Part shown: in pieces, positions 1 through 64,000 of the stretch
Position numbering within the stretch: the first letter of the stretch is position 1
Layout of the letters: the number at the start of each line of letters is the position of its first letter
Source: an uncultured bacterium
Lineage (GTDB): Bacteria > Omnitrophota > Omnitrophia > Omnitrophales > Abzuiibacteriaceae
Direction of reading: 5' to 3'
Length of the DNA: 64,000 bases
Assembly: GCA_964387845.1 (NCBI GenBank)
Contig: CAYLXA010000003.1
Location: forward strand, 1-64,000
Translations under genes and position numbers: made by a program
Notes under the pieces: model-generated
Database searches by the model: none
What the model was told of the DNA's origin: nothing
The model's input: the letters and a program-made list of their open reading frames with translations, nothing else

Positions 1-3000
1 AACAGTGTGACTTATCAGTTAAAGAATATCGGAGGTAGAGTGCTTTATTGGGAAGCATCAGAACCTTCCGTCGATTGGTATACGGTCTCTCCTTCAAGCG
101 GTACCTTACAAAGAGATGAGCAGGTCACAGTAACAGTTGCTTTCAGTCAAGATGCTAATTTACTGCCTGTGGGCAGTCATACGGATCAGGTGATCTTCAC
201 CAATACGGCCAGTGGGTATACGGTTGCAAGTGAACTAGATACGCCTGTTCAATCCACCCAGATGAGGGATGTGAGTTTGGAGATTAATCAAGCGTGCGAT
301 GACGGGAATGCGTGCAATGGGGCTGAAACCTGTGGTGCAGGAGGCGGATGTCAGGCTGGAACCCCTTTAACTTGTGATGACAACAATGTGTGTAACGGTA
401 TTGAATCTTGTGACTCTGTTAATGGTTGTCAATCGGGAACTCCTCTTTCGTGTGATGATGGTCAATTCTGTAATGGTGCTGAAACCTGCGACCAGACAGA
501 GGGCTGTACACCAGGAACAGATCCGTGTCCCGGGCAGAATTGTGATGATATGAATGATCAATGTATCAGCAACAACGAACCGCCGGTGGTAGATGCAGGC
601 CTTGATCAAACCATTCAACTTCCGAATGCGACCATGCTGGACGGGATTGTAACCGACGACGGACTGCCCGAACCATCCGAAATCACAACCTTGTGGCTGA
701 AATACAGCGGCCCGGGGAACGTTATGTTTTCGGAAGATTATTCGACCGATACATCAGTCAGTTTTTCAATAGACGGTGTGTATGTTTTAAGACTTTATGC
801 CAGTGACCGCGAAGCAGAAATATTTGATGATGTTCAAATCACCGTACTTCCTGAATGTACATCCGCCGCTGATTGCAATGACGGAAATGCGTGCACGGAA
901 GATATTTGCACTGCGAGAAGCGTTTGCCATGATGGGCAGCCGAATTGCACGCCGACTCCGAGCCGTTGCGAAAATCGGCCAAGGCCCTCCGGATTCTCAT
1001 GTTCTGACGGACTTTTCTGCAATGGTGCTGAAACCTGCAACGCCAACCAAGTTTGCCAACCCGGCACGCCGCCCAATTGCTCGGGCTTGAATGATCAATG
1101 CAACACCGGAATTTGCAACGAAACAACCGACCAATGCGTCACGAACCCGGTTGCAAACGGAACCATTTGTGACGACGGAAATGTGTGTACGCTGATGGAA
1201 CGCTGCTTAGACGGCGCATGCCAATCCGACATGATGGCACCGGGCTGTATTCCCTGCGATGAGGATTCGGACTGTAATGACAACAACGCTTGCGACGGAT
1301 TGGAACTTTGTCTGGCCGGACGCTGTCAAAACGGCATTCCATTAAATTGTGATGACGGAAACGCCTGCACGGCGGACAGCTGTCACCCGACTGACGGCTG
1401 CATGCACACGCCGATTCCGGATTGCATGTCTTGCGAAACCGATATTGATTGTAACGACGGAAATGTTTGCACAAGCGATTCGTGCTCCGGCGGAATCTGC
1501 ACTCACGGAAACCTGCCGCAAGGAACTGCCTGCTCGGACGGCACATTCTGTAACGGCGCTGAAACTTGTAACGGAGCGGGCGTCTGCGTGCCGGGGTCAG
1601 CTCCGGATTGTGAAGATATGGATCCGTGCACAAACGACAGCTGTAATAGTTCGACCGACTCGTGCGTTCATGACGCGATTCCGGATTGTCAAAGCTGCAT
1701 GAGCCCTGAAGAATGTGACGACGGCAATCCGTGTACCGATGAAAATTGCTTAACGCCGGTTTCCGGATCATTGGGAACCTGTATGTATTTCGATGCAGAA
1801 GACGGCAGAATTTGTGACAGCGACAACGATGTTTGTGACGGAACCGATACCTGCCAGGCCGGACAGTGCGCACCGGGCGATCCGCTCGATTGCGATGACG
1901 GCGATGCGTGCACGGCGGACAGCTGCAACCAAACCGGCGGCTGCATACACACACCGATTCCGGACTGTATTTCGTGCCAAACAAACGCACAATGCGATGA
2001 TTCCAATCCCTGCACTTCGGATATCTGTGCTCCGGAAGGTTCATGTTCTAACGAACCGGTCGCCAACGGCACCTCCTGCGCAGACAGCAATCTCTGTAAC
2101 GGTGCAGAGATTTGCCAAGCCGGAGTCTGTGAGCCCGGAACGCCGCTGAGTTGTAACGATGGAAACGTTTGTAATGGTGCTGAAACATGCAATCCAGTAT
2201 CAGGCTGTCAAGCCGGAACACCTCTGAGTTGTAACGACGGAAATGTATGCAACGGTACAGAATCTTGCGACCCGGCGCTTGGATGCCAGGCCGGAACGCC
2301 GTTGACATGTGATGATGGAAATGTGTGTAACGGCACGGAGAGTTGTGACGCCGCACTTGGGTGCCAAGCCGGTACACCGCTCACTTGTGATGACGGAAAT
2401 ATTTGCAACGGAACTGAAACATGCAACACAACAACCGGCTGTCAGACCGGAACGCCGCTCATTTGCAACGACGGCCTTTTCTGCAATGGATTAGAATCGT
2501 GCAGCCCGGCACTCGGGTGCCAAGCCGGGTCAAGCCCATGCCCCAGCGACGACGGGCTTTTCTGCAACGGAAATGAAGTCTGCGATGAAACAATTGATCA
2601 ATGTCAAAGTACGGGAAATCCGTGCCCTCCGGGCGAAACGTGCGATGAGCCGACCGATCAATGCTTGAGTGCCAATAATGCGCCGCCGGTAGTGAATGCA
2701 GGGTCGGATGCGTCTATCCCAATCTCCGGAACTATGAATCTTAATGGGAGCGCGACAGACGACGGGTTTCCAAATCCGCCGGCCACATTGATCACAACCT
2801 GGACTAAACAAAGCGGGCCCGGCAATGTTACGTTTGGAAATGAGAATGCGCCGCAAACAACAGCAACTTTCTCGGCTATGGGCAACTATGTACTGCGTTT
2901 AACTGCCGACGACAGCGCGCTTCAAGCGTTTGATGAAGTGACGATTCGGGTCACGCCCAATGTTTCAATTAGCCCCGGCCAATCGTATCACCGCAAAGGA

Positions 3001-5826
3001 TTTACGATGACTTTCCGGGATCAAAACGGAAATCCATATAACATCGGCGCTCAATATGAAGACACGTGCGTGATGTTCCGCGCAATCGGAAAATGGTTTA
3101 ACGACAGCCACTATGAGCCAATCGAGTGCGGCCTTGACGGAAACTATTATTATTGCGAAGACTTAAAAGCAACAGGGCCAGTTTATATTCGGTCCGAAAT
3201 TCCCGGCGGTCCGGACAGCATTATGACGGAACCAAAATGGCTTAGCTCAAATAAATTAAAAGCTTATGTTCCTAATGTTGATTTTTCCAAAGCGAGCTGT
3301 TCAAATCCACAAGATTCTTATGACGTGCAGGCTTACCATTTTGCGGTAACGACCGATTGCGAAGCGTACAAAAACGGCCCAATCGCGGAATTAGGCACTT
3401 ATCGCGTCGACCGCGATCCGATGCAGACATTAAACGGATTCTACGCCAATAAAATCTCGATTGATAAAATTTATATCGGCGGTTATCCGACCACTGCAAA
3501 CGGCGGAGCTGGCGAGCCTTTCTACCTCGACAATCCAAACGCCGATCAGCACATGCAGCCGTTTACAACCGCCAGCCCTGCTTATTCTGCTTACTTAAAA
3601 ACAACACCGTCCGTTGATCAATTGTTGGATTACGCAGCTTACCGAAGAGGATGGACGCAGTGTCTCGGTATGGGATGCGGATATGGCGTTCATTATGGCG
3701 GCGGAGAATATTCTGGCGCCTTTTCTCCAAAAGGAAGCCCGGCGGTTTTTGAAGTCTTAACCGGCACTCATTTCTTAGGGCCTACACCGTTTAATTTTGA
3801 TCATCCGAACCAGTGCGGTGCCAACTTTCCTGTTACACAGTTCAACACAGGCTGCGCTCCCGTAAAATGTGATGCCGGCTGGAAATACGATGAAAATTCA
3901 GGCTACGGAAATGAGGGCTGTTTTTATAATGCAATTATCCAAGATTCATACTCATGTCCTGTCGCATTCAATCCATACGTTAACGGAATAACGGTGGGAA
4001 TGCAGCAGCCGGTTTATGCGCCCGGTCAGCTTTCAGCAACCGAGCGGGAAAATCTTGCATTCGACTGGGATGGCAGCGTAGATGTTTATGAAGATATTTG
4101 GGTTATGCATGACGTATTAGGTTATTCAAAATTTGTCAGTCATCATGAAAATTGCTCGGAATATACTCAGGTCAGAATTAAAAATGAATGGTATGTCAAT
4201 GACCCATTCTTTAATCACTCGCTGTGTGAGGGCAGTCTAACCTGCGCCGGAACGCCAAATCCTCCCGCCTGTTACATTCTTGATACTGACTCAGGCAATA
4301 ATGGTTGCAATCCTGCAACCGGGACATGGATTTATAAACCTGGGGACAACGGCACTGCATGCAATGACGGCCTTTCATGCACAACGGGAGATGTGTGTGA
4401 TACTGGTGTTTGCCGCGGAGTTTCCAACTGTGATGACGGAAATCCCATGACATCGGACTCTTGCAATCCAAGTACAGGATTGTGTGAATCAACCGATCAC
4501 TGTGTCGAACAAAATACGGAATGCCGTGTTTCTACCGGGCAGTGCGGCGCTGACGGCCAATGTGTTTTTGAGAATTTGCCGGACGGAACTTCATGCAATG
4601 ATCAGAACGCCTGCACAAGTGCAAGCACATGCCAAGCCGGTGCATGTGTTTCAACTATCCCGCCTGATATGATCTGCAATGACGGCTTTACTTGCACTAT
4701 TGATACTTGCGATCCATTGATCGGATGCATTCAGATTCCGGATAATACTCAATGCACATTTCAGGGCAATCAATGCAAAACATTTATATGCGACCCTTAT
4801 TACTCAAGCCCGAACGGCTTTGAATATCCCAATCCTATAACAGGCTGTGTTGAGGGAGAGCGTCCTCCAGTTGCGCCGGCACCAGGCGCGGAATGCACCA
4901 ACCCAAGCAGCTATCCGGAGCAAGGCGACATGTGCGCGGCTGGTGAAGCATGTAGTGCAAGTTGTCAATGTGATTCGCTTTGCGGAAACGGCGTGTGGGA
5001 TCATCAAGCCGGCGAACTGTGCGATCCGACGGTCCCGGCTGGTAGCCCCGGTCATTATTACAACCCAATCGGAGACGATATCCGAATTTGTCAAAGTGAT
5101 TGCATGCCATGCGACAGTTGTGGCAACGGAACCGTGACAGCCGTTCTTGGAGAAGAATGCGAAATAGACCCTACGGCAGACGCGATGGACATTTGTGGAG
5201 ACCCGACTTCGGTAGGTCCGTCAACGCGAGGGGAATGCCGGTATCAATGCGCCAATGGCTGGCAAGATGGTATTTTGCAGGAAACGCCTGATGAGGTACC
5301 GTGCAACCCGGCCACTTTTTTATGTCCCGATGGAATCACAGAGTGTCATCCCGAATTTGCTCCCTGCCCTGTCCCGCCGGGCGAAACGTGTGATCCGCTA
5401 ACATCAGACGGCAGCAATGAAACTATTTGTGGAGAATCAACTCCCGGCGTTATCAGTCAAGGGTGCAGTCTTTATGATCCGTTTGGATCAGGCCATTATT
5501 ATTCCAGCTGCCGATGCACATCCGTAAAAATTATTCCGCAAGGGCCGACATTGGAAGACCGCGCATGTGATCTTGGCGTTACCTCGATTGACCCTTCTAT
5601 GTGGCTTGCTCCAGCGCAAACAGATCAATGCAAATTTGGATGTGTTGAAGTTTATGCCGCTCAAGGATGCCGCGCATCAACACCCCAAAATCCGTGTACG
5701 TGTTACGGGATCACAGAATGGCAAGAATATTTTCCCGAATTAGTTCCTATGGGTGGCGGCACGTTTTACCGGGTCATCAGCACTTCGGCCTGCATGGCTT
5801 CAGGAGAACCAATACCCGGAGAATAA
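1..5826 (+). CDS. Giant secreted Cys-rich repeat protein (adhesin-like), 5'-truncated at the window edge. It has more than 40 Cys-rich repeats of the form CxDGNxCNGxExC...GCQxGTPL, two PKD/Ig-like inserts (VVDAGxD...TDDGxP...SGPGNV), a unique central domain of about 420 aa, and C-terminal CGNG...GEECD repeats of the Myxococcus cysteine-rich repeat type.
   Basis: The ORF is open to position 1 in frame and there is no signal peptide at the apparent start, so the 5' end lies outside the window. The repeat pattern is highly periodic in the translation. Stop codon TAA at 5824-5826. Confidence 0.85.
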   Translation, partial: NSVTYQLKNIGGRVLYWEASEPSVDWYTVSPSSGTLQRDEQVTVTVAFSQDANLLPVGSHTDQVIFTNTASGYTVASELDTPVQSTQMRDVSLEINQACDDGNACNGAETCGAGGGCQAGTPLTCDDNNVCNGIESCDSVNGCQSGTPLSCDDGQFCNGAETCDQTEGCTPGTDPCPGQNCDDMNDQCISNNEPPVVDAGLDQTIQLPNATMLDGIVTDDGLPEPSEITTLWLKYSGPGNVMFSEDYSTDTSVSFSIDGVYVLRLYASDREAEIFDDVQITVLPECTSAADCNDGNACTEDICTARSVCHDGQPNCTPTPSRCENRPRPSGFSCSDGLFCNGAETCNANQVCQPGTPPNCSGLNDQCNTGICNETTDQCVTNPVANGTICDDGNVCTLMERCLDGACQSDMMAPGCIPCDEDSDCNDNNACDGLELCLAGRCQNGIPLNCDDGNACTADSCHPTDGCMHTPIPDCMSCETDIDCNDGNVCTSDSCSGGICTHGNLPQGTACSDGTFCNGAETCNGAGVCVPGSAPDCEDMDPCTNDSCNSSTDSCVHDAIPDCQSCMSPEECDDGNPCTDENCLTPVSGSLGTCMYFDAEDGRICDSDNDVCDGTDTCQAGQCAPGDPLDCDDGDACTADSCNQTGGCIHTPIPDCISCQTNAQCDDSNPCTSDICAPEGSCSNEPVANGTSCADSNLCNGAEICQAGVCEPGTPLSCNDGNVCNGAETCNPVSGCQAGTPLSCNDGNVCNGTESCDPALGCQAGTPLTCDDGNVCNGTESCDAALGCQAGTPLTCDDGNICNGTETCNTTTGCQTGTPLICNDGLFCNGLESCSPALGCQAGSSPCPSDDGLFCNGNEVCDETIDQCQSTGNPCPPGETCDEPTDQCLSANNAPPVVNAGSDASIPISGTMNLNGSATDDGFPNPPATLITTWTKQSGPGNVTFGNENAPQTTATFSAMGNYVLRLTADDSALQAFDEVTIRVTPNVSISPGQSYHRKGFTMTFRDQNGNPYNIGAQYEDTCVMFRAIGKWFNDSHYEPIECGLDGNYYYCEDLKATGPVYIRSEIPGGPDSIMTEPKWLSSNKLKAYVPNVDFSKASCSNPQDSYDVQAYHFAVTTDCEAYKNGPIAELGTYRVDRDPMQTLNGFYANKISIDKIYIGGYPTTANGGAGEPFYLDNPNADQHMQPFTTASPAYSAYLKTTPSVDQLLDYAAYRRGWTQCLGMGCGYGVHYGGGEYSGAFSPKGSPAVFEVLTGTHFLGPTPFNFDHPNQCGANFPVTQFNTGCAPVKCDAGWKYDENSGYGNEGCFYNAIIQDSYSCPVAFNPYVNGITVGMQQPVYAPGQLSATERENLAFDWDGSVDVYEDIWVMHDVLGYSKFVSHHENCSEYTQVRIKNEWYVNDPFFNHSLCEGSLTCAGTPNPPACYILDTDSGNNGCNPATGTWIYKPGDNGTACNDGLSCTTGDVCDTGVCRGVSNCDDGNPMTSDSCNPSTGLCESTDHCVEQNTECRVSTGQCGADGQCVFENLPDGTSCNDQNACTSASTCQAGACVSTIPPDMICNDGFTCTIDTCDPLIGCIQIPDNTQCTFQGNQCKTFICDPYYSSPNGFEYPNPITGCVEGERPPVAPAPGAECTNPSSYPEQGDMCAAGEACSASCQCDSLCGNGVWDHQAGELCDPTVPAGSPGHYYNPIGDDIRICQSDCMPCDSCGNGTVTAVLGEECEIDPTADAMDICGDPTSVGPSTRGECRYQCANGWQDGILQETPDEVPCNPATFLCPDGITECHPEFAPCPVPPGETCDPLTSDGSNETICGESTPGVISQGCSLYDPFGSGHYYSSCRCTSVKIIPQGPTLEDRACDLGVTSIDPSMWLAPAQTDQCKFGCVEVYAAQGCRASTPQNPCTCYGITEWQEYFPELVPMGGGTFYRVISTSACMASGEPIPGE

Positions 5827-5831
5827 AACGA

Positions 5832-6092
5832 TTATTTCTGGGTGAGTTCTTTCTTGCGGAGTAATAAATGCAGTGAATAGCGCGACTGAAAGCCGCCCAT
5901 CTTTTCCTGCGTACTTTTTAATTCCTTCTCAACTTCGGCGAGGGTCATCTTCGTAACTTTTTTGCGTTTCTCTGATGAGCCCGGCTGCGGCGCTTCTTCT
6001 TTTTTTTCTTCTTTGGCTTCCGCCTGAGGCTTTTTGGCTTCTTCTTTCTTCTCCGCTTTTTCTTCCTTCTTTTCCGCTTTTTCGTCTGTCAT
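5832..6092 (-). CDS. Small Lys/Glu-rich protein (86 aa) with a low-complexity KE-rich N-terminus and a short structured C-terminal segment. Function unknown.
   Basis: ATG start with a GGAG Shine-Dalgarno 7 nt upstream. The GAA/AAA-rich codon usage is consistent with coding sequence. Confidence 0.5.
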   Translation of the reverse strand: MTDEKAEKKEEKAEKKEEAKKPQAEAKEEKKEEAPQPGSSEKRKKVTKMTLAEVEKELKSTQEKMGGFQSRYSLHLLLRKKELTQK

Positions 6093-6105
6093 GATAGCTC
6101 CTAGA

Positions 6106-6186
6106 GAACGTCGAACTTAGAACCTCGAACTTCGAACATCTGAGAATATTTTTACGAGGTTCGACATTCGATGTTCGATGTCCGAA
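6106..6186. repeat. Intergenic inverted-repeat element, family A. The left arm is tandem (n)TCGAAC(n) units, the loop is 16 nt, and the right arm is tandem GTTCGA units.
   Basis: Arms 6106-6139 and 6156-6186 are read directly. The same architecture and core recur at 12139-12213 and 12631-12716. Confidence 0.7.
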
Positions 6187-6187
6187 T

Positions 6188-6565
6188 TTATTCTTTTCCT
6201 TTCATGCAGAGACCGGCGATCATGGCTTTCTCGCGTGATTTAATCCGGTTGACCAAATAAGTCATGGGATCCACCGGATTTTCCGGCATGAGTTTCCAGG
6301 TTTCCTGAATCTGAATATGGCGCGCGAGGACTTTCCGGAAAGTGTCATTTTCATCCATCGAAATCACAAGCTGCTTACGCAGGCGAATGAGCGTATTTGC
6401 ATTTTTAGGACAGCCTTCTTTATTTTTGAGGAGATCGATTTTATAAATCAAAACTTCAATGGCGGCGGAATTCCGGCGGATTTGGCAGCGGATCACTTTT
6501 TCCTGCCACTCAGTCAAAAGGCCGTTCGGGTCAATGACTTTGAGAAACTTCGGGTTTTTCTTCAT
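6188..6565 (-). CDS. Hypothetical protein (125 aa)
   Basis: ORF immediately downstream of, and translationally coupled to, the PilZ gene. No recognisable motif. Confidence 0.5.
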   Translation of the reverse strand: MKKNPKFLKVIDPNGLLTEWQEKVIRCQIRRNSAAIEVLIYKIDLLKNKEGCPKNANTLIRLRKQLVISMDENDTFRKVLARHIQIQETWKLMPENPVDPMTYLVNRIKSREKAMIAGLCMKGKE

Positions 6566-6567
6566 GA

Positions 6568-6957
6568 CTACCCTCCACCGGTTGCCTTACGAATCATCGG
6601 ATGTTTCTTTCCGTCATCATGAACAAAATCCAGAAGCGCGGCACGATCTACAGACTGGATAGTTTCAAATGCAACGCCGATCCGGTATTGATTCGGGCTT
6701 GAAGCGATTAATTTGCTCCAAGCCACACGCGCAGAAGCTTTCACAGTTTCTTTTTTGTTAGGAAGCTGGAATTCGAGGTTAATTTTGGAGCCGACCGCAT
6801 ACTCGGTCCCGGTGACAAGCCCAAAACCGTTTACGCCGACATCTTTTGTCCAAACTTCATCCAGGTAAGAAGGGTTGCCGGCGCCTTTTGAGCCTGCAGG
6901 CATGATTTTGACTGAGATCTTCTGATCAACTCTCGACCATTGTCTTTTATCCATCAA
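6568..6957 (-). CDS. PilZ-domain protein (probable c-di-GMP receptor)
   Basis: A KRQWSRV (RxxxR) motif near the N-terminus and a D-V-G-V-N-G-F-G (DxSxxG-like) motif, typical of PilZ domains. Confidence 0.5.
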   Translation of the reverse strand: MMDKRQWSRVDQKISVKIMPAGSKGAGNPSYLDEVWTKDVGVNGFGLVTGTEYAVGSKINLEFQLPNKKETVKASARVAWSKLIASSPNQYRIGVAFETIQSVDRAALLDFVHDDGKKHPMIRKATGGG

Positions 6958-7007
6958 TCACTCGTCTTGGCCTTTGACTTCGTTTGTCGGCACTCTTTCA
7001 ATCTTCT

Positions 7008-7056
7008 TTAGGGGACAGGTCTTTAATAATTAATTAAACAAGACCTGTCCCCTTAA
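7008..7056 (-). terminator. Strong hairpin downstream of the metallophosphoesterase gene, with a perfect 12-bp stem (GGGGACAGGTCT/AGACCTGTCCCC) and an 18-nt AT loop.
   Basis: Stem read directly. No clear U-tract, so an intrinsic-terminator role is tentative. Confidence 0.3.
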
Positions 7057-7116
7057 AGTTGACTTCTAAAAGTGTAATCGATGAAATTGTGGAGTGCAAG
7101 ACAATTGACGGAAAGA

Positions 7117-7986
7117 TTAAGGAAAAATATCAACCCAAATGGCCTCGGGCCGGCAGAAAAAACGGAGGAACAAAACGCGGTTTGCACCGACGCCGCGCGA
7201 GGCAAAACAATGCATATTTTGCACCACATGATAACCATCGATGGTTTCCATCGGCAATTTTGCATCCCGCGAGAAACCGCCTACAAAGGGAATCCTGACT
7301 TGCCCGCCGTGATGATGGCCCGAAAAAACGCAGTCAACCGGATGCTGGTCTTTCAACTCAATAATTGAATCCAGCACGTGCGTCAGCACGATATTGAACG
7401 AATCACTTTTCATTCCGCTTAAAGTTGTCTCAAAATTGACTTTCTGCGTGATCGGATCATCCGTGCCGCCGACAACCATCGAAGCTCCGTTCACATTAAA
7501 TGTCTGAGAACTATTCTTGAGAACCAAAAATCCGGCGGCTTCCAGCGTCCGTTTCAAATCCGCAACCCGGTTTGGTGTTTTAGATTTTGACGATTGAATA
7601 AAAATATAATAAATCGAATCAAAAAACCCATAATCCCAGTAATCATGGTTGCCCATAATCGCAATTTTGGCAATTTTTGCCTTTAAACGGCTTAGAAATT
7701 TTCCGCATGGTTCAATTCCGGGATCGTGATCAATAATGTCGCCTGTCACAAATATAAAATCGGGCTCCATGGTTTCCAATTTCTTAAAAAAAGGCTCTTT
7801 CCATGAGTTGTGCTTTGCGAAATGGATGTCGCTCAAATGCAAAATCGAAATCGGCTTTGAAAGCTTTTTGGACGATTTAATCTGAAACCTGCGGATCCGG
7901 AACCAGCGGGGTTCAATCAGGTATGAATAAATCAGAAAGGTAAGAACGACTAAAAGCGGGATTGTATATTCGGCGTAGAAAATCAT
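7117..7986 (-). CDS. Calcineurin-like metallophosphoesterase, membrane-anchored
   Basis: LHLSDIHF (DxH), GDIIDH (GD), GNHDYWD (GNHD/E) and GHHHGG (GHxH) motifs. N-terminal TM helix. Confidence 0.8.
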   Translation of the reverse strand: MIFYAEYTIPLLVVLTFLIYSYLIEPRWFRIRRFQIKSSKKLSKPISILHLSDIHFAKHNSWKEPFFKKLETMEPDFIFVTGDIIDHDPGIEPCGKFLSRLKAKIAKIAIMGNHDYWDYGFFDSIYYIFIQSSKSKTPNRVADLKRTLEAAGFLVLKNSSQTFNVNGASMVVGGTDDPITQKVNFETTLSGMKSDSFNIVLTHVLDSIIELKDQHPVDCVFSGHHHGGQVRIPFVGGFSRDAKLPMETIDGYHVVQNMHCFASRGVGANRVLFLRFFCRPEAIWVDIFP

Positions 7987-8405
7987 TACGAGCCCAAAGT
8001 TCCGGAGTCGCGATTAATTAAATCAGCGGCTTTTTTATTATCATCCGTTGAAAATACGCCGACGATCTTAAAGCCATCGCCACTCGTTCCGTAAACATAG
8101 TTGACATTCACGCCTTCACTGCCGAGAAGTTTGACAACAGGCGCCAGCGTTCCGACTTTGTTTTCAAATTCAACAATCAAAACATCACGGTCTTCGATTT
8201 TTGGAACAAAATAAGAAAGCGCTTTTTTGGCTTTTTCGTGATCACGCGTCACGATTTGAAAGTAACCTTTGTCTTCGTACGTGTAAGCCGATAAATGAAT
8301 AATATAAATCCCCTGCTCCGCAAGCGCGAGCGTAACGCGGCCCAGCGTCCCGATCTCGTTCTTGGTAACAAAATGTATTTCTTTTCCGATTTGAGCTCTA
8401 GCCAT
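7986..8405 (-). CDS. ACT-domain protein (tandem ACT domains)
   Basis: Two ~65-aa beta-alpha-beta-beta-alpha-beta units with G-T-L/G-x-x-A motifs. ATGA stop/start overlap with the downstream phosphoesterase gene. Confidence 0.65.
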   Translation of the reverse strand: MARAQIGKEIHFVTKNEIGTLGRVTLALAEQGIYIIHLSAYTYEDKGYFQIVTRDHEKAKKALSYFVPKIEDRDVLIVEFENKVGTLAPVVKLLGSEGVNVNYVYGTSGDGFKIVGVFSTDDNKKAADLINRDSGTLGS

Positions 8406-8443
8406 AACTGCCTATAGATGTTCCAATCGTTTATTCATCAAAG

Positions 8444-8498
8444 TTATGGCTGGCCCTCGCGCTATTGATTGAATATAAAAGCGCGATGGGCGAGCCAT
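8444..8498. promoter_or_regulatory. Conserved palindromic element E, copy 1: GCCCTCGCGCT - ATTGATTGAATATAAA - AGCGCGATGGGC. It ends 40 nt upstream of the ACT gene start.
   Basis: A near-identical element at 12066-12120 lies at the same distance upstream of the FNR gene. Confidence 0.5.
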
Positions 8499-8516
8499 GA
8501 TTTACCTATAAATGTC

Positions 8517-8577
8517 TGTCATTCTGAGCGGAGCGAAGAATCTAGGTCTTAGATCCTTCACTTCGTTCAGGATGACA
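8517..8577. terminator. Imperfect 29-bp palindrome (CTGTCATTCTGAGCGGAGCGAAGAATCT ... AGATCCTTCACTTCGTTCAGGATGACAG) 10 nt downstream of the AKR stop. Probable terminator or REP-like hairpin.
   Basis: Arms read directly. The five mismatches are all transitions. Confidence 0.4.
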
Positions 8578-8587
8578 GGAGCTGCTG

Positions 8588-9553
8588 TCAATTATGATAA
8601 AACCCTTCCTTGAATATTTCGTCACTCTCGTAGATATCCTGAATTTTTGATATTTCTTCACTCGAAAGCCTCGGGTCTTCTACGGCCTTCAAATGATCTT
8701 CAACATGCTGAGCAGTTTTCATACCCGGAATCACGGTCGACACCGCTGAAAATGACAACACGTACTCCAGCGCCGCTTGCTTGAGGCTTACTTTTTTTGT
8801 ATCAAACGCATCTTGGATCCGTTTTACCTTGTCTAAATCTTTTAAATATTTATCACGCATCCAGCGATTGCGATGGTCCACTTTGTGAAATTTGCTGTCC
8901 GCCGTATATTTCCCCGTCAAAAGCCCGCAGGCCAAGGGTTCGCGCGCAAGAATTCCGATTTTATTCTTCTCGCACAATGGAAATAACTCCGGAACGGGAC
9001 GCTGGTCTATTAAATTGAAAATCACTTGTAGCGTATCGGACTTGCCGTTTTGGTTTGCGGATATTCCTTCATCAATCCGGTGAATGGAGGTTCCGTAGTG
9101 GAGGATTTTTCCTTCTTTCTTGAGTTCATCGAGAACTTTGTAAACCTCGCCTTTTTCGATTTCGTCGCGCTTTGGATTGTGAAGTTGGTAGAGATCAATA
9201 TGATCTGTTTTGAGGCGTTTTAAACTTTCGCCGCATGCGAAACGAATGTGCTCAGCTGAGAAATTTTTCTTGGTGCCGCCGTGATAAAAATCCCAACCGG
9301 CTTTTGTCGCAATAAAAACTTTGAGGCGTTTAGAGCTTTCTTTGAAGGTTTGGCCTATAAGCGTTTCGCTATGGCCGTCGCCATAAACATCGGCAGTATC
9401 GTAAAAAGTAATGCCGTGATCGTAAGCAAATGATAACGCTTTGAGGGAATCTTGATCGTTTGTTGGGCCATAGCCTGTTCCGCCGATGGCCCAACAACCG
9501 AATCCGAGTGAGGAAACTTCTTTTTTAGTTCGGCCTAATGTCCGAAACTGCAT
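8588..9553 (-). CDS. Aldo/keto reductase family oxidoreductase
   Basis: N-terminal LGFGCWAIGG and DTADVYGDGHSE motifs. Length is typical for an AKR. Confidence 0.85.
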   Translation of the reverse strand: MQFRTLGRTKKEVSSLGFGCWAIGGTGYGPTNDQDSLKALSFAYDHGITFYDTADVYGDGHSETLIGQTFKESSKRLKVFIATKAGWDFYHGGTKKNFSAEHIRFACGESLKRLKTDHIDLYQLHNPKRDEIEKGEVYKVLDELKKEGKILHYGTSIHRIDEGISANQNGKSDTLQVIFNLIDQRPVPELFPLCEKNKIGILAREPLACGLLTGKYTADSKFHKVDHRNRWMRDKYLKDLDKVKRIQDAFDTKKVSLKQAALEYVLSFSAVSTVIPGMKTAQHVEDHLKAVEDPRLSSEEISKIQDIYESDEIFKEGFYHN

Positions 9554-10620
9554 TAAACGCTGACTTTTTCTCGCTTGGGTGACGCTGAAGGATCAACGAC
9601 TTCGATTTTATCCAAGCCGCCGTATTTTTCCCACCAAGGACGGGCGCCTTTTTCTAAAATCTTGTTGAGGGCTTCGATATTCTTGACGCCGCGGTCATTC
9701 ATCCATTTTTCAAGCGCTGCCCCGCCTTCTTTGCCGTATACCGGAATACCTTCTTTCCAGGTTGCGCGGCCGCAAAGAACACCGGCCCAGTTGGTGCCGG
9801 ATTCGATCGCAAGTTCCAAGGTTTCGCGGAACACATTGTCATCAACACCGGCGCTTAAATAAATAAACGGCTTTGTCGCGACATCCGCGGCTTTCTTGAA
9901 AAGCTTCTTCGCTTCTTCACGCGTATAGGCAACCTGACCGGTTTTGTTGGCAGAAGAGCCTTGCACATACTCAATATTGATCGGAACTTCGACTTTCAAA
10001 ACGTCGACTTTGTATTGCGGCTTCGAAAATTCGCGCATCGAGCCGGTCACGAGCTCGGGTTTCTTTTTCGCGAACTCCAAACCTTTTTCATCGCCGCCTT
10101 TTGCGTCATAAGTGACAAACTCGAGGAAAAACGCAATGTCTTCGGCTTCGCACTCAGAACCAATGCGCTCAACCCACGCGTGTTTGATATCGTTGATTTC
10201 TTTGGTGTCTTCGGGTGTGTAATAAAGAAGAATTTTTACGGCGTCAGCGCCTTTGGCCTTAATGCGCTGAACGGATTCATTCACGAGTAAATCGGGAAGA
10301 CGGCCCGGCGTGTTGGCATCGTAGCCCGTTTTTTCATACGCGAGCAGAAGCCCCGCGTTTTTCGAACGCGCTTTCGCGGCCGGCAGGCCGAATTCGGGAT
10401 CGAGTAAAATCGCGGTTGCATGAGGAGTTAAAACTCTTGAAACGATGGTTTTGAATTCTTCCATCATCGCCTGCGTGACTTGCTTCGCATCGACGCCCTT
10501 GGCTTTCGCGATTGATTTTTGAAGCGAACCACGCTGATCCATGGCCGCTGCGGCGATCACGCCTTTTTTATTGGATAAATTCTTAATTCCCTGAAACTTC
10601 CCTTTTGTAATTTTGAACAT
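9553..10620 (-). CDS. Class I aldolase of the LacD family (tagatose-1,6-bisphosphate aldolase or sulfofructose-phosphate aldolase-like)
   Basis: Strong block identity to LacD over full length: AAMDQRGSL, LLDPEFGLPA, GLLLAYEKTGYD, GRLPD, ERIGSEC.AEDI.FFLE, DVLKVEVP, IYLSAGV, GVLCGRATW. Confidence 0.85.
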   Translation of the reverse strand: MFKITKGKFQGIKNLSNKKGVIAAAAMDQRGSLQKSIAKAKGVDAKQVTQAMMEEFKTIVSRVLTPHATAILLDPEFGLPAAKARSKNAGLLLAYEKTGYDANTPGRLPDLLVNESVQRIKAKGADAVKILLYYTPEDTKEINDIKHAWVERIGSECEAEDIAFFLEFVTYDAKGGDEKGLEFAKKKPELVTGSMREFSKPQYKVDVLKVEVPINIEYVQGSSANKTGQVAYTREEAKKLFKKAADVATKPFIYLSAGVDDNVFRETLELAIESGTNWAGVLCGRATWKEGIPVYGKEGGAALEKWMNDRGVKNIEALNKILEKGARPWWEKYGGLDKIEVVDPSASPKREKVSV

Positions 10621-10640
10621 GTTTTCTCCGTTAACCTTGT

Positions 10641-10961
10641 TTATAAAATAGAATCGATTTCGCTTTTCAAGCGGTCTTCCGGCTGAAAGCCGACAATTTG
10701 TTTAACGTTTTGCCCATTCTTAAAAAGAATGATGGTCGGAATGCCCTGAATGCCGAACTGCTGCGGCGTGTTTTCATTATCATCCACGTTCATTTTCCCG
10801 ACTTTGAGCTTGCCGCTGTAATCCTTGGCGATTTTCTCAACCACGGGGCCCAGCATTTTGCACGGCCCGCACCACTCCGCCCAAAAATCAACCAATACGG
10901 GAATTTTTGAGTCCAAAACTTCGGATTTGAAATTTGCGTCTGTAATCACTGATTCGCTCAT
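10641..10961 (-). CDS. trxA: Thioredoxin
   Basis: WAEWCGPCK active site. 106 aa. Confidence 0.9.
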   Translation of the reverse strand: MSESVITDANFKSEVLDSKIPVLVDFWAEWCGPCKMLGPVVEKIAKDYSGKLKVGKMNVDDNENTPQQFGIQGIPTIILFKNGQNVKQIVGFQPEDRLKSEIDSIL

Positions 10962-10979
10962 GTAAATCTCCTTGTCTAT

Positions 10980-11068
10980 GCTTCAAGCTTCAAGCTTCAG
11001 GCTTCAAGATTAAAGAATTGTGCCGCTTTAAGCTTGCGGCATGCAGCTTGTAGCTGCTTAACTTGCGA
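10980..11068. repeat. Intergenic inverted-repeat element, family B. The left arm is tandem GCTTCAAG/CAAGCnn heptamers, the loop is ~17 nt, and the right arm is tandem AAGCTTGnnGC units.
   Basis: Read directly. The same family occurs at 32806-32848/33218-33263 and 60664-60737. Confidence 0.7.
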
Positions 11069-11135
11069 ATGAGCTTCATATTATATAGCGATGGGTTCTT
11101 TTTGTCCATATAGCCATTTTTATCTGGAAATTGGG

Positions 11136-12026
11136 CTAGTAAACTTCAACCAAGAGGCGCTTTTCGGAGCGGAGAAATTCGGCAAAACCCTCGTTATTGA
11201 GGTCTTTGCCGATCATGTTGAGGAGCGGATAAATGCCGTCTTCCATTCCCTTTAAACCGCAAAGATAAATCAGACTGTTGCTCCGAGAGAAAATTTTGCT
11301 CAGGAGTTCGCGGTCTTCATACATTCTAACTTGTACGTACATTTTGTTTTGGCGGGTCGTGATAGCATTCGGATACGGGTTTGTCTCTTCGCGGCTGATG
11401 GCAATCGAATAATGAAAATTCGGATATTTCGCAGCGAGTGCTTTAAATTCGTTGTCATAAAGAATCGTGTCTTTGTAAGGAACGCCCAGGTAAAGGCAGA
11501 CTTTCTTTTTATAACCGGCTTCGAACATTTCAATCAACATGCCGCGAAACGGTGCAATGCCGGTTCCGGTTGCAACAAAGACGATATCGCGGTCCAGAAA
11601 ATCATCCGGCAATACAAAATGTTTTCCGGCGGGGCCCGTCATTTTGACTTGATCGTTCGGTTTTAAATCACAAAGGTAGTTGCTCGCAACACCCGGCTGG
11701 CGTTTTTGGCCGGTCTTGGGATTATCAAAAAAGTGCCGGACAACACAAATAGAAACCGTTTTGCCATCGCCTTTGTCACCTTTGCGCGTTGACGCAATGG
11801 AATAAAGCCTGAGGCCGTTTGGTTTTCCGCTGCGGGAATCAACCCCCGGCGGGATGATGCCCACGCTTTGGCCTGGAACGTACGGGTAATTGCCGTCAAA
11901 GCGGATGACAATGTGGCGCACATCATTGTCAAGCCCGTGCGCCGCGCCTGTAATCCGTTTGTTGTCAACAATCGTGCCGGACAACGGATTATTTAGTTTG
12001 TAAATATTAACTGCTAGTTCGGTCAT
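11136..12026 (-). CDS. Ferredoxin-NADP+ reductase (plant-type FNR family)
   Basis: RLYSIAS FAD-binding motif, GTGIAPFR NADP-binding motif, CLYLG. Confidence 0.85.
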   Translation of the reverse strand: MTELAVNIYKLNNPLSGTIVDNKRITGAAHGLDNDVRHIVIRFDGNYPYVPGQSVGIIPPGVDSRSGKPNGLRLYSIASTRKGDKGDGKTVSICVVRHFFDNPKTGQKRQPGVASNYLCDLKPNDQVKMTGPAGKHFVLPDDFLDRDIVFVATGTGIAPFRGMLIEMFEAGYKKKVCLYLGVPYKDTILYDNEFKALAAKYPNFHYSIAISREETNPYPNAITTRQNKMYVQVRMYEDRELLSKIFSRSNSLIYLCGLKGMEDGIYPLLNMIGKDLNNEGFAEFLRSEKRLLVEVY

Positions 12027-12065
12027 GATTCTCCTATAACAACCCGATCATTTATTCATTGGTAA

Positions 12066-12120
12066 TCATGACCGCCCTTGCGCTATTAGTTGTATATAAA
12101 AGCGCAACGGGCACTCATAT
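12066..12120. promoter_or_regulatory. Conserved palindromic element E, copy 2: CCGCCCTTGCGCT - ATTAGTTGTATATAAA - AGCGCAACGGGC. It ends 40 nt upstream of the FNR start.
   Basis: Paralogous to 8444-8498, with the same spacing to the downstream start codon. Confidence 0.5.
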
Positions 12121-12138
12121 GACTCCATTTTAAAGACG

Positions 12139-12213
12139 GACTTCGAACATCGAACCTAGAACATCATTTTCAGTATTGACCTACGTTCGAAGTTCCAGGT
12201 TCGAGGTTCGATA
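12139..12213. repeat. Inverted-repeat element, family A (TCGAAC heptamer arms), copy 2
   Basis: Arms 12139-12165 and 12183-12213 are read directly. Confidence 0.7.
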
Positions 12214-12234
12214 CTTTCTGCTATAATCCGCATT

Positions 12235-12624
12235 ATGAATGAAATTCGCCTCTTGCAATTCCTTATTTGTAAAGAATTTCGCGAAGAAGGTCAAGATGCT
12301 TATTGCGCGGGGTTTGTGCGCAGCAATCTCTATGTTCCCGAGTTTCCATTTTACCTGACCGACCTGCATGCTGTCACCTGCTGGCAGAAAGACGGGCGGT
12401 TTCACAAAGAAGTGATCGAATACGCCACCGATTACGGCGAATCGGTCAAAAGCCCGCATATGGACATTGAGCCGGCCAAAGGGAGTGTAATTTTCCGCTG
12501 GCACGCGCATCAATTTCCGACTGATTTCGCGATTGAGCGGCCGACCACTCTGACGGTTCGCGTGATTCTCGACTGGGAAGTCAAATTTGAATCACAGCTC
12601 ATGATTGAGAAACGACCGGCATAA
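12235..12624 (+). CDS. Hypothetical protein (129 aa) bracketed by two family-A elements
   Basis: A TATAAT at 12222-12227 lies only 7 nt before the ATG, suggesting a leaderless transcript. No recognisable domain. Confidence 0.4.
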   Translation: MNEIRLLQFLICKEFREEGQDAYCAGFVRSNLYVPEFPFYLTDLHAVTCWQKDGRFHKEVIEYATDYGESVKSPHMDIEPAKGSVIFRWHAHQFPTDFAIERPTTLTVRVILDWEVKFESQLMIEKRPA

Positions 12625-12630
12625 TTACGA

Positions 12631-12716
12631 GCGAACATCGAACTTCGGACATCGAACATCGTATCAATTATTGGTTCAATTCTCGATGTTCGAGGTTCTA
12701 TGTTTGAAGTCCGATA
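12631..12716. repeat. Inverted-repeat element, family A, copy 3
   Basis: Arms 12631-12661 (CGAACATCGAACTTCGGACATCGAACATC) and 12683-12716 are read directly. Confidence 0.7.
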
Positions 12717-12913
12717 TTTTTTAGCAACTGAACTCATGCTGAAGCCGCGTCGCCGGAAACCAAACCATTCCTTTGCTGCATTCCCCACCGCAATCATCGA
12801 AAGCGCTTTTTGGCATGAAATAAAAGATATCGCCTAGAACATAAAAAGGCGAGAAAAGGTAGAATTTCATACAACCAAAGAAAAGTAAATATACAAAGAT
12901 ATATCGGTAGCTT

Positions 12914-15508
12914 TTACGCATGAGTCCCATTAAAGCAAAAACCATTGCTTTTGTCATCTACAGAAACATGCACCGTATCGCCATCCTTGTAATCACCGGA
13001 AAGAAGCCGTAAAGCCAGCGGATCTTGGATGCCGCGCTGAATCAAGCGACGTAAGGGTCTTGCGCCATATTCAGGGTCATATCCCTCAAATGCTAGTTTG
13101 TCTTTTGCTTTCTTTTCAATCTTGATATGAAGATTTCGAGCTGCCAGTTTTCGATCAAGCTCTAAAAGTTCGAGTTCCACAATTTTTTGAATATCACTTG
13201 AAGATAATTTATTGAAAATTACTATTTCATCCAAGCGATTTAAGAATTCCGGTTTGAAATTCTTCTTCAACTCTTCCTGAATATTTTTCCTCAAAGATTC
13301 CTTAGACTCGACATCATTGAAATAATGTGAGCCGATGTTAGAAGTCATAATAATAACCGTGTTTTTAAAATTGACAACACGGCCTTGGCCGTCCGTTAAG
13401 CGGCCGTCTTCTAAAATTTGAAGCAGCACGTTAAATACATCCGGATGCGCTTTTTCGATTTCATCAAACAGAATCACCGAGTAAGGTCTCCGGCGAACTC
13501 GCTCTGTTAATTGTCCGCCTTCTTCGTAACCTACATATCCGGGCGGAGCGCCGATCAAACGGCTTGTGGAATGCTTTTCCATATATTCTGACATATCGAT
13601 CCGAATGAGCGCATTTTCATCGTCAAACAAAAACCACGCCAAACTCTTTGCTAAATAAGTTTTCCCGACTCCGGTCGGGCCCAAGAAAATGAACGACCCA
13701 ATTGGACGATTTATATCGGAAAGCCCTGAGCGTGAGCGGCGAACTGCATTTGAAATGAGCGAGATTGCCTCATCCTGACCGACCACGCGGGCTTGAAGCT
13801 GCTTTTCCATATGAACCAGTTTCTCGACCTCGCCTTGCATTAATTTTGAAACAGGAATGCCTGTCCATTTAGACACAATTTCCGCAATATCTTCTTCGCC
13901 AACTTCTTCTTGAAGCATTTTGCTTTTCTTTTGAATTTCCTGAAATTTTTTATTCTCGACTTCTAGCTTTTTTTCAAACTCGCGAAGTCTACCGTACCTA
14001 ATTTCGGCCACTTTATCCAACTTTCCTTCCTTTTCAAGGCGCGACTCTTCAAGTTTTGCTTTTTCAATATCTTCTTTAATTCGTCGAATTGAATCAATTG
14101 CCGCTTTTTCATTACTCCATCGAAGTTTCATTTCATCGCGTCTCGACTTAAGCTCGGAAAGTTCTTCCTCCAATTTTTTACGGCGATCCCCGGATGCTTT
14201 ATCGCTTTCTTTCTTCAATGCTTGTTTTTCAATTTCAAACTGCATGATCTTGCGCTCAAGAATATCGATTTCGGTCGGAAGGCTGTCGATCTCAATACGT
14301 AACTTGGAGGCAGCTTCATCAATCAGGTCAATCGCTTTGTCCGGCAAAAATCTATCAGTAATATAGCGATGAGAAAGTGTCGCGGCAGCAATAAGCGCAT
14401 CATCCTTTACTCGAACGCCATGAAAGATTTCGTAACGTTCTTTCAGGCCGCGCAAGATTGCGATCGTATCTTCAACCGTAGGTTCGCCGATAAAAATGGG
14501 CTGAAATCTGCGTTCAAGCGCTTTGTCTTTTTCAATATATTTTCTGTATTCATCAAGTGTGGTCGCGCCAATACAGCGAAGTTCTCCGCGTGCAAGCGCA
14601 GGCTTTAACATGTTGGAAGCATCGACAGCCCCTTCAGCTCCGCCGGCGCCAACAATAGTATGAAGTTCGTCAATAAAAAGAACGATTTCGCCGGCCTTCG
14701 ATTCAACTTCTTTTAAAACCGCTTTTAAGCGATCTTCAAATTCTCCTCGATATTTCGAACCGGCAACCATAGCTCCGATGTCGAGCGCTATAATTCGTTT
14801 ATTTTTAAGAAGTGTTGGGATGTCTCCATCTGCGATTCTTTTTGCAAGACCTTCTACTATCGCTGTTTTTCCGGTTCCCGGGTCTCCGATCAAGACCGGA
14901 TTATTTTTAGTACGGCGTGAAAGCACTTGAATTGCGCGACGAATTTCTGAGTCGCGGCCTATCACTGGATCCAACTTACCTTGCCTGGCAAGCTGTGTAA
15001 GGTCGCGGCCATATTTTTCAAGTGCTTGATATTTCTGTTCGGGATTTTGATCTGAGACACGATGAACGCCGCGCACTTCTTTCAATGCCTTCAGAATCGC
15101 ATTTCTTTCGATACCATGCTTTTTGAGAAGGGGCTGAAGCTTTGAATCTTTCTCTTGAGAAATCGCGAGAAGCAGATGTTCGATGCTTACATAATCATCC
15201 TTTAAAACTTCCGCTTCTCTCGCGGTTTGATCCAATAACTTCTTCAAATGCGGCGAAAAAAATGCTTGAGTGTCATTGCCCTCTACTTTTGGATTTGAAT
15301 CTATTAAACTTTGAATATCGTTCTGAAGCAAACCAACATTGGTGCCCAATTTTTGAAGAATGGGCACAGCAATTGAATCTTCGATTGTCAAAAGCGCCAG
15401 GAAAAGATGTTCCACTCGCACTTCTTGATTGCCGTGATTTCTTGCAATCTCAAGTGATGCTTGAACACTTTCCTGCGCTTTTAGTGTTAGCTTGTCCATC
15501 CTGAACAT
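12914..15508 (-). CDS. clpB: ATP-dependent chaperone ClpB (Hsp104 family disaggregase)
   Basis: Two AAA+ modules (GDPGTGKT and GPTGVGKT Walker A), a long coiled-coil middle domain and an N-terminal Clp_N repeat. 864 aa. Confidence 0.95.
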
Positions 15509-15523
15509 ATTACCCTCTTTCTA

Positions 15524-16288
15524 TTACTTCACTTCGATTTTTGGTTTTTCTTTCTTCTCTTCTGCCTGCGGAACTATTTTTGCAATTTTTACCACTAAGA
15601 CGCCATTTTTATATTCTGCGCTAATGTCATCCTGATTGGCATCTGCCGGCAGCGGAACAGCCCGGCTGAAAGACCCAAAACTTCGTTCGGCACGATAGAA
15701 ATTGCCGTGCTCGTCGGTTTCTTCCGACTCGGTTTTTCGGTTACCTGAAATTACAAGGAAATGATCCCTTACTTCTACATTAATTTGATCTTTTTCCATT
15801 CCCGGCAAATCAATTTTCACAACATAATGTGTATTTGATTCATCGACATCGATTTCCGGCTCATAAAAGGTGTGCTGTTCGAAAAAACCAGGTTTGGAAA
15901 AACTTGTCGCACGACTGAAACTATCGCGAAACATCCGGTTCATACGCTGCTGAATTTGCTCCATTTCATAAAATGGGTCATACTGATCAAAGCTAGATTG
16001 AAAGCTGAATGTAAATGGGTCAAAACTGCCAGCCGCAGAAGCACCGCTCAGCGCCTGCTGATGGCTGCGTATTTTTTCAGCTTTTGAATCAAATTTTTTA
16101 TCAGCTTTTCTTAGATCATGCGTTTTGTAATTTTTACTTTTTTGATCAGATTGAATTTTCCAAAGGTAAGCTGACTGGGTAATCAATCCAATGGTTAGGA
16201 TAATGACTAAGATGGTAAGTAACTTATTGCTCTTCATGATAAAATCCTCCTTACTTAAAACTAGGCCACCGGAACCCAAAGCCGGCAT
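15524..16288 (-). CDS. Hsp20/alpha-crystallin family small heat-shock protein with an N-terminal membrane anchor
   Basis: ACD core: YVVKIDLPGM...FYRAERSFGSFSRAVPLP...AEYKNGVLVVKI. Confidence 0.8.
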   Translation of the reverse strand: MPALGSGGLVLSKEDFIMKSNKLLTILVIILTIGLITQSAYLWKIQSDQKSKNYKTHDLRKADKKFDSKAEKIRSHQQALSGASAAGSFDPFTFSFQSSFDQYDPFYEMEQIQQRMNRMFRDSFSRATSFSKPGFFEQHTFYEPEIDVDESNTHYVVKIDLPGMEKDQINVEVRDHFLVISGNRKTESEETDEHGNFYRAERSFGSFSRAVPLPADANQDDISAEYKNGVLVVKIAKIVPQAEEKKEKPKIEVK

Positions 16289-16305
16289 TCCGATGGCCTA
16301 ACTAT

Positions 16306-16773
16306 TTACTCGACTTGCACATCAATCTTCTTGGGCTGCAACTCTGCTCGTTTTGGGAGTGTCAGCTCAAGAACGCCGTTTTTGTAAACAGCTTTTACTT
16401 TGCTCGCATCCACAGCGGTGGGAAGCTGAATGGCTCTGTGAAAGCTTCCATAGAACCTTTCCTTGCGGATGTAGTTTTTCTCTTTTTCTTCTTTCTCCTG
16501 CTTTTTTTCGCCCTGCAAAATGAGATGGTCATTTTCAATAGTGACATTTATCTCATCTTTGCTGAGGCCTGGAGCATCTACTTTCACCATCAAATGATCT
16601 TTCGCATCATCAATATCAACTGCAGGGCCCCAAGCATAGGCTTGCGCTAAATTGCGGGTAGTCCATTTTGATAATGGAAAATCAAACAAATGGCTAATTT
16701 CATTTTCAAGATCCTCAAACCCTGCAAATGGCTCCAGCCAATTATCTCTTTTTCTCCAAGGTACAAGTTTCAT
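16306..16773 (-). CDS. Hsp20/alpha-crystallin family small heat-shock protein
   Basis: ACD core: MVKVDAPGLSKDEI...FYGSFHRAIQLP...AVYKNGVLELTLPK. Confidence 0.85.
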   Translation of the reverse strand: MKLVPWRKRDNWLEPFAGFEDLENEISHLFDFPLSKWTTRNLAQAYAWGPAVDIDDAKDHLMVKVDAPGLSKDEINVTIENDHLILQGEKKQEKEEKEKNYIRKERFYGSFHRAIQLPTAVDASKVKAVYKNGVLELTLPKRAELQPKKIDVQVE

Positions 16774-16933
16774 GGTGAATCCTCCTTTTTAAAATGGATG
16801 TTTGTTGATTCCAATTCTATAATTGCATCTAAAATGCCAAAATCTATAAATTTTATAAGTTATTTATTTATAATGACTTACAATAATTTAAAGGATTTTG
16901 ATTTTTTGTACACTTGTATCAATCTGACACAAA

Positions 16934-16957
16934 GCCTGTGTAAATTTGGGCACAGGC
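16934..16957 (-). terminator. Hairpin GCCTGTG-N10-CACAGGC directly after the TPR gene stop, followed by a T-rich run on the minus strand.
   Basis: Read directly. Confidence 0.35.
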
Positions 16958-16961
16958 CGAG

Positions 16962-17333
16962 TTATTTCAGGAAAGATCGGAGTCTTGAGGGAATCAATGC
17001 CAGAAATTCAGGATGGTTGTGCAGGTTTTTTAAATCTCTGTCTTTCAGAAGATAATTGAAATCGCTGTAGCCTAACTCAACGGCTTTCTGAAGCGCATTC
17101 AGCGCTTCCTTGGGTTGGCTCAGCAGCGCGTAAGAACAGGCAAGATTGTAATGAACGACGGGGTCAGATTTTCGGAGCCGCGCCAGGCGTTTGTCAATCG
17201 TCAGCCCTTTTTTATGAAGGCCTTTCTTGGTATAAGCCTCTGCGAGCGGGATTAAAGCATCGACAAACCGCGGGTTGTCTTTGACGAGTCCTTCGAAAAA
17301 TCTGATTTCAAAATCAACGGAGCTGGTTCTCAT
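16962..17333 (-). CDS. TPR-repeat protein
   Basis: TPR-like helical repeats (AEAYTKKGLHKKGL..., YNLACSYALLSQPKEALNALQKAVELG). Confidence 0.55.
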   Translation of the reverse strand: MRTSSVDFEIRFFEGLVKDNPRFVDALIPLAEAYTKKGLHKKGLTIDKRLARLRKSDPVVHYNLACSYALLSQPKEALNALQKAVELGYSDFNYLLKDRDLKNLHNHPEFLALIPSRLRSFLK

Positions 17334-17764
17334 GACCCCGGAATTTTAATTTTGAATGTGGCCGGGTCTTTATGCTCCGAATCAACTCTGGGCGGCTCCA
17401 GCTCGGTTTGTTGGCCATGGCCGAGCGTCACGATATTCGAAACACCTTTTACGGCTGAGCGAGTCAGCTCGCCTGCGCCCCGTTCGATTCCCTTCAAAGT
17501 TCCCACAATCGGCGGACCGGATTTTGTTTCGGCAATGGTGCTTTCCACAAGCCCGACCGGGGCCGTTCCTACTTCGCGGACACCGGAAGCCACAGCGCTT
17601 AACGGGCGTTCCGCCGGCTGCTCCTCCGTTTGTTCTTCAGTTGGTTGAGAATCTGCAACGGGCGTTACATCGGCTTGAAGAAAGAACGGATAAAAAGCCA
17701 AAACTGAAATCAGCAACAAATAAATTAAATTTTTGTTCATAGGAGCTCCCCATTTCTTAGTCAC
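17330..17764 (-). CDS. Small secreted protein, paralogous to the 26482-26958 product
   Basis: Signal peptide. Shared core ETKSGPPIVGTLKGI..G...R.A..G...IVTL matches TKNGPPLFGTLQGLGTG...R...GALDIVTF. Confidence 0.55.
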   Translation of the reverse strand: MTKKWGAPMNKNLIYLLLISVLAFYPFFLQADVTPVADSQPTEEQTEEQPAERPLSAVASGVREVGTAPVGLVESTIAETKSGPPIVGTLKGIERGAGELTRSAVKGVSNIVTLGHGQQTELEPPRVDSEHKDPATFKIKIPGS

Positions 17765-17795
17765 AATACTAGCCGAGGAAAATTAAATTGTCTAC

Positions 17796-18839
17796 CTACT
17801 TCCAGACACCGGGAATTTTCATCCGGCATTTTGAACATTCGCTGCCCTTCAAATGATTCTGCAAAACCTGAAAACCGAAACGTTCTATCAAAAGCGTTTT
17901 GCAGGATGGGCAGTACGTGTTTTCGCCGGTTCCGACTTTGCCCGGCAAATTTCCCGGGTAAACATAGCAGAGCCCGGCTTTTTTTCCGATTTCGGCGGCT
18001 TTCATTAATATAGAAGCCTGGGTATTTGGCCGGTCGTTCATCAAATAATCCGGATGAAAAGACGTGACGTGCCAAGGGATATCCGGAGAAATCCGAACCA
18101 AAAATTCTGCTATGTCCTGAAGCTCTCTTTCTGAATCATTGAAGCCGGGTACGATAAGCGTCACGATTTCCATCCAAAATCCCATCTCATGCACAAGCTT
18201 CACGGAATCTAAAACTGCCTGAAGATTTCCGCCAAGCTCCGCGTAACTTTTTGGCCGGAATCCTTTGAGGTCAATTTTATAAAAATCCGTGTAAGGCCGG
18301 ATATATTCCAAAACTTCGCGCGTTGCGTTTCCGTTTGAAACATACGCTGTGTATAGCCCCGCTTTTTTTGCTTCTATAAATATGTGGCGCGCCCATTCGC
18401 TTGTGATCAAGGGCTCGTTGTAAGTACTGACAAGGGTTTTGGAGCCAAGCCTAACTGCTTCTTGCACCAAATTTTTAGCGTCAAACTCTTGAAGTGACGG
18501 GGTTGATTTTTCATCTCGAAGTGCTTGAGAGGTAAACCAATTTTGACAATACCCGCAATGATAATCGCAGCCGAGCATTCCGAAACTGAGCGCGCTCGTT
18601 CCCGGCAGCGCGTGGAAGAAAGGCTTCTTTTCGATCGGATCTAATTGAAGGGCCCCGACATAGCCCCAAGGCGCGCGAAGTGTGCCTTCATCAATATAAC
18701 GGACCTTGCAAATACCGCGCTGGCCTTCTTTTAATAAACAACGATGCGCGCAGGCAACGCAGCGAATACGGCCGTTCTCGGAATGAAAAAGTTCTGCGGG
18801 GTGAGTGTGTTCATCTAAAACTTCCTGCAAGGTTTTCAT
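17796..18839 (-). CDS. AmmeMemoRadiSam-system radical SAM enzyme
   Basis: MLGCDYHCGYCQNW (CxxxCxxC followed by QNW) is typical of this subfamily. Extra C-terminal Cys pairs. ~347 aa. Confidence 0.65.
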   Translation of the reverse strand: MKTLQEVLDEHTHPAELFHSENGRIRCVACAHRCLLKEGQRGICKVRYIDEGTLRAPWGYVGALQLDPIEKKPFFHALPGTSALSFGMLGCDYHCGYCQNWFTSQALRDEKSTPSLQEFDAKNLVQEAVRLGSKTLVSTYNEPLITSEWARHIFIEAKKAGLYTAYVSNGNATREVLEYIRPYTDFYKIDLKGFRPKSYAELGGNLQAVLDSVKLVHEMGFWMEIVTLIVPGFNDSERELQDIAEFLVRISPDIPWHVTSFHPDYLMNDRPNTQASILMKAAEIGKKAGLCYVYPGNLPGKVGTGENTYCPSCKTLLIERFGFQVLQNHLKGSECSKCRMKIPGVWK

Positions 18840-18861
18840 TTGAGAAAACCTCCCTAACCGA

Positions 18862-19212
18862 TCAAACAGGCATCCGGCTGATGATATTTTGAGCGCGCGA
18901 GACAGAGCTTTTTGAAACTGCGATTCCGAATCCTTTCATCGAGTTTCCATGAACGTCTTTGCGGCCCTGCTCGTACACAATATAATCCAAATCTTCTTCC
19001 TCAAGACGCAGCCCGACTCGCCTGGCATCTTCCATCGAATCGGTGTCATAAACCTGAATCCAAACGCCTTTGCCAGGCTTTGAGCGGAACCGCTCGCGCG
19101 AGGCGGGAATTTCGGATGTTGATTCTGTTCTCGCCTTTTTGCTCTTTAAAAGATAGACGATCAAATAAAGCGTCGCAAATAGTCCTAAATAGATCAGCAG
19201 CAGTCTAAACAT
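18862..19212 (-). CDS. Hypothetical membrane-anchored protein (116 aa)
   Basis: N-terminal TM helix and a small C-terminal alpha/beta domain. Confidence 0.45.
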   Translation of the reverse strand: MFRLLLIYLGLFATLYLIVYLLKSKKARTESTSEIPASRERFRSKPGKGVWIQVYDTDSMEDARRVGLRLEEEDLDYIVYEQGRKDVHGNSMKGFGIAVSKSSVSRAQNIISRMPV

Positions 19213-19247
19213 ATCAATAGTTTACTTGAGGTTCTTTCCGATAGCAA

Positions 19248-20300
19248 TTATTCACTTGGCTCCTTCAAATTTTGAACCGCCCAAGCGGCATGTTCGCGCA
19301 CCAGTTCACTGGAATCTGCAAGTGCCTTTTCTAATATCGGAATCGCGGCCTGATTCTTTGAGTTTCCGAGCACCACGCAAGCATTCCTCAAAAGTTGCTT
19401 ACGCTTGGCGCGAAGGATTGCGGTTCTTTCGAATTTTTTTTCATATTCTTTCTGCGATTTGATATCAAAAAGCTCCGCAAGATTCATAGACGCCCCGAAG
19501 CCGGAATCGGATTTTAGTTCGCTCCAATGAGATTCTTTCTGCTTCGCTGTGTAAGGGCAAACGTTTAAGCATTCATCGCAGCCGAAAACCCAATTTTGCA
19601 TTTTGGGCCGTAAATCTTTTGGAATTTCCGTTTTATGTTCAATCGTCAGATACGCAATGCATTTTCGGGCATCAATCGTTCCATCGGCCTCAATCGCCTC
19701 GGTCGGACATTCATCGATGCAAATCCGGCATGTACCGCAGCTGCCTTGATGCGGCGTATCAATCTCAAGTTCCAGATTGGTGACCAGCTCCGATAAAAAA
19801 AGCCAGGGCCCAAATTGGAGCGATAAAAGTTGAGTTTGTTTTCCGATAAATCCAAGGCCTGCCTGAGTGCCCGAATGGCGCTCAAAAATGGGTTTTGTAT
19901 CAACGCAAGATTCGAACCAGATCGAATCATTGACTTCACTTTTAATCTTTTCTTTCAGTGTGCCGAGCTTCTGTTCGATTAACCGGTGATAATCTTTTCC
20001 CCACGCGTAACGGGCAATTCTCCCGGAAAGTTTGTGAGAGTTAATGGCTTCGGATTTTGAATAATAATTCACACCCAACACAATTACTGATTTAGCATCG
20101 GGAAAACGGTGCCAAAAATCATCCGTCCGGGATTTGAAATTTTCGAGATATTTCATCTCGCCATGCTTTCCGCCGGCAATCCAAGCATCAAATTTCTTCT
20201 GAGCGGCGTCTTTGATTCCGGGTTTCGTAATGCCGCAGGCATCAAAACCTGCTTCGCGCGCTAATTCTTTGATTTTTAAGCTGTTAATCATGTCAACCAT
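19248..20300 (-). CDS. queG: Epoxyqueuosine reductase QueG
   Basis: Two 4Fe-4S ferredoxin CxxCxxCxxxCP motifs plus a C-terminal HEAT-like repeat (ALADSSELVREHAAWA). Confidence 0.85.
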   Translation of the reverse strand: MVDMINSLKIKELAREAGFDACGITKPGIKDAAQKKFDAWIAGGKHGEMKYLENFKSRTDDFWHRFPDAKSVIVLGVNYYSKSEAINSHKLSGRIARYAWGKDYHRLIEQKLGTLKEKIKSEVNDSIWFESCVDTKPIFERHSGTQAGLGFIGKQTQLLSLQFGPWLFLSELVTNLELEIDTPHQGSCGTCRICIDECPTEAIEADGTIDARKCIAYLTIEHKTEIPKDLRPKMQNWVFGCDECLNVCPYTAKQKESHWSELKSDSGFGASMNLAELFDIKSQKEYEKKFERTAILRAKRKQLLRNACVVLGNSKNQAAIPILEKALADSSELVREHAAWAVQNLKEPSE

Positions 20301-20400
20301 GGCTCATTTTTGCCGATAAATTAGTAACGCTTTACATGTAGACAAAGCGCTAAGCTTTCAATAAGATACACCTTAATTCCAAATATCATCACAAAAAAAA

Positions 20401-21711
20401 ATGACAAAACGTTCTTTTGTTTTTCTAATTGTCCTAAGCCTTTCCGTATCTCCGATCTCATTTGCAGAAACCCAAGGTTACGATCGCTACGGACCGGCCC
20501 AAAAAACTCATCAAAAATCCGCTGCGAAAAAAATTGCGGCCAACCTTCTGACTTATCCGCTTGAAATTCCAAGATGGCTCACCAATCAGGCTCTTTTTGT
20601 AACGGAAAAATACCATCTGGATATGAAAATGCGCTGGATTTACGAAAAAATCCTCGAACAAGGCATCACGTTGAACGGCAATCTGCTTTCTCCGACCAAT
20701 CTGGGCGGCGGCTACAACATCGATTTTATCAAGTTAACGCGGCTGAAGGCTGAACTGCCTGATTTGATTTTCCGCCATTGGCTCAATTGGAATAAAAGTA
20801 CGATTTTCGAAACCGGCTCCGAAATCGGCGTTGAAAGAATTGCCGGCACTGGGCTCCGGGCTTTCGGGCTTTTTAAATATGAAAGCCGGCCGGAGGAGCA
20901 TTTTTACGGAATCGGGCGTTACACAACTGCAGGCAACGGAACTTCCTATAAAATGGAAGTGACAACGCTCGAAAGCAGAATTGGCTACAGTACAAACCCT
21001 CAATATTCGGCAGATTTTAAATTCGGCTACCAAAATATCAACATCACGGACGGCGAAGACGGCGGGCGAGGCATCATCGACACCACATTTCCACGGGGCA
21101 CGATTCCGGGGCTTTCAGGCGATAATTTAATTTCTTACCGGATTGAACTCACGCACGATACCCGCAACCGAGATGAAAGCTCAACCAAAGGCGGCATGCA
21201 AAAAGCATCATTTGGATACGTGGACGGCGTTAACGATTCGGATGCAGGCTTCTTTAAATATCAAATTGAATTGAAACACTACTTCCGGCTCTGGTCAGAC
21301 CGTCGTGTTTTTGCAATCCACTTTTACGGCGAAGAGCTTAAAAATACCGCCGGAAACGGAATTCCATTCCATCAAATGCCCCGTCTGGGCGGTTTTGGCG
21401 AGTATCCGCGCTTAAGTTACACGCTCCGAGGTTACGATTTTAACCGCTTCACCGATCAGGGCGCCGCGCTTTTTAATTTTGAATACCGTTACACCATTTG
21501 GGAACATAAAGAATTTAAGCTCGACACTGTTGTGTTCGTTGATTCCGGACAGGTTTTCTCGGGGCTTCGGGATTTTAAATTCTCGGCCTGGAAAGAATCA
21601 TTCGGCTTGGGAACCCGGCTCAGCATGGCCGGAAACGTGATGTTCGCAGTGGAAATTGCCCGATCTAACGAAGGAACCGAATTTTATGCAAAAAGCAGCT
21701 CACCATTTTAA
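20401..21711 (+). CDS. Outer-membrane beta-barrel protein, Omp85/surface-antigen (D15)-like barrel without POTRA domains
   Basis: Signal peptide, RLGGFG...LRGYDF and VFVDSGQVF motifs, C-terminal aromatic residue (F). Confidence 0.5.
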   Translation: MTKRSFVFLIVLSLSVSPISFAETQGYDRYGPAQKTHQKSAAKKIAANLLTYPLEIPRWLTNQALFVTEKYHLDMKMRWIYEKILEQGITLNGNLLSPTNLGGGYNIDFIKLTRLKAELPDLIFRHWLNWNKSTIFETGSEIGVERIAGTGLRAFGLFKYESRPEEHFYGIGRYTTAGNGTSYKMEVTTLESRIGYSTNPQYSADFKFGYQNINITDGEDGGRGIIDTTFPRGTIPGLSGDNLISYRIELTHDTRNRDESSTKGGMQKASFGYVDGVNDSDAGFFKYQIELKHYFRLWSDRRVFAIHFYGEELKNTAGNGIPFHQMPRLGGFGEYPRLSYTLRGYDFNRFTDQGAALFNFEYRYTIWEHKEFKLDTVVFVDSGQVFSGLRDFKFSAWKESFGLGTRLSMAGNVMFAVEIARSNEGTEFYAKSSSPF

Positions 21712-23308
21712 GCATTGGGTTTTGATTTTTTCGCTTCTCTGCTTTCCGCTCATCGAAGCGGCAAATGCGGCTGAATTAAAACGAGGCGACACCGGAACCT
21801 ATCAGGATGTTTTTGACCAGAATGTTTATTACGAAGGCACGAACTTCCTGAGATTTGACCGGCTCTACCGCGCCATTTTTGATAAAAAAGCCCGGTCTGA
21901 AAATGTGAATTCATTCGATGAAGTTCCGGACAATTCACTTTTTACGAACCGCCACAGCCGGAACCGCCTTTCTTCATCAGAACTCGAAAAAGGTCCGGAG
22001 CTCAGCGGAAAACCGGCCGGAAAGTGGATGGTTCTGAACGGAAAATTTTTAGACGGCCATTCGGGCATTATCCGGATTCAGGATTCTTCAAACGATGAAT
22101 ATGAGCTTCGCTTTGACACATTTGACCAATTTGAACTGGCAACGGCAAGCGAAGTCATTGCAAGCCGCTTTTATCATGCAATCGGCTTTAACGTTCCGGC
22201 CTATTCCATTGTCGCTTTTGATTTCAACGATTTAACGATCAGCCCTGATGCGACTGTGATTGACCGCTCCGGGTTCGAGCGCAAACTGACCATGGAAAAA
22301 CTGCAGGAACTGATGCTTTTCCTTCCGATGGATCAAAATGCCAAATATCGCGCTTCGGCCAGAAAAATTTTAAAAGGAACCGATAAAGGCACGTTTAAAT
22401 TTCAAGGCCGGTCAAAAAATAATCCCGGCGATACGGTTGACCATGAAAACCGCCGCGATGTCCGCGCGCTCCGCGTATTTGCATCTTGGCTGAATCATTA
22501 TTCCGTCAATGAAAGCAACACGATGAGCCTGCTGTCGAATGAAAATGGCGGCATCAAACACTACCTCATCAACTTCAATACGGCTTTAGGATCTGAAGTC
22601 GACGGCGCAAAACCGCCGATGTTTTCGCACGAATTTCTCATGGATTACGGCGAAACTACAAAAGCGTTTCTGTCGCTTGGTATCTGGGAAAAACCGTGGC
22701 AAAAGCGGTGGAAGGAAGCCGGAGAAAAAATACATCCTTCACCTGCAATCGGCTATTTTGACAACCGCATGTTCGATGCCGGAAAATTCAAGCCGGAACT
22801 TCCTTATTATGCTTTTAAAGATTTAACGGCAGGCGATGGTTTTTGGGCCGCTAAAATTATTGCGTCGTTCTCGGATGAAGATATCGCGAGCGCTATCAAG
22901 GCCGGCGAGCTCAGCAAAACCGATGATCAAAATTATTTAATAGATATTCTCAAAAACCGCCGCGACATGGTTGCTAAGTATTGGTTCTCAAAAACCGCGC
23001 CGCTCGATAACTTCAAATTAGAAAATAACGTACTTTCCTTTGATGATTTGGCAGTCCGGCATGGTTTTGAAAATTCTGAAAATACCAGGTATCATATTGA
23101 TGTGCTTCAAAAAGCCGGAAAAAAATACAAAAAGGCCGGCGCTTTTGAATCGTCAAAGCCTGCTTTTGAAATTGCAAATTGGATTAAAGGCGGCGAAGCT
23201 TCAAAATTTGTGATTCGCGTATCCCGGAATGGCTCTATAAAGAAAGATGCGAAAGCATTGATAAAAGCTGGTTCCGGCGGTATTTTAAAAATCGCGCATC
23301 ACGGTTAA
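21686..23308 (+). CDS. Secreted hypothetical protein (540 aa)
   Basis: Start re-placed at the ATG at 21686, with an AAGGAA Shine-Dalgarno 10 nt upstream and a signal peptide. No assignable family. Confidence 0.55.
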   Translation: MQKAAHHFKHWVLIFSLLCFPLIEAANAAELKRGDTGTYQDVFDQNVYYEGTNFLRFDRLYRAIFDKKARSENVNSFDEVPDNSLFTNRHSRNRLSSSELEKGPELSGKPAGKWMVLNGKFLDGHSGIIRIQDSSNDEYELRFDTFDQFELATASEVIASRFYHAIGFNVPAYSIVAFDFNDLTISPDATVIDRSGFERKLTMEKLQELMLFLPMDQNAKYRASARKILKGTDKGTFKFQGRSKNNPGDTVDHENRRDVRALRVFASWLNHYSVNESNTMSLLSNENGGIKHYLINFNTALGSEVDGAKPPMFSHEFLMDYGETTKAFLSLGIWEKPWQKRWKEAGEKIHPSPAIGYFDNRMFDAGKFKPELPYYAFKDLTAGDGFWAAKIIASFSDEDIASAIKAGELSKTDDQNYLIDILKNRRDMVAKYWFSKTAPLDNFKLENNVLSFDDLAVRHGFENSENTRYHIDVLQKAGKKYKKAGAFESSKPAFEIANWIKGGEASKFVIRVSRNGSIKKDAKALIKAGSGGILKIAHHG

Positions 23309-23320
23309 ATACCAGACGGC

Positions 23321-23785
23321 ATGAAACGATTTTTTATTTTTTTTATTTTGACGGGTGTTTTATTTTCCGCAGCACCCTATCTTTCAGCAGACGAAAAACT
23401 TCCGTATTTCGGTTTCGAACCGCCTCTTCAAAGCAAAGCTTATGAACAATTTAAACTACGGCCGAGGTCGGATCTTTCGAAACTGATCTATTTGATCGAC
23501 CGGTTTGTGGATTCGGATATTCAAATTCAATATGAGAAGCACTATTATCCGGCGTTCTTCGCCGCCCGCATTGCGCGTGCTTTTCTGCCGGCACATTACA
23601 AAAACGAAGAACCCAAAGCGTGGGTTATGCAGTGGTGCAGCACGTCATTCCCTTCCGGAGACCCGATTTGGATGAAATTTCGGGACGGGAGTTTTAAGCT
23701 CGGCCGCGAAGTCATGCTCAACGAGCTCCAGCTTTTGGATCAAATTCTTGAAGCAGAATCCCTGCAAAAGCAAGATTTTGCATAG
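23321..23785 (+). CDS. Secreted hypothetical protein (154 aa)
   Basis: Signal peptide, tightly linked to the neighbouring ORFs. Confidence 0.45.
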   Translation: MKRFFIFFILTGVLFSAAPYLSADEKLPYFGFEPPLQSKAYEQFKLRPRSDLSKLIYLIDRFVDSDIQIQYEKHYYPAFFAARIARAFLPAHYKNEEPKAWVMQWCSTSFPSGDPIWMKFRDGSFKLGREVMLNELQLLDQILEAESLQKQDFA

Positions 23786-23797
23786 TATGATACTGCT

Positions 23798-24532
23798 ATG
23801 AAAATTGCGATGCTAAACACTTGGGGCAAAAGCGGCCCTTACCCGATTCGATTTGAATTAATTTTGAAGGAAATCCACCGCGTCAAACCTGACATTCTTT
23901 GCCTCCAGGAAGTGTTTGAATCGGAGCTCGCCGAAAGAATCAAATTTGAAACTGAACTACAGCATGTTCATGCGTTCCACGAAGTCGGGCTTGTTATTTT
24001 AGGCCGCTTGCCGTTTGATTGCGTTATGTTTGACAAATATAAAGCAAAATCACCGCTCGAGGACTACTCCCGCGGATATTTGTCGGCTCAACAAACTTCG
24101 AACGGCCAAAAATTTTGGGTTGGAAATACACATTTATCGTGGAAGGCGGAAGATGCGGAATCGCGCACCAAACAAATTCTTGAACTGCTGGATGTGGTTC
24201 AATCGTTAAATGCGCCGTGTATTTTGACCGGCGATTTTAATACCACGCCCGATTCTGAACCGATTGCCAAGCTTAAAAACGCGGGATTTGTAGACCTGTG
24301 TGAAATGCTGCGCCCCAACCAAACGCTATTCACATGGGACAATAAGCGCAATCCGTACCTCAAAACCCACACGGTGATATTTCCGAACCGGCGGATTGAT
24401 CTTTTGATGGCATCTAAATCATTCGTAAGTCATTATATACCAAGTAGTTATGAACTTTGTTTCAATTATCCGGACACCGAGGGAAATTTTCCCTCAGATC
24501 ATTTCGGCGTTGTTGCTGAATTCAGCATTTAG
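23798..24532 (+). CDS. Endonuclease/exonuclease/phosphatase (EEP) family hydrolase
   Basis: ILCLQEV, GNTHL, LTGDFN and SDHFGV catalytic motifs. Confidence 0.75.
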   Translation: MKIAMLNTWGKSGPYPIRFELILKEIHRVKPDILCLQEVFESELAERIKFETELQHVHAFHEVGLVILGRLPFDCVMFDKYKAKSPLEDYSRGYLSAQQTSNGQKFWVGNTHLSWKAEDAESRTKQILELLDVVQSLNAPCILTGDFNTTPDSEPIAKLKNAGFVDLCEMLRPNQTLFTWDNKRNPYLKTHTVIFPNRRIDLLMASKSFVSHYIPSSYELCFNYPDTEGNFPSDHFGVVAEFSI

Positions 24533-24547
24533 CGAATAGGAGAAGAA

Positions 24548-25576
24548 ATGCGTGCGGTTATTTTCAAAGAACACGGCGGGCTTGAAAAATTAATTTATAC
24601 GGAAGTGCCGCGCCCAAAACCGGGGCCGCATGAAATTTTGATTAAAGTCAAAGCTTGTGCGCTCAACTACCTTGATATTTGGACACGGCTCGGGATTCCG
24701 GGGCTTCAGATTTCAATGCCGCATATTTCAGGGTGTGATATCGCCGGTGAAATCGCGGAGGTCGGCGCACACGTAAAAAATTTCAAAATCGGTAAACGGG
24801 CCGTTATTGCTCCGGGATTTACACCGCCAAACGATCCCCTTAAAAATACCGAATGGGATTCGCTTTCGGATCATTATAAAATTCTCGGCTTTCAAGTAGA
24901 CGGCGGCTATGCCGAATACGTCAAAGTCCCCGCCGAAAATGTATTCCCCGTTTCGAACCGCTTAAGTTTTGAAGAATGGGCGGCGATCCCTCTTGTTTCG
25001 CTAACTGTGTGGCACATGCTGGTAACGCGCGCTCAGCTTAAGAAAAACGAAACCGTTCTGATTCATGCGGCAGGAAGCGGCGTCGGAAGTGCTGCAATTC
25101 AACTGGCAAAGCATCTCGGTGCAAAAATCATTACGACTGTCGGAAATGACCAGAAAAAAACACGTGCCATTGAAATCGGTGCCAATTGGGTGATTAATTA
25201 CAACAAAACCGATTTTGCCAAAGAAGTCCGTGGAATTACCAAAAATAAAGGCGTCGATGTCGTTCTGGAACATATTGGGCCCGATACTTTCACGAAAAGT
25301 CTTGTCTGTCTTGCCAAAAAAGGGCGCCTCGTGACTTGCGGTGTGACGAGCGGCCCGAGCGTGCAGCTGGATTTGCGTTTTCTCTTCAGCCGCCAATTTT
25401 CGATTATGGGCTGCTATATGGGAGGCCTGAAAGAATTTAAGGAAGTTTTGAAACTGGTAGAAGCCGGAAAATTGAAACCTACTATTGATAAAATCTTTCC
25501 GCTCAAAGAAGCCCGCCGCGCTCAGGAGCGCATGCTTTCCCGCCAGAATTTCGGAAAGATTGTTCTCGTTCCGTAG
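24548..25576 (+). CDS. Zn-dependent alcohol dehydrogenase / quinone oxidoreductase (MDR superfamily)
   Basis: AAGSGVGSAAIQLAK Rossmann motif and a GroES-like N-domain. Confidence 0.85.
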   Translation: MRAVIFKEHGGLEKLIYTEVPRPKPGPHEILIKVKACALNYLDIWTRLGIPGLQISMPHISGCDIAGEIAEVGAHVKNFKIGKRAVIAPGFTPPNDPLKNTEWDSLSDHYKILGFQVDGGYAEYVKVPAENVFPVSNRLSFEEWAAIPLVSLTVWHMLVTRAQLKKNETVLIHAAGSGVGSAAIQLAKHLGAKIITTVGNDQKKTRAIEIGANWVINYNKTDFAKEVRGITKNKGVDVVLEHIGPDTFTKSLVCLAKKGRLVTCGVTSGPSVQLDLRFLFSRQFSIMGCYMGGLKEFKEVLKLVEAGKLKPTIDKIFPLKEARRAQERMLSRQNFGKIVLVP

Positions 25577-25668
25577 CGTCTAGCGGATAGCGCATAGCGT
25601 TTAGGAACGAGTGGTTTTTGAATGCTTTTCTATTCGCTATACGCTAAACGCTACCCGCTAAAAGCGAA
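25574..25668. repeat. Inverted-repeat element, family C. The left arm is TAGCGnn heptamers, the loop is ~25 nt, and the right arm is nnCGCTA heptamers. It lies between convergent genes.
   Basis: Read directly. A related arm is present at the window end (63966-64000). Confidence 0.65.
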
Positions 25669-26359
25669 TCTGTGCGCGCTGAAGCTTTGAAACTAAATCT
25701 TTGCTGATCTTCTCGGCAAGCTCGCCCAAGTACCATCTGGGAAAGAAGTGCAGGTTAATGCCTTTTTTGAATTTACTAATTTCGATTTTGTCCAAGTTGT
25801 AAACTTGTCCGGTTTCAAGATCTTTGAGCCTTAAATCTTCCAAAACGGCTTCAAAACCTACTTTTTTCGGCCACACGACAATCGGAACAAGCGTCAACCC
25901 GAAGAGCGGTATCGGCGTAACCGCAAGCACCAAAACCCATTTGGGAACTTCGATGCTAGCATTAAAGCTCGTAATTCTTCCAATAAGAACCGCACGATAG
26001 CCGAGTGATTTGAGCGAAGTATCGCTCTGCAGGAATTCCATGTTCTGCACCTCAGAAAAAACGTGTGACGCTCTCAAATATTCTGTGATATGGGTAGAAA
26101 GACCGCTTCCTAAATTTTCGCCGTAATAGTCGATTCGGCCCGTCCAGTCCGGCCAAGTAATCTTTTTCGGCGTTCGTTTGTGTTCTTCTGGTCGGGCATC
26201 CGTAAACGCAATCACCGCCGTTCTGACCGGATAAAGGGCGGTAGCATGAACCGGAGCGGCTCTCTTAGCGCGTGATGGGATCGTATTGGCACAACCGGAA
26301 AGTGTAAGGGCGAAAACACAGAGGATAACCGTTGATTTCTTGAAAATCAATTTTGCCAT
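25658..26359 (-). CDS. Lipoprotein, hypothetical
   Basis: Start re-placed at the ATG at 26359, which has a GGAGG Shine-Dalgarno. LTLSGC lipobox. Confidence 0.55.
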   Translation of the reverse strand: MAKLIFKKSTVILCVFALTLSGCANTIPSRAKRAAPVHATALYPVRTAVIAFTDARPEEHKRTPKKITWPDWTGRIDYYGENLGSGLSTHITEYLRASHVFSEVQNMEFLQSDTSLKSLGYRAVLIGRITSFNASIEVPKWVLVLAVTPIPLFGLTLVPIVVWPKKVGFEAVLEDLRLKDLETGQVYNLDKIEISKFKKGINLHFFPRWYLGELAEKISKDLVSKLQRAQIRF

Positions 26360-26481
26360 GCACCCTCCTTCCGGAACAACAATTATTGCCTTGATTTCTG
26401 ATATTTGCCCTTTATAATAACAAAAGTTTAGGGACATTTCCTTATCGGCTTTTTGATCAAATTTTTGACCGTTTTAGCTTA

Positions 26482-26958
26482 GTGAAGAGGAGGCAGGTTA
26501 TGAAAAAGTTTTTTTCGCTGATGCTTTTGTTTTGCATGCTCTTAGCACCGCTTGCACATGCGGATGACGTTTGGACCATGGCGGAATCCGATCAATACGG
26601 CAGAAAAGCTGGCGGTATGTTAGGACGCGGCTTTGTTAATATCGCAACGAGTTTCGTCGACGTAATCGTTCAAACCGTTGAAGGCACCAAAAACGGCCCG
26701 CCGCTTTTCGGAACTCTGCAGGGCCTCGGCACCGGAATCGGGTGCACGGCACTTCGATTAACCTCCGGCGCACTAGACATCGTGACCTTCTGGGTGCCTG
26801 GATTTAATGGGTTTGTGGTTTGCAAATCCTATAAGAACTGCGTCGATTGCAGCCAAGAAATGGCGCCTCCGCCGATGGAAGCAATGCCTCAGCCTGTTGC
26901 ATCCCAACAAGCTCAGCCGGTCGCGGTCGACAGCCCGATGAAGTATGTAAAGAAGTAA
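26482..26958 (+). CDS. Small secreted protein, paralogous to the 17330-17764 product
   Basis: Signal peptide and shared core motif. GGAGG Shine-Dalgarno. Confidence 0.55.
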   Translation: MKRRQVMKKFFSLMLLFCMLLAPLAHADDVWTMAESDQYGRKAGGMLGRGFVNIATSFVDVIVQTVEGTKNGPPLFGTLQGLGTGIGCTALRLTSGALDIVTFWVPGFNGFVVCKSYKNCVDCSQEMAPPPMEAMPQPVASQQAQPVAVDSPMKYVKK

Positions 26959-26977
26959 TTTTGATTCTTATTTCCAA

Positions 26978-27011
26978 CAAAAAAGGCGCTCATTTTTGAG
27001 CGCCTTTTTTC
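26978..27011. terminator. Bidirectional intrinsic terminator AAAAAAGGCGCTCA-TTTT-TGAGCGCCTTTTTT
   Basis: A 9-bp GC-rich stem flanked by an A-run and a T-run, between convergent genes. Confidence 0.75.
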
Positions 27012-28543
27012 TTTAGAATCGCGTAATTATTTCCTGACCAAGCAGGTTCATAGTTCTCTACCACAAAATCTCTAAGTTTTAGGTACTGAACTATGAATGT
27101 TACAAACGACCTTTTCGCACGGTGCGTAACGATCCAATCTGATGGATTATTTACAATATTGCTCCGAACTGCTTCCAATTGCCGTCCGGGAGCCGGCAAA
27201 TCTCCTTCACTAAACATAAAAGGCACTCCACGATAACTATTTTTTCCGGCCGCGGCATACAGAATTTGCATATCGGTTAGCACCAAAAGAGATTCGTTTT
27301 TTTCTACGTTCTGATTTATAAATTCAACCATTTGATCAAAATCTTCCCCATCCTCATGATATGCCCACCAGCCTTGTAGAGGTTTTGATTTGATTTGATA
27401 ATCCCCGAAAGGAGTTCCTGCATAGGTCCACGGTTTCAATTCAAAACCATAAAGAATTGATTGAAAGATAAAAACAAACGTCACAATCAGTGTTATCAAA
27501 AAAGCTTTATCTCTACGCCAAAACTGATTTTGATTTGTTAAATAAATATTTCCTTTTTCCAGAAGCAAAAATCCGATTGCACACGACGCTCCTGCTAAAG
27601 GCATATTGGCTTCCTTTAAAACCGAACTGGTAAGCATTGAAAAAAGCGCTACAAATATAGTTCCAAATAAAAGAATGAATTCTTTGGAAAGTTTATTCAA
27701 ATACTTCGCGTAAACCCACAATACAACGGTGACAATGATCCAGTAATATCCTCTAAACCAGCTAGCGGGTGCCAGCAGATAAGTGATTCTATTAATTTGG
27801 AAGAAACTATTTTGGGCAAAACCAAAATTAGTAAAAGCTTGGTCAAAATAAGAAAAAAATGAACTGCCGGTTAGAAAAAATAAAGCACCTATCGAAAGCA
27901 GGCCGCTTAATAAATAAAAGTAGACTGATTTTGCCGATTTTTCAAACAGCCAAAAAACAAAGAAAAACAAGCCGTAAGCTAACCCGACATTCGATTTTGA
28001 TAAAAAAGACAGCGCGGCCAAAACTCCAGATATAAAAGCCGATTTAGCAATTCCCATATTGGGCTTGTTTTGCCAGCTATAATTTGCCAATACCGCGATG
28101 CCCAATATACCCCAAAGGTGAGCCGATTGGTCATACCATGGATGAGAAAGTGGCCAATAAAAACTCGTGGCAGAAAGAAGCGTGACTAAGATGCGAATAA
28201 AGTTATTTTTTAAATGAGAACTGACCGAATAAACTGCAAAAATAACAATAGAACTAACCGTTATCAAATGTGCCAGCACAGCGGTTTTTCCAAAACCAAA
28301 TAAGTGAAAGAAAAATGCGTTTAAATAAAGATGAACCGGACCCGTTGTGTAGATGAAATCGTTGTAAGGAATTTGCCCGCGATAGACACGCCAGCTTGCA
28401 TCCAAAAAACCACCCATATCAAAGAAATTGAAACCTCGGAATGTGCTGAAATTCAGAAAAATGACATTAATGGTAAGAATAAAAATCAAACTAGAGAACC
28501 TAAATACGGCTTTCTTGGTAGAAACTTCTCGCTCTTTTGGCAC
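26990..28543 (-). CDS. Polytopic membrane protein, GT-C-like (possible glycosyltransferase)
   Basis: At least 12 predicted TM segments and a soluble C-terminal domain. Adjacent to a TMTC-like gene. Confidence 0.45.
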   Translation of the reverse strand: MPKEREVSTKKAVFRFSSLIFILTINVIFLNFSTFRGFNFFDMGGFLDASWRVYRGQIPYNDFIYTTGPVHLYLNAFFFHLFGFGKTAVLAHLITVSSIVIFAVYSVSSHLKNNFIRILVTLLSATSFYWPLSHPWYDQSAHLWGILGIAVLANYSWQNKPNMGIAKSAFISGVLAALSFLSKSNVGLAYGLFFFVFWLFEKSAKSVYFYLLSGLLSIGALFFLTGSSFFSYFDQAFTNFGFAQNSFFQINRITYLLAPASWFRGYYWIIVTVVLWVYAKYLNKLSKEFILLFGTIFVALFSMLTSSVLKEANMPLAGASCAIGFLLLEKGNIYLTNQNQFWRRDKAFLITLIVTFVFIFQSILYGFELKPWTYAGTPFGDYQIKSKPLQGWWAYHEDGEDFDQMVEFINQNVEKNESLLVLTDMQILYAAAGKNSYRGVPFMFSEGDLPAPGRQLEAVRSNIVNNPSDWIVTHRAKRSFVTFIVQYLKLRDFVVENYEPAWSGNNYAILKKKGAQK

Positions 28544-28551
28544 AGTAGATT

Positions 28552-30294
28552 CTAAGTTTGTTTTACAACTAAATGCTTAGGGTTAAGTTGAAAAATTTCT
28601 GGATATGTAAATGCGTGCTTATTGTTCTGCTTTTTTATTTTCAAAGCTTGTGCTAAATTTTCAGCGGCATAACCATTGGAAGGCTTCAAACGTAATGCTT
28701 CTAGAAAATGAGAGATTGCTTCTTCTGTTTTTCCCTGGCGCATCAATGCCATTCCCAATGCATTTAAAATAATGGATCTATTATTATCGTCATAACTAAC
28801 ACTAAAGGCCCTTTTTAAATAGATGATGGCTTCTTCAGCTAAATCAGATTTCTCAAATAATTGTCCTAAATTATAATTAGCAACTTCATTATCTGACTCA
28901 AATTCTAATAAACGGGCGTAATATTCACCTGCTTGTCCAGGGTGGCCATATGCCAAAAGCACGCTGGCATAATTAGTATGAGCAATTGATGAATTAGGAT
29001 CTTTTGAAAGAATATGAGCCCATAATGTTTCCTGATTTTTATAAATTGCACATTGCCTCCAGACGAGACATCCAAAACATACTAACAAGGCAGCTGGGAA
29101 AATAATAAATAGACCCTGTATTGCGTTTTTTCCTACTAATCGAAATTGCGGCTCTCCAAAGACTTTGAATATGCATGCAGCTAATACTGTAATAGGGCCT
29201 ATGCTAGCTAAATATTGAAAATGATCAGCTACAAATGAAAAACGCATTGGATAAACATTAAAAAAGCCTAACGCGGGTATTAAAGTAACAACAAAATACA
29301 AAAAAGCTACTAATACGCCTTTTCCTAATTTTTTACGCCATAACCATAAAGCCCCTATAAAAATTATGAATAGAAACGGAATTAAAAGATCTTTGGTCTG
29401 AATATTATCAATATTCCATCTAGGATAAATAAACATTAAATTAGACGGCCACATCAATTTTTCTAAATAAAACCAAAGTGCTTTTCCAGCGATCACCATT
29501 TTTTGAAGTAATGAAAAATCCCATATTGCGCCACGCGCTCCTACAGTTTCTTTTTCAAGAAAAATGGTCAAAAGTCCCATGACAAAACCGATTATAAAAA
29601 AAGGGGTGAGAGGGTAAACATCTTTCCATAAATTGATCTTCCCTCTCTTCCAATAAATAATTAACAAAATAATAATTGGCAAAGAACATGTTACTGTCTT
29701 GCTATGCATTGCACAAACAAACAGGATAAGACTTACAACATAATCCCGTACTTGTTTATTTTTGAATTTATTTTGTTGAATCCAAAAACGGATTGCAAAA
29801 AATAAAGACGCCAGATAAAAGAAGCCTGAGAGTACATTTTTAAGTTCTGAAATCCACGCAACAGATTCTACATGCACTGGATGAACAGCAAAAATTGCCG
29901 CTGCCAGCCAAGAACCTGGGACGGAAAGCTGCCTCAAAACAACCCAAAGCAGGACAGCATTAACAGCATGCAGCACAATATTAACCAAATGATAGCCTGC
30001 GGGGTTTAAGTCCCAAAGATGAAATCCTATCCAGTAAACAGTGTGTACCATGGGGTAATATTGGAGCGTGACGCCAGGCTGGAACCAAACTTTCTGCAGC
30101 CCTTCAAAACTTCGAAGCAGATTGTTAAATACAACGATAACATCATCATCCCATATAAAATCACAATAAGTCGCAGGGATATAAGCAATGATTGGTAAAA
30201 TGAACAAGACGGAACCGAAAAGAATCAAAAGATTCTGGTGATTATTAACGGTTTTAAAACGAAAGAAATTTGAAAGATAACTAAGCGGTTTCAT
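28552..30294 (-). CDS. TMTC/DUF1736-like membrane protein with C-terminal TPR repeats (putative protein O-glycosyltransferase)
   Basis: YYPMVHTVYW...GYHLVNIVLHAVNAVLLWVV is characteristic of the DUF1736/TMTC N-terminus, followed by multiple TM helices and then TPR repeats. Confidence 0.6.
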   Translation of the reverse strand: MKPLSYLSNFFRFKTVNNHQNLLILFGSVLFILPIIAYIPATYCDFIWDDDVIVVFNNLLRSFEGLQKVWFQPGVTLQYYPMVHTVYWIGFHLWDLNPAGYHLVNIVLHAVNAVLLWVVLRQLSVPGSWLAAAIFAVHPVHVESVAWISELKNVLSGFFYLASLFFAIRFWIQQNKFKNKQVRDYVVSLILFVCAMHSKTVTCSLPIIILLIIYWKRGKINLWKDVYPLTPFFIIGFVMGLLTIFLEKETVGARGAIWDFSLLQKMVIAGKALWFYLEKLMWPSNLMFIYPRWNIDNIQTKDLLIPFLFIIFIGALWLWRKKLGKGVLVAFLYFVVTLIPALGFFNVYPMRFSFVADHFQYLASIGPITVLAACIFKVFGEPQFRLVGKNAIQGLFIIFPAALLVCFGCLVWRQCAIYKNQETLWAHILSKDPNSSIAHTNYASVLLAYGHPGQAGEYYARLLEFESDNEVANYNLGQLFEKSDLAEEAIIYLKRAFSVSYDDNNRSIILNALGMALMRQGKTEEAISHFLEALRLKPSNGYAAENLAQALKIKKQNNKHAFTYPEIFQLNPKHLVVKQT

Positions 30295-30311
30295 TAAATT
30301 CAGGAGATTAT

Positions 30312-30352
30312 TTGATATATTCCAAAAAAATGCCCGGCAGATACTTTGCCGG
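30312..30352. terminator. Bidirectional intrinsic terminator AAAAAAATGCCCGGCA-GATACTT-TGCCGGGCATTTTTTT, downstream of the pilin gene
   Basis: A 10-bp GC stem flanked by A- and T-runs. Confidence 0.75.
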
Positions 30353-30383
30353 GCATTTTTTTAAATAAAATAGAACTTAAAGT

Positions 30384-30857
30384 TTATTGACCTTTAAGCA
30401 AAACGTTCACGTCATACTGCTGAGTGGCAGCATAACAACCGCCGCCAGTATAAGAACCATCAACTGTATTGAGAGTGATGGTATTACCCGCACCATTGCA
30501 AACAGCCGGTGTTCCTGCAGCAGAACCATTACGTGTAGCAACCACTAATGGCGCAGCGCCAGACGCAAAATTCCAGTTTGCCGTATTCGGGCTTCCCGCT
30601 AATCCTAAAGTAGACCATATACCTGAATTTGCAACATCTGCCCAAGCTGCAGCAGTTTGACCGCCCATCTGATATCTAGCTTGCAATGTCCGGCCTAAAA
30701 TACCAAGCGTGTTACCGGCTTCGGCGACGCGTGCTTTTTCGGGTTGCGAAACGAGACGCGGTAACACAAGTGCGGCGATAATACCGAGAATCACGATCAC
30801 GATCAACAATTCAACGAGCGTGAATCCCTTCTTATTTTTTCTTAATTTATTTAGCAT
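30384..30857 (-). CDS. pilA: Type IV pilin (major pilin PilA-like)
   Basis: Class III leader MLNKLRKNKKG followed by FTLVELLIVIVILGIIAA. Start re-placed at 30857, with a GGAGG Shine-Dalgarno. Two C-terminal Cys residues. Confidence 0.8.
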   Translation of the reverse strand: MLNKLRKNKKGFTLVELLIVIVILGIIAALVLPRLVSQPEKARVAEAGNTLGILGRTLQARYQMGGQTAAAWADVANSGIWSTLGLAGSPNTANWNFASGAAPLVVATRNGSAAGTPAVCNGAGNTITLNTVDGSYTGGGCYAATQQYDVNVLLKGQ

Positions 30858-30944
30858 GTTTAATTCCTCCTTGTAATCCCCGTAAACCACGGGGCAAACC
30901 TCACGCGAAATTCGCGTTAAGGTGCTTATTTATTAAGCCAGTTT

Positions 30945-31400
30945 TCAGATAGCAGATGTCAGAAAACAGAAGTCAGACATAAAATTTTTTCCAACTTTTA
31001 ATGAGCGAATAAAGCATTGCATTGACTTCATCATATTTTGCATCCAATTTTTCGTGGACGGATTTTTCGATATAGCCACAATCAAGCGAGAAATCCAACC
31101 AACCTCTTGTCTCTTCGCTTGAACCAAAAGCATCGTTCAAATGCCGAATAAACAATTGTTCGTACTTTCTTTTTGCATACCCTTCTCGGATATTGATAGC
31201 TACCGATCTAGAGGATCTTCTGATTTGGTCAGTTAAAGAGTAGGTTTCTGGTTTGGGAAACTTTTTTGTGATTTCGAAAACGTCCAATGCAAGATTATAA
31301 GCTATGTTATAGACCTTTAAATCTTTGACAATTTTTATCACACGCTTAGTTCCTAAACTTTAACCTTCTGATTTCTGACTTCAGTCCTCCGACTTCTGTA
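30945..31400. mobile_element. IVS-like inverted-repeat element of about 456 bp carrying a four-helix-bundle gene. Arms are CAGAAnn/TTCTGAn heptamer arrays at 30945-30979 and 31365-31400.
   Basis: Arms read directly. The ORF sits in the loop. Confidence 0.6.
30973..31341 (-). CDS. Four-helix-bundle protein (23S rRNA intervening-sequence protein / Avd-like family)
   Basis: N-terminus YNIAYNLALDVFEITKKFPK...QIRRSSRSVAINIREGYAKR is typical of the family. GTG start with an AGGAA Shine-Dalgarno. Confidence 0.8.
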   Translation of the reverse strand: MIKIVKDLKVYNIAYNLALDVFEITKKFPKPETYSLTDQIRRSSRSVAINIREGYAKRKYEQLFIRHLNDAFGSSEETRGWLDFSLDCGYIEKSVHEKLDAKYDEVNAMLYSLIKSWKKFYV

Positions 31401-31526
31401 ATCATATTAGAAAGAGCTAAATTAAGTATCGCCTCGGTTAATTATCAAGTCAACAGCAGAAAACCTACCCACTTGGCTTACTTTAACGGCTTAATAAGTC
31501 CGATTCTTGATTGTGAGTTTTCAGTC

Positions 31527-32804
31527 TTAACCTCCGCCTGTAGAGATTGCAATAAGCGGTAGAAACATCGATATAACCAGTGTTCCAACTACAAGACCCA
31601 TAAATAAAATGATCATCGGCTCAATCGATACTGAAATCCGTTGAATGGTGGCATCAACCCGCTCTTCATAAAAATTAGAAATGACATCTAAAAACTTTTC
31701 AAGCGCGCCACTTTCCTCTCCGACAGAAATCAGCTGAGTTACAAATACGGGAAATACATTATATTTAGCAAGCGGCGCCGCCAAGGAATGGCCTTGCTTG
31801 ACATCCTCCCGCGCGACCATGATCCGGTCTTCAATGACAGAATTTCCGACAAGCCGGGATGAGATTTCGAGCGCATGCAGAATCGAAATACCGGACTTGA
31901 CCATTGTCGAAAGACCTCGGCAAAACCTGACAATTGCGATTTCAAGCAAGAAATCTTTCATCAAAGGAATCTGTAACTTCATCATATCAAGAATTTTTTT
32001 GGAGGATTTGTTTCGAGACATGCTGGTATAAATTACTACGGTCACGATAATCATTAATAAAATAAAAAGAGAATTGTGCTGCATGAAACGGCTTGTATCA
32101 AGAACAAACTGAGTAATCTCTGGAAGTTTCCGGCCGCCGCCCATACTTTTAAATACTTGTTCAAAAGTTGGGATTACTTTGATCATAAATATTGCGATGG
32201 CGCCGACAGAAAATGAAAGCAGAATAGCAGGGTAAATCATTGCTGATGTTACTTTGCGTTTGAACTTTTCGCTTGTTTCCTGATATTTATAAATCTCCTC
32301 TAAAACATCCGGCAAAGTGCCGCTCGCTTCGCCGGCTTCAATCAATCCAAGCCAAAAAGGTGGAAATACTTTTGGATAATCCGCTAAAGAATTGCTCAAG
32401 CTAAATCCTTGGCTGATTTTATCGATCGTGGAATGAATGACGCGTTTTAAGAGGCCTGCTTTAAGCCCCTGTTCAATAATAGAAAGTGATTTTAAGATCG
32501 GGACACCGGCCCGCAAAAGCGCTATCAGCTGGATAAAAAAAGAAGTAAGATCGCTGCCTTTAACACTTTCGAAAAGCGTAATCTCGCCAAACGGTTTTTT
32601 TGTACCCTCGGCCTTTTTTTGCTTGCTGCTTGAAGCGCCGAAACCAAAAAGGCCTTTTGCCTTTCCGCCTTCTTCAACGGAAAGGATCAAATAACCTTCA
32701 TTCTGAAGCTGCTGGACAATTTGATCGGGCCGTTCGGCCTCTCGGACAAACTGCTCCAACTTTGCATCTGCTTCACGCTTTTTAGCACGGATGGTGAATT
32801 TCAT
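31527..32804 (-). CDS. pilC: Type IV pilus assembly inner-membrane platform protein PilC (GspF family)
   Basis: Duplicated GspF domains and three TM segments. Start re-placed at the ATG at 32804, because the annotated N-terminal 9 codons are a translated repeat arm. Confidence 0.85.
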   Translation of the reverse strand: MKFTIRAKKREADAKLEQFVREAERPDQIVQQLQNEGYLILSVEEGGKAKGLFGFGASSSKQKKAEGTKKPFGEITLFESVKGSDLTSFFIQLIALLRAGVPILKSLSIIEQGLKAGLLKRVIHSTIDKISQGFSLSNSLADYPKVFPPFWLGLIEAGEASGTLPDVLEEIYKYQETSEKFKRKVTSAMIYPAILLSFSVGAIAIFMIKVIPTFEQVFKSMGGGRKLPEITQFVLDTSRFMQHNSLFILLMIIVTVVIYTSMSRNKSSKKILDMMKLQIPLMKDFLLEIAIVRFCRGLSTMVKSGISILHALEISSRLVGNSVIEDRIMVAREDVKQGHSLAAPLAKYNVFPVFVTQLISVGEESGALEKFLDVISNFYEERVDATIQRISVSIEPMIILFMGLVVGTLVISMFLPLIAISTGGG

Positions 32805-32805
32805 G

Positions 32806-33263
32806 TTCAAGCTCCAAGCTACAAGCTTCAAGCCACAGGCTTCAAGCCTTTAACAACAGTTTCTCTAAAGCGATATAATTCCTTGCCTAGCTTTTCATAT
32901 TTGCTCATTACTGCATTAAAAACAGATTCATCTTTTAAAGATTGAGTATCAAACAATAATTGCAAATGTTCTTTGGTTTCATCGCACGATGCGATTGCAT
33001 ATGTCAAATATCGTATAAACTCTTGTTGATATTGTTTTCGACCAAATCCTTCGACAATTGCCGCCGGAATTGATTTTGCTGATCGCCTTATTTGGCTACC
33101 TTCTTCATACATTTCTATCTTTGGCAATTTTTGAATCGTCATACTATGAACTTCAACTGCTAATTCATGAGCCAATTTGTATACCCTTAAATCCTTATAA
33201 CTTTGCTTTATCATTTACGCTTTAAGCTTTAAGCCTGAAGCTTGCAGCTTGTAGCCTGAAACC
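32806..33263. mobile_element. IVS-like inverted-repeat element of about 458 bp carrying a four-helix-bundle gene. Arms are family-B CAAGCnn heptamers at 32806-32848 and 33218-33263.
   Basis: Arms read directly. The element exactly fills the pilB-pilC junction. Confidence 0.6.
32828..33214 (-). CDS. Four-helix-bundle protein (23S rRNA IVS protein / Avd-like family), second copy
   Basis: N-terminus YKLAHELAVEVHSMTIQKLPK...QIRRSAKSIPAAIVEGFGRK. The last 7 codons and the stop lie inside the repeat arm. Confidence 0.8.
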   Translation of the reverse strand: MIKQSYKDLRVYKLAHELAVEVHSMTIQKLPKIEMYEEGSQIRRSAKSIPAAIVEGFGRKQYQQEFIRYLTYAIASCDETKEHLQLLFDTQSLKDESVFNAVMSKYEKLGKELYRFRETVVKGLKPVA

Positions 33264-33264
33264 G

Positions 33265-35448
33265 CTATTCATACGCCACACTCAAAACTTCCTCTAATGT
33301 TGTAACACCCTCTTCAACTTTCCGGACACCGCTGTCGAAAAGAGTTGCTATGCCGGCTTTTTTCTCAGCTTCCCTAAGCAGCTCGATCGGCTCATTGCGG
33401 GCAATCACGCTGCGCATTTCTTCCGTAATCGGCATGATTTCATAAATCGCAACACGGCCCCAGTAACCGATGTCGCGGCAATCTTTGCATCCTTTGGCTT
33501 TGTATATTTTTCGGACATTCAGCCGGAAATCCTTCATTTCTTTATCAGACGCTTCATAGGGCTCTTTACAGCTTGGGCACAATTTACGGACTAGGCGCTG
33601 CGCACCGATTAGAATCAAACTCGAAGCCACTAGATAAGGCTTCACACCAATATCAATGAGCCGCGTGACGGCCGTAGGCGCGTCATTCGTGTGCAACGTG
33701 CTCAAGACCAAATGACCCGTGAGTGCCGCACGCACACAAACATCGGCTGTTTCTTCATCGCGGACTTCGCCGACGAGGATAATGTCGGGATCTTGACGCA
33801 AAAATGCGCGCAAACCGGTTGCAAACGTAAGGCCAATGTCGGGCTTTACCTGCACCTGACCGACACCCTGCATTTGAAATTCGACCGGGTCTTCGATGGT
33901 TAAAATATTCGTTTCGGTAGATTTGACGAAATCAATTGCAGCATAAAGCGTCGTCGTTTTTCCGCTCCCGGTCGGGCCCGTGATATAAATAAGGCCATAC
34001 GGTTTTTCAACTGCATCCTGAAAAGCTTTAAGCTGTTTTTCATCAAACCCCAGGTCTTTGAGGCCTTTTAAGCCAGCACCTTTATCCAAAAGACGCATCA
34101 CGACCCGCTCTCCGAACACCACCGGAACCGTTGAAACACGGACGTCGATATTGCGGCTTTTGTAGGTAATTGAAAACGAGCCGTCCTGCGGGATTCTTTT
34201 TTCGGCGATATCCAACTTAGATAAAATTTTGACGCGTGAGACAACTGCCAAATGCATCTGTTTCGGGGGCGGCGGAAGTTCATACAAAATTCCATCAAGC
34301 CGGTAACGGACAATAAGGCGGTCTTCAAACGGTTCAATGTGAATATCGCTCGCACGGTCTTCGATGGCTTTTTTGAGAAGCAAATCGACAAATCGAATAA
34401 CGGGCGGCTGGTCGGCCTCAGCCATGCGTTCGGCAAGCATGACGCGGCCTTCTGTAACACCGCGGGCAGCTGACTTAGTTTCGGCCTCCATTTGCTTGCC
34501 GGTCACGACTTCTTCTAGCTGAATATCGCCGTAGAAGCTTTGGAGCTTTGCGCGCAAATCATTCGGCGTTGCGAGTACCGGAATAATTTCAAGGCCTGTT
34601 ATTTTTTTAAGATCGTCTAAAAGCAAAAGATCAAAAGGTTTCGCAAACGCGACTGTCAAATTTTTTCCGGACCTGAAAAGCGGAAGCGCAAACCTCTCCT
34701 TTGCAATTTTCTCCGGGAAAATGTCTTTTAACCTTTGGTCAGCCCGGGGATTAAGCTGATCACCCACCATAACCGGCAAATTAAGCTGTTGCGACAAAGC
34801 TACCATAATATCCGTCTCTCGCCGGACAAAACGCATGGTGACTAAGATTTCACCGAGCGGGGCACCTGTCTTTTTTTGATCTGCGAGCGCCTGTTGAAGC
34901 TGATCTTCTGAAATCAAACCCTGGCGGACTAAAATCTCGCCGAGCTTGAGCTTGCGCATGCTGGTTTTAACATCGGCAGACGCGTTTGGCTTATCACTTT
35001 CCTTAAATTCGGTTTTATAAAATGCGTCGATTTTAGCTTCTAAATCCTGTTTGTGCGCAAGCACAGGATCAATATCAAGACTGGTTGCTTTTTTGATATC
35101 GGAAAGAACGTCCGGCGTAAAATTATATGAGAAAGCAACGGTTAGTTTTCCTTCGGTTTTTGAAATGGGCAGCGCTAAATATTTCCGCGCCACAGCTTCG
35201 GGAAAAGCGTACTTGAGTTTCTGATCAGCGTGAGGGATCAGCTGATCACCGATTAAAATCTGAAGTTTATAAATTTGTGAGACAGCAACTACCAGGTCTG
35301 TTTCGCGGCGGATAAAATTGTTCTTGAGGAGAATATCGCCAATCGGCGCCTTACTGTCCTTTTGCTCTGACAGTGCCCGAGACAACTGCTCGGCACTCAT
35401 CAGGCCTTGGCTTACTAAAACATCGCCAAGTGAAGATGGGTCACTCAT
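33265..35448 (-). CDS. pilB: Type IV pilus assembly ATPase PilB (GspE family) with two tandem N-terminal MshEN/T2SSE_N domains
   Basis: Walker A GPTGSGKT, Asp box, His box, and a CxxC...CxxC tetracysteine motif. 727 aa. Confidence 0.9.
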   Translation of the reverse strand: MSDPSSLGDVLVSQGLMSAEQLSRALSEQKDSKAPIGDILLKNNFIRRETDLVVAVSQIYKLQILIGDQLIPHADQKLKYAFPEAVARKYLALPISKTEGKLTVAFSYNFTPDVLSDIKKATSLDIDPVLAHKQDLEAKIDAFYKTEFKESDKPNASADVKTSMRKLKLGEILVRQGLISEDQLQQALADQKKTGAPLGEILVTMRFVRRETDIMVALSQQLNLPVMVGDQLNPRADQRLKDIFPEKIAKERFALPLFRSGKNLTVAFAKPFDLLLLDDLKKITGLEIIPVLATPNDLRAKLQSFYGDIQLEEVVTGKQMEAETKSAARGVTEGRVMLAERMAEADQPPVIRFVDLLLKKAIEDRASDIHIEPFEDRLIVRYRLDGILYELPPPPKQMHLAVVSRVKILSKLDIAEKRIPQDGSFSITYKSRNIDVRVSTVPVVFGERVVMRLLDKGAGLKGLKDLGFDEKQLKAFQDAVEKPYGLIYITGPTGSGKTTTLYAAIDFVKSTETNILTIEDPVEFQMQGVGQVQVKPDIGLTFATGLRAFLRQDPDIILVGEVRDEETADVCVRAALTGHLVLSTLHTNDAPTAVTRLIDIGVKPYLVASSLILIGAQRLVRKLCPSCKEPYEASDKEMKDFRLNVRKIYKAKGCKDCRDIGYWGRVAIYEIMPITEEMRSVIARNEPIELLREAEKKAGIATLFDSGVRKVEEGVTTLEEVLSVAYE

Positions 35449-35453
35449 AAACG

Positions 35454-37472
35454 CTATGCGGGCTTCACCCGCAGAGGCGATGCGGCAGCTGAACCTTGAG
35501 GCGGAATTCCTTGATTTGCAGGCGCAGCCAAGGGTGTTGGGTTTTCCTCTGTTTTTGCAACCGCCTCTTTGGAAAGACCGGTGATCAAAGACGGTTGATC
35601 AGTTTCTTCTGAGTTTTCAGGCTGATTAGTTAGCGTGTTTGAATCAGACGAGGTCGTTTCTTTTTCTATTGATTCAGCAGCTACCGGTTCTCCGGACCCT
35701 TCCGCTGTGATTCCGATCGGCCAAGAATTGGTCGGTGCCGAAACGGTATTGAGCTTCTGGCTTTCAAGTTGAAGCGCCTGTTCTATTACTTTATTACGCT
35801 CGTCAAAAAACTGATCAACTTCCTCGCTGGCATCCTGGCCTTTGCTTCGATATCTTTCTTTAAACCAGGGTTTATCCCAAAACTTCCAAAACTCACTTGT
35901 TTCCTCTTCCATAGAAGTCATTTTGTCCGGAATAGACCGCGCTTGAACGATCCTGGAGTCTTCTCGCTTCACAATAACCGGCCTTAAGAAAATCATGAGT
36001 TCCCGGTCTAGTTTGTTGGTGGTCCATTTAGTAAAAAATGCACCAAAAAACGGTATATCACCCAAAATGGGGACCTTTCGGCGGATTTTAACCTCATCAC
36101 GCTGTAAGAGACCGCTGATTGAAATGACTTTACCGCTTTCAACCGAAAGCGTAGTACGAGTAGCGCGGATTCTGGGGTCGCGGAAATCCGTGTTGAATGT
36201 GGATGTATCTGCTGTAGCGTAACGGGGTTCTAAAAGTAATGTGATGTAATTTTCATCGTTGATGAGCGGTGTAACTTTCAACGTGACACCTGTTTCCGAC
36301 CGCTCGGCTGTTTCGGTGGTTAAATTTTCACCCGCTCCGCCGCCCGCCGAAACCTGGCTATTAACACCGATTACTTCATTGACCGTGATTTTAATAAAAG
36401 CCGGCTCGTTGTCTAAAACGAGAACTCTTGGCTTCGCGAGAACTTTTGTCCGAGAATCAGTTTGAAGGGCTCGTAAAGTGGCGGTCATTTGGCTGAAATC
36501 ATAACTACCGAAGGACAGCCCTGTTCCTTCTTCAAGTAAATCATGATTATCGGGAATTAAATCTCCAAATTGATTTATTGATGGTATATTAAAAACACCT
36601 CTCGCACCAGAAATTGTACCCAGAGAATTGTTTTCCCCAGACCCGTTCCCCCAATCAGTGCCTAAGTATTTGTCAAAATCGGTCGCTGTTTCCAAAATGA
36701 TTGCTTCGATCAAAACTTGATCAAGCGGATGATCAAGAATGGTTACGACTTTTTCAATTTGCTCAAGACGGTCCGGGGTGTCGGTCACAATCAGGCTGTT
36801 GGTTCTGTCATCAACGGTTACTTTGCCGCGCGGGCTCAACAAATCTTCAATTGTATCTTTAATTTCACTCGGCTCACCACCTGATACAGTTGCCGATGTT
36901 CCAATGCTTGAAGAGCCTACGCCGACACCAGAGCCTGTGGAAGACCCTGAAGAGCCGCCTGCCGAGCTTGATGTTGATTCGCTCAAGCTAAGTACTTTAA
37001 CTTTTGCCGCTCTTACGTATTTTAATTTAAAAACGCGTGTCTCAAGCGGAGCTAATGCATCTTCACCTGTGATACCGCGGATTAAAATAATGTTGCTTGC
37101 GCCCACTTTCTGCATAACCAGGCTATTGCCTTTGATGATTGCCTCCAAAGCATCATCAAACGAAACATTGTCCAAGAATAAACTGATTTTCTTTTTTGCG
37201 GCGTCTTCTGAAGTAACAAAATTAGCGCCCGAAAGCGAAGAAAGGACTTTGAGAACCTCGCTCAAACCAACATCCGAAAACTCGATTGACAGCTTTCCTT
37301 CTTCAGATTCCTTGATATTGGCAACCGGCGCTTCGGCTGTCTCGGTGCTGTAGGCAGATTGATCGTAATCATATTCGGCAGCATTGGCAGGCATCCCAAA
37401 AGAAAAGATGAGACAAACAATAAGAAGCTGGGGTGTGATTATATGATTAAAATGTATCTTAGATAGGTGCAT
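35454..37472 (-). CDS. pilQ: Type IV pilus secretin PilQ
   Basis: Secretin C-domain (VPILGDIPFFGAFF...LMIFLRPVIV) followed by an S/G-rich low-complexity region. Confidence 0.8.
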   Translation of the reverse strand: MHLSKIHFNHIITPQLLIVCLIFSFGMPANAAEYDYDQSAYSTETAEAPVANIKESEEGKLSIEFSDVGLSEVLKVLSSLSGANFVTSEDAAKKKISLFLDNVSFDDALEAIIKGNSLVMQKVGASNIILIRGITGEDALAPLETRVFKLKYVRAAKVKVLSLSESTSSSAGGSSGSSTGSGVGVGSSSIGTSATVSGGEPSEIKDTIEDLLSPRGKVTVDDRTNSLIVTDTPDRLEQIEKVVTILDHPLDQVLIEAIILETATDFDKYLGTDWGNGSGENNSLGTISGARGVFNIPSINQFGDLIPDNHDLLEEGTGLSFGSYDFSQMTATLRALQTDSRTKVLAKPRVLVLDNEPAFIKITVNEVIGVNSQVSAGGGAGENLTTETAERSETGVTLKVTPLINDENYITLLLEPRYATADTSTFNTDFRDPRIRATRTTLSVESGKVISISGLLQRDEVKIRRKVPILGDIPFFGAFFTKWTTNKLDRELMIFLRPVIVKREDSRIVQARSIPDKMTSMEEETSEFWKFWDKPWFKERYRSKGQDASEEVDQFFDERNKVIEQALQLESQKLNTVSAPTNSWPIGITAEGSGEPVAAESIEKETTSSDSNTLTNQPENSEETDQPSLITGLSKEAVAKTEENPTPLAAPANQGIPPQGSAAASPLRVKPA

Positions 37473-37480
37473 GTAGGGTT

Positions 37481-37846
37481 TTAGCGCTTTTTTATCGGTA
37501 AAGTCTCCGTAATACCATCAGATAAAATATCGACTGATGTTTCGCCAATCTTAACTACCGTAATTCCACCCTTATTTTCCCCTTCGGCATAAGCCTGCCC
37601 ATCAATAATTACATAAGCACCGCGCGGGCCTCTTCCGACGCCTTGCACTTGAAAACTTGACTTTTCAACTCGTTTGACAGCTTCCTTCTTAGCTTTTTGG
37701 AAAATGCTCATTTCCTGAGGAACCATAGGGTCCCGCAGTCTTTGAACCGGTTGCGGTTCCTCTGCAAAACATACTGCGTGAACGCCTGCTATTAGAATAG
37801 CCCCAAATATGATGAAAACAAGCTTTAATTTAATGAATGGTCGCAT
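37481..37846 (-). CDS. PilP-like pilus assembly lipoprotein/periplasmic protein
   Basis: Position between pilO and pilQ. Small beta-domain (GAYVIIDGQAYAEGE). Confidence 0.45.
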   Translation of the reverse strand: MRPFIKLKLVFIIFGAILIAGVHAVCFAEEPQPVQRLRDPMVPQEMSIFQKAKKEAVKRVEKSSFQVQGVGRGPRGAYVIIDGQAYAEGENKGGITVVKIGETSVDILSDGITETLPIKKR

Positions 37847-38400
37847 TAATTCACCATAAAAACGCTGATATCGAGCTGTATTTTTTTATCGATGATATCA
37901 TCATCGCCACGACCGGCAGAAAATCTTCTTCTTTCCAATTCAAAGCCATTTAATTTGATAACAGAGGGAATTAAAAAATAGGGTGCTGACTCAATTTTTT
38001 TCAGAAACTGCAATACCTGAAGGTAATTGCCCTTTGCATCAAGCGTTAATGTCATCTTTACAAAATTAGTACCGAGTAGAGCCTCTTCTTTTGGATCAAT
38101 AGCCGCAACATCAATGCCTTGTTCTCTGGCCCAGTTGGCAACTTCACGAATCACATTATTTTTGTCTTTTGCAAGCGGAAACGCTTTCAAAATATCTTTC
38201 TCTTTCTTTGATAGCTCTGAAAGCTGCTCAATTGCTTTCGTCTTGCGGTTGGCCTCGGAAATATTTCTTCGTAGCAAATTAAGTTCGGCCATAGAATGTG
38301 AGACCACGTAAGAAAATGCGGCCAAAAGCGCAATCGATGCTATTGCGGGAAATAATACTTTCTTTTGAGCTTCTGTTAACGCCAAACTTCTCTTTGCCAT
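37846..38400 (-). CDS. PilO-like pilus assembly protein
   Basis: N-terminal TM helix and coiled coil, then an alpha/beta domain. ATGA overlap with the PilP-like gene. Confidence 0.5.
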   Translation of the reverse strand: MAKRSLALTEAQKKVLFPAIASIALLAAFSYVVSHSMAELNLLRRNISEANRKTKAIEQLSELSKKEKDILKAFPLAKDKNNVIREVANWAREQGIDVAAIDPKEEALLGTNFVKMTLTLDAKGNYLQVLQFLKKIESAPYFLIPSVIKLNGFELERRRFSAGRGDDDIIDKKIQLDISVFMVN

Positions 38401-38419
38401 CGTCTTATCCGTTTACCTG

Positions 38420-39982
38420 TTAACTTGCGGTAATCCTGAATTTTGTAAACCGCCTGTCTTGATAAGTAATTCTTTCAATCCCTTCAAGCTTAAAATTCTG
38501 GAAGCCTTCCATGAACTCTGGAGATTTTTGGAGAGATTCTGCATATTCATTAACTCTGCGCAATTCTTCTTCCGGAATTTCACGGAAATAAATATAGCCC
38601 GAGAGCTGTAACTTTCGAGATGACAAGCCCAGCGCGCCGCCAATTCCAATACTTTCTTCGTAAGATAGGCCGGAAAACCACATAAACGCAGGGATGGTTT
38701 GGGACAGAAGCGTAAACTTTTTACTTAAGAAAGACTGACTTCTCTTGAAAGATTCGATTAATTGCGTTTTTGTTTGGATGTCCTGGACCTTTCTCTCAAG
38801 CTCGGATGCAGACTGCGTTGCAAATTCAGGAGCTTCATACGAAAGCTCGGTTGCGCGTGTGGCAGCTTTTTGCAGCATTTTCTTCAATTGATTTGCAGTG
38901 GGAATAAAATAACCGAAATAGAATCCGACACTGATCAATAAAATAGCCAAAATAGCGGCGCCTGTCCATTTGCGCGGTGCAAAGCGCTCTTCAAAAACAG
39001 CGCCTGATTGAAGAAGCGATACTTCTCCGACCGGAGACCGGATACCCATTGCTTTCATTGCGAGACCGGCTGAAATCATATACGCGCTGGATTCGGCTGC
39101 CTGCTCCGGCTTTTCAGTCGGAAATGATGCGATATTGATTTTGAGCCCGGGGTCAAAATTCTGTGCTAGGCGCTCTTTCCACAAATTAAGGTCTCCGTTC
39201 CCCGCGATAAACACCTGAGAAAGCGGCAGGTCGCCCGTTAGTTTTTTGAAATATTCAAAAGACGACTCAACTTCCATAAAGAATTTGTTGATGCTGTTGT
39301 CGTCTGAAAAAGAAACATAAAAATCACGGCACACATAAAGAATTTTGGCTTTTAAGAAGCAAAGAAAAATATCGCCGCTCGCCGAGAAATGAACCAGCAG
39401 CGCAGAACCGTTGGGATCAAACTGGCCTTCCAATGCCCGTGCCAAAGCATGAAAAGGCGGCTCACAGTCTAATAATTTAATGCCGGTGCTTTCAATCTGT
39501 TTGACGTGCGCTTTTAATGTATCGATTCGGATTGCGTTAAAAACAATTCCGAGAGAGCTTTTCCCCGATACGCCGTTGGCTTCATAACTAAACACGGTTT
39601 CATCAAGCCGGAATGGAACAAATCGAGACCCTTCAAATCTAATTGCTTCGGAAAGCTCCTTTTTTCCGACAGAAGGGATTTCAAAATACCGCGTTACGAC
39701 CTTGACGGAGGAAGGCCCTGAAACAATTTGAGAAGGTTTAACGCCGAATTGCTTCAGGCACTTTTGAATAGCAGACGATACTGCATCGCTTTGCTGTTCC
39801 GGAGATAACTCGTCGAAATCTTCCGAAAACATTTCCATTGCAAACCGGCTGATCACAAATCCGGAACCACTCTTGCGGACTTCGGCAATCCGAACACACT
39901 TCTCTTCGACATGAATGCCGACACCGCTTTTGATGAGGCCGAGTGAAAGTAGGATGTATCGCTGAAGCTGAATATTCTTCAT
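38420..39982 (-). CDS. pilM: Fused PilM (actin-like ATPase) / PilN-like protein
   Basis: An actin-fold N-terminal region of ~330 aa, a TM helix (AAILAILLISVGFYFGYFIP), then a PilN-like periplasmic region. 520 aa. Confidence 0.55.
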   Translation of the reverse strand: MKNIQLQRYILLSLGLIKSGVGIHVEEKCVRIAEVRKSGSGFVISRFAMEMFSEDFDELSPEQQSDAVSSAIQKCLKQFGVKPSQIVSGPSSVKVVTRYFEIPSVGKKELSEAIRFEGSRFVPFRLDETVFSYEANGVSGKSSLGIVFNAIRIDTLKAHVKQIESTGIKLLDCEPPFHALARALEGQFDPNGSALLVHFSASGDIFLCFLKAKILYVCRDFYVSFSDDNSINKFFMEVESSFEYFKKLTGDLPLSQVFIAGNGDLNLWKERLAQNFDPGLKINIASFPTEKPEQAAESSAYMISAGLAMKAMGIRSPVGEVSLLQSGAVFEERFAPRKWTGAAILAILLISVGFYFGYFIPTANQLKKMLQKAATRATELSYEAPEFATQSASELERKVQDIQTKTQLIESFKRSQSFLSKKFTLLSQTIPAFMWFSGLSYEESIGIGGALGLSSRKLQLSGYIYFREIPEEELRRVNEYAESLQKSPEFMEGFQNFKLEGIERITYQDRRFTKFRITAS

Positions 39983-40013
39983 GGATTAATTTTGATGAGC
40001 TCGGGCCGAAAAC

Positions 40014-40793
40014 TTAAGAAATCAATACGGCCCGGTCACTTTCTTGAATTCTTGCCCGTAAATCTTCGCTGATGATTGAGATTGCCGAAATTTTATCCTG
40101 GACACGCTCCACGCTGCCAACCCCTAACAATACATCTTGCCGGTAAAGTTCGACAAGGCCGCCCGGCTTAACACCGTTTAGAGAACCAAAATTAGCAATC
40201 ACAAATCCGTATTCGCGGTCCACCGATATAACCTGTCCGGCTGCGATTTCCGCGCGAGCATCTGGTTTGTTCACGGATTCAACCGAAAAAATTGACGGAA
40301 TGGCGGACCCGGAGCCGGTATTTTGAGCCGATGATCCTTGGAGCGCAGAAACAGCCGTTGGGTCTCCGAGTGCTGCCCGGATAGGTTCTAGTGATTTGGT
40401 CAGCAGCATATTGAAATCGGCATATTGTTTTATTTCACTTTCAAGCTCTTCAATCCGCTTTTCATAATTTTTCTGGAGTTCGGCGATTTCATCTACTTTT
40501 CTTTTTACATCGGCTTCTGCTATTTCCTGATTTTTCTTGGCTTCGGCGGTTTCTTGAGTTAATGTTTCAACTTTTTTCTGGTAACTTTCAAGCTCTGCTT
40601 TTGATTTTTGAAGTTCAGCCGCTGCTTTTAACTTTTCCTCCTCCAAAAATCCAATCCGAACCGACATTTGATCTCTAGATTTGACAGCTTCCGTCGAACT
40701 CCAGTAGAAATAACCGGCTGCACAGGCAACTAAAACAAGGACAACAATGAGGACAACATTTGTGGGATTTCGCTTCTCAAGAGTGATCGCCAT
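40014..40793 (-). CDS. Membrane-anchored coiled-coil protein, hypothetical
   Basis: TM helix, a ~100-aa coiled coil, and a C-terminal beta-rich domain. Confidence 0.45.
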   Translation of the reverse strand: MAITLEKRNPTNVVLIVVLVLVACAAGYFYWSSTEAVKSRDQMSVRIGFLEEEKLKAAAELQKSKAELESYQKKVETLTQETAEAKKNQEIAEADVKRKVDEIAELQKNYEKRIEELESEIKQYADFNMLLTKSLEPIRAALGDPTAVSALQGSSAQNTGSGSAIPSIFSVESVNKPDARAEIAAGQVISVDREYGFVIANFGSLNGVKPGGLVELYRQDVLLGVGSVERVQDKISAISIISEDLRARIQESDRAVLIS

Positions 40794-40900
40794 GGTTTTG
40801 TTTGTTTTAATTCGGTTAATTTTACCTTTTAATTAGTAAAACACTGCGTTGAGTTTCTTTCATTATCGACTACTTATTAGTAGTCCCTTAATAGAAATCA

Positions 40901-42745
40901 CTATTCAACGGTAACCGATTTAGCCAAATTCCGGGGCTGATCGACATCGCGGTTATTTCGGACCGAAATCTTGTAAGCCAGTAATTGCAATGGAAGCACA
41001 ACCAGCATGGACGAAAAAATTTCTTTGGTTTTTGGGATCGAAAAAACCCAATTGGACAGGCGCTCAACATTATGATCATGCTCAGTTACAATCGAAAGAA
41101 CAATACCCTGCCTGGCCTTGATTTCCTGAATGTTGCTGACCATTTTATCGTAAGTTTTGGATTCGGGCACTAGGCAAATAACCGGCTGCTCGGAATCAAT
41201 CAAAGCAATGGGCCCGTGCTTCATTTCGCCCGCAGCATAGCCGTGCGCATGGGCATACGAGATTTCTTTTAGCTTAAGAGCACCTTCAAGCGCGCTGGGA
41301 TAATTATATCCGCGGCCCAAAAATAAAAAGTTTTTCTTTTGATAAAGCTCGCCGACAGCTTGATCCAGTTCTTTTTCCTTTTTCAGGATCGCTTCTATAT
41401 GCACCGGAATCCTGGAAAGCTCCTTCAAATACTCTTTGGCTTCTTTAGGAGAAATCCGCTTCCTGATCATGCTAAGATAAACCACAAAAAGTGCGAGCGT
41501 AACAAGCTGGGCCATGTAAGCTTTTGTTGATGCAACACCGATTTCAGGGCCGGCATGGGTATAAATCACGTAATCGGCTTCGCGCGCAATCGTGCTTCCA
41601 ACCACATTGACGATTGCGAGGGTTTTAGCTTTTTTCGATTTTGCTTCCCGAAGCGCGGCAAGCGTATCGGCGGTTTCGCCCGATTGCGTAATCAAAACCA
41701 CCAAATCATCTTTATCGATGATCGGATCCGAATAACGGAATTCGCTTGAAACCTGGACTTCCACCGGCATACGCGCATATTCTTCAAACATATACCGGGC
41801 CACAAGACCTGCATGATAGGCCGTGCCGCAGCTGACAATAAAAATTTTTCTGGTCTTTTTGAAAAACTTTTTTGCGCTTTCATTGAGTAATTCAAAATGT
41901 ACTTTCCCGTTTTTAACCCGTTTTGTTAAAGTCTCTCGGACAACGCGCGGCTGCTCGTAAATCTCCTTAAGCATGTAGTGCGGGTAACCTTCTTTCTGGG
42001 CCTGCTCAACCGACCAGCGGATTTCCGTTATTTTTTTCGGAACCGAAACCCATTTTTTATTTCTGAGCTCCGAAATTTCGATCCCTTTTTTATCAAGCGT
42101 GGCAAATTGATTATCATCTAGATAAATCACTTTCCGGGTATAAGGAATGACGGCGGTGGCATCGCTGGCGACAAAATTTTCACTTTTGCCGACACCGATA
42201 ATAAGCGGATTGGAACGCCGGAACACAAATAATTTATCCGGTTCGTCGGCACTTAAAACAACCAGCGCGAAAAACCCGTGAAGGCGTTCGATCGTTTGCC
42301 GGAATGCATCGGTAAAGCTTTTTGTCTTTCTCAACTCTTCTAATAAATGCACCACAACTTCCGTATCCGTTTCGGATTCGAAGCGGTGGCCTTTTTTGAT
42401 AAGTTCTTTTTTGATTTCCTGATAATTCTCGATAATGCCGTTGTGAACCAGCGCGATCCGGCGTTTGCAATCAAAATGCGGATGCGCGTTAAAGTTGGAA
42501 GGAACGCCGTGAGTGGCCCAACGCGTATGGCCAATTCCGATAAAAGACGGCAAGTGCTGGCCGTTTAAGACCTGTTTGAGCTGGCCGAGTTTTCCTTTTT
42601 CCTTGGCGGAAAAAATGTCGGAAGTGGTTTGATTATAACAGGCTACGCCGGCCGAATCGTAGCCGCGATATTCCAATTGTTCGAGCCCTCTAATTAAAAT
42701 CGGAAGCGCTTTTTGCTCTCCGACGTAACCCACAATTCCGCACAT
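40901..42745 (-). CDS. glmS: Glutamine--fructose-6-phosphate aminotransferase
   Basis: MCGIVGY N-terminal nucleophile and two SIS domains. 614 aa. Confidence 0.95.
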   Translation of the reverse strand: MCGIVGYVGEQKALPILIRGLEQLEYRGYDSAGVACYNQTTSDIFSAKEKGKLGQLKQVLNGQHLPSFIGIGHTRWATHGVPSNFNAHPHFDCKRRIALVHNGIIENYQEIKKELIKKGHRFESETDTEVVVHLLEELRKTKSFTDAFRQTIERLHGFFALVVLSADEPDKLFVFRRSNPLIIGVGKSENFVASDATAVIPYTRKVIYLDDNQFATLDKKGIEISELRNKKWVSVPKKITEIRWSVEQAQKEGYPHYMLKEIYEQPRVVRETLTKRVKNGKVHFELLNESAKKFFKKTRKIFIVSCGTAYHAGLVARYMFEEYARMPVEVQVSSEFRYSDPIIDKDDLVVLITQSGETADTLAALREAKSKKAKTLAIVNVVGSTIAREADYVIYTHAGPEIGVASTKAYMAQLVTLALFVVYLSMIRKRISPKEAKEYLKELSRIPVHIEAILKKEKELDQAVGELYQKKNFLFLGRGYNYPSALEGALKLKEISYAHAHGYAAGEMKHGPIALIDSEQPVICLVPESKTYDKMVSNIQEIKARQGIVLSIVTEHDHNVERLSNWVFSIPKTKEIFSSMLVVLPLQLLAYKISVRNNRDVDQPRNLAKSVTVE

Positions 42746-42833
42746 TCAGACATGTCTCCTGTAAGCTTTGTATTTTAACAAGTCTCTTTATCTGAAGAAA
42801 GATTTTTTATTCGGCGGATGATTATGGTAATAT

Positions 42834-43499
42834 TTGAGTCCTAAACTACATTTGGCTATGAAAAATAGACGCAAGCAAATTTTAATCGATAAATCCCTCC
42901 AATTTCGCTACAGTTTTTATATCGGAATAACACTTTTCCTGGTTTGCAGCATATCCGCGATAGGCCTCTATTTCGGCATTTGGAGCTCGGTCATTCGATC
43001 CTTCTCGGATGAGAAAATCCGCGCAACCCTTGAAACCGCAGCGCGGCTTGAGGAATATGAGGCCGCACGCACGCCGGAAATTTCACATGCAATGCCCGCA
43101 AGCTTAAAATTTTTTAAAGAAGTTTCTCTTTTAAGCCTGCGTCAGCGTGAAATTGTCAAAGAAATTCTGGAAAAAGCAAACCGCGAGCTCTTCTGGCCGA
43201 TCGTTCTTCTGATTGTCAGCATCGGTGCAGGCAGTATCTATCTAAGCCATAAAATCGCCGGCCCATTTTACCGGTTCCGCAAGTCGTTCGAAGAAATTGA
43301 AGACGGAAACCTAAAAATCCGTATTCATCTCAGAAAATTCGACGAAGGCAAAAAAACGGCTGATGAATTCAACAAAATGGCGCTTTCGCTGGACCAATCC
43401 GTTTCTCAATTAAAACAACTCGCACGCGAAAGTGACGAAAGAGAACTTAAATCAAAATTAACGCGAGAGCTTTCCAAATTTCGAACCAGCAGGCAATAA
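42834..43499 (+). CDS. Membrane protein with a HAMP-like linker
   Basis: Two TM helices flanking a periplasmic loop, and a HAMP-like amphipathic segment. Confidence 0.4.
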   Translation: MSPKLHLAMKNRRKQILIDKSLQFRYSFYIGITLFLVCSISAIGLYFGIWSSVIRSFSDEKIRATLETAARLEEYEAARTPEISHAMPASLKFFKEVSLLSLRQREIVKEILEKANRELFWPIVLLIVSIGAGSIYLSHKIAGPFYRFRKSFEEIEDGNLKIRIHLRKFDEGKKTADEFNKMALSLDQSVSQLKQLARESDERELKSKLTRELSKFRTSRQ

Positions 43500-43512
43500 T
43501 TCCGTCTTCATC

Positions 43513-44784
43513 TTGAAACGCTTCATCACCTCGACTGCATGTGTACTGATTTTTAGCCTCATCGTTTATATTCCTTGCGGTATTTCTGAAGAAATCAACC
43601 TTTCGCCCGAAGAGCAGGAATTTTTGGCCAAAGTTCAGTCTGATAGTTTTCTGTATTTTCAGACATTTGCGAATGACGAAACCGGATTGATTCACGATTC
43701 TTCCTCTTTCCACTCACCTGCTTCTATCGCAGCAACCGGCTTCGCACTGGCCATTTATGGAATCGCACAAACGCGCGGCTGGATGGGATACCGGGAAAGC
43801 TATCAAGCGATCCAAAAAATTTTTGATACCCTGGAAAAACGCGCCGCGCATAAAAACGGGTTTTATTATCACTTTTTAGATCCAAAAACCGGAAGGCGGA
43901 CCTGGGGTTCGGAAGCATCTTCCATTGATACAGCTCTTTTGATGGCCGGCGTCCTCTTAGCCGGAGAGTATTTTAAGGGGACCGATCTTTATACACGCTC
44001 TCTTAAAATTTACGAAAAAGTCGATTGGGCGTGGATGCTGAACGGAAGCCGAATGTTGTCGCATGGATGGAAACCGGAGAGCGGGTTTTTGCCGCACTAT
44101 TGGGATATGTATTCCGAACATTTGATCCTCCAAGCGCTTGCGTTGGGATCGCCGACCTATCCGATTCCGGCAGAAGCCTGGAACGGTTGGGACCGCCTGG
44201 AGGATGAGTACAACGGCCGGAAAATCGTTTACGCATTCTCGGGAAGCTTATTTACTTACCAATTCTCACACGCATTCATTGATTTTCGTGATTTGGATGA
44301 CCGCGGGATCAATTATTTTGAAAACTCAAAGGAAGCAACGTTGTCCAATAAAGAATTCTGCCTTGAATATAAAACCGAATTTCCGTCTTACTCGGAAAAT
44401 ATCTGGGGCCTCTCTGCCTCGCTGGGCCCTTCGGGTTATAAAGCTTACGGCGCAAAACCGGGCCTTGCGGAACACGATGGGACCGTTGCTCCGTACGCGA
44501 TTGCCTCATCTCTTGTTTTTACGCCGCGCGATTCCTTGGACGCTTTGGTTTATATTTACAAGAATCACAAAAGCGAAGCATATGGTACTTACGGATTTAA
44601 AGATGCTTTTAATTTGGATAAAAATTGGTCTGCGGGAGAATACCTCGGAATCGATCAAGGCATCACAATCTTAATGATCGAAAATTTTCTTAACAACGGC
44701 GCAATTTGGAAACGGTTTATGAAATTACCGGCAGTTCAAAAGTGGATTCAAATCTGTGGGCTTGCCAATCAAAGCGCTGCTTAA
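43513..44784 (+). CDS. Secreted protein, possibly a glycoside-hydrolase-like (alpha/alpha)6 barrel (DUF3131/GH144-like)
   Basis: Signal peptide. The functional call is a weak impression only. Confidence 0.35.
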   Translation: MKRFITSTACVLIFSLIVYIPCGISEEINLSPEEQEFLAKVQSDSFLYFQTFANDETGLIHDSSSFHSPASIAATGFALAIYGIAQTRGWMGYRESYQAIQKIFDTLEKRAAHKNGFYYHFLDPKTGRRTWGSEASSIDTALLMAGVLLAGEYFKGTDLYTRSLKIYEKVDWAWMLNGSRMLSHGWKPESGFLPHYWDMYSEHLILQALALGSPTYPIPAEAWNGWDRLEDEYNGRKIVYAFSGSLFTYQFSHAFIDFRDLDDRGINYFENSKEATLSNKEFCLEYKTEFPSYSENIWGLSASLGPSGYKAYGAKPGLAEHDGTVAPYAIASSLVFTPRDSLDALVYIYKNHKSEAYGTYGFKDAFNLDKNWSAGEYLGIDQGITILMIENFLNNGAIWKRFMKLPAVQKWIQICGLANQSAA

Positions 44785-45039
44785 TTACTCTCTGCCGAGA
44801 AATTTTGCGGCAATTCTTTCGGCCGTTTCCTGAATTGCTTCCTTCGTCAGGAAAGTACCTTTCCGGATAGATTCTTTTAATTCGCGGATTCTGCCAAAAT
44901 TGGGATCGGGGATGTCCTGCAGCAGTCTCTTGTACTTCTCGATTTCCTGATTAATGTTGCGCTCTTCTTCTTTTTTCATACGTAGCCTTAATTCCAAATT
45001 CGACTCATTTTGGGGAAGAGCGTAGTTTGATTTCTCCAT
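44785..45039 (-). CDS. flgM: Anti-sigma-28 factor FlgM
   Basis: The C-terminal RIRELKESIRKGTFLTKEAIQETAERIAAKFL matches the FlgM sigma-28-binding helix pattern. Located directly downstream of fliA and preceded by a sigma-28 promoter. Confidence 0.55.
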   Translation of the reverse strand: MEKSNYALPQNESNLELRLRMKKEEERNINQEIEKYKRLLQDIPDPNFGRIRELKESIRKGTFLTKEAIQETAERIAAKFLGRE

Positions 45040-45080
45040 GGTTATATCCTTTCAAAACCATTTACTTACTTCTAAAGAGA

Positions 45081-45107
45081 GTATCGGCTCAAGAATGGAA
45101 AACTTTA
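45081..45107 (-). promoter_or_regulatory. Sigma-28 (FliA)-dependent promoter TAAAGTTT-N11-GCCGATAC, about 40 nt upstream of flgM
   Basis: The minus strand reads TAAAGTTTTCCATTCTTGAGCCGATAC, which matches the consensus TAAAGTTT-N11-GCCGATAA at 15 of 16 positions. Confidence 0.7.
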
Positions 45108-45240
45108 AAATTGAGAAAGCCAAGGAGAAAAAGGAAGAATTTTTGAAGTTTTTAACGCTGGATTAAACACTCCTTCATATCAAATCTTGCTTCTATAAAT
45201 GCTTTTAAAATAATCGTTTACAGCAATTTCACCTACTACA

Positions 45241-46023
45241 TTAGGCCTCCAGCGCAATTTCGCCGGTCCGCTTCATCAAATGGCCCCGGAGACGCGAAAT
45301 GACCTTCGTGTGAATCTGGCAAATGCGTGATTCGGAAACGTTCAGCACATCGCCGATTTCCCGTAGAGTCAGATTTTCAAAATAATAGAGAACGACTACT
45401 AATTTTTCTTTCTCCGGCAAACCTTCGATTGCCTTCGACAGAATTTCCTTAATTTCGCCCTGATGAACCGCGCTGAATTGATTCATCATGATCGGGTCTT
45501 CAACGGTTTGAAGCCGCGAAATCGGCTTGTTGCCGTCGTCGTTCTGCCATACTTCATCCAAAGACAAGAAAGAAGTGGAATTTAATTCGCTGTAAATTTC
45601 GTTGAGGTTGCCGACGCTGATTTTGAGAGATTCCGCCAGCTCATGATCAGTCGCAACACGCCCCAAACGCTCTTCCAGTTCCTTGGTTTTCCGGTCAATT
45701 TCGCGCGCACGTTTCCGCAAAAGCCGCGGCGCCCAATCAAGCTTCCGAAGCTCATCCATAATCGAACCGCGGATTCTCGTCACCGCATAGGTTTCGAACT
45801 TATTGCCCTGATTCACGTCATATTTTTCGATCGCATCAAATAATCCCAAAATGCCGTAGCTTACGAGATCGTTAAATTCGACGTTGGGCGGCAGCCCGAT
45901 GGAAACCCTTCCGGCAACATACTTCACCAAGTACAAATATTTCTTCACAATTTCTTCGTGAATCACCTTACTTTTCGTCTTTTTATACTTACGCCACAAC
46001 TTCACATCATTCTCATTCATCAT
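45241..46023 (-). CDS. fliA: RNA polymerase sigma factor FliA (sigma-28)
   Basis: Sigma-70 regions 2, 3 and 4 (ETYAVTRIRGSIMDELRKLDW, C-terminal HTH). 260 aa. Confidence 0.85.
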   Translation of the reverse strand: MMNENDVKLWRKYKKTKSKVIHEEIVKKYLYLVKYVAGRVSIGLPPNVEFNDLVSYGILGLFDAIEKYDVNQGNKFETYAVTRIRGSIMDELRKLDWAPRLLRKRAREIDRKTKELEERLGRVATDHELAESLKISVGNLNEIYSELNSTSFLSLDEVWQNDDGNKPISRLQTVEDPIMMNQFSAVHQGEIKEILSKAIEGLPEKEKLVVVLYYFENLTLREIGDVLNVSESRICQIHTKVISRLRGHLMKRTGEIALEA

Positions 46024-46078
46024 GAACCCCCCTTTCTGAGGTGAAAGATATCCATTTAAAAATGAAGCCTGTCATTTT

Positions 46079-46312
46079 TTATTTTTCCTGTTCTAAAATT
46101 TTTTTGATTTGAAGTAATGTGTAATTTTTTTCCTGCAGAGTCTTGATGTTGGCGATCCGGTCAAAAACGGTTTCATCGTAGAGCCGGTGGCCGGAAACCG
46201 TTCTGCGGGCTTCCGAAATAAGGCCTGCTAGTGTGTAATTATGAATCGTCTGGCGCGACAAACCTGTGTATTCCATCACTTCTCCGATCTTAAACAGTTT
46301 TTCTCTCTTCAT
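46079..46312 (-). CDS. MerR-family HTH transcriptional regulator (short)
   Basis: FKIGEVMEYTGLSRQTIHNYT...RTVSGHRLYDE helix-turn-helix-wing. Confidence 0.65.
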   Translation of the reverse strand: MKREKLFKIGEVMEYTGLSRQTIHNYTLAGLISEARRTVSGHRLYDETVFDRIANIKTLQEKNYTLLQIKKILEQEK

Positions 46313-46823
46313 TGATCCTGCCGCTCTGGCCGGCTTCCAGTTGATTGAGCAGTTTTTGCGCTTCTTTATGAAATGGATCCAGTAAAAGGATCTTCTGCAA
46401 AGAGAGGCGGGCTTGACTGATTTTTTCCTGCTGGAGATAATTTTTCACATCTACCATATATTGGTGAATCCGGCCTTGAATTTCGCTGTCGTAAACTGCC
46501 CCGACCACACCTGCTTCGCTCTTACTCTCTTTCCCGATTTGTTTTTTGAGTAAATCTATTTTGGCTGAAGCACGTACATTTTCAGGATCTAATGTGAACA
46601 CATGCTCATAAGCTTCGAGAGAACGGGCGTAATCCTTCGCATCCATGAGTTGATCACCCAGCATGAGAAGGTCCTTCACCTGACGATTTTTTTCTTCCCT
46701 TGAAAATTCGGCTTCGATTTCGCGAATCTTTTCGGGATTGGCTTTGAGTGTTGTTGGAAACAAGATTTGAAAGGACACTATTGAGAAGAAAGTTAGAATC
46801 GCACATCCGATCGAACGAGTCAT
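46290..46823 (-). CDS. Secreted TPR-like protein
   Basis: Signal peptide and TPR-like repeats. Confidence 0.5.
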   Translation of the reverse strand: MTRSIGCAILTFFSIVSFQILFPTTLKANPEKIREIEAEFSREEKNRQVKDLLMLGDQLMDAKDYARSLEAYEHVFTLDPENVRASAKIDLLKKQIGKESKSEAGVVGAVYDSEIQGRIHQYMVDVKNYLQQEKISQARLSLQKILLLDPFHKEAQKLLNQLEAGQSGRINEERKTV

Positions 46824-47016
46824 TTTCGATTTTCATATCTCGATTCGTTATGGTTTACAATATGTACTTTACATTTTGTAAATTACAAATCGTAATCTAT
46901 AAGGTGATTCGGAGAGAGTCAAGGATTATTTAGGTGTTTTTTACGGCTGTCTGAAGATTTCTGATGGGCTACTAATAGAAGTATGGGTCAGATAAAACTA
47001 CACCATATATGGTGGT

Positions 47017-48030
47017 CTATTTGGTGCTTTTTGACTCTTCAAAGACACCGATGGATCGAAACTTTTCGTATCGCTTACTGATTAATTCCTTTTTTGACAA
47101 CTTCTCAAAAGATTTTAATGCGCTTGCAATTGCTTCATCAAATGCTTTTGCGGTTGCTTCAAAATCTCTATGCGCACCGCCCAGCGGCTCTTTAACGATC
47201 TTATCGATCACACCCAATTCCAACAAGTCTTTTGCCGTGAGCTTCAATGCTTCGGCTGCATCCGGTGATTTTGCGCTATCGCGCCACAAAATTGCGGCGC
47301 ATCCTTCGGGCGAAATGACAGAATAGTATGCATTCTCGAGCATGAGAACAATGTCACCAACGCCGATCCCGAGCGCGCCTCCCGAGCCGCCTTCCCCGAT
47401 GACCGTCACAATAATAGGAACTGCAATATCCGCCATTTCCTTCAAATTATACGCAATCGCTTCAGCCTGGCCGCGTTCTTCCGCTCCGATTCCGGGATAA
47501 GCGCCGGGCGTATCGATAAACGTGATGATGGGCATATCAAATCTTTCGGCAAGCCGCATGACACGGATTGCCTTACGATAACCTTCCGGATGAGCGCTGC
47601 CGAAACTGCGCATTAAATTCTCTTTTGTATCGCGCCCTTTTTGGTGGCCGATCACACAAACGCTTTGGCCATGAAAGAACCCGAAGCCGGTAATAAGCGC
47701 GCGGTCATCGCTGAAATGCCGGTCGCCGTGAAGTTCCGTAAAATCTTGAATAAAATAATGAATATAATCAAGTGTATACGGCCTGAGCGGATGACGAGCT
47801 ACTTGGACGCGTTGCCAAGCTGTGAGGCTCGAAAAAGTTTTTTGAATCATTGACTGAAGCTTTTTTTCGGCACTTTTAATTTCCGATTCCAAATCAACGC
47901 CTTGCTTGGATTTCATATCCTGAATCATTTTCTCAAGCTCGACGATGGGCTTTTCAAACGGAAGATAAGTGTCAGCCAACGATTTTCCGGGTACTTTTAT
48001 TTTGTTCTTTTTAACCATTACATTCCTCAA
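47017..48030 (-). CDS. accA: Acetyl-CoA carboxylase carboxyltransferase alpha subunit
   Basis: [25 protein letters not shown] and surrounding blocks. Confidence 0.9.
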
Positions 48031-48827
48031 TCCTGAACTTTTACAACTGTACCGGGCGTGACAATGTCGTACAGCTCTTCAACTTCTTTGTTGTGCATCC
48101 TGACGCAGCCGGCCGATGCTTGAGTTCCGATCGTTTCCGGCTCGGTAGTCCCATGAATTCCATATCCCTTCAACGAGTATCCGATCCATCGCGTGCCAAT
48201 AATATTTTCAGGGCTGCCGGGTTCCACAATAGCACCGGCTGTATACCATGTCGGATTTTCGAGCTTATCCGTCACTTTAAATTCCCCAACCGGAGTTGAA
48301 TTGTCTTTGCCGGTGGCAACCGAATAGGTTTTGTAGGGCTGCCCGTTTAATAGAAGCTGGAGCGTATTATCTGACTTATCAACCAAGATCGAATATTTTC
48401 CTCTTGGGATTTTTAGGGTCATGCCGACTTTGATTAAGTCGCTGGTTAAATTGTTGGCTTTTTTCAAATTTGCGACTGTGACATCATTCTTTTTCGCAAT
48501 TACATAAAGGCTATCGCCCTTAACCACCGTATAAGTAATGTCTTCAGGGATCGGTTCTTCATCGATCGCTGCAGGTTCTGACTCATCCGACAAAGAAGGA
48601 TCGGCATAAGGATCGTCATACATGTCTTCCGTTGCCGGGTCTTGAGCGTCATCCACCAAATCCTTGACTTCATTCGAAACCGGAACTTCTTCGCCGTATA
48701 AATTTCCTAGAAAAAACATTGAGCAAGAAAAAACAACCGTAAAAATACAAAACAAAACTTTCGACTTCATCAAGTGACTGACCATGGATTTCCTTTCACG
48801 AAGTTGACTAAGGTTTACCACATGCAA
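48027..48827 (-). CDS. LysM-domain L,D-transpeptidase (YkuD family)
   Basis: LysM ([15 protein letters not shown]...LKIP) and a catalytic HGT...SAGCVRM. Confidence 0.8.
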
Positions 48828-49300
48828 ATAACATAAGAAATAAAAATACCTAAAAACGCGCCGGCAAAAACTTCGATTGGCGTATGCCCTAGAAGTTCTT
48901 TGAGCCGCTTTTCACCGATCTGGCCATGTTCATACAAATCATCCGTCATTTTATTGAGCACAACCGCTTGCTTGCCAACAAGCCGCCTGACGCCCGCAGC
49001 ATCAAACATCGTGACAACCGCAAACGAAAGCGCCATCAAAAATAAAATTGATCCAAACCCGTAATAAAGTCCGGTCACAGTCGCAACCGATGCCACGCCC
49101 GCCGAATGTGAGCTCGGCATGCCGCCGGTATCAAGAAGCCACTTCAAGTTTAAGCGGCGCCTTTTAATCGCAAGCCTCAACACCTTAAGTGACTGAGCCA
49201 AACACCAAGCACAAGCCACGCCCAAGAGAGCACGCCATTCCGGAAATGGTGGATCTATGATGGGGGTCAGAGACATAGACAGCAATAAATATATTGACAA
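48815..49300 (-). CDS. Divergent PAP2-family membrane protein
   Basis: SGGMPSSHSAGVASVATV motif and ~4 TM helices. Confidence 0.65.
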   Translation of the reverse strand: MSIYLLLSMSLTPIIDPPFPEWRALLGVACAWCLAQSLKVLRLAIKRRRLNLKWLLDTGGMPSSHSAGVASVATVTGLYYGFGSILFLMALSFAVVTMFDAAGVRRLVGKQAVVLNKMTDDLYEHGQIGEKRLKELLGHTPIEVFAGAFLGIFISYVICMW

Positions 49301-49486
49301 AAATGCATATTTATGTTAAATATAAACAATATCTTTCAAAGCCGCCTTAAGAGTTGAGGAATTATACTAGTATAGCTTCAGCCAAAAGGCAAGCACTTGT
49401 CATTGCCTGAAAAAGCTTTGAATCCTCCCGCGCTTCCTCCATAAATGATTGAAATTAAATAACTTACATCAATAGGAGGAATCTCT

Positions 49487-51016
49487 ATGATCGCAAAAGT
49501 CTATAGCGCTTCGTGCTTTGGTATTGATGCACGCGCTGTTGAAATTGAAGTCGACGTCTCGGGTGGGCTGCCTCAAACCACCATCGTCGGCTTGCCGGAT
49601 CAGGCAGTCAAAGAAAGCAAGGAGCGTGTGAAATCGGCTATCAAAAATAGCGGATTTCCCTTTTCGCCCAAGAAGTTGACCATTAACTTGGCGCCTGCGG
49701 ATTTAAAAAAGGAAGGGCCGTCGTTCGACCTTGCAATCGCCTTAGGCATTTTGATCTCGGAAGGCCAGCTAAATCCGGAATCGATCGGGCAATTTCTATT
49801 CCTGGGTGAACTGGCGCTGGACGGAACAATGCGGAAAGTGAAAGGAGCGCTTCCGGCCGCTCAACTTGCGAAGAAAATGAAGCGTACATTAATTGTGCCT
49901 TCACAAAATGCCGAAGAAGCAGCCATTGAGCCGGATGTGGTTGTTTTGCACGCTCAATCCTTAAAACAGGTTGTCAGTTATCTCAACTCCGAAACCAATT
50001 TGCCGAGAGCAGCCTTCAACGGAAATTTTGACGAGCTTCATTTCTCTGCGTTGAGGTTTGATTTTTCGGAAGTGCGCGGCCAATGGCATGCCAAACGCGC
50101 CATTGAAGTTGCAGTCGCTGGCGGCCACAATATTCTGATGATCGGCCCGCCGGGCGCCGGAAAAACCATGCTCGCGCGCCGGATTCCGGGCATTCTGCCG
50201 CCACTCAGGCGAGAAGAAGCCATTGAGATTTCGAAAATCTACAGCGCCGCCGGCCTGTTTCAGGATGGGAGCGTCACTTTGATGAAACGCCCGTTTCGAT
50301 CACCACATCACACGATTTCTCAAATCGGCCTCGCGGGCGGCGGCAGCTTCCCGAGGCCGGGCGAAATTTCACTCGCACATGGCGGTGTTTTATTCTTGGA
50401 TGAATTTCCGGAATTCCACCGGGACGTGATTGAAGCGCTCAGAAGCCCGCTCGAGGAAGGGTCGATTTTGATATCACGTGCGCGGCAAAATTTGGAATTT
50501 CCGGCAAGATTTCTGCTTGTTTGTGCGATGAACCCATGCCCGTGCGGATATTTGACGAGCCGCAAGCAAGCGTGCCGTTGCAGCATTATTCAGATTCAGA
50601 AATACCTCAATAAAATTTCGGGCCCTATTTTCGACCGCATCGATATTCATCTTGAAATCCCGCAGATTGAATACAAGGATTTGGCCGGAACCGAAACTTC
50701 GGAGAGTTCCTCAGAAATCAGGAAACGGATTATGGGAGCCAGAAAAATTCAGCTCGCAAGATTCTCCGAATTTCGATTTTCGGTTAATGCCGAAATGAAT
50801 CCTCGTGAGATCAAAAAATTCTGCAAGCTTTCAAAGCAATCGGAATCTCTTTTGGAGCGTGCCATGAAGGAGCTGGAATTCAGTGCGCGTGGTTACCATA
50901 AAATTATAAAACTTGGGCGAACCATTGCAGACTTGGCTGGGTCGGAAACGATTGAGCCGGAATTTATTGCGGAAGCACTGCAATACCGTTCTCTTGACCG
51001 TAATTATTTCGGTTAG
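49487..51016 (+). CDS. comM: YifB/ComM family Mg-chelatase-like AAA+ ATPase
   Basis: Lon-like N-domain, MCM-type AAA+ core (GPPGAGKT), and a C-terminal Mg_chelatase_C domain. Confidence 0.9.
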   Translation: MIAKVYSASCFGIDARAVEIEVDVSGGLPQTTIVGLPDQAVKESKERVKSAIKNSGFPFSPKKLTINLAPADLKKEGPSFDLAIALGILISEGQLNPESIGQFLFLGELALDGTMRKVKGALPAAQLAKKMKRTLIVPSQNAEEAAIEPDVVVLHAQSLKQVVSYLNSETNLPRAAFNGNFDELHFSALRFDFSEVRGQWHAKRAIEVAVAGGHNILMIGPPGAGKTMLARRIPGILPPLRREEAIEISKIYSAAGLFQDGSVTLMKRPFRSPHHTISQIGLAGGGSFPRPGEISLAHGGVLFLDEFPEFHRDVIEALRSPLEEGSILISRARQNLEFPARFLLVCAMNPCPCGYLTSRKQACRCSIIQIQKYLNKISGPIFDRIDIHLEIPQIEYKDLAGTETSESSSEIRKRIMGARKIQLARFSEFRFSVNAEMNPREIKKFCKLSKQSESLLERAMKELEFSARGYHKIIKLGRTIADLAGSETIEPEFIAEALQYRSLDRNYFG

Positions 51017-51017
51017 T

Positions 51018-52169
51018 TTACCAACGTTTTAATATCAGCCGGATTTTATCAAGAATGTAGGCTTGTTCCTGAACGCTTAATTCATTGTAGAAAGGAAGCC
51101 TTAATATTCTCTCGCTCACACTCTCCGTGACGGGTAAGTCGCCCCGGCGATATCCCCACTGTTTTCCCATGGGCGATAAATGAAGCGGGATATAGTGAAA
51201 AATGGACATCACCCCGTATTTTTTCAGCCCCGCCATCATTTTGTCTCTTTGCCGGCGGGTTGGAAATACCATGTAAAACATATGCGCATTGCCCCGGCAA
51301 TGCTTCGGAATAACGGGAAGTCGAAAATAGCCTTGCCGTTCAAATACTTTCAAATAATCGTGATAACGCCGGTAGATACGGTCTCTTTTTTCTTCAATCT
51401 CATCCAAATTTTCAAGCTGTGCATACAAAAATGCGGAAATCAATTCCGACGGGAGAAATGAAGATCCGATATCACGCCAGGTATATTTGTCCACCTCTCC
51501 CCGGAAAAACCGGCACCTGTCTGTGCCTTTCTCCCAAACCATTTCCGCCCGGCTGATGTATTTCTCCCGGTTGATCAGAAGCGCGCCGCCTTCTCCGCTA
51601 ATGCAATTTTTGGTTTCATGGAAACTCAATGTTCCAAAATCGCCGATTGTGCCCAAATATTTTCCTTTGTACTTTGCGTTGATCCCCTGCGCAGCATCCT
51701 CAACCACTTTTAATCCGTAATGGCTGGCCGTTTTCATTATTTCGTCCATTTCGCAGCCGACACCCGCATAATGAACCGGGAAAATAGCTTTTACTTTTTT
51801 ATTTACACTTTTTCTGACCAGCGTTTCATCCAGATTCAAGGTATCGGGCCGGATATCAACAAACTTCGGAACCGCACCGCGGAGAACAAATGCATTGACG
51901 GTAGAAACAAAAGTGAAGGAAGGTGCGATAACTTGATCGTTTGGCTTGAGGTCAATCAAAATAGATGCCATCTCCAACGCAGTCGTGCAGGAAGTTGTGA
52001 GAAGCGTTTTTTTGACACCAAATTTCTTTTCGATAAGCGACTGGCATTTTTGCGTAAAAATTCCGTCTCCGGAAATTTTCCCGCTCCGGACAGCATCACG
52101 AATGTACTGCAGCTCACTTCCGACAAAACAGGGGCGGTTGAACGGGATTTTTATTTTTGATTGAGCCAT
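51018..52169 (-). CDS. DegT/DnrJ/EryC1/StrS family PLP-dependent sugar aminotransferase (WecE/ArnB-like)
   Basis: Family blocks throughout, including the active-site Lys region SFHETKN. Confidence 0.85.
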   Translation of the reverse strand: MAQSKIKIPFNRPCFVGSELQYIRDAVRSGKISGDGIFTQKCQSLIEKKFGVKKTLLTTSCTTALEMASILIDLKPNDQVIAPSFTFVSTVNAFVLRGAVPKFVDIRPDTLNLDETLVRKSVNKKVKAIFPVHYAGVGCEMDEIMKTASHYGLKVVEDAAQGINAKYKGKYLGTIGDFGTLSFHETKNCISGEGGALLINREKYISRAEMVWEKGTDRCRFFRGEVDKYTWRDIGSSFLPSELISAFLYAQLENLDEIEEKRDRIYRRYHDYLKVFERQGYFRLPVIPKHCRGNAHMFYMVFPTRRQRDKMMAGLKKYGVMSIFHYIPLHLSPMGKQWGYRRGDLPVTESVSERILRLPFYNELSVQEQAYILDKIRLILKRW

Positions 52170-52879
52170 AAATGATAAACAGGTGTTTTAGAAATAATTT
52201 TAAATCCCGATTTTTGATAAGCCAAAACGGCACCCATATTGGCCTCCTGCGTCACTACTTTAAGTTTTTTCACGCCCAACCGAGCCGCTTCGGCCTTGGC
52301 GGCTCCAAGCAAGCTTCGGCCGATTCCTTTTCCCTGAAACTTTTTCGAAACCCCGAATAGGTCAATGTACAAATCCTTCCCCTTTTTTCGAAGTGTCACT
52401 AAGCCAACGATCCGATTGCCAATTTTATAACCAAGCGCAGACCGGCAATAACCCGATAAAACAGATTTCTTAATCCAGAGTCTATAAAGTTTTTTAGAAG
52501 CCGCCGGACCAAATCTTGGATCAATATAAAACCTGCTCTTCTTACAAATTTCGTTTTCGGCAATTTTGATACAGTCGTTCAGATACGATTTTTGTCTCTT
52601 AACAATGTGTATATTTTTGTCTGATATAAAATTAAATTTTCTCGATAACAGAACTTCTAATATCACTTTGCTGCCTGCTGAAAAAAACCGGCGCCTCAGA
52701 AAAGAATGCAGGGCCGGCCGGCTGTTTTGATTTTCAAAATACAGGCAGCGGTATGCCTTTTGATTGGCTTCGTGCAAAACCGGATTTAATTGGCTCAAAG
52801 CATCGGTGAGCTTAACGATTTTTCCGATTTTTAAGCCAAAAAAACGTGAATCCCAGCTCAAATATTTGATGGTTCGCAT
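52151..52879 (-). CDS. GNAT N-acetyltransferase with an N-terminal extension (WecD-like architecture)
   Basis: C-terminal GNAT motif A (QGKGIGRSLL). The ~100-aa N-domain resembles the TDP-fucosamine acetyltransferase layout. Confidence 0.65.
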   Translation of the reverse strand: MRTIKYLSWDSRFFGLKIGKIVKLTDALSQLNPVLHEANQKAYRCLYFENQNSRPALHSFLRRRFFSAGSKVILEVLLSRKFNFISDKNIHIVKRQKSYLNDCIKIAENEICKKSRFYIDPRFGPAASKKLYRLWIKKSVLSGYCRSALGYKIGNRIVGLVTLRKKGKDLYIDLFGVSKKFQGKGIGRSLLGAAKAEAARLGVKKLKVVTQEANMGAVLAYQKSGFKIISKTPVYHLWLNQK

Positions 52880-53805
52880 TAGCCGAGAGTTGACCGGACC
52901 ATATACTGCGGCTTCTTATTCAGGTTCAAGTGAACGCGTCCAATGTATTCGCCAATAATACCCAACGACAGCAGCTGAACTCCTGAGAAAAACGTGATGA
53001 GCGTTACGAGAGCCGTGAACCCCATGACCGGAGTTCCGAAAATAATCTTTTTTATGAAAAAGTAAAATCCAATTAAAAATCCGAATAGCGAAAAAACAAT
53101 CCCCAATATAGAAGCCGCCTGTAATGGGACGGTGGAAAAATTGGTCAGCATATTGACGCTCAAGTTGACCAATTTATTAATGTTGTAGTTGGACTTTCCG
53201 ATTTGCCTGGGAAGATGCGAAACCGGGATAGTCGCGATTTTTTGTGTGTACCAAGCAAGCAACCCGTCAATAAAAGTGAAATTGAGTTCATACGCCATCG
53301 CAGCTTCGACAATTTCCCTTCGCATAATTCTAAAGGAGGTCAAATTATTTTTGAGGCCGAATGCTTTTTTGTAAATATACTGCACAAGCGAGGAACCTAT
53401 ATTTCTAAACCAATGATGCTTTTTTGTTTCGTAAGACCCATACACGACATCGTAGCCCTCTTGGATTTTCTGGATAAGTTTTGGAATATCTTCCGGCAAT
53501 ATTTGCAGATCATCATCAATGGTCACAATGTAATCCCCTTTTGCATAGCGAAACCCGCACATCAGAGCGTTGTGCTGGCCAAAATTACGCATTAGCTGAA
53601 TCGCTTTGATTCTGCTGTTGGTTTTGCACAACTCCGTAATCACCTGCCATGAGCGGTCTTTGCTGGCGTCGTCGATCAAGATAAGATCGTAGTGATCCGC
53701 AATAGGTTTCAAAACCTGGTCAAGCCGGCCGCAAAGCTCCTTCAAAGTTTGCTCGCTGTTATAGACCGGCACACATACTGAAAGTGATATTTTTTTCTGT
53801 GTCAT
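52879..53805 (-). CDS. GT2 polyprenyl-phosphate sugar transferase (ArnC/GtrB-like)
   Basis: LSVCVPVYN...IDDASKD (DxD) catalytic domain plus two C-terminal TM helices. Confidence 0.8.
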   Translation of the reverse strand: MTQKKISLSVCVPVYNSEQTLKELCGRLDQVLKPIADHYDLILIDDASKDRSWQVITELCKTNSRIKAIQLMRNFGQHNALMCGFRYAKGDYIVTIDDDLQILPEDIPKLIQKIQEGYDVVYGSYETKKHHWFRNIGSSLVQYIYKKAFGLKNNLTSFRIMRREIVEAAMAYELNFTFIDGLLAWYTQKIATIPVSHLPRQIGKSNYNINKLVNLSVNMLTNFSTVPLQAASILGIVFSLFGFLIGFYFFIKKIIFGTPVMGFTALVTLITFFSGVQLLSLGIIGEYIGRVHLNLNKKPQYMVRSTLG

Positions 53806-53822
53806 TTTTGATTTTCCTTAGT

Positions 53823-55583
53823 TCAAAATGCCTTCTGGACTTTAAAGTCTTTTTCTTCGAGCGCACGTATTTTAAGCAGATCCGGTATCTTGAAATGGTC
53901 CGGTACGTTATTTATCATAGACTCTATTCTGGGTAAATAAAATTCGGCGGGCTCTAAAATGGTTACATTGTCTTTTTTCTTATATATTTTCTTAATGTTC
54001 CTGATAACAACTAATTTTTCTTCCTGGCTCAACAATTTCCACCATGCAACCGTTCCAATCTTAAAATCTTTTCGGATATAAATGCGATTATCGCCCAATT
54101 CGATATCGATTGTATAATTTTCATCAATTTCCCGATTGACCAGGTTTTGAGCATTTTCGTTCAGATATACGATACCCTTTTTGGGCATCAAAATAAGGGC
54201 GGGCTTCTTCTCAAAAATTTCTCTTACCATGCCTTCTTGAGTGACTTTTTTTCCTTCAAAAGCGCTAATAAACGCTTCTTTTTCAAGGTTTGATGGGTGT
54301 GCTTGTTTAGTGGGAATCAAAGAATCTGTAAACCAATAAAGAATATGATGAGTAGCAAAGAAAACATAACGACCTGATAAATTGTACGTCTTCTCCAAAT
54401 ACTGATTCAAAACATTAACGCGGTCCGGCCTGTCCAATTGTTCGTACTTAATTCTCAATGGATACAACGTCCATAAAAAACTAGAAGCAACCATAAGTGC
54501 AATAATCCATTTCCATCTACCTAAACTAAAACCGTAAGCAATCAATAAACCGGCTGTGATAGACAGCATGGGTAATAGCGGAATTAAATAATGGCCATAT
54601 CCCCATCCCGTTGTGAGTATGGAAAGCAGCATTGAAATAAAAAATATTAAAAAAATTCGGGTGGTTTTTCTCTGCTCGTCATTAAAAACTTGGCTTAAAC
54701 ATCCCAGCAAAAACCCGGCCAGCGAAGCAAGCCAGATAAAAAAACGGTGCGAAACAATCGACATTTTAAATAAATCTATCGTCCGCTCAACTCTTCCCAT
54801 GCTGATTCCCAGAAATGATTTCTCGCTCTGTGCTTCAATGTAAACTAAACAAGCATCAATCATTGTTCTTTTCAGCGTATCGAATTCATGATTTGCAAAA
54901 TAAACAGCCGAGACTGCAAAAATAGGAAATAGATACCCAAGAAAAAACGACAGGCTGTCAGAAAGCGCTCTTTTTTTATCCTGACGAAAATGCCTTAGTA
55001 AAACAACCAGAAATGCTACGAGTACAAAATAAACGATATTGTGCCGAACCAAAGTTGCGATCGATAAAAAAACACCGGCCCAAAATACATGGCTTTTCTT
55101 TTTCCCGGTTATTAAAAACCACAAAAAAAGGCTGATTGGGACCGACGCGATGTGTTCACCCATGGTGGATTGACCGGAATGAAACGTGCTGGAATAAATA
55201 ATATGGATAACACCCGCCCAAAATCCCGCTAAGCGCCCATAAATTCTTTTTCCAAGGAGATAGATAATAAATGCGGTTGACAAGATACACAAAAGGCCCA
55301 AAACGCGTATCGCAATGATGCTTTTCCCGAATAAAAGGATGGTCAGCGCAAATGGCAGGTATAAAAGAGGCGGATAGCCACACCAATAATTCGTGAGCGG
55401 CAGATAACCGTTCACCACATCTTGGGCTATTAGAATGCTTGTGCTTTCATCCCAATCAATTTCATATGGAAAAAAATCCGGTAAACGGATGAGAAGAGCA
55501 AGGCAAAGAAAGAAAATGAGGGCCCAGAATTTATTGTCGATTAAGCGGTCAAATTTGTCTAACTTGACGCTAGGCGCTTGCAT
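53823..55583 (-). CDS. GT-C fold membrane glycosyltransferase (ArnT/PMT, GT39/GT83-like)
   Basis: At least 11 TM helices and a C-terminal periplasmic domain. Clustered with DegT, GNAT and GT2 genes. Confidence 0.6.
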   Translation of the reverse strand: MQAPSVKLDKFDRLIDNKFWALIFFLCLALLIRLPDFFPYEIDWDESTSILIAQDVVNGYLPLTNYWCGYPPLLYLPFALTILLFGKSIIAIRVLGLLCILSTAFIIYLLGKRIYGRLAGFWAGVIHIIYSSTFHSGQSTMGEHIASVPISLFLWFLITGKKKSHVFWAGVFLSIATLVRHNIVYFVLVAFLVVLLRHFRQDKKRALSDSLSFFLGYLFPIFAVSAVYFANHEFDTLKRTMIDACLVYIEAQSEKSFLGISMGRVERTIDLFKMSIVSHRFFIWLASLAGFLLGCLSQVFNDEQRKTTRIFLIFFISMLLSILTTGWGYGHYLIPLLPMLSITAGLLIAYGFSLGRWKWIIALMVASSFLWTLYPLRIKYEQLDRPDRVNVLNQYLEKTYNLSGRYVFFATHHILYWFTDSLIPTKQAHPSNLEKEAFISAFEGKKVTQEGMVREIFEKKPALILMPKKGIVYLNENAQNLVNREIDENYTIDIELGDNRIYIRKDFKIGTVAWWKLLSQEEKLVVIRNIKKIYKKKDNVTILEPAEFYLPRIESMINNVPDHFKIPDLLKIRALEEKDFKVQKAF

Positions 55584-55601
55584 TATCGGATGATTATTGA
55601 A

Positions 55602-56138
55602 CTAACTATTTGTAATTTTTCCACGCTTAGGATTGAGCAGTTCGTTGATATCCAGCATCATTTCTTCTCGGCTGTAGGCGGCAATATCCAAAATTTGTGT
55701 ATCCATCCTGATCGCATCTTCGGGGCATGCTTCCACGCAAAACCCGCAATAAACGCATTTTCCGAGATCGATGTCGAAACTTGAGGGGCGCTTTTCAATA
55801 TTGGGATCGGGATGCTCTTCGGCAACAATATAAATACAGCGTGCCGGACACACGGTTTCACACATCATGCAAGCTACGCAGCGCGGGCTTCCGTCGTCGC
55901 GCTTGGTCAAGCGGTGGCGCGTCCGTGAGCGGTGAGCAAGCGGCGTTTGCTGATCGGGATACTGAACCGTTACAGAAGCCGGAATATTTCTGAATAATCC
56001 GAAAAGATGAAGAATGTGAAGCGTAAAATTCTTTAAGAAATGGCGCGTCGTAATCCAAAGCCCAAAAAAAATCGCGGGCAGATAAATCCGCTGCCAAAAT
56101 GTCATTTTTGGTTGATGAATGACTTTTGTTTTAATCAT
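55602..56138 (-). CDS. nuoI: NADH-quinone oxidoreductase subunit I
   Basis: Two CxxCxxCxxxCP motifs. Confidence 0.9.
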   Translation of the reverse strand: MIKTKVIHQPKMTFWQRIYLPAIFFGLWITTRHFLKNFTLHILHLFGLFRNIPASVTVQYPDQQTPLAHRSRTRHRLTKRDDGSPRCVACMMCETVCPARCIYIVAEEHPDPNIEKRPSSFDIDLGKCVYCGFCVEACPEDAIRMDTQILDIAAYSREEMMLDINELLNPKRGKITNS

Positions 56139-57250
56139 CGCCAGTTTTCCAAGATTAAAATGATAACGGCCGTTACAAAAACATTCGCAAGTGCAATCGG
56201 GAAAATGATTTTCCAGCCGAGCCGGAGCAACTGGTCATACCGGAACCTGGGCAAAGTCCAGCGGATCATCATGAACAGCCAGCAGAAAAAGAAAACTTTC
56301 AGGCTGAAACTCGCGATTTGTAGGATAGAAACCGTCATGGAGGATAGCAGCCAGGTTTCGCCCCAGGGAAAATAAAATCCGTCCGAAAAAAGCCACGGTA
56401 CCTGCCAGCCGCCGAAGAAAAGTGTGGTCGCGAGGCACGCAATCATGATGGTTTCCACAAAATCCGTGAGGAAAAACATGCCGAATTTCATGCCGCTATA
56501 TTCCACAAAGTAGCCGACAATTTCCGATTCACCTTCCGGCACATCAAACGGCACGCGCTTCGTTTCCGCAATACCGGCCGCTAAAAATAGGAAAAATCCG
56601 AGCGGCTGAATCACAAACCCCCAATTCGGGATCCAACCATTTAAAAAATAACCGCCCTGCGCTTTCACTAATTCCTGAAGATTGAGTGTTTCATACGCCA
56701 TAACGAGACCCATGATCGTGAGACCCATCGCAATTTCGTAAGAAAGCATCTGGCTTGAAGCCCTGAGACCGCCCAGGAAAGAATAATTATTGTTGGACGA
56801 AAAACCGGCCAAAATAACGCCGTAAACGCCCATCGATGTCATCGCAAAAATATAGAGCAGTGCGACATTCAAATCCGCAACCTGCAAATTAACGGTTCGC
56901 CCTGCGATTTCAATCGTGTTGCCGAACGGAATCGCTGCAAAACCAACGAGCGCGAAGAAAACGGAAAGAAGAGGCGCGAGCGTGAATAAAAATTTGTTGG
57001 CGGTCGGCGGAATATAATCCTCTTTCGTGAACATTTTGATCATATCCGCAATGGGATGAAAAAGCCCGAAAAGCGTAACCCCAAAAATTGATGCGCGGTT
57101 TGCGCCAACCCGGTCCTGAATGACCGCGCTTTGCTTTCGCTCAAGCCATGTATGAAGCGCGGCTAAATTGAGAACTCCGCCCAAAACAATCGCAGATAAA
57201 ATGGAGGGAACTAAAATCGTTTCGATCATAAACACATGGTGGTTTCGCAT
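56135..57250 (-). CDS. nuoH: NADH-quinone oxidoreductase subunit H
   Basis: ND1-family membrane subunit. Confidence 0.9.
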   Translation of the reverse strand: MRNHHVFMIETILVPSILSAIVLGGVLNLAALHTWLERKQSAVIQDRVGANRASIFGVTLFGLFHPIADMIKMFTKEDYIPPTANKFLFTLAPLLSVFFALVGFAAIPFGNTIEIAGRTVNLQVADLNVALLYIFAMTSMGVYGVILAGFSSNNNYSFLGGLRASSQMLSYEIAMGLTIMGLVMAYETLNLQELVKAQGGYFLNGWIPNWGFVIQPLGFFLFLAAGIAETKRVPFDVPEGESEIVGYFVEYSGMKFGMFFLTDFVETIMIACLATTLFFGGWQVPWLFSDGFYFPWGETWLLSSMTVSILQIASFSLKVFFFCWLFMMIRWTLPRFRYDQLLRLGWKIIFPIALANVFVTAVIILILENWR

Positions 57251-58827
57251 TCGGCGTGCTTTTTAGCATCCAGCACCTTCCACACACCGCTCATTTTGCT
57301 ATTCATCTCTTCAAAAACACTCTTTTCGTTCGCATACTGCCATTCAAAGCCAAATTTTCCGGCCAAAATAGAGAGAATTTCCAAATCCTTTCTCGCATTT
57401 CCGATTGGTGTAAGCGCTTGTGAAAAGTGCTGCGTTTTTCCCTCAAAATTTGTGAAAGTTCCGCTCAATTCCGCATAAGCAGCGCTCGGCAGCACATAAT
57501 CACAAGCTTCAGAGGTTAAGCTGGTGTTCATCCCATGAAAAATGGTGAGTTCGATTTTCTCAAAAATCTCGGAAATCTTGGGGTCTTTCACGAGCGTCAG
57601 AAAATCCTGGCCGAATAAGTAAAGTGCTTTGAGCTTTCCCTGCTTCGCAAGCTCAACCACTTTCTCGATTTTCGCACCTGATTCTTTAAAGCCCAGAAGT
57701 TCGGCGCCTTTTCGGTTTGGATTTTTATCGGCGCGAATCAGAAAATCGTCTTCGTAGCCTTCTTTGTTTGGCGATAACAAATAAACATGAGGAAGTTTTA
57801 ATTCTTCGGAAAACAATTTTTTCGCCAAATATAACGATTCGTTCGAAAGTTGAGGCGACAATAGAACCGCTGCAGCACGCGGATCTTCTTTTACGGCATC
57901 AATCCACTTTGTTGAAACTTCAACCAAAGCATCATCCCAATCCAAAACTTCGGGTACTTTGTTGATCCTGCGCGACGGCTCCAAAATACGGTCTTGATCG
58001 ATCCACTTGTAACCATAGCGGCCTTCATCACAAATCCACCACTGGTTGATTTCCGGGTTGTAGCGCGGCTTCAGGCGCATGAGACGTTCGCCGTGTCCGT
58101 GATGTTTGCGTTCGGTGTTGACTTCCATCGAAATCGAACAGCCGCGTGAACAGCCGCTGCAAATTGAATTGGCTTTTCTCAAATACCAAACCCGCACTTT
58201 AAACCTGAAATCGCGGTCTGTGAGCGCGCCGACCGGACAAATGTCCACAACATTTCCCGAATACTTGTTATCAAGCTCTTTTCCCGGATAAAGGCCGATT
58301 TCCGCATGATCACCGCGGTTAAAGATTCCAAAGTCGTTTGTTTTCGTAATCTCATCCGAATAACGCACGCAGCGCGAACACAAAATACAGCGTTCGGAAT
58401 CTAACATCACGTTGGGCCCGATCGGAACCGCTTTTTTCTTTTTTACCTTTGATTCGTTCAGCTTCGAATCATAAAGCCCATGCTTCATGTAATAATCTTG
58501 AAGCCCGCACTCACCCGCCTGATCGCACACGGGACAATCCAAAGGATGATTAACAAGCAGAAATTCTAACACGTGCTCGCGCATGAGCTTGACTTTCTCG
58601 GTGCTGGTTTTCACCACCATGCCGTCTGTGCATTCAATGTGGCAGGAAATTTGAAGTTTCGGGGTTTTCTCGATTTCAACTAAACACATGCGGCAATTGC
58701 CCGCAATGCTCAAACCAGGATGATAGCAATAATGAGGGATGTCGATGCCAAGCTGCTTGGCGGCCTGGATGACGCGCGTTCCCTTTTCGACTGTGACTTC
58801 TTTTCCGTCAATGGTTAATGTTGGCAT
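57226..58827 (-). CDS. nuoG: NADH-quinone oxidoreductase subunit G (short form, 533 aa)
   Basis: N-terminal 2Fe-2S and 4Fe-4S Cys clusters. Confidence 0.85.
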   Translation of the reverse strand: MPTLTIDGKEVTVEKGTRVIQAAKQLGIDIPHYCYHPGLSIAGNCRMCLVEIEKTPKLQISCHIECTDGMVVKTSTEKVKLMREHVLEFLLVNHPLDCPVCDQAGECGLQDYYMKHGLYDSKLNESKVKKKKAVPIGPNVMLDSERCILCSRCVRYSDEITKTNDFGIFNRGDHAEIGLYPGKELDNKYSGNVVDICPVGALTDRDFRFKVRVWYLRKANSICSGCSRGCSISMEVNTERKHHGHGERLMRLKPRYNPEINQWWICDEGRYGYKWIDQDRILEPSRRINKVPEVLDWDDALVEVSTKWIDAVKEDPRAAAVLLSPQLSNESLYLAKKLFSEELKLPHVYLLSPNKEGYEDDFLIRADKNPNRKGAELLGFKESGAKIEKVVELAKQGKLKALYLFGQDFLTLVKDPKISEIFEKIELTIFHGMNTSLTSEACDYVLPSAAYAELSGTFTNFEGKTQHFSQALTPIGNARKDLEILSILAGKFGFEWQYANEKSVFEEMNSKMSGVWKVLDAKKHAECETTMCL

Positions 58828-60118
58828 ATTCGGACTTTTCTAAATCGCATTTTTTTTCTTTGATATGGTACTCAAATTCCGAACGAAATTTTTTCAAATA
58901 ACTCAAAAGCGGCATTTGAGCGCCGTCTGCAAGCGCGCAGATCGTCGTGCCGCCCATAAAACTCCCGATATCGATCACATTCTCAACATCTGAAGACCGC
59001 CCGTTCCCGTCTAGCACGCGTTTGAAAATCCTGGAAATCCATCCTGTCCCTTCGCGGCACGGTGAACACTGGCCGCAAGATTCGTGCGCGTAAAAATTCA
59101 TAGTGACCGAAAGTGCTTTGACCATGCAGACCGTTTCATCAAACACAACCACGCCGCCTGAGCCGCCCATGGAACCGATTGCTCTCAGAGAATCAAAATC
59201 CATTTTCACGTCAATTTCAGATGGCGCAAGAATTGAAGCGGACAATCCGCCTGGCACAACGGCCTTCAGTTTGTGGCCTTTGCGGACACCGCCGGCATCT
59301 TCAATCAGCTGCCGGAGCGGAATTCCGAGCGGGCGCTCGTAAACACCCGGACGCTCAACGTGGCCGCTCACGCTAAAAAGACGCATGCCGCCGTTCTTAT
59401 CGGAGCCGACATTCGCGAACCACTCGGGGCCTTTTTTCAAAATGAACGGCAAATAAGAAAGTGTTTCGACGTTATTAATTACGGTCGGACAATTAAAAAG
59501 CCCGATCACGGCAGGAAAAGGCGGTTTTAAACGCGGCAATCCTTTTTTTCCTTCCAAAGATTCTAAAAGCCCCGTTTCTTCGCCGCAAATGTAGGCGCCG
59601 GCGCCTCGGTGAACCACTACGTCCAAATCAAACCCGGTTCCAAAAATATTTTTCCCGAGGTAATTTTTAGAAACCGCTTCTTCAACTGCTTTCACCATTC
59701 GTTCATATGAAATTTGATATTCACCGCGGATATAAATGTAAGCTTTGTGAATACCGACCGCATATGCGCAAAGCAAAATTCCTTCAAGCAAAAGATGCGG
59801 CGCAAAATTCATAATATATTTATCTTTGAATGTGCCCGGCTCGCCTTCATCGGCGTTGACCACCAAATAAATCGGCTTTCCGGTATTGCGCGGCACAAAA
59901 CTCCATTTCATGCCGCAGCCAAAACCGGCGCCGCCGAGCCCGCGAAGGTTTGATTTTTTCACGATTGCTTCGACTTCCTCCGGCTTTACTTCTTTCAACA
60001 CACGTTTCGCCGTTTCCCAGCCGCCGTTTTCAAGATAAACCGGCAGTGTGTGAGAATTTTGTATGTCGAAGAACTTTGAAATTAATTTTTCCATTATTGC
60101 CTTAAATTCAAATCTCAA
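58808..60118 (-). CDS. nuoF: NADH-quinone oxidoreductase subunit F
   Basis: GLGGAGFGCGMKW FMN site and a C-terminal 4Fe-4S motif. Confidence 0.9.
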   Translation of the reverse strand: MRFEFKAIMEKLISKFFDIQNSHTLPVYLENGGWETAKRVLKEVKPEEVEAIVKKSNLRGLGGAGFGCGMKWSFVPRNTGKPIYLVVNADEGEPGTFKDKYIMNFAPHLLLEGILLCAYAVGIHKAYIYIRGEYQISYERMVKAVEEAVSKNYLGKNIFGTGFDLDVVVHRGAGAYICGEETGLLESLEGKKGLPRLKPPFPAVIGLFNCPTVINNVETLSYLPFILKKGPEWFANVGSDKNGGMRLFSVSGHVERPGVYERPLGIPLRQLIEDAGGVRKGHKLKAVVPGGLSASILAPSEIDVKMDFDSLRAIGSMGGSGGVVVFDETVCMVKALSVTMNFYAHESCGQCSPCREGTGWISRIFKRVLDGNGRSSDVENVIDIGSFMGGTTICALADGAQMPLLSYLKKFRSEFEYHIKEKKCDLEKSEYANINH

Positions 60119-60168
60119 ATTTCAAATATCAAAACGAGTTTTTGAATTTTGATATTTTAATTTTGAAT

Positions 60169-60648
60169 TTACTTACATTCTCTCAATATTTCATCTACTT
60201 TCTCAACTGTGAGCGGGCCAACATAATCTTTATTCACCATCATCATCGGCGCAATTTCGCAAGCACCGAGACATTCAACCGTCTCGAGCCCGAATTTTCC
60301 GTCCGGCGTTTGCTGGCCAACGTCAACACCGAGCCGTTCTTTCAAATAATGAACAATTTTGTCGGAACCCAGAAGCGAACATGTAAGCGTTCGGCAAACA
60401 CTAAGCTGATTTTTTGCACAAGGCTTTGAATGAAACAGGGTGTAAAACGTCATCACTTCCCTGACATCGACAACGGGAACTTCCAAAAGCACGGCAACTT
60501 CCTGCTCTGCCGCCTGCGAGATAAATCCGTAAGTTTCCTGAACGAGCCGCAAAACGGGCAGCATCGCCGCGCGTTTTTGCGGATAATTCGCAAGAATTTT
60601 TTCAGCTTTCTTTTTGAGTTCAGAGTTTAGTATTTCATTTTGTATCAT
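60169..60648 (-). CDS. nuoE: NADH-quinone oxidoreductase subunit E
   Basis: Thioredoxin-like 2Fe-2S fold with a four-Cys pattern. Confidence 0.8.
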   Translation of the reverse strand: MIQNEILNSELKKKAEKILANYPQKRAAMLPVLRLVQETYGFISQAAEQEVAVLLEVPVVDVREVMTFYTLFHSKPCAKNQLSVCRTLTCSLLGSDKIVHYLKERLGVDVGQQTPDGKFGLETVECLGACEIAPMMMVNKDYVGPLTVEKVDEILRECK

Positions 60649-60663
60649 CGCGATATATCCATT

Positions 60664-60737
60664 GCTGCAAGCTACAGGCTACAAGCTTCAAGCTTAATCA
60701 ATTGAAGCCTGAAGCTTGTGGCTTGCGGCCTGAAGCT
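60664..60737. repeat. Inverted-repeat element, family B (CAAGCTT heptamer arms with an 8-nt loop), between nuoE and nuoD
   Basis: Arms 60664-60694 and 60703-60737. The right arm abuts the nuoD stop codon. Confidence 0.7.
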
Positions 60738-60739
60738 GT

Positions 60740-62074
60740 TTATCGATCAAGCTCTCCGCCGATCATATTGACCGACCCAAATGTGACAATAATGTCCGAC
60801 ACAAGGCCGCCGTTGATCATCAAAGGAAGCGCCGCCATAATCGGAAAGCACGGCGGGCGCACACGCACGCGATAAGGCCTTCCCGTTCCGTCTGAAATCA
60901 CGTAAAACCCGAGTTCGCCGTTGCCGCCCTCGACAGCTTGATAAACTTCACCCTTCGGCGGCCGGATTCCGTGCCCGTCCATAATCAATTTAAAATGCTG
61001 CATCAAACCTTCGATATTGCCGTAGGTGTCTTCTTTCGCGGGAAGTGCGGCGCGTTTCTCCTCGGTCAGAATTTCAGGATAGTAAAGTTTGGTGCTTCCT
61101 TCTAGCGTGGGATCCAAATCCACATACTGTTCCTGAATATTGTAAAGCCGGCCCATTTTGGCATCATCAACCATTGCCGATGCCGGCACTTCGCGCCCTT
61201 CCATATCCACCAACACAGAGCCTCCGGGAATTTTCGAGAATGCCTGCTCGACAATCCGCATGCTTTGCTCAATTTCCTCCATCCGGACCAAATAGCGGTC
61301 GTAATTGTCGCCGACCGTACCGACCGGCACTTCAAAATCAAATTGGTCATAGACCAAATAGGGACAATCCTTCCGGACATCAAAATCTACGCCTGTGGAA
61401 CGCAAAAACGGGCCCGTGATTCCGTAAGCAATCGCATTTTTTTTGGAAATAATGCCGGTTCCTTTCAAGCGATCGACAAAAATCCGGTTCGTAGTTAGGA
61501 GCCCGTGACATTCCTTTAAAACTTTCCGGGTTTCTTCTATGGCCTTGCAAACCGCCGGTTCAAATTCAGGCGGCATATCGGCTTTCACGCCGCCCGGACG
61601 CACGTAAGAAATGGTGAGCCGCGCGCCGGTGATCATTTCGATGGTTTTCCAAACCATCTCACGCGCTTTCACCATGTACAAAAACACTGTGAAAGCCCCG
61701 ATTTCCATCGCACTCGCGCCGACGCAGGTTAAATGATCGCAAACGCGGGAAAGTTCTGAGGTGATGACACGGATAAATTGCGCACGCTCGGGAACTTTAA
61801 GGTCGAACAATTTTTCAATGGCCATGCAATAGCCGGCGTTATTGATTAATGGTGATACATAATTCAGGCGGTCCGTGTAAGGAATCACCTGTAAATAACC
61901 GCTCTGCTCCGAAGATTTTTCGAAAGCTCTGTGAAGATAGCCGATCTCGACTTCGGAGCTCACGACCTTTTCGCCGTCAAGCTCCAAAAGAAGCCGCACG
62001 ATTCCGTGCATCGCCGGATGCGACGGACCCATATTCAGCATCATGGTTTCGGATTTAGTTTGCTTGGTGGTCAA
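60740..62074 (-). CDS. nuoD: NADH-quinone oxidoreductase subunit D
   Basis: 49-kDa subunit blocks. Confidence 0.9.
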   Translation of the reverse strand: MTTKQTKSETMMLNMGPSHPAMHGIVRLLLELDGEKVVSSEVEIGYLHRAFEKSSEQSGYLQVIPYTDRLNYVSPLINNAGYCMAIEKLFDLKVPERAQFIRVITSELSRVCDHLTCVGASAMEIGAFTVFLYMVKAREMVWKTIEMITGARLTISYVRPGGVKADMPPEFEPAVCKAIEETRKVLKECHGLLTTNRIFVDRLKGTGIISKKNAIAYGITGPFLRSTGVDFDVRKDCPYLVYDQFDFEVPVGTVGDNYDRYLVRMEEIEQSMRIVEQAFSKIPGGSVLVDMEGREVPASAMVDDAKMGRLYNIQEQYVDLDPTLEGSTKLYYPEILTEEKRAALPAKEDTYGNIEGLMQHFKLIMDGHGIRPPKGEVYQAVEGGNGELGFYVISDGTGRPYRVRVRPPCFPIMAALPLMINGGLVSDIIVTFGSVNMIGGELDR

Positions 62075-62550
62075 TTTTTGGGCCCAATCAATGGTTGACG
62101 TTTATTTACCGGATAATCTTTGCGCAAAGGATGCCCCACAAATTCGTCATACATTAAAATGCGCTTCAAATCCGGATGGCCTTGAAAACGGATACCGAAC
62201 ATGTCCCACACTTCGCGTTCAAACCAATCCGCAGCAGGCCAGATCGAAGTAACAGACTCAATCGTTAAATCGCTTTCATCGAGACCGGCTTTCACGCGTA
62301 TACGGCGCTTTTTACCGATCGAATAAAGATGATACACAACGTCAAACCTGGGCGCCCGCTCTTGCCAGAGGTAATCAACACCGCACAAATCCATGAGCAT
62401 GTTGAAATCGAGTTCCATGTCGGATTTCAAATAGTACAAAACTTCGTAAACAAATTCCTTTTTAACGACAACGGTATCATCGCCGCGGAAAGAGCTGGTT
62501 TCTAAAACAGCTTTCGGAAAATGTTCTGCGATTTTTTCTAAATTTGACAT
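62071..62550 (-). CDS. nuoC: NADH-quinone oxidoreductase subunit C
   Basis: 30-kDa subunit family. Confidence 0.85.
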   Translation of the reverse strand: MSNLEKIAEHFPKAVLETSSFRGDDTVVVKKEFVYEVLYYLKSDMELDFNMLMDLCGVDYLWQERAPRFDVVYHLYSIGKKRRIRVKAGLDESDLTIESVTSIWPAADWFEREVWDMFGIRFQGHPDLKRILMYDEFVGHPLRKDYPVNKRQPLIGPKN

Positions 62551-62571
62551 GATTTTTTCTTTCGGAGAGAA

Positions 62572-63075
62572 CTAAATACCGACAGGCCTTGATTCCGAAA
62601 CCCTTGCCTCGCCGTTTGCGTCTCTTTGAATCTTGTTTTGTAATTTCATGAGCCCGTCCATCACATTTTCAGGACGCGGCGGACAGCCCGGAATGTACAC
62701 ATCCACCGGGATAATCGTATCAATGCCCATCACTGTCGCGTAATTGTCGTAAAACCCGCCGGTGCAAGTACAAACACCAAACGCCACCACCCATTTAGGC
62801 TCACACATTTGATCATAAATCCGTTTCAAAACCGGCGCCATTTTGTGGCTAATGGTGCCGACTACAAGCAACACATCAGATTGGCGCGGGCTGAATCTTG
62901 GGAACCCGGCACCAAAACGGTCCAGATCGTGATGCGCGCAGGCAACCGACATATATTCAATTCCGCAACAAGCCGTTACAAACGGATATTGAAAGAGCGA
63001 ATACTTCCGAGCCCATCCCAAAATATCATTCAGCTTTGTTGTCACAAATCCGGCGTCAGACTGATTTTCCATCAT
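62572..63075 (-). CDS. nuoB: NADH-quinone oxidoreductase subunit B
   Basis: CCGIEYM and GCPP motifs. Confidence 0.9.
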   Translation of the reverse strand: MMENQSDAGFVTTKLNDILGWARKYSLFQYPFVTACCGIEYMSVACAHHDLDRFGAGFPRFSPRQSDVLLVVGTISHKMAPVLKRIYDQMCEPKWVVAFGVCTCTGGFYDNYATVMGIDTIIPVDVYIPGCPPRPENVMDGLMKLQNKIQRDANGEARVSESRPVGI

Positions 63076-63440
63076 TCCACCTCAAGCGCGCGCTTTTTCC
63101 AGGCATACACATAAGCCAATAAAATAAAGAAAACAAAAATGCTAATGTGAAAAAGCCCTGCAAATCCAAGTTCTTTAAACAAAACCGCCCAGGGAAATAA
63201 AAACATCAGCTCAACATCAAACACGATAAAAATCATCGCGATCAGATAAAAATGAATTTGAAGTTTCCGGTGGCTGGGCGGCGTGAGCGGATCTTTGCCG
63301 CACTCATAAGGAAGGTCTTTCACCGGATTTCGTTTTTTTGGGCCTAGAATCGAGCCCAGAAAAATCATAATCCCTGATAAAGCGAGCGACAAAATAAAGA
63401 TAATAATGATTCCGATATAGTCCTGGAGCATAGAGTGCAA
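63072..63440 (-). CDS. nuoA: NADH-quinone oxidoreductase subunit A
   Basis: Three-TM ND3 family protein. Confidence 0.8.
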   Translation of the reverse strand: MHSMLQDYIGIIIIFILSLALSGIMIFLGSILGPKKRNPVKDLPYECGKDPLTPPSHRKLQIHFYLIAMIFIVFDVELMFLFPWAVLFKELGFAGLFHISIFVFFILLAYVYAWKKRALEVE

Positions 63441-63478
63441 TTATATAAGAAATCGCGAAAAATGCTAAGAGAAAACGG

Positions 63479-63964
63479 TTAATTGAGCATGCCGCGGAGG
63501 CGATTCACGGCGCGGGCGGCAAGAGTGTAATCGGGATTTTCTTTAAGAGAAAGTTGGTAATATTCAAGCGCTTTCACCCAATTTCCCTTCTTTTCGTATA
63601 CTCGGCCCAGATTGTAATGCGGGTAGCAGTAACTTTCATAGCGTTTGGCTTGCGTGGCTTTCATGAGCCATTCGACGGCTTCGTCGTATTTTCCGAGCTC
63701 GATTAGATAGGCGCCGATATCGTTGTAAGGATTTCCAAAATCAGGATCGATCGAAATGGCTTTTTTACATTCCTCGATCGCTTCACTGTGGCGGCCCTGA
63801 AAACTGTAGGACCAGCCCAAAAAAGTATGCGCTTCGGCGGTCGGATAGACTTCAATCGATTTTTGGTAATTCAAAATCGCCTCCTCGACCTTGCCTTCCA
63901 TTTGGAGCTTATAGCCTTTTTCGAAAAGCTCCTGCGCAATTTCGCGTTCCGGTTTCCATTCCAT
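63479..63964 (-). CDS. TPR-repeat protein
   Basis: Four TPR units. Confidence 0.6.
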   Translation of the reverse strand: MEWKPEREIAQELFEKGYKLQMEGKVEEAILNYQKSIEVYPTAEAHTFLGWSYSFQGRHSEAIEECKKAISIDPDFGNPYNDIGAYLIELGKYDEAVEWLMKATQAKRYESYCYPHYNLGRVYEKKGNWVKALEYYQLSLKENPDYTLAARAVNRLRGMLN

Positions 63965-63965
63965 A

Positions 63966-64000
63966 GTCAGCGTACAGCGGACAGCGTATAGCGTTCAGGA
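63966..64000. repeat. Left arm of a family-C-like heptamer element (CAGCGTA CAGCGGA CAGCGTA TAGCGTT), truncated by the window end
   Basis: Read directly. Confidence 0.5.

Follow-up and report, generated by a model that had tools for sequence, protein, structure and literature searches.

The DNA analysed here, called the window in the following, is a contiguous stretch of 64 kb from a metagenome-assembled genome of the Omnitrophota, in which neither an rRNA nor any other Rfam family was detected. It contains three hairpins with the core TCGAACN (Family A), all of which are flanked by protein-coding genes and none of which has an assigned strand. The first copy, E1 (6105..6189; left arm ~6106-6140, loop ~6141-6154, right arm ~6155-6186), was delimited by sequence, repeat and inverted-repeat calls and fold, and fills the gap between the stop codon of ORF 6188-6565(-) and the GGAG/ATG of ORF 5832-6092(-). 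Its left arm consists of the heptamers GAACGTC, GAACTTA, GAACCTC, GAACTTC and GAACATC, its right arm of GAGGTTC, GACATTC, GATGTTC and GATGTCC. The second copy, E3 (12135..12215; left arm 12139-12165, loop 12166-12184, right arm 12185-12213), carries TCGAACA, TCGAACC and TAGAACA on the left and GTTCGAA, GTTCCAG, GTTCGAG and GTTCGA on the right. It lies between the divergent genes for FNR (11136-12026, -) and ORF129 (12235-12624, +), 20 nt upstream of a start codon. The third copy, E4 (12627..12716; left arm 12632-12661, loop 12662-12683, right arm 12684-12713), fills the gap between ORF129 (+) and a convergent small ORF (12721-12957, -), with the heptamers CGAACAT, CGAACTT, CGGACAT and CGAACAT followed by CGATGTT, CGAGGTT, CTATGTT and TGAAGTC. 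As for E3, it was delimited by sequence, repeat calls and fold. A first-pass annotation had placed these copies at operon junctions, which holds only in part, as E1 separates co-directional genes, E3 divergent and E4 convergent ones.

The same annotation described 4-5 tandem TCGAAC units, a loop and a complementary array, and this structure is found in the sequence at all three loci. Of the proposed period of 7-8 only the 7 can be retained: Tandem Repeats Finder assigns a period of 7 and 3.3-4.6 copies to each arm. According to the inverted-repeat finder the arms are 22-30 nt long, 77-87% complementary and 22-27 nt apart. The loops (14-23 nt) contain no ORF, and those of E1, E3 and E4 can not be aligned to each other and are not homologous, so that they lend no support to descent from a single recent master copy. 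The RNA structure prediction that had been called for gives folds of -27.6 to -33.9 kcal/mol, better than dinucleotide shuffles (z -2.9 to -5.5), the lowest being E3 on the minus strand (-33.9 kcal/mol, z -5.5); the folded stems show a mismatch at roughly each seventh position. Under one detection rule the window holds 16 arrays of period 7, against a mean of 0.55 in shuffled sequence, while the periods 4, 5, 6, 8, 10 and 11 yield 0, 1, 0, 1, 0 and 0 arrays.

Further core families had been suspected as well, and arrays with CAAGCTN, YAGCGNN and TTCAAAT cores are indeed present in the window. The thioredoxin start at 10961 and a promoter-like site (11108-11080, -) lie on either side of E2 (10971..11062, CAAGCTN core, no strand; repeat calls, promoter/terminator scan), which therefore probably belongs to the trx 5′ UTR. 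Because its fold is no better than shuffles (z about -1), it is the weakest member of the set. E5 (25571..25668, YAGCGNN core, no strand; repeat calls, -43.4 kcal/mol, z -5.2) occupies the convergent junction 3′ of a zinc-ADH gene, whose TAG stop codon falls within the first heptamer. Two hairpins without assigned strand are situated among the nuo genes: E8 (60102..60171, TTCAAAT core, inverted-repeat call, fold z -4.4) between nuoE and nuoF, and E9 (60662..60736, inverted-repeat call, -41.4 kcal/mol, z -5.9) between nuoD and nuoE, the latter with the CAAGCTN core that is also found in cassette E7. A YAGCGNN-core element (63965..64000, no strand, repeat calls) is cut by the window end, leaving the left arm only.

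What had passed unremarked is that the same architecture brackets two PF05635 genes in this window. These encode the 23S rRNA intervening-sequence protein (IVP or S23p, PF05635/TIGR02436), a four-helix-bundle protein. E6 (30945..31398, minus strand; PF05635 E 5e-33, TIGR02436) is inserted between pilC and a pilin gene and consists of the IVP gene 30973-31341(-) and CAGAAGT-type arms at 31365-31398 upstream and 30945-30977 downstream. E7 (32799..33264, minus strand; PF05635 E 2e-27) is inserted between pilB and pilC, with the IVP gene 32828-33214(-) and CARGCTN arms at 33204-33264 upstream and 32799-32844 downstream; the GGAG upstream of the pilC start comes from the last arm units. The arms of E6 close the RNA fold and those of E7 pair, both in the MFE and in the centroid predictions, so a long stem around the IVP ORF is predicted. 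The full-length form of the element is a PF05635/TIGR02436 gene enclosed by two inverted arrays of ~4-6 tandem heptamers each.

This architecture is common to the window and to many phyla. We surveyed 80 genome loci with 88 IVP copies, drawn from a wide range of phyla of bacteria and archaea (Omnitrophota, Planctomycetota, Nitrospirota, Desulfobacterota, WOR-3, Methanophagales, Nitrosotalea and others). Period-7 arrays flank 64 of the 88 copies on both sides, and arrays reach 3.75/kb at distances of up to 200 nt from an IVP gene compared to 0.23/kb elsewhere, a 16-fold enrichment. About one quarter of the copies, mostly divergent paralogues, have no detectable arrays. Where a flank has an array, 7 is the period that fits best in 59 of 71 cases upstream and in 69 of 75 downstream; the array length has its mode at 5 units, an estimate which is too high by a few bases owing to the detection window. 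Complementary arrays are most often 350-450 nt or less than 100 nt apart. Of 61 IVP genes, 55 point in the same direction as the genes on both sides and so lie within transcription units. IVP genes also occur on 42 plasmids, nearly all cyanobacterial, and flanking arrays are present at those on plasmids of Nostoc, Pseudanabaena and other cyanobacteria. Among eight fetched loci (seven cyanobacterial and the 23S IVS of Azospirillum), period-7 or period-8 arrays were found on at least one side in all eight and on both sides in seven.

The TCGAACN arms likewise enclose IVP genes elsewhere. A metagenome scan with the pattern TCGAACNTCGAACN{380,410}GTTCGANGTTCGA matched 35 contigs, and in seven of them the arms enclose a gene for a related IVP; a profile scan of three gave PF05635 E values of 6e-11 to 1e-14, and tblastn identified the remaining four through 60-97% identity to the scanned ones. 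A single contig from a viral collection contains many Family A hairpins with a conserved loop. As the 64 kb window has no Family A IVP gene, the link of E1, E3 and E4 to IVP runs via the shared architecture and the cassettes of other organisms.

The closest known counterparts are the intervening sequences (IVSs) of 23S rRNA. IVSs with an S23p/IVP ORF are known from Leptospira, Coxiella burnetii, Brucella and the Xanthomonas group (Warrier et al. 2016, PMC4990558). In Coxiella the 5′ arm contains tandem GACAGAT heptamers whose copy number differs by strain, and the inverted-repeat stem is cleaved by RNase III in vitro, although S23p is apparently not produced in this organism (PMC4990558). The Azospirillum lipoferum IVP, located in an LSU rRNA gene (RF02541), has GACAGAG/GACGGAG arms with period 7 on both sides. 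Like these IVSs, the full-length elements carry a PF05635 ORF of ~120 aa between terminal inverted repeats with a stem of ~28 bp; unlike them, the elements of the window lie in spacers of protein-coding operons instead of 23S rRNA helix 25/45, an ORF is lacking in the three Family A copies, the cores differ, and RNase III cleavage is only predicted. The Family A copies do have inverted repeats forming a stem of at least ~20 bp and tandem heptamers with period 7 in all arms, but they lie outside any 23S rRNA gene and contain no PF05635 ORF, which is present in E6, E7 and the TCGAACN-armed cassettes of the seven metagenome contigs; we therefore class them as ORF-less derivatives and not as full IVS members. 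ORF-less 23S IVSs are known from Salmonella, Yersinia and Campylobacter as hairpins of ~90-150 nt that are removed by RNase III (PMC4990558, PMC2801512). These too are short, extended, non-coding stem-loops that do no harm since processing removes them from the RNA and are tolerated for this reason, but they are located in rRNA. To our knowledge a tandem-heptamer build has not been described for them.

We regard it as probable, with some reserve, that the Family A copies are ORF-less IVS-type insertion elements in the spacers of protein-coding genes, whose stems would be processed by RNase III. On transcription of the host operon the arms would pair into an imperfect double-stranded stem of ~25-35 bp, which RNase III may process as in rRNA-borne IVSs of other phyla; such processing would explain why the element is tolerated, and the polycistronic mRNA may be split there. 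The arms could in addition be co-opted as stop codons or Shine-Dalgarno sequences. By analogy, the hairpin stems are probably RNase III substrates. An RNase III or protein-binding stem had been among the functions proposed earlier, and it proves to be the best lead: 23S rRNA IVSs have the same stem architecture and that of Coxiella is cut in vitro.

The comparison with related genomes fits insertion. A sister locus (L001; FNR 89% and ORF129 87% identical) and an outgroup locus (L189; FNR 61% identical) both keep the gene order, but E1, E3 and E4 are absent from the orthologous junctions of both. The E1 junction is reduced to a spacer of 29 nt in the sister and 13 nt in the outgroup; at the E4 junction the sister has two stop codons 4 nt apart and no hairpin, and the outgroup has no array. 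No period-7 array was found in 20.9 kb of the sister locus. Since both relatives keep the same genes without hairpins, the Family A hairpins are lineage-specific, recent insertions which fill intergenic gaps. At other sites the relatives carry something else. The E2 site of the sister is occupied by a different hairpin repeat. The E5 site holds a GTCTTGA-core hairpin in relative L186 and a TAGCGTN-core element in relative L188. Cassette E6 is present in neither of these two, and the E7 site of L186 contains a non-orthologous IVP (34% identity) with a TTAATGT core. Between sister genomes, IVP cassettes are replaced in place, and the data point to a gain of elements by reuse or replacement of sites that were already occupied.

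Between the arms, G·U and A·C oppositions are about equally frequent (79 vs 72), which gives no sequence support for RNA-level selection of pairing; a sense-strand energy advantage is present, but stacking asymmetry alone can yield it. Permutation of the unit order gives a mean z of only 0.75, and the arms are therefore not exact inverted copies. Because arm complementarity stems from the shared core and not from unit-by-unit pairing, the heptamer itself is suggested to be a unit of recognition or synthesis.

Compatible with ORF-less IVS-type elements, though doubtful in our view, is a further reading: the heptamer could be the unit bound by a multimeric protein, most plausibly the cognate pentameric IVP, with ~5 units wrapping one ring and the hairpins as dispersed candidate sites, comparable to the relation of REPINs to RAYT. 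The conserved core in the absence of unit-wise complementarity is consistent with it, and so is the array length mode of 5 units. In DGRs the relative Avd, to which there are weak Pfam and NCBIfam matches, acts together with nucleic acid and a reverse transcriptase. The closest solved relative, XCC0516 (2GSC), was deposited with five chains and is described as a homopentameric toroid (PMC4990558). Heptamer cores also track IVP clades, Family A arms accompanying one IVP subfamily, but joint inheritance alone could produce this co-variation, and the apparent lack of S23p in Coxiella speaks against a bound protein.

It is rather unlikely that the hairpins are RNA elements selected by the host, such as intercistronic stabilisers, processing sites or terminators in the manner of enterobacterial REP/BIME, retained for setting the relative expression of adjacent genes and only incidentally linked to IVP. 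Their position exactly from stop to start, leaving the GGAG of the downstream gene uncovered, would suit such a role, and the different hairpins of relatives at the ADH 3′ end and in the trx 5′ UTR could mean that the site needs a hairpin. Yet all three Family A sites are free of hairpins in sister and outgroup, and selection for structure explains neither the heptamer periodicity nor the 16-fold concentration at one gene family. Only E4, between convergent genes, is followed by a T run (plus strand), which would also suit such a role. The consensus terminator scan left whole elements unflagged, which agrees with the earlier view that these are not ordinary terminators, and an intrinsic terminator, with a short GC-rich stem and a small loop ahead of a U tract, was rejected.

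Even less probable are simple-sequence repeats of the STRR type, grown in place by slipped-strand mispairing with palindromic seeds (TTCGAA, AAGCTT) giving rise to the inversion. Several cores do contain a palindromic hexamer or tetramer, repeat number is variable, also among Coxiella strains, and long pure TCGAAC-type satellites occur in metagenomes. However, whole units of 75-95 bp, comprising loop and both arms, are present or absent with no intermediate while flanking proteins are 87-89% identical, the same site carries different cores and a non-orthologous IVP in sister genomes, and slippage leaves the strong association with one gene family unexplained.

Classical MITEs or REPINs mobilised by an IS or RAYT transposase encoded elsewhere in the genome are very improbable: the elements are short, intergenic, multicopy and have inverted termini, and a Y1 transposase gene lies nearby in L188, but E1, E3 and E4 show neither target-site duplication, compared with the empty sites of the sister, nor conserved internal sequence, their arms are tandem heptamers instead of unique terminal sequence, and the gene between the arms is PF05635, not a transposase, in 64 of 88 cases. 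The non-homologous loops also bear out the earlier opinion against one MITE lineage. A CRISPR array, already discounted in the first-pass annotation, is rejected too, as 25-40 nt direct repeats with unique spacers are lacking and the 7-nt units are contiguous in inverted blocks.

Probably the hairpins are the gene-less form of a widespread selfish element that became known as the IVS of 23S rRNA and is found here in spacers between ordinary genes. Genomes whose flanking proteins are 89% identical differ by gain, loss or replacement of this architecture at fixed intergenic sites. By contributing stop codons and Shine-Dalgarno sequences the hairpins remodel operon spacers, and in metagenome-assembled genomes they can lead repeat, CRISPR and gene callers astray. 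Few unexplained small genes are as common in environmental genomes as those annotated 'four helix bundle protein', which occur within cas, pilus and other operons. One architecture, with gene-carrying and gene-less forms, links them to the 23S rRNA IVSs (1990s) and the cyanobacterial STRR (1990), both so far without explanation for origin and spread. A wider proposal, which we consider doubtful, is that inverted heptamer arrays together with IVP genes make up a single self-propagating system in bacteria and archaea. A pentameric IVP would recognise its own heptamers, with about one unit per subunit, and drive insertion and in-place replacement of cassettes and ORF-less hairpins; alternatively an RNA route via RNase III excision and a reverse transcriptase in trans may be the driver. 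The 23S IVSs, STRR and the IVP genes in cas and other operons would then be one element class.

STRR, short tandemly repeated repetitive heptanucleotides of heterocystous cyanobacteria, were reportedly described by Mazel and co-workers in 1990. The term is in use (PMC5088731). They share with the present elements conserved-core tandem heptamers, intergenic position and many families per genome, but the canonical STRR1-3 units are absent from the window, the cores being TCGAACN and others in a host that its protein neighbours place in the Omnitrophota, and a link to PF05635 was not found in the STRR literature searched. In REPIN-RAYT systems, dispersed intergenic hairpin repeats also stand inverted around a single small gene (Bertels and Rainey 2011, PMC3116915). 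The type of repeat is shared between hairpins and gene arms here as well, but the enclosed gene encodes a four-helix-bundle protein with no known catalytic activity and not a Y1 (RAYT) transposase, and the repeats are heptamer arrays instead of a unique palindrome. The TAACTGA repeats of Beggiatoaceae, cyanobacteria and Bacteroidetes differ in that a single fixed heptamer is repeated in direct and hardly ever in inverted orientation and that no gene association was reported (MacGregor 2015, PMC4679880); like the elements of the window they are intergenic tandem heptamers a few nt from start codons with a patchy distribution across phyla.

The three heptamer-armed inverted-repeat loci of the first-pass annotation are present in the window, as seen by reading the sequence. 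These Family A hairpins, E1 (6105-6189), E3 (12135-12215) and E4 (12627-12716), are each built of four to five tandem heptamers, in which six bases form the core TCGAAC and the seventh varies; an AT-rich loop (14-23 nt) separates these from a complementary array. Of the period of 7-8 originally proposed, Tandem Repeats Finder bore out 7 at the three loci but not 8. According to a repeat finder the arms measure 22-30 nt and are 77-87% complementary, and as RNA the elements are predicted to fold with -27.6 to -33.9 kcal/mol (z -2.9 to -5.5) into stems with a mismatch at about every seventh position. An alignment of the three copies is conserved in the heptamer arms only, the loops being non-homologous, and because of this confinement a recent common master copy for E1, E3 and E4 was rejected.

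In total we found 16 period-7 arrays in the window with one detection rule, versus 0.55 in shuffled sequence, while the same rule yields only 0-1 arrays for each of the periods 4, 5, 6, 8, 10 and 11. Further families with the same architecture and different cores, as had been claimed, do occur: CAAGCTN at 10971-11062 (E2) and 60662-60736 (E9), YAGCGNN at 25571-25668 (E5) and at 63965 up to the end of the window, and TTCAAAT at 60102-60171. The first heptamer of E5 (25571-25577) contains the stop codon TAG of a zinc-ADH gene. Rfam at gathering thresholds and scans for tRNA and tmRNA gave no match in the window, and a consensus terminator and promoter scan did not flag the hairpin elements. The window also has a non-heptameric palindrome of 25+25 nt without spacer (7007-7056, 84% complementary, TTTAGGGGACAGGTC.../...GACCTGTCCCCTTAA) between a PilZ-domain gene and a metallophosphoesterase gene. 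A plus-strand gene at 7-5826, the start of which may lie upstream of the window, codes for a cysteine-rich protein of 1939 aa, in which CNGxExC-type repeats are numerous, and shows a 78-nt tandem period at 2135-2474.

A link to a gene had been missing from the first-pass annotation, and the window contains two genes bracketed by inverted heptamer arrays. The ORFs 30973-31341(-) and 32828-33214(-) encode "four helix bundle" proteins (PF05635/TIGR02436), known as 23S rRNA intervening-sequence proteins (IVP, S23p), whose closest solved relative is the pentameric XCC0516. The first, cassette E6 between pilC and a pilin gene, is flanked by CAGAAGT-type arrays, the second, cassette E7 between pilB and pilC, by CARGCTN arrays, and in the MFE as well as the centroid structure the predicted fold around each ORF is closed by its pair of arms. 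The short hairpins E2 and E9 have the CAAGCTN core in common with E7.

From an alignment of IVP homologues 80 loci were retrieved (1.0 Mb in total), which come from Omnitrophota, Planctomycetota, Nitrospirota, Desulfobacterota, WOR-3, Kryptoniota, Methanophagales, Halobacteriota, Nitrosotalea and others; an iterated profile found 111 IVP ORFs. Among the 88 IVP copies with full flanks, 64 have period-7 arrays on both sides (68 on the low-coordinate and 75 on the high-coordinate side), and no arrays were detected at about a quarter of the copies, mostly divergent paralogues. In the 80 loci the arrays have a density of 3.75/kb up to 200 nt away from an IVP gene, versus 0.23/kb in the remaining sequence. 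The spacing of complementary arrays has one peak at 350-450 nt, which equals one IVP ORF, and another below 100 nt, which corresponds to hairpins without a gene. Most arrays have 4-6 units, and among array-bearing flanks 7 is the best period for 59 of 71 on the upstream and 69 of 75 on the downstream side, period 8 being a minority. The heptamer cores vary by clade and roughly track the IVP tree. Comparison of non-cassette arrays with cassette arms of the same locus gave a similarity of 3.60 versus 3.25 of 7, a significant but small difference. Of 61 IVP genes, 55 point in the same direction as both of their neighbours and so lie within transcription units of the host.

IVP genes were found in 42 of 72,556 plasmids, nearly all of them cyanobacterial (20 from Nostoc). 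All eight plasmid loci that were fetched, seven cyanobacterial and one from Azospirillum, have arrays of period 7 or 8 next to the IVP gene, seven of them on both sides; on the gamma plasmid of Nostoc PCC 7120 the array is downstream only. A Nostoc flagelliforme plasmid carries GCAGGGA/CCCTGCT arrays, and on a Pseudanabaena galeata plasmid (L088, 1263-2731) the gene lies between cas6 and cas4, with AAAAGCT / AAAAGCC directly repeated 14 and 9 times on its two sides. Complementary AGCTGTT arrays are located further out in L088, a nested layout and not a simple inverted pair. The arrays beside the cyanobacterial plasmid IVP genes are repeats of the STRR type (Mazel et al. 1990).

In Azospirillum lipoferum the IVP gene is located within an LSU rRNA gene (Rfam RF02541) and is therefore part of a true intervening sequence (IVS), the arms of which are GACAGAG/GACGGAG heptamers. 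For the Coxiella burnetii IVS, a tandem array of GACAGAT heptamers that precedes the S23p ORF and differs in copy number from strain to strain, terminal inverted repeats forming a 28-bp stem, and cleavage by RNase III mid-stem in vitro have been described (Warrier et al., PMC4990558). IVP genes within cas operons have also been noted before, where repeats were not mentioned (PMC3936711). In the literature, which was incompletely covered, we found no statement of a general IVP-heptamer association apart from the Coxiella note, and an earlier description is possible. The architecture of E1, E3 and E4 is common to IVP cassettes and true 23S IVSs.

For Family A, an IVP gene flanked by TCGAAC arms was predicted to exist in some genome, and the metagenome scan for TCGAACNTCGAACN{380,410}GTTCGANGTTCGA as a test of this matched 35 contigs. 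In seven of them (L154, L157, L158, L160, L161, L163 and L176) IVP genes lie between TCGAAC arms; these IVPs are closely related (60-97% mutual identity, tblastn), and the three which were scanned (L154, L158, L163) match PF05635 with E-values of 6e-11 to 1e-14. The other matching contigs contain long satellites or neighbouring hairpin pairs. In the viral collection the pattern TCGAACNTCGAACNTCGAAC found 61 stretches, and in one 40-kb contig numerous Family A hairpins share a conserved loop of some 45 nt and represent a genuine multi-copy family; no IVP was found among the Family A arrays in the scan of viral contigs.

Two other arrangements of these heptamers were seen. Four metagenome contigs of 1-3 kb (L164, L165, L173 and L184; WNGL/WNFY/WNGH) consist almost entirely of TCGAAC-type heptamers, which alternate in orientation and are satellite-like, much longer than the hairpins. 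Several viral contigs share a conserved unit of GTTCGAG x4, about 112 nt of AT-rich sequence and TCGAAC x2 (L091 11238-11360, L113 1659-1785, L138 6835-6960; L114 and L122 by the ~112-nt spacing), in which the arm order is the reverse of that in the hairpins.

Protein neighbours assign the window to a metagenome-assembled genome of Candidatus Omnitrophota. The sister locus L001 has the same gene order (FNR 89%, ORF129 87% identical), but no period-7 array in 20.9 kb and no heptamer hairpin at any of the junctions corresponding to E1, E2, E3 and E4; the convergent stop codons around E4 are ~96 nt apart in the window versus 4 nt in L001. As E1, E3 and E4 are likewise absent from the outgroup L189 (FNR 61%), the Family A copies are insertions of 75-95 bp in the lineage of the window. 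They occupy the space from a stop codon to the next gene signal. ORF129 as a cargo of E3 and E4 was rejected, since it is a conserved host gene, and L001 and L189, which lack the arrays there, have it in the same position. That the hairpins are purely host-selected stabilisers or terminators is rather unlikely: such a role fails to explain their absence in relatives, gives no account of the heptamer periodicity and leaves the association with IVP genes unexplained.

Comparison with the relatives L186 and L188 reveals different elements at the same sites. L186, with PilB and PilC 89% identical to those of the window, also has an IVP cassette in the pilB-pilC spacer, but its protein is only 34% identical to that of E7 and its arm core is TTAATGT; L188 (PilC 63%) encodes a third IVP, flanked by AACCAGN arms. 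Although the cassette was replaced, L186 has kept a CAAGCTN right-arm remnant beside pilC (9975-10000). This remnant includes the GGAG preceding the pilC start, which in the window is supplied by the last right-arm units of E7 (32799-32830). At the 3' end of the ADH gene, where the window has a YAGCGNN hairpin, L186 shows a hairpin with the core GTCTTGA and L188 an element of TAGCGTN type; in the trx 5' UTR the place of E2 is taken in L001 by an unrelated hairpin repeat (10894-11092, GTCATTGCGAGGAGCCGAAGGCGACGTGGCAATC ... CGCAATGAC). Occupied sites therefore seem to be overwritten or used again. Both L186 and L188 lack cassette E6. Growth of the arrays in place by slippage is quite improbable, as it leaves all-or-none alleles unexplained and offers no account of the replacement by different cores. 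A MITE or REPIN mobilised by a transposase is hardly credible, being contradicted by the missing target duplication (none is visible between the window and the empty sites in L001), the unrelated loops and the identity of the flanked gene.

E1, E3 and E4 thus probably represent the gene-less form of IVS-type elements located outside rRNA, and elements of this type have expanded recently in the lineage of the window. One analysis in this way links 23S IVSs, STRR-type repeats and scattered four-helix-bundle genes. In the transcript the arms would pair to a stem of ~25-35 bp, which by analogy to rRNA-borne IVSs may be cleaved by RNase III, and such cleavage would let essential operons (nuo, pil, trx) tolerate an insertion. 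Duplex energies favour the IVP sense strand (58 vs 21), but direct counts of G.U versus A.C oppositions are 79 vs 72, and we withdrew the energies as a sign of RNA-level selection; the difference can arise from stacking asymmetry. RNA-level selection on arm pairing is not supported. Permutation of the unit order gave a mean z of 0.75, so arm-specific complementarity is weak, and the arms are complementary via the shared core and not unit by unit. This points to the heptamer as a unit of recognition or of synthesis. It would fit a protein-binding role, perhaps for a pentameric IVP, which is speculation.

A few other differences between the loci were noted. The pilC-pilin spacer contains an outer inverted bracket, CTTATTAAGCC ... 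GGCTTAATAA(A)TAAGCAC (window 30895-30945 and 31440-31500; L186 11300-11690; L188 11440-11480), the right half of which is found in all three and the left half in L186 and in the window, where the bracket surrounds cassette E6. In L188, a relative within Omnitrophota, a gene for a Y1 (IS200/RAYT-type) transposase (19337-19960) lies ~10 kb from the IVP cassette, and no link of it to the heptamer arrays was seen. The gene clpB (window 12914-15508) is missing in L001 between hsp20 and a small conserved ORF (9104-9355), a difference which directly adjoins E4. At ~9800-10000 L001 has a tandem duplication of ~130 nt spanning the conserved leader in front of FNR, a stretch which is present as a single copy in the window at 12027-12130.

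Follow-up and report, generated by a model that had tools for sequence, protein, structure and literature searches.

In the tisB mRNA, a 5' stem-loop and a single-stranded region are both required for binding of 30S/S1 (PMC6690012; PMC5934652), and the standby architecture that combines a 5' stem-loop, a single-stranded tract and a sequestered RBS has been shown experimentally for the tisB +42 mRNA (PMC6690012) and for the MS2 coat gene (PMC5934652). A similar set of parts occurs twice in the window analysed here, that is, the whole stretch of 64,000 nucleotides from an uncultured member of the Omnitrophota. As in tisB +42 and MS2 coat, a 5' stem-loop and a single-stranded A/U-rich tract go together with a stable helix, tens of nucleotides further downstream, in which the initiation region is concealed. 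Unlike in those systems, the loop of the occluding helix contains the single-stranded box and 30S/S1 binding is putative; besides, the genes encode housekeeping or stress enzymes instead of a toxin or a phage protein, and no antisense RNA is known. Our best explanation, to which we give about an even chance on the strength of comparison and folding, is that a lineage-specific cis-acting mRNA leader of ∼100 nt, fused to an FNR-type reductase gene and to an ACT-domain gene, would hide their start codons.

The original prediction had described a palindrome of ∼55 bp located exactly 40 nt upstream of two unrelated minus-strand genes. The palindrome is real, since its consensus (GCCCTYGCGCT-N-AGCGCRAYGGGC) matches the window exactly twice on the plus strand, at the two P1 positions of Table 1, for a chance expectation of 0 (no match in 100 shuffles). 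No third copy was detected in the 64 kb by relaxed pattern searches or by a covariance model with filters off, none on a 525-kb contig of a sister genome beyond a tandem pair at the FNR gene, and none on other JGI metagenome contigs or in IMG/VR (0 matches). The element is not a multi-copy repeat. Both palindrome cores do share an identical spacing, lying exactly 47 nt from the minus-strand ATG, but the figure of 40 does not hold, as the borders first proposed are 38 and 39 nt away. The size was underestimated: the conserved block covers ∼95–100 nt, through ATGAATAAAYGATYGG (common to both copies, 8423–8438 and 12044–12059) and TATAGG up to the start codon. Each unit reads as a fossil SD, ATG and codon 2, the P1 hairpin, a 10-nt anti-start arm (A'), a 19-nt single-stranded box, an SD and the real start. 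The flanking bases extend the stem by 6 bp at site 1 (ACT), as proposed, but site 2 (FNR) offers only 4 Watson-Crick and 2 G.U pairs. The downstream genes were correctly described (ACT-domain and metallophosphoesterase; FNR, thioredoxin, aldolase and AKR; all on the minus strand). They are not unrelated, however, because both sets belong to one syntenic cluster in which 9 nt separate AKR from ACT, or the two overlap, in relatives (L122, L123). With only two copies in one cluster and none elsewhere on the 525-kb sister contig, a common regulon of unrelated operons finds no support. The heat-shock genes HSP20 and ClpB lie in the genomic neighbourhood, and a conserved divergent ORF with no assigned function adjoins the FNR copy.

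Table 1. Genes and leader features at the two sites of the window.
Feature	Position	Strand	Details
Metallophosphoesterase gene	7117–7986	-	
ACT-domain gene	7986–8405	-	
AKR gene	8588–9553	-	last of the FNR unit
Thioredoxin gene, then DeoC aldolase gene		-	between FNR and AKR
FNR-type reductase gene	11136–12026	-	
ACT-site leader cassette	8400–8514	-	fossil SD to real codon 2; aligns with FNR-site copy
Fossil ACT start (A-up)	8493–8510	-	TATAGG 8505–8510; AATCATGGCT 8493–8502; fossil ATG 8496–8498
ACT-site P1 hairpin	8453–8491	-	GCCC-A-TCGCGCT, 16-nt loop TTTATATTCAATCAAT, AGCGCGAGGGC
ACT-site anti-start arm A'	8442–8451	-	AGCCATAACT; perfect complement of 8400–8409
ACT-site single-stranded box, within P2 loop	8423–8441	-	TTGATGAATAAACGATTGG; window and L127 100% identical
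Real ACT initiation region	8400–8416	-	SD-like TATAGG 8411–8416; A-down AGTTATGGCT 8400–8409; ATG 8403–8405
FNR-site leader cassette	12021–12126	-	86% identical to L001, 89% to L126
Fossil FNR start (A-up)	12113–12122	-	TCATATGAGT; fossil ATG 12116–12118, GGAG before it
FNR-site P1 hairpin	12074–12112	-	GCCC-G-TTGCGCT, 16-nt loop TTTATATACAACTAAT, AGCGCAAGGGC
FNR-site anti-start arm A'	12064–12073	-	GGTCATGATT; perfect complement of 12021–12030
FNR-site conserved box	12044–12063	-	ACCAATGAATAAATGATCGG; from alignment of copies
Real FNR initiation region	12021–12038	-	SD TATAGGAG 12031–12038; A-down AATCATGACC 12021–12030; ATG 12024–12026

The transcript is predicted to fold into P1, a stable hairpin rich in GC that carries a bulged purine and an AU-rich loop, and into P2, in which the 10 nt directly 3' of P1 would pair with the gene from −4 to +6 and bury its AUG, leaving the SD and the conserved AU-rich 19-nt box in the P2 loop. 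P1 comprises 11 bp and the bulged purine in every copy, and one of its pairs co-varies (C-G versus U-A). In P2, A' matches its own gene at 10 of 10 positions in both window copies (w1, w2), L127 and L129, and at 9 of 10 in L001b and L126; the helix is preserved across five related genomes, with compensatory changes, among them one at the wobble base of codon 2. Indeed, within the ACT lineage, the change of codon 2 from GCT in the window to GCC in L127 is mirrored by AGCCAT versus GGCCAT in A' (GGCCATAACT in L127). A complement of at least 9 of 10 to positions −4 to +6 within 100 nt upstream is confined to these two among the 58 gene-like ORFs of the window, the others reaching 8 at most. Both helices are found unaided by RNAalifold and likewise by single-sequence folds (RNAfold). 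The covariation analysis called for by the original prediction gave, for P1 and P2 jointly, 96.5% of cells paired, five pairs changed on both sides and a score of 0.218 versus 0.111 in shuffles (0 of 500 reaching 0.218), in a sample of five distinct complete copies and one partial copy where most of the signal comes from the single split between ACT and FNR types. Pairing in slid registers amounts to only 35–43%. Every difference between the A' arms of the two types is a transition, and an FNR-type arm facing the ancestral ACT initiation region (AGTCATGGCC) would form, as read from the sequences, 8 Watson-Crick and 2 G.U pairs; such a G.U-tolerant route between arm types is available only to sense-strand RNA. 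Similarly, the GG of the SD is paired to CC in FNR-type copies and to UU (G.U) in those of the ACT type. In L127, one P1 pair is C.A on the sense strand, where the antisense strand would give G.U, which counts against the RNA reading. The suggested 5'-UTR RNA element is thus supported by a second helix with compensatory changes and by a conservation exceeding that of synonymous sites and spacers, and since the stretch following the hairpin pairs with its own start codon, translational control on the mRNA is most likely, rather than a DNA switch common to a regulon.

The alternative originally offered was an operator dyad flanking a promoter. The GC-rich dyad would then be the binding site of a dimeric transcription factor acting on double-stranded DNA, with a promoter in the AT-rich centre or in the downstream box and with the two units co-regulated. 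The −10-like TATATT/TATATA hexamers are indeed present in the conserved AT-rich centre, but no matching −35 accompanies them: a consensus scan of the loci found no sigma-70-like −35/−10 pair on either strand, although this consensus may not be that of Omnitrophota. A 16-nt loop, as found in four genomes (including the window, L126 and L127), puts the centres of the GCGCT/AGCGC arms 21 bp apart, which corresponds to two helical turns, and the position of the dyad relative to the genes is fixed. However, the centre measures 21 nt in L001, and this 5-bp difference in arm distance would set the half-sites on opposite faces of the helix; the operator is disfavoured because a hairpin tolerates both lengths while a dimer operator would not. 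The fixed symmetry expected of half-sites is lacking as well, the bulged purine making the dyad asymmetric in every copy. The divergent ORF next to the FNR copy speaks for an operator, yet relatives keep this ORF and the whole cluster without the dyad. Finally, the covariation of the 10-nt arm with codon 2 would be unexplained, since an operator has no need to co-vary with a downstream codon. On these grounds, we consider a DNA operator very improbable.

Returning to the mRNA leader, the AUG of a transcript starting at P1 is paired in silico with a probability of about 1.0 between 15 and 55 °C (probability of an unpaired AUG, 0.00–0.05), and P2 places a stable helix over the start codon or SD in all gene-proximal copies. 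With the AUG buried in P2, translation initiation would therefore be held low or conditional. This presumes that the leader region is transcribed and that P2 opens; a permanently occluded AUG needs an opener, which counts against the leader reading, and a transcription start downstream of A' would make the RNA model fail. Release would most likely come from 30S/S1 standby binding, or from another factor binding the single-stranded box together with P1. In the ACT leader, the fossil start further upstream may in addition vie with the gene's own start for pairing to A'. Folding with the fossil start included is bistable in silico. Other classes of leader were considered. An intrinsic terminator or attenuator was rejected, as the loop is long (16–21 nt, with CAGCCAUAAC or GGUCAUGAUU as 3' flank) and the scan returned 0 terminator-like sites at either locus. 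A translational attenuation leader of the erm/cat type was also discarded because the upstream ORF is not conserved: the ORFs opened by the fossil ATG have 28, 27, 10 and 23 codons in differing frames relative to P1, and this ATG is ACG in L129. Rfam gave no match at gathering score in the whole window and, at E≤10 over 8300–12400, only chance-level matches, none of them over P1 or P2.

The same hairpins might act on RNA processing or stability. It is well established that 5' hairpins protect mRNAs, as in the E. coli ompA leader, and that RNase III sites separate cistrons in T7 and lambda. Here, P1, lengthened by the pairing between fossil start and A', would serve as a 5'-terminal protective hairpin or as a site for a double-strand-specific RNase, in the latter case uncoupling ACT, MPE and PilZ from the upstream polycistronic mRNA and setting their relative levels. 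Such a role would suit the location of the ACT copy at an ancestral intra-operon junction, the high stability of P1 (extending to about 17 bp at site 1) and the fact that conservation at the FNR site begins just 5' of P1, as if the transcript began there. We nevertheless consider it rather unlikely, as it accounts neither for the way A' follows codons 1 and 2 of each gene nor for the sequence conservation of the box, and the A-up:A' extension is weakly conserved, poorly kept at the FNR site and not above shuffles. A processing role is compatible with the main leader explanation.

Comparison with relatives suggests a history for the element. It is 86–90% identical between genomes while 4-fold sites of the adjoining genes are 40–47% identical (90% versus 40% for the ACT cassette and its orthologue in L127; 41–46% for the 4-fold sites at the FNR site, where the spacer just upstream of the cassette is unalignable), and flanking spacers score 0.50–0.56, no better than shuffled sequence. 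High conservation at site 1 is not proof of constraint by itself, because the window and L127 also share an adjoining REP-like hairpin, with 91% conservation. The element is absent in relatives at 64–80% protein identity. The window, L127 and L129 have a filled ACT site, but it is empty in L001, L133 and L134; the copy at this site is specific to one lineage, added where the ancestral operon had an internal junction. At both sites, the cassette sits directly after codon 2 of the ancestral start. The fossil ACT start is a direct repeat of the real initiation region, whose MARA N-terminus is kept in relatives, and it matches the single start region of the empty sites (TATAGGTAGTCATGGCC); in L129, 13 nt separate it from the preceding AKR stop, an arrangement that recalls the ancestral junction of L122. 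The fossil FNR ATG marks where conservation with L001 begins, and the 98-nt unit that L001 carries as an exact tandem duplication opens with an equivalent ATGACC. A copy of the cassette from the cluster head (FNR) may thus have been placed at the internal AKR/ACT junction, its anti-start arm being then re-fitted to the new gene.

These features also invite a view in which the element is the footprint of a DNA rearrangement devoid of regulatory role. A MITE-like insertion or duplication, or a replication template switch, would have occurred after codon 2 and survived only through the SD and ATG that it brought or duplicated, direct and inverted target copies being by-products of its origin. The empty and filled ACT sites, the tandem unit of L001, the direct repeat of the initiation region (about 20–22 nt) flanking the insert at both sites and the several unrelated hairpins taken up by the same AKR/ACT junction all speak for such an event; the anti-start arm could be an inverted target copy made during insertion, and template switching at quasi-palindromes can keep its complementarity at the DNA level. 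Against this, the conservation persists although synonymous sites have almost reached saturation and neighbouring spacers are unalignable, the compensatory substitutions between the window and L127 postdate the insertion, and the interior does not significantly resemble the 5' part of the CDS. No transposase is known to produce target duplications of about 22 bp. REP or MITE families would show many dispersed copies, with terminal inverted repeats, short target duplications and no register with genes. The possibility of another REP family at random orientations, raised from the start, does not fit two copies per genome in one orientation directly after a fossil codon 2, with no further copy on the sister contig or in the metagenome and virus collections. 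A mere footprint is therefore improbable in our view. A further, speculative reading would be a portable translational-control module that enters after codon 2, supplies an SD and AUG, leaves a fossil start, takes its arm from the recipient initiation region or quickly fits it thereto, and spreads from FNR to ACT with tandem expansion in L001; we regard it as quite doubtful.

If the RNA reading is true, this would rank among the first structured cis-regulatory leaders to be reported in Omnitrophota, a phylum whose members are known almost entirely through metagenomics, and it would control an NADPH/ferredoxin-thioredoxin module beside heat-shock genes. The locus also offers an unusually clear snapshot of a leader copied within a gene cluster, with the fossil start codon still visible, an arm re-fitted to its new gene through transitions and G.U intermediates, and empty, single-copy and tandem states in close relatives. 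Its practical weight is modest, with two genes in one genus-level clade and a well-known class of mechanism, the occlusion of the initiation region.

Within this class, the leader resembles RNA thermometers (ROSE, fourU) and other occluding hairpins in that a cis pairing buries the start region, here in the vicinity of HSP20 and ClpB. Unlike the weak and mismatch-rich helices of thermometers, P2 is fully paired over 10 bp and remains closed in silico up to 55 °C, with no melting predicted in the physiological range, and no Rfam family matches. As in ermC/cat attenuation and the MS2 replicase 'Min Jou' interaction, three segments are present, of which the middle one (A') can pair with A-up or with the initiation region, and the upstream SD and ATG could load ribosomes as in ermC/cat leaders; it differs from the latter by its variable upstream ORF and its weakly conserved A-up:A' pairing. 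Finally, like REP, ERIC and the Neisseria Correia elements, which are repetitive intergenic palindromes transcribed together with their neighbours, it is a small palindromic insert at gene starts, variable between strains and flanked by a duplication, but it differs from them by having two copies per genome instead of tens to hundreds, a fixed orientation and register, an arm tailored to each gene and a strong conservation.

The palindrome that prompted this analysis is real and its consensus matches the window exactly twice, with no match in shuffled sequences, but it is only the front hairpin (P1) of a larger conserved unit, as the two sites, read along the coding (minus) strand, align over ~100 nt. 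Each core is found 47 nt before a minus-strand ATG, and the outer borders are at 38 and 39 nt instead of the 40 nt first claimed. The leader successively comprises a copy of the SD, ATG and one codon (A-up, a fossil start), P1 (an AT-rich loop of 16 nt on a GC-rich stem of 11 bp, whose 5′ arm carries a bulged purine), an anti-start arm of 10 nt (A′), a box that reads TTGATGAATAAACGATTGG at site 1 and ACCAATGAATAAATGATCGG at site 2, and TATAGG followed by the real ATG. Sense-strand folding at both sites pairs A′ with gene positions −4 to +6 in a second helix, P2, which joins AGCCATAACT to AGTTATGGCT at site 1 and GGTCATGATT to AATCATGACC at site 2. The same arms, extended to 17–18 nt with 82–83% complementarity, are returned by a repeat search. 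Among the 58 gene-like ORFs of the window, ACT and FNR are the only two whose −4 to +6 positions find a complement of 9/10 or better within 100 nt upstream (10/10 each, at most 8 for the others). The whole can be described as a 72-nt insert flanked by a 20- to 22-nt duplication of the initiation region, of which an inverted copy is found inside. Neither looser patterns nor an unfiltered covariance-model search revealed a third copy in the 64 kb.

Features of the leaders and their surroundings in the window
Feature	Position	Strand	Remark
Very large ORF	7-5826	+	1939 aa within the window
ACT-gene leader (site 1)	8400-8514	-	
Consensus match, site 1	8453-8491		
REP-like hairpin	8516-8578		arms of 29 nt
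Spacer lacking PTPS	10962-11135		174 nt
FNR-type reductase leader (site 2)	12021-12126	-	
Consensus match, site 2	12074-12112		
Inverted repeat of tandem units	12137-12211		14-nt units
Divergent ORF	12235-12624	+	129 aa
ClpB	12914-15508	-	
HSP20-domain protein	15524-16288	-	

Pfam matches agree with the predicted genes at both sites: an ACT-domain protein, a metallophosphoesterase (MPE) and a PilZ protein downstream of site 1, and an FNR-type reductase, a thioredoxin, a DeoC-type aldolase and an aldo/keto reductase (AKR) downstream of site 2, with homologues bearing Omnitrophica/Omnitrophota names. Syntenic loci of relatives, found by look-ups of homologous proteins, keep the order FNR-(PTPS)-trx-DeoC-AKR-ACT-MPE-PilZ, and the two operons described as unrelated in the original prediction therefore belong to one cluster. 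A look-up with the thioredoxin protein led to a contig beginning at trx. An antisense PTPS (6-pyruvoyl-tetrahydropterin synthase) gene lies between FNR and trx in L122–L124 and is missing in the window and L001, two loci whose PTPS-less spacers are 69% identical, above other spacers. Directly upstream of site 2, on the same strand, are the genes for ClpB and the HSP20-domain protein, and the related loci keep the order hsp20-clpB-…-FNR-trx, a pattern suggestive of a stress-response neighbourhood. The divergent ORF keeps its position in four related loci (L001 and L122–L124; 126–136 aa) and, with a threshold as loose as E≤1, matches no Pfam family; its product might regulate the cluster. The very large ORF converges on the cluster, and its L001 counterpart is a protein that exceeds 2898 aa and carries repeats of the cadherin, Big_9 and PKD types.

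Both helices covary. In an alignment of the arms concatenated in the correct register, P1 and P2 are 96.5% paired with five pairs changed on both sides, and their covariation score of 0.218, versus 0.111 for shuffled alignments, is reached by none of 500 shuffles; slid registers give just 35–43% pairing. Both helices are also recovered by RNAalifold from the natural sequences, while the alternative pairing of A-up with A′ is weakly supported. In the ACT lineage, GCT versus GCC at codon 2 is tracked by A versus G in A′, and the fossil copy matches too. Such a covariation is at odds with a DNA operator, which is still a rival explanation; the asymmetry of the dyad and a centre of 16 or 21 nt (the latter for the P1 loop of L001) also make a rigid operator unlikely. 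Together with the single cluster, these features leave the operator and regulon half of the original prediction unsupported, and its RNA-element half is supported by the two covarying helices and by the constraint on the sequence. Scans at either site gave no sigma-70-like promoter and no intrinsic terminator, and the CIRCE, Fur, PerR and Rex boxes had no convincing match. The L001 loop contains GAGTGCAAA, which resembles one CIRCE half-site, the partner half-site being absent. No Rfam family matched at the gathering threshold, nor at E≤10. An 8-mer upstream of trx (CCCATCGC) looks like a P1 arm at chance level and is undetected by the covariance model.

The leaders are also constrained in sequence. 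The FNR leader of the window is 86% identical to that of L001 and 89% to that of L126, and the ACT leader is 90% identical to that of L127, with a box that is 100% identical. Among these four loci, the FNR and ACT genes are 40–47% identical at 4-fold degenerate sites; between the window and L001, the MPE-PilZ spacer (0.50) and the spacer immediately upstream of the FNR leader (0.56) align no better than shuffled sequence. This conservation is at odds with a functionless insertion footprint, a reading that is still among the rivals. As a caveat, the REP-like hairpin adjoining site 1 is likewise conserved, at 91%, when the window is compared with L127. With arms (GTCATYCTGARCG…GAAGRATC) that are 83% complementary, that hairpin separates the AKR stop from the fossil ACT start, occurs as a single copy in the window and is present in L127 and not in L129/L130. 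Unrelated hairpins occupy the AKR-ACT junction in L001/L133, L124 and L135/L136, so that hairpins seem to insert at this hot spot repeatedly. The inverted repeat (CGGACTTCGAACAT/CGAACCTAGAACAT and their complements), which separates the FNR leader from the divergent ORF, has no counterpart in L001.

The leader is unevenly distributed among relatives. It precedes FNR in L001 (89% identity) and L126 (85%), and ACT in L127 (89%), L128/L131 (the window strain) and L129/L130. It is missing at both sites in L122–L124 (FNR identity 64–66%) and at the ACT site in L135/L136 (ACT identity 80%); the ACT site is also empty in L001, L133 and L134, where a single TATAGGTAGTCATGGCC precedes the gene. Before the FNR gene of L001 (9806–10000), a 98-nt unit (ATGACC…AAAATC) occurs twice in exact tandem, the real-start segment of copy 1 doubling as the fossil start of copy 2, and the start of the L126 contig inside P1 may reflect the same kind of repeat. 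A metagenome-wide pattern scan matched the L001 contig only, two patterns gave no match in IMG/VR, and the covariance model found no additional copy in 126 kb of related loci. From these scans, which for the model included the window, the alternative of a dispersed repeat is not borne out. A stem-only pattern yielded at least 120 chance matches from GC-rich genomes in a genome-contig search, and none of those listed had an AT-rich loop or a downstream box.

The fossil starts help to place the cassette. In L129, A-up lies 13 nt past the AKR stop, with its ATG decayed to ACG, where ACT starts in element-free genomes (AKR and ACT are separated by 9 nt or overlap in L122 and L123, the gap being 9 nt in L122); at FNR, A-up is 70 nt from the divergent ORF in L001, where element-free relatives show 50–68 nt. 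From these positions, the cassette directly follows the second codon of the ancestral start at both sites, supplying a new SD and ATG. The A′ differences between FNR and ACT types are transitions throughout, and an arm of the FNR type would form eight Watson-Crick and two G·U pairs with the translation initiation region of the ancestral ACT gene, so that a copied leader could have been functional at once in sense RNA and later improvable. Other origins or roles were discarded. ORFs from the fossil ATG are unconserved (28, 27, 10 and 23 codons), which rejects a conserved leader peptide; no significant similarity links the interior with the CDS or its reverse complement, as would be needed for a tandem duplication of the 5′ CDS; and the 32-nt spacer between A′ and A-down is too short for recombinase-mediated inversion, which rules out an invertible switch.

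Altogether, a cis-acting mRNA leader that would occlude the start codon is the best-supported reading. In silico, the AUG of a transcript starting at P1 is paired with a probability of ~1.0 from 15 to 55 °C; an RNA thermometer is thus rejected, as P2 is unmelted up to 55 °C. Including A-up splits the ensemble, with a probability of unpaired AUG at 37 °C of 0.37 for site 1, 0.92 for the L001 copy L001b, 0.03 for site 2 and 0.06 for L127. A pseudoknot between P1 loop and box was discarded: visual inspection shows complementarity at site 1, which neither site 2 nor L001 retains. The conserved single-stranded box may, with P1, act as a recognition or entry platform, and we infer transcription of the region, an opener and a physiological signal. 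In a standby-type leader, that of tisB +42 mRNA, 30S/S1 binding requires the 5′ stem-loop as well as the single-stranded region (PMC6690012). A processing or stability hairpin is another remaining explanation, compatible with start occlusion.

To conclude, this narrowly distributed leader is itself new and has an instructive evolutionary history, but it belongs to a class that is already known: the MS2 coat offers a second example of a standby-type leader with a sequestered start region (PMC5934652).

Follow-up and report, generated by a model that had tools for sequence, protein, structure and literature searches.

Inverted heptad arrays with and without a four-helix-bundle gene in transcribed spacers of an Omnitrophota bacterium: candidate mobile cassettes akin to rRNA intervening sequences

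Short hairpins and longer elements enclosing a four-helix-bundle (4HB) gene, encountered in a 64,000-nucleotide stretch of an Abzuiibacteriaceae (Omnitrophota) genome (hereafter the window), formed a single class: their arms were related, shared a common unit of seven nucleotides and, in empty and loaded copies alike, displayed the order of an array followed by its reverse complement. This unity had been put forward by the original prediction, and it extended beyond the window, with inverted heptad arrays flanking nearly all of 86 distinct 4HB genes. The elements are considered here, with moderate confidence, to be compact mobile cassettes, namely mRNA-resident counterparts of the S23p-type 23S rRNA intervening sequences (IVS), including members devoid of an ORF. 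No general description of this element class was found in the searchable literature.

Three loci with an AAGCTT core (family B) had been predicted and were recovered at 10980-11059, 32806-33262 and 60664-60737, all on the minus strand and associated with ferredoxin-NADP reductase/trxA, pilB/pilC and nuoD/nuoE, respectively. The middle copy indeed carried a 4HB ORF in its loop (32828-33214, 128 aa, PF05635/TIGR02436). Its 5' arm (33217-33262) started ~6 nt past the pilB stop codon (33265-33267) and ended at the ATG of the 4HB gene, while its 3' arm (32806-32850) encoded the last residues and TGA stop of that gene and provided, through its last units, a GGAG located 8 nt ahead of the pilC ATG at 32804, which is the start of pilC rather than the TTG at 32831. 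The two other copies were empty and, as announced, their loops were short. In transcript sense, the trx copy was composed of a 5' arm (11025-11059), a loop of about 10 nt (11015-11024) and a 3' arm (10980-11014; GCTTCAA four times plus GATTAAA). The inner end GCTTAAAGCG of its 5' arm and the order of the units, GCTACAA-GCTGCAw-...-GCTTAAA-GCG, were common to the 5' arm of the loaded pil copy. The nuo copy comprised a 5' arm (60705-60736), a 9-nt loop (60696-60704) and a 3' arm (60664-60695).

The location of all three copies inside operons held for pilB/pilC and nuoD/nuoE and was doubtful for the trx copy, which may instead belong to a 5' UTR, because a sigma-70-like match (TGGACA-17-TATAAT, 11/12, a consensus match only) was situated just upstream of it on the minus strand (11080-11108). 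The nuo hairpin, of which the 5' arm begins 3 nt after the nuoD stop codon (60740-60742), had been regarded as necessarily part of the nuo mRNA; since it abuts this stop codon and is not followed by a T-run, co-transcription with the nuo genes is likely. No family B copy overlapped a terminator-like site, and the stems were not followed by T-runs.

Besides the three family B copies, the window harbored seven heptad elements built from four further unit types. A second loaded cassette (family D, unit CAGAnnn; 30943-31400, minus strand; arms 30943-30980 and 31354-31400) occupied the 5' UTR of the pilin gene, between this gene and pilC, and its 4HB ORF was 122 aa long (30973-31341, minus strand). 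Empty hairpins belonged to family A (unit CGAACnT; 6105-6189, 12135-12215 and 12627-12710) and family C (unit TAGCGnn; 25571-25668, between convergent genes), and one of family E (unit TCAAATn; 60102-60170, minus strand) was found between nuoE and nuoF. An additional 3' arm of family C, truncated at the end of the window (63965-64000, minus strand), directly preceded the ATG of a TPR gene (63479-63964); four of its units were those encountered in the 3' arm of a nuoC/nuoD cassette in relative L105. No cognate 4HB gene was visible in the window for families A, C or E. A plus-strand ORF of 129 aa (12235-12624) between two family A hairpins was considered as a third cargo, displayed neither a family match nor similarity to 4HB proteins, and was treated as an ordinary gene.

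Each family B locus consisted of an inverted pair of arrays of ~5 degenerate 7-nt units, GCTnCAr and its complement. The core pattern matched the window 32 times, as compared to 3.5 +/- 2.0 times in shuffled sequences, and period 7 alone was enriched, with 17 runs at a threshold of 15/21 against 0-3 for periods 4-11. The proposed link between loaded and empty copies depended on their arms, which proved to be related (72-82 % identical over 30-45 nt); identity between family B arms and those of the other families was 55 % or less, or no alignment was obtained. The best local pairing of the loaded arms included 24 Watson-Crick pairs out of 28. The nuo copy folded at z -5.6/-5.9 relative to shuffles, while the trx copy folded no better than shuffles (z about -0.9), which counts against the favored reading. 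A motif TCAATTGATTAA (~60693-60704) ran from the inner end of the nuo 5' arm across the loop into the beginning of the 3' arm; it was identical in relative L104, was also present in the nuoC/nuoD hairpin of L083 and was partially matched in the trx copy. As other empty hairpins lacked it, it could not be retained as a conserved loop motif of the class. Neither Rfam families, rRNA included, nor PADLOC systems were detected in the window.

The 4HB protein was the only one enclosed by the window elements, and none of the enclosed ORFs displayed a transposase domain. Matches to PF05635 and TIGR02436 were strong for both the family B ORF (E=1.8e-27 and 3e-26) and the family D ORF (E=4.9e-33 and 1e-31). 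The nearest solved relative of the family B ORF was XCC0516 (2GSC), and looking up the exact sequence of the 4HB protein of the window returned no record. A weak match to the Avd model was obtained for the family D ORF (NF033474, 25.5 bits for a cut-off of 80); it was also the only, weak, match in PHROGs.

The sample of 86 distinct 4HB genes represented ~15 bacterial phyla as well as contigs labelled archaeal, and period 7 was the best lag on both flanks in ~74 of them. One genome scan yielded 80 loci in Omnitrophota, Planctomycetota, Nitrospirota, Desulfobacterota, Verrucomicrobiota, WOR-3, Bacteroidota and Chloroflexota and in contigs labelled Methanophagales, Halobacteriota and Nitrosotalea, where the archaeal label is that of the record titles and the Pfam content of neighboring genes is not diagnostic of the taxon. 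A period-7 score of at least 15/21 on both flanks was reached by 64 out of 88 gene entries, versus 3.1 % of random 135-nt windows from the same loci. ORF-less hairpins with matching unit types occurred beside 4HB cassettes. The same design was present in cultured cyanobacteria and Riemerella: arrays of GGGTGTA or GGGAGTA bordered the 4HB genes of Nostoc and Calothrix. In X. campestris, bccP was separated from XCC0516, whose 4HB product has been crystallised, by a GGGAATC array overlapping the XCC0516 start.

Arms were typically 6.4 units long (median of 127 arrays), and in 68 of these arrays (42 expected) variability was concentrated at two phases separated by 3 nt. A universal heptad core did not emerge, GATnCAn being the commonest and units ranging as far as TCAAATn. 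Period 8 was encountered on both sides of three distinct distant paralogues and on the upstream side only of L016 5737; a dependence of the period on protein subfamily was no more than hinted at, as plasmid examples of the same broad subfamily mixed periods 7 and 8. Two loci (L094 and L095) displayed direct instead of inverted flanking arrays and one cassette (L093) was antisense between nrd genes, both of which speak against the favored reading. Assigning empty hairpins a polarity with respect to host transcription had no meaning, an inverted repeat reading alike on both strands.

Cassettes were tightly packed into host operons. The 4HB gene was co-oriented with its upstream neighbor in 82 out of 85 cases and with its downstream neighbor in 75 out of 80, at median gaps of 67 and 60 nt, respectively. 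Following the medians, the host stop codon preceded the 5' arm by ~0 nt, the 4HB stop codon lay ~12 nt inside the 3' arm and the downstream gene started at the end of this arm, with ATGA overlaps in 12 of 50. Seven Planctomycetota genomes retained a cassette at one junction, where the upstream gene was conserved and the downstream gene started with MKHIISALVENKPGVLA; these genes were read as putative large and small subunits of acetolactate synthase.

Arm-ORF-arm units that were 90-92 % identical were located in unrelated flanks (L026/L020/L038 and L072/L081), the identity ending exactly at the outer array ends, which argues that the unit moves as a whole. This mobility, like the molecular role of the cassettes, we infer rather than observe. 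Among relatives, the pilB/pilC junction harbored three unrelated cassettes or was bare, without any array, and the insertion point was the identical nucleotide position in the window and L097. The nuoC/nuoD junction, in genomes with 93-95 % identical NuoD, was bare, occupied by an empty hairpin of CGT/AGCGT type or filled by a 4HB cassette with arms of AGCGT type. The arms of the latter two (L083 and L105) shared their phase and the CGT/AGCGT core, yet they had diverged, so that an empty and a loaded copy with clearly orthologous arms at exactly the same site was found only approximately. Presence/absence polymorphism at nuoD/nuoE, for which a survey had been proposed, was confirmed by the absence of the hairpin in L083; the family E hairpin at nuoE/nuoF was absent in L083, L104, L105 and L107. 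Target-site duplications, the second signature to be looked for, were seen neither at boundaries of element-only homology nor in bare versus filled pilB/pilC alleles (at most a 2-nt ambiguity, TT), and no recombinase, transposase or reverse transcriptase was encountered among the genes adjoining the cassettes. Decay was also apparent: 4HB ORFs were frameshifted or truncated at L001 (12919-13113) and L027, the latter (2768-3044) retaining the arms and an N-terminal 4HB remnant only (E=1.7e-6).

The nuoD/nuoE spacer, which includes the empty copy, is constrained or homogenised, since it was 86/91 identical between the window and L104 while third codon positions of the flanking genes were 73-74 % identical. 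The stems carried periodic mismatches, and 2347 Watson-Crick pairs versus 633 mismatches were counted in 88 stems. G-U-type mismatches on the sense strand (164) were as frequent as those of A-C type (158) and transversion mismatches were commoner (311); without G-U bias, RNA-level selection gains no support from this comparison. Permuting the units lowered the pairing score modestly (mean z 1.13; p<=0.05 in 17 % of elements). Complementarity thus stems mostly from the shared heptad core, a result that also counts against the favored reading.

According to this reading, a full copy would be composed of ~6 degenerate heptads, the 4HB gene and the inverted heptads, and would insert in sense into a transcribed spacer, either between co-directional genes or in a 5' UTR. 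As the cassette shares the orientation of the host genes and is packed tightly against them, an own promoter is not evident and expression probably takes place from the host transcript. Arms would fill the spacer, the 5' arm from the upstream stop codon onwards and the 3' arm being entered by the 4HB ORF; as the outermost 3'-arm units frequently supply the Shine-Dalgarno sequence of the downstream host gene, or overlap its start, the host operon would keep working. Empty hairpins may have arisen by internal deletion or be non-autonomous copies. The arms of a transcribed cassette would form a long stem interrupted by a mismatch at intervals of ~7 nt, to which a pentameric 4HB protein would bind in the manner of its homologue Avd, whose target is an imperfect stem-loop with flipped-out bases. 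As in rRNA IVS, RNase III would cut this stem in bacteria. To our knowledge, most archaea lack RNase III; cassettes were also found in archaeal-labelled contigs, for which reason this enzyme cannot be the universal partner, a point against the favored reading.

Arrays could, alternatively, be of host origin: 7-nt units would slip in place and be kept as mRNA-stabilising or processing hairpins similar to REP, and the 4HB gene would be a separate cargo with the arms as its landing target. Arrays did grow and shrink between orthologues (~33 units in L071, ~6 in relatives), empty hairpins turned over rapidly among relatives, the direct arrays of L094 and L095 resembled a tandem array split by a 4HB gene, and in many genomes heptameric repeats have been reported to be over-represented more than any other long repeats, with slippage as the proposed cause. 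This account is nevertheless unlikely, given that arms traveled with the ORF up to the outer array ends, that bare pilB/pilC alleles had no array to serve as a target and that variability was focused on two phases. Unit type, moreover, followed the cassette and not the host, with five types in one 64-kb window and family B units accompanying the closest protein relatives in other genomes too. Ordinary features, such as intrinsic terminators, low complexity by chance or REP/MITE elements from a classical family with a transposase, share with these elements the appearance of short intergenic palindromes; they are a very improbable explanation in view of the strong enrichment over shuffles, the stems without T-run, the lack of target-site duplications and of Rfam matches in the window, and a 4HB protein instead of a transposase as the sole associated ORF.

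The elements might also be functional rather than selfish, with 4HB proteins as trans-acting RNA- or DNA-binding regulators and empty hairpins as their operator sites in other transcripts, forming post-transcriptional regulons in which each paralogue has one heptad type. Such a role would suit the conservation of the empty nuo copy far above synonymous sites, loop and 'variable' positions included, the 5' array that was identical in L065 and L075 despite flanks of ~80 % identity, the cassette kept at one junction in seven genomes, the median arm of 6.4 units and the precedent of Avd for the recognition of a stem by a pentamer. It fits poorly with junctions of near-identical operons that were bare, empty or loaded without pattern, different cassettes substituting for each other at one site, broken 4HB ORFs, a Coxiella S23p that is apparently untranslated and families A, C and E without a visible cognate gene in the window, and is therefore held to be improbable.

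A broader version of the mobile-cassette reading is possible, though doubtful. Heptad (sometimes octad) arrays and the pentameric 4HB protein would be the nucleic-acid and protein halves of one ribonucleoprotein or nucleoprotein, contacting each other at about one protomer per repeat through the periodically mismatched bases; such elements would propagate themselves in transcribed spacers of both prokaryotic domains and serve ORF-less hairpins in trans. If true, the excess of heptanucleotide repeats (STRR, GGGAATC), the function of PF05635 and the origin of rRNA IVS would share one explanation, and Avd of diversity-generating retroelements (DGR) would be a domesticated relative. Three things described separately, namely S23p-type IVS, operon 4HB genes and intergenic heptanucleotide repeats, are tied here into one architecture with a defined unit, insertion contexts and bare/empty/loaded polymorphism. 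Previously, the IVS had no explained origin or mobility, the abundant "four helix bundle protein" genes, including those in cas operons, had no function, and the repeat excess in cyanobacteria, Xanthomonas and other bacteria was unexplained. Cultured carriers, for example Nostoc punctiforme, Xanthomonas campestris (XCC0516) and Riemerella, make these questions accessible to experiment. Annotation is concerned as well: arrays extend the called ORFs of adjoining genes, 4HB genes have been taken for Cas-associated, and core operons, among them nuo, pil and an ilv-like one, contain hairpins.

Among known systems, intrinsic terminators (a GC-rich stem followed by a T-run) did not correspond to any family B copy. 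MITEs resemble the present elements in that short derivatives of a gene-carrying element keep only its inverted ends; the cassettes, however, display neither transposase nor target-site duplication, and their ends are tandem units instead of a unique terminal inverted repeat. REP/REPIN elements are likewise short imperfect palindromes in transcription units, with many copies and presence/absence differences between relatives, but they are linked to RAYT, which was not seen among ORFs adjoining the elements, where the linked gene is 4HB; in addition, arms are internally periodic here, with several unit types, unrelated to each other, side by side. Heptanucleotide tandem repeats (cyanobacterial STRR, Xanthomonas GGGAATC and Nostoc GGGGAyT arrays) are intergenic, often consist of two convergent arrays, lie mostly between co-directional genes and vary in length between relatives (PMC4692102). 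The window elements were similarly head-to-tail 7-nt arrays in intergenic DNA; unlike the near-perfect copies of one genome-wide unit, they were degenerate, of five types in 64 kb and not G-rich. Reports on such repeats regarded the arrays as simple or as forming G-quadruplexes, without a link to 4HB genes.

Avd shares a homologous four-helix-bundle fold and is a pentamer binding an imperfect RNA stem-loop; all five protomers touch an 11-bp stem-loop and the flipped-out bases sit between protomers. Cassette scores were far below the Avd equivalog cut-off (25.5 versus 80), and cassettes adjoined pilB, pilC and pilin genes, not a reverse transcriptase with a template/variable repeat pair. The closest system was the S23p-type IVS of Leptospira, Coxiella, Brucella and Haemophilus, which encodes the same PF05635 protein family, encloses its ORF by complementary termini and resides in sense within a host transcript. 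In Coxiella, three to four tandem GACAGAT heptamers, of strain-variable copy number, immediately precede the S23p ORF, RNase III cuts at the first of them and S23p is apparently not translated; these units resemble those of window family D. IVS are found in helix 9, 25 or 45 of the 23S rRNA gene, whereas the window cassettes were flanked by pilB/pilC, pilC/pilin and nuo genes and thus reside in mRNA (pilB/pilC, the pilin 5' UTR and the nuo operon). The cassettes are further distinguished by long arrays on both sides, common ORF-less copies and occurrences in archaeal-labelled contigs.

The three AAGCTT-type loci of the original prediction exist in the window, and each is an inverted pair of arrays of about five degenerate 7-nt units; at all three loci, the 5' arm is built from GCTnCAr and the 3' arm from the complementary unit. 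The trx copy (10980-11059) and the nuo copy (60664-60737) are ORF-less hairpins, referred to as empty; the pil copy (32806-33262) is loaded with a 128-aa ORF on the minus strand (32828-33214) of the four-helix-bundle (4HB) or "23S rRNA intervening sequence protein" family (PF05635/TIGR02436); among solved structures, XCC0516 (entry 2GSC) is its closest relative. The core pattern of this family B had 32 matches in the window versus 3.5 +/- 2.0 in shuffles, only isolated ones lying outside the three loci. A lag scan of the window comparing periods 4 to 11 at a threshold of 15/21 matches gave 17 runs for period 7 versus 0-3 for each other period.

Short hairpins and ORF-carrying elements had been proposed to form one class, either loaded or empty. 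Arms of loaded and empty B copies displayed 72-82% identity over 30-45 nt, against at most 55% with arms of other families in the window, and the 5' arms of the trx and pil copies showed their unit variants in the same order with a common inner end, GCTTAAAGCG; loaded and empty arms thus did not prove unrelated. The neighbouring genes (ferredoxin-NADP reductase and trxA, pilB and pilC, nuoD and nuoE) had been named correctly. Their location within operons has to be qualified for the trx copy, which directly follows a sigma-70-like match (11/12) and, judging from this motif, may lie in a 5' UTR. The pilC start is the ATG at 32804, and a GGAG in the final units of the cassette's 3' arm precedes it by 8 nt. 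The nuo copy folded better than its shuffles (z = -5.6); the trx copy gave no better fold than shuffled sequences.

Besides family B, the window has four further unit types of the same design. Family A (CGAACnT) comprises empty hairpins at 6105-6189, 12135-12215 and 12627-12710; family C (TAGCGnn) occupies 25571-25668 and recurs as an arm truncated at the window's edge (63965-64000), whose four units are also those of the 3' arm of a cassette at another site in a relative (L105). Family D (CAGAnnn, 30943-31400) encloses a second 4HB ORF (30973-31341), so that pilC has a loaded cassette on either side, with a pilin gene downstream of the second, and family E (TCAAATn, 60102-60170) lies between nuoE and nuoF. 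A 129-aa ORF (12235-12624, plus strand), opposite in strand to its neighbours, fills exactly the space between two family A hairpins; searches of Pfam, PADLOC and PHROGs gave no match for it, and it does not resemble 4HB proteins. Elsewhere in the window, a 78-nt tandem repeat (2135-2474; 4.4 copies, 71% matches) within a 1939-aa ORF (7-5826) probably encodes a repeated 26-residue module. NuoD (60740-62074) has 444 aa versus about 385 for its profile and matches it in two separate segments, pointing to an insertion of some 60 residues that the relative L083 shares.

A genome scan with a 4HB protein alignment returned 80 loci, whose proteins were 52-71% identical to the window ORF. They came from Omnitrophota, Planctomycetota, Nitrospirota, Desulfobacterota, Verrucomicrobiota, WOR-3, Bacteroidota and Chloroflexota, and from contigs labelled Methanophagales, Halobacteriota and Nitrosotalea. 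Sufficient flank was available for 88 4HB gene entries, two of which repeat an already sampled contig (86 distinct genes). Period 7 was the best lag on both flanks of about 74 of the 86 genes, and 64 of the 88 entries scored 15/21 or higher on both flanks, versus 3.1% of random windows from the same loci. The layout was constant while the units varied between elements (GATrCAG, GATACTC, GTCGCAG, GCGTnnT, GATGCCG and others). The 4HB gene ran in the direction of its upstream neighbour in 82/85 cases and of its downstream neighbour in 75/80, with median gaps of 67 nt and 60 nt, respectively, which equal the arm length; the median number of units per arm was 6.4. Typically, the upstream host gene stops where the 5' arm begins, the 4HB gene starts a median of 12 nt past this arm and stops about 12 nt within the 3' arm, and the downstream host gene starts at the end of the latter, stop and start overlapping as ATGA in 12/50.

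Cultured carriers of the design were Calothrix, Nostoc punctiforme, Nostoc edaphicum, Geminocystis, Picosynechococcus (between cmr2 and cmr3) and Riemerella. Units of 8 nt occurred on both flanks of three distinct distant paralogues and on the upstream flank only of another (L016, position 5737). The cassette of the Picosynechococcus plasmid (L096, 1470-1900) has 8-nt units, GGAGATAA / TTATCTCC, and its site between cas10/cmr2 and cmr3 is an arrangement formerly taken as Cas-associated. Direct, non-inverted arrays also flank 4HB genes: on a Pseudanabaena plasmid (L094, 1390-1970), where the site lies between cas6 and cas4, they are (AAAGCTA)n and (AAAGCCA)n, and in Gemmatirosa (L095) they consist of 8-nt CTCCTGCC units. 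Antisense cassettes were few; one, with GGGAGTA/CCCTACT arrays, lies between two ribonucleotide reductase subunit genes of a Nostoc edaphicum plasmid (L093, 1400-1900). Heptad arrays between consecutive pseudopilin genes (L021, 1896-3630; L037, 813-2559) are translated in ORF lists into spurious N-terminal extensions (e.g. MHHESCIMNRVSCILRRESCIV...), which probably accounts for wrongly annotated start codons. Two empty hairpin loops of the latter contig (1455-1631 and 2375-2559) hold one or two copies of a nested small element, CACCCCCCTCAATCCCCCCTTACCAAGGGGGGAATTAAAGGGGGG, a hairpin within a hairpin.

The same junctions differed between relatives. At pilB/pilC, where the window has its B cassette, L097 (PilC 89% identical) displayed another cassette at exactly the same nucleotide (4HB 34% identical, GTTTAAT-unit arms) plus a B-like remnant, TTGGTAGCTT; L100 and L101 (63%) had a third cassette, and the junction was bare in L098/L099 (84%, 17-nt spacer) and L102/L103 (63%, 3-nt spacer). 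In L097, the closest relative, the pilC-pilin spacer (4778-5187) contains some 200 nt of additional, unrelated and heptad-free sequence where the window has its D cassette, surrounded by a conserved pilin promoter and 5' UTR motif GGCTTAATAAATAAGCAC. Among genomes with NuoD 93-95% identical, nuoC/nuoD was bare in the window, carried an empty hairpin of CGT/AGCGT units in L083 and a loaded TAGCGTT cassette in L105. The presence/absence polymorphism sought at nuoD/nuoE was found, the B hairpin being present in the window and L104 and the junction bare in L083 and L105; the E hairpin at nuoE/nuoF was restricted to the window among the compared relatives. In L107, whose NuoE is 86% identical, the nuoD/nuoE spacer contains two unrelated, GC-rich, non-heptad hairpins (245-330; GGGCGACC...GGTCGCCC and GGGCTGGC...GTCAGCCC), through both of which the nuoE ORF call runs on. 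Decayed cassettes also occurred: contig L027 (2768-3044) retained arms around a mere N-terminal 4HB remnant, and L001 (12919-13113) has a disrupted ORF of preserved length.

The best-supported reading is that of a compact cassette class related to S23p-type rRNA intervening sequences. Such cassettes would occupy the transcribed spacers within protein-coding operons, travel as arm-ORF-arm units, keep the host operon functional by their build, and leave behind or spawn ORF-less hairpins. One rival takes the elements for ordinary features, i.e. chance sequence, terminators, REP or MITE elements. Another rival regards the arrays as host-side slippage products targeted by the 4HB gene; against it stand arm-ORF-arm units of about 450 nt that share 90-92% identity across contigs labelled Methanophagales (L026), Methanobacteriota (L020) and Nitrosotalea (L038), with unrelated flanks and homology ending at the outer array ends. 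L072 and L081 (Planctomycetota) displayed the same pattern, and no target-site duplication was visible at the boundaries of the compared units. A cassette kept at one junction in seven Planctomycetota genomes follows a conserved gene and precedes one beginning MKHIISALVENKPGVLA (the two read as putative acetolactate synthase large and small subunits) and incorporates the downstream SD and start in its 3' arm; its 5' array has grown to about 33 heptads in L071 (3744-3975), versus about 5-9 in the six other orthologues. A rearrangement breakpoint coincides with one cassette: L027 (2766-3046) has a truncated 4HB element exactly where L026 (1145-3042) has 1.9 kb with ABC-2 transporter genes, in surroundings of 94% identity.

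In a third rival, 4HB proteins and hairpins serving as their operators form a functional regulon. Between the window and L104, the nuoD/nuoE spacer displayed five differences in 91 nt (three in the 74 nt of the hairpin), versus 73-74% identity at third codon positions of the flanking genes; the empty copy is therefore either under purifying selection or kept uniform by another process. L065 and L075 likewise share an identical 5' array in flanks about 80% identical.

Across 127 arrays, GATnCAn was the commonest unit and the two most variable phases lay 3 nt apart in 68 (42 expected); predicted stems therefore consist of runs of 2-6 pairs broken about every 7 nt. Best arm pairings of 88 elements contained 2347 Watson-Crick pairs and, as mismatches, 164 of G-U type, 158 of A-C type and 311 transversions, with no sense-strand wobble bias. 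Permuting unit order in one arm lowered the pairing score only modestly (mean z 1.13; p <= 0.05 in 17% of elements), so that complementarity comes mainly from the shared core. These sequence data do not mark RNA pairing as the selected property. Most archaea are not known to have RNase III, and the design in archaeal-labelled contigs thus argues against this enzyme as a universal partner. We favour binding of the arm stem by a 4HB pentamer, given the periodic mismatches, the constrained "variable" positions and the published Avd structure, in which all five protomers hold an imperfect stem-loop via flipped-out bases.

The literature searched contained no general description of the heptad-array/4HB module; its pieces are known separately. 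Heptameric arrays were reported in Xanthomonas and Nostoc (PMC4692102), and the supplementary table therein places a GGGAATC array of Xanthomonas campestris between bccP (XCC0517) and XCC0516, the crystallised 4HB protein, with the array overlapping the start of XCC0516. 4HB genes in cas operons were taken as Cas-associated (PMC3936711), and Beggiatoaceae display TAACTGA repeats (PMC4679880). The rRNA intervening sequence of Coxiella has three or four GACAGAT units, strain-variable in number, ahead of its S23p ORF, RNase III cutting at the first (PMC4990558).
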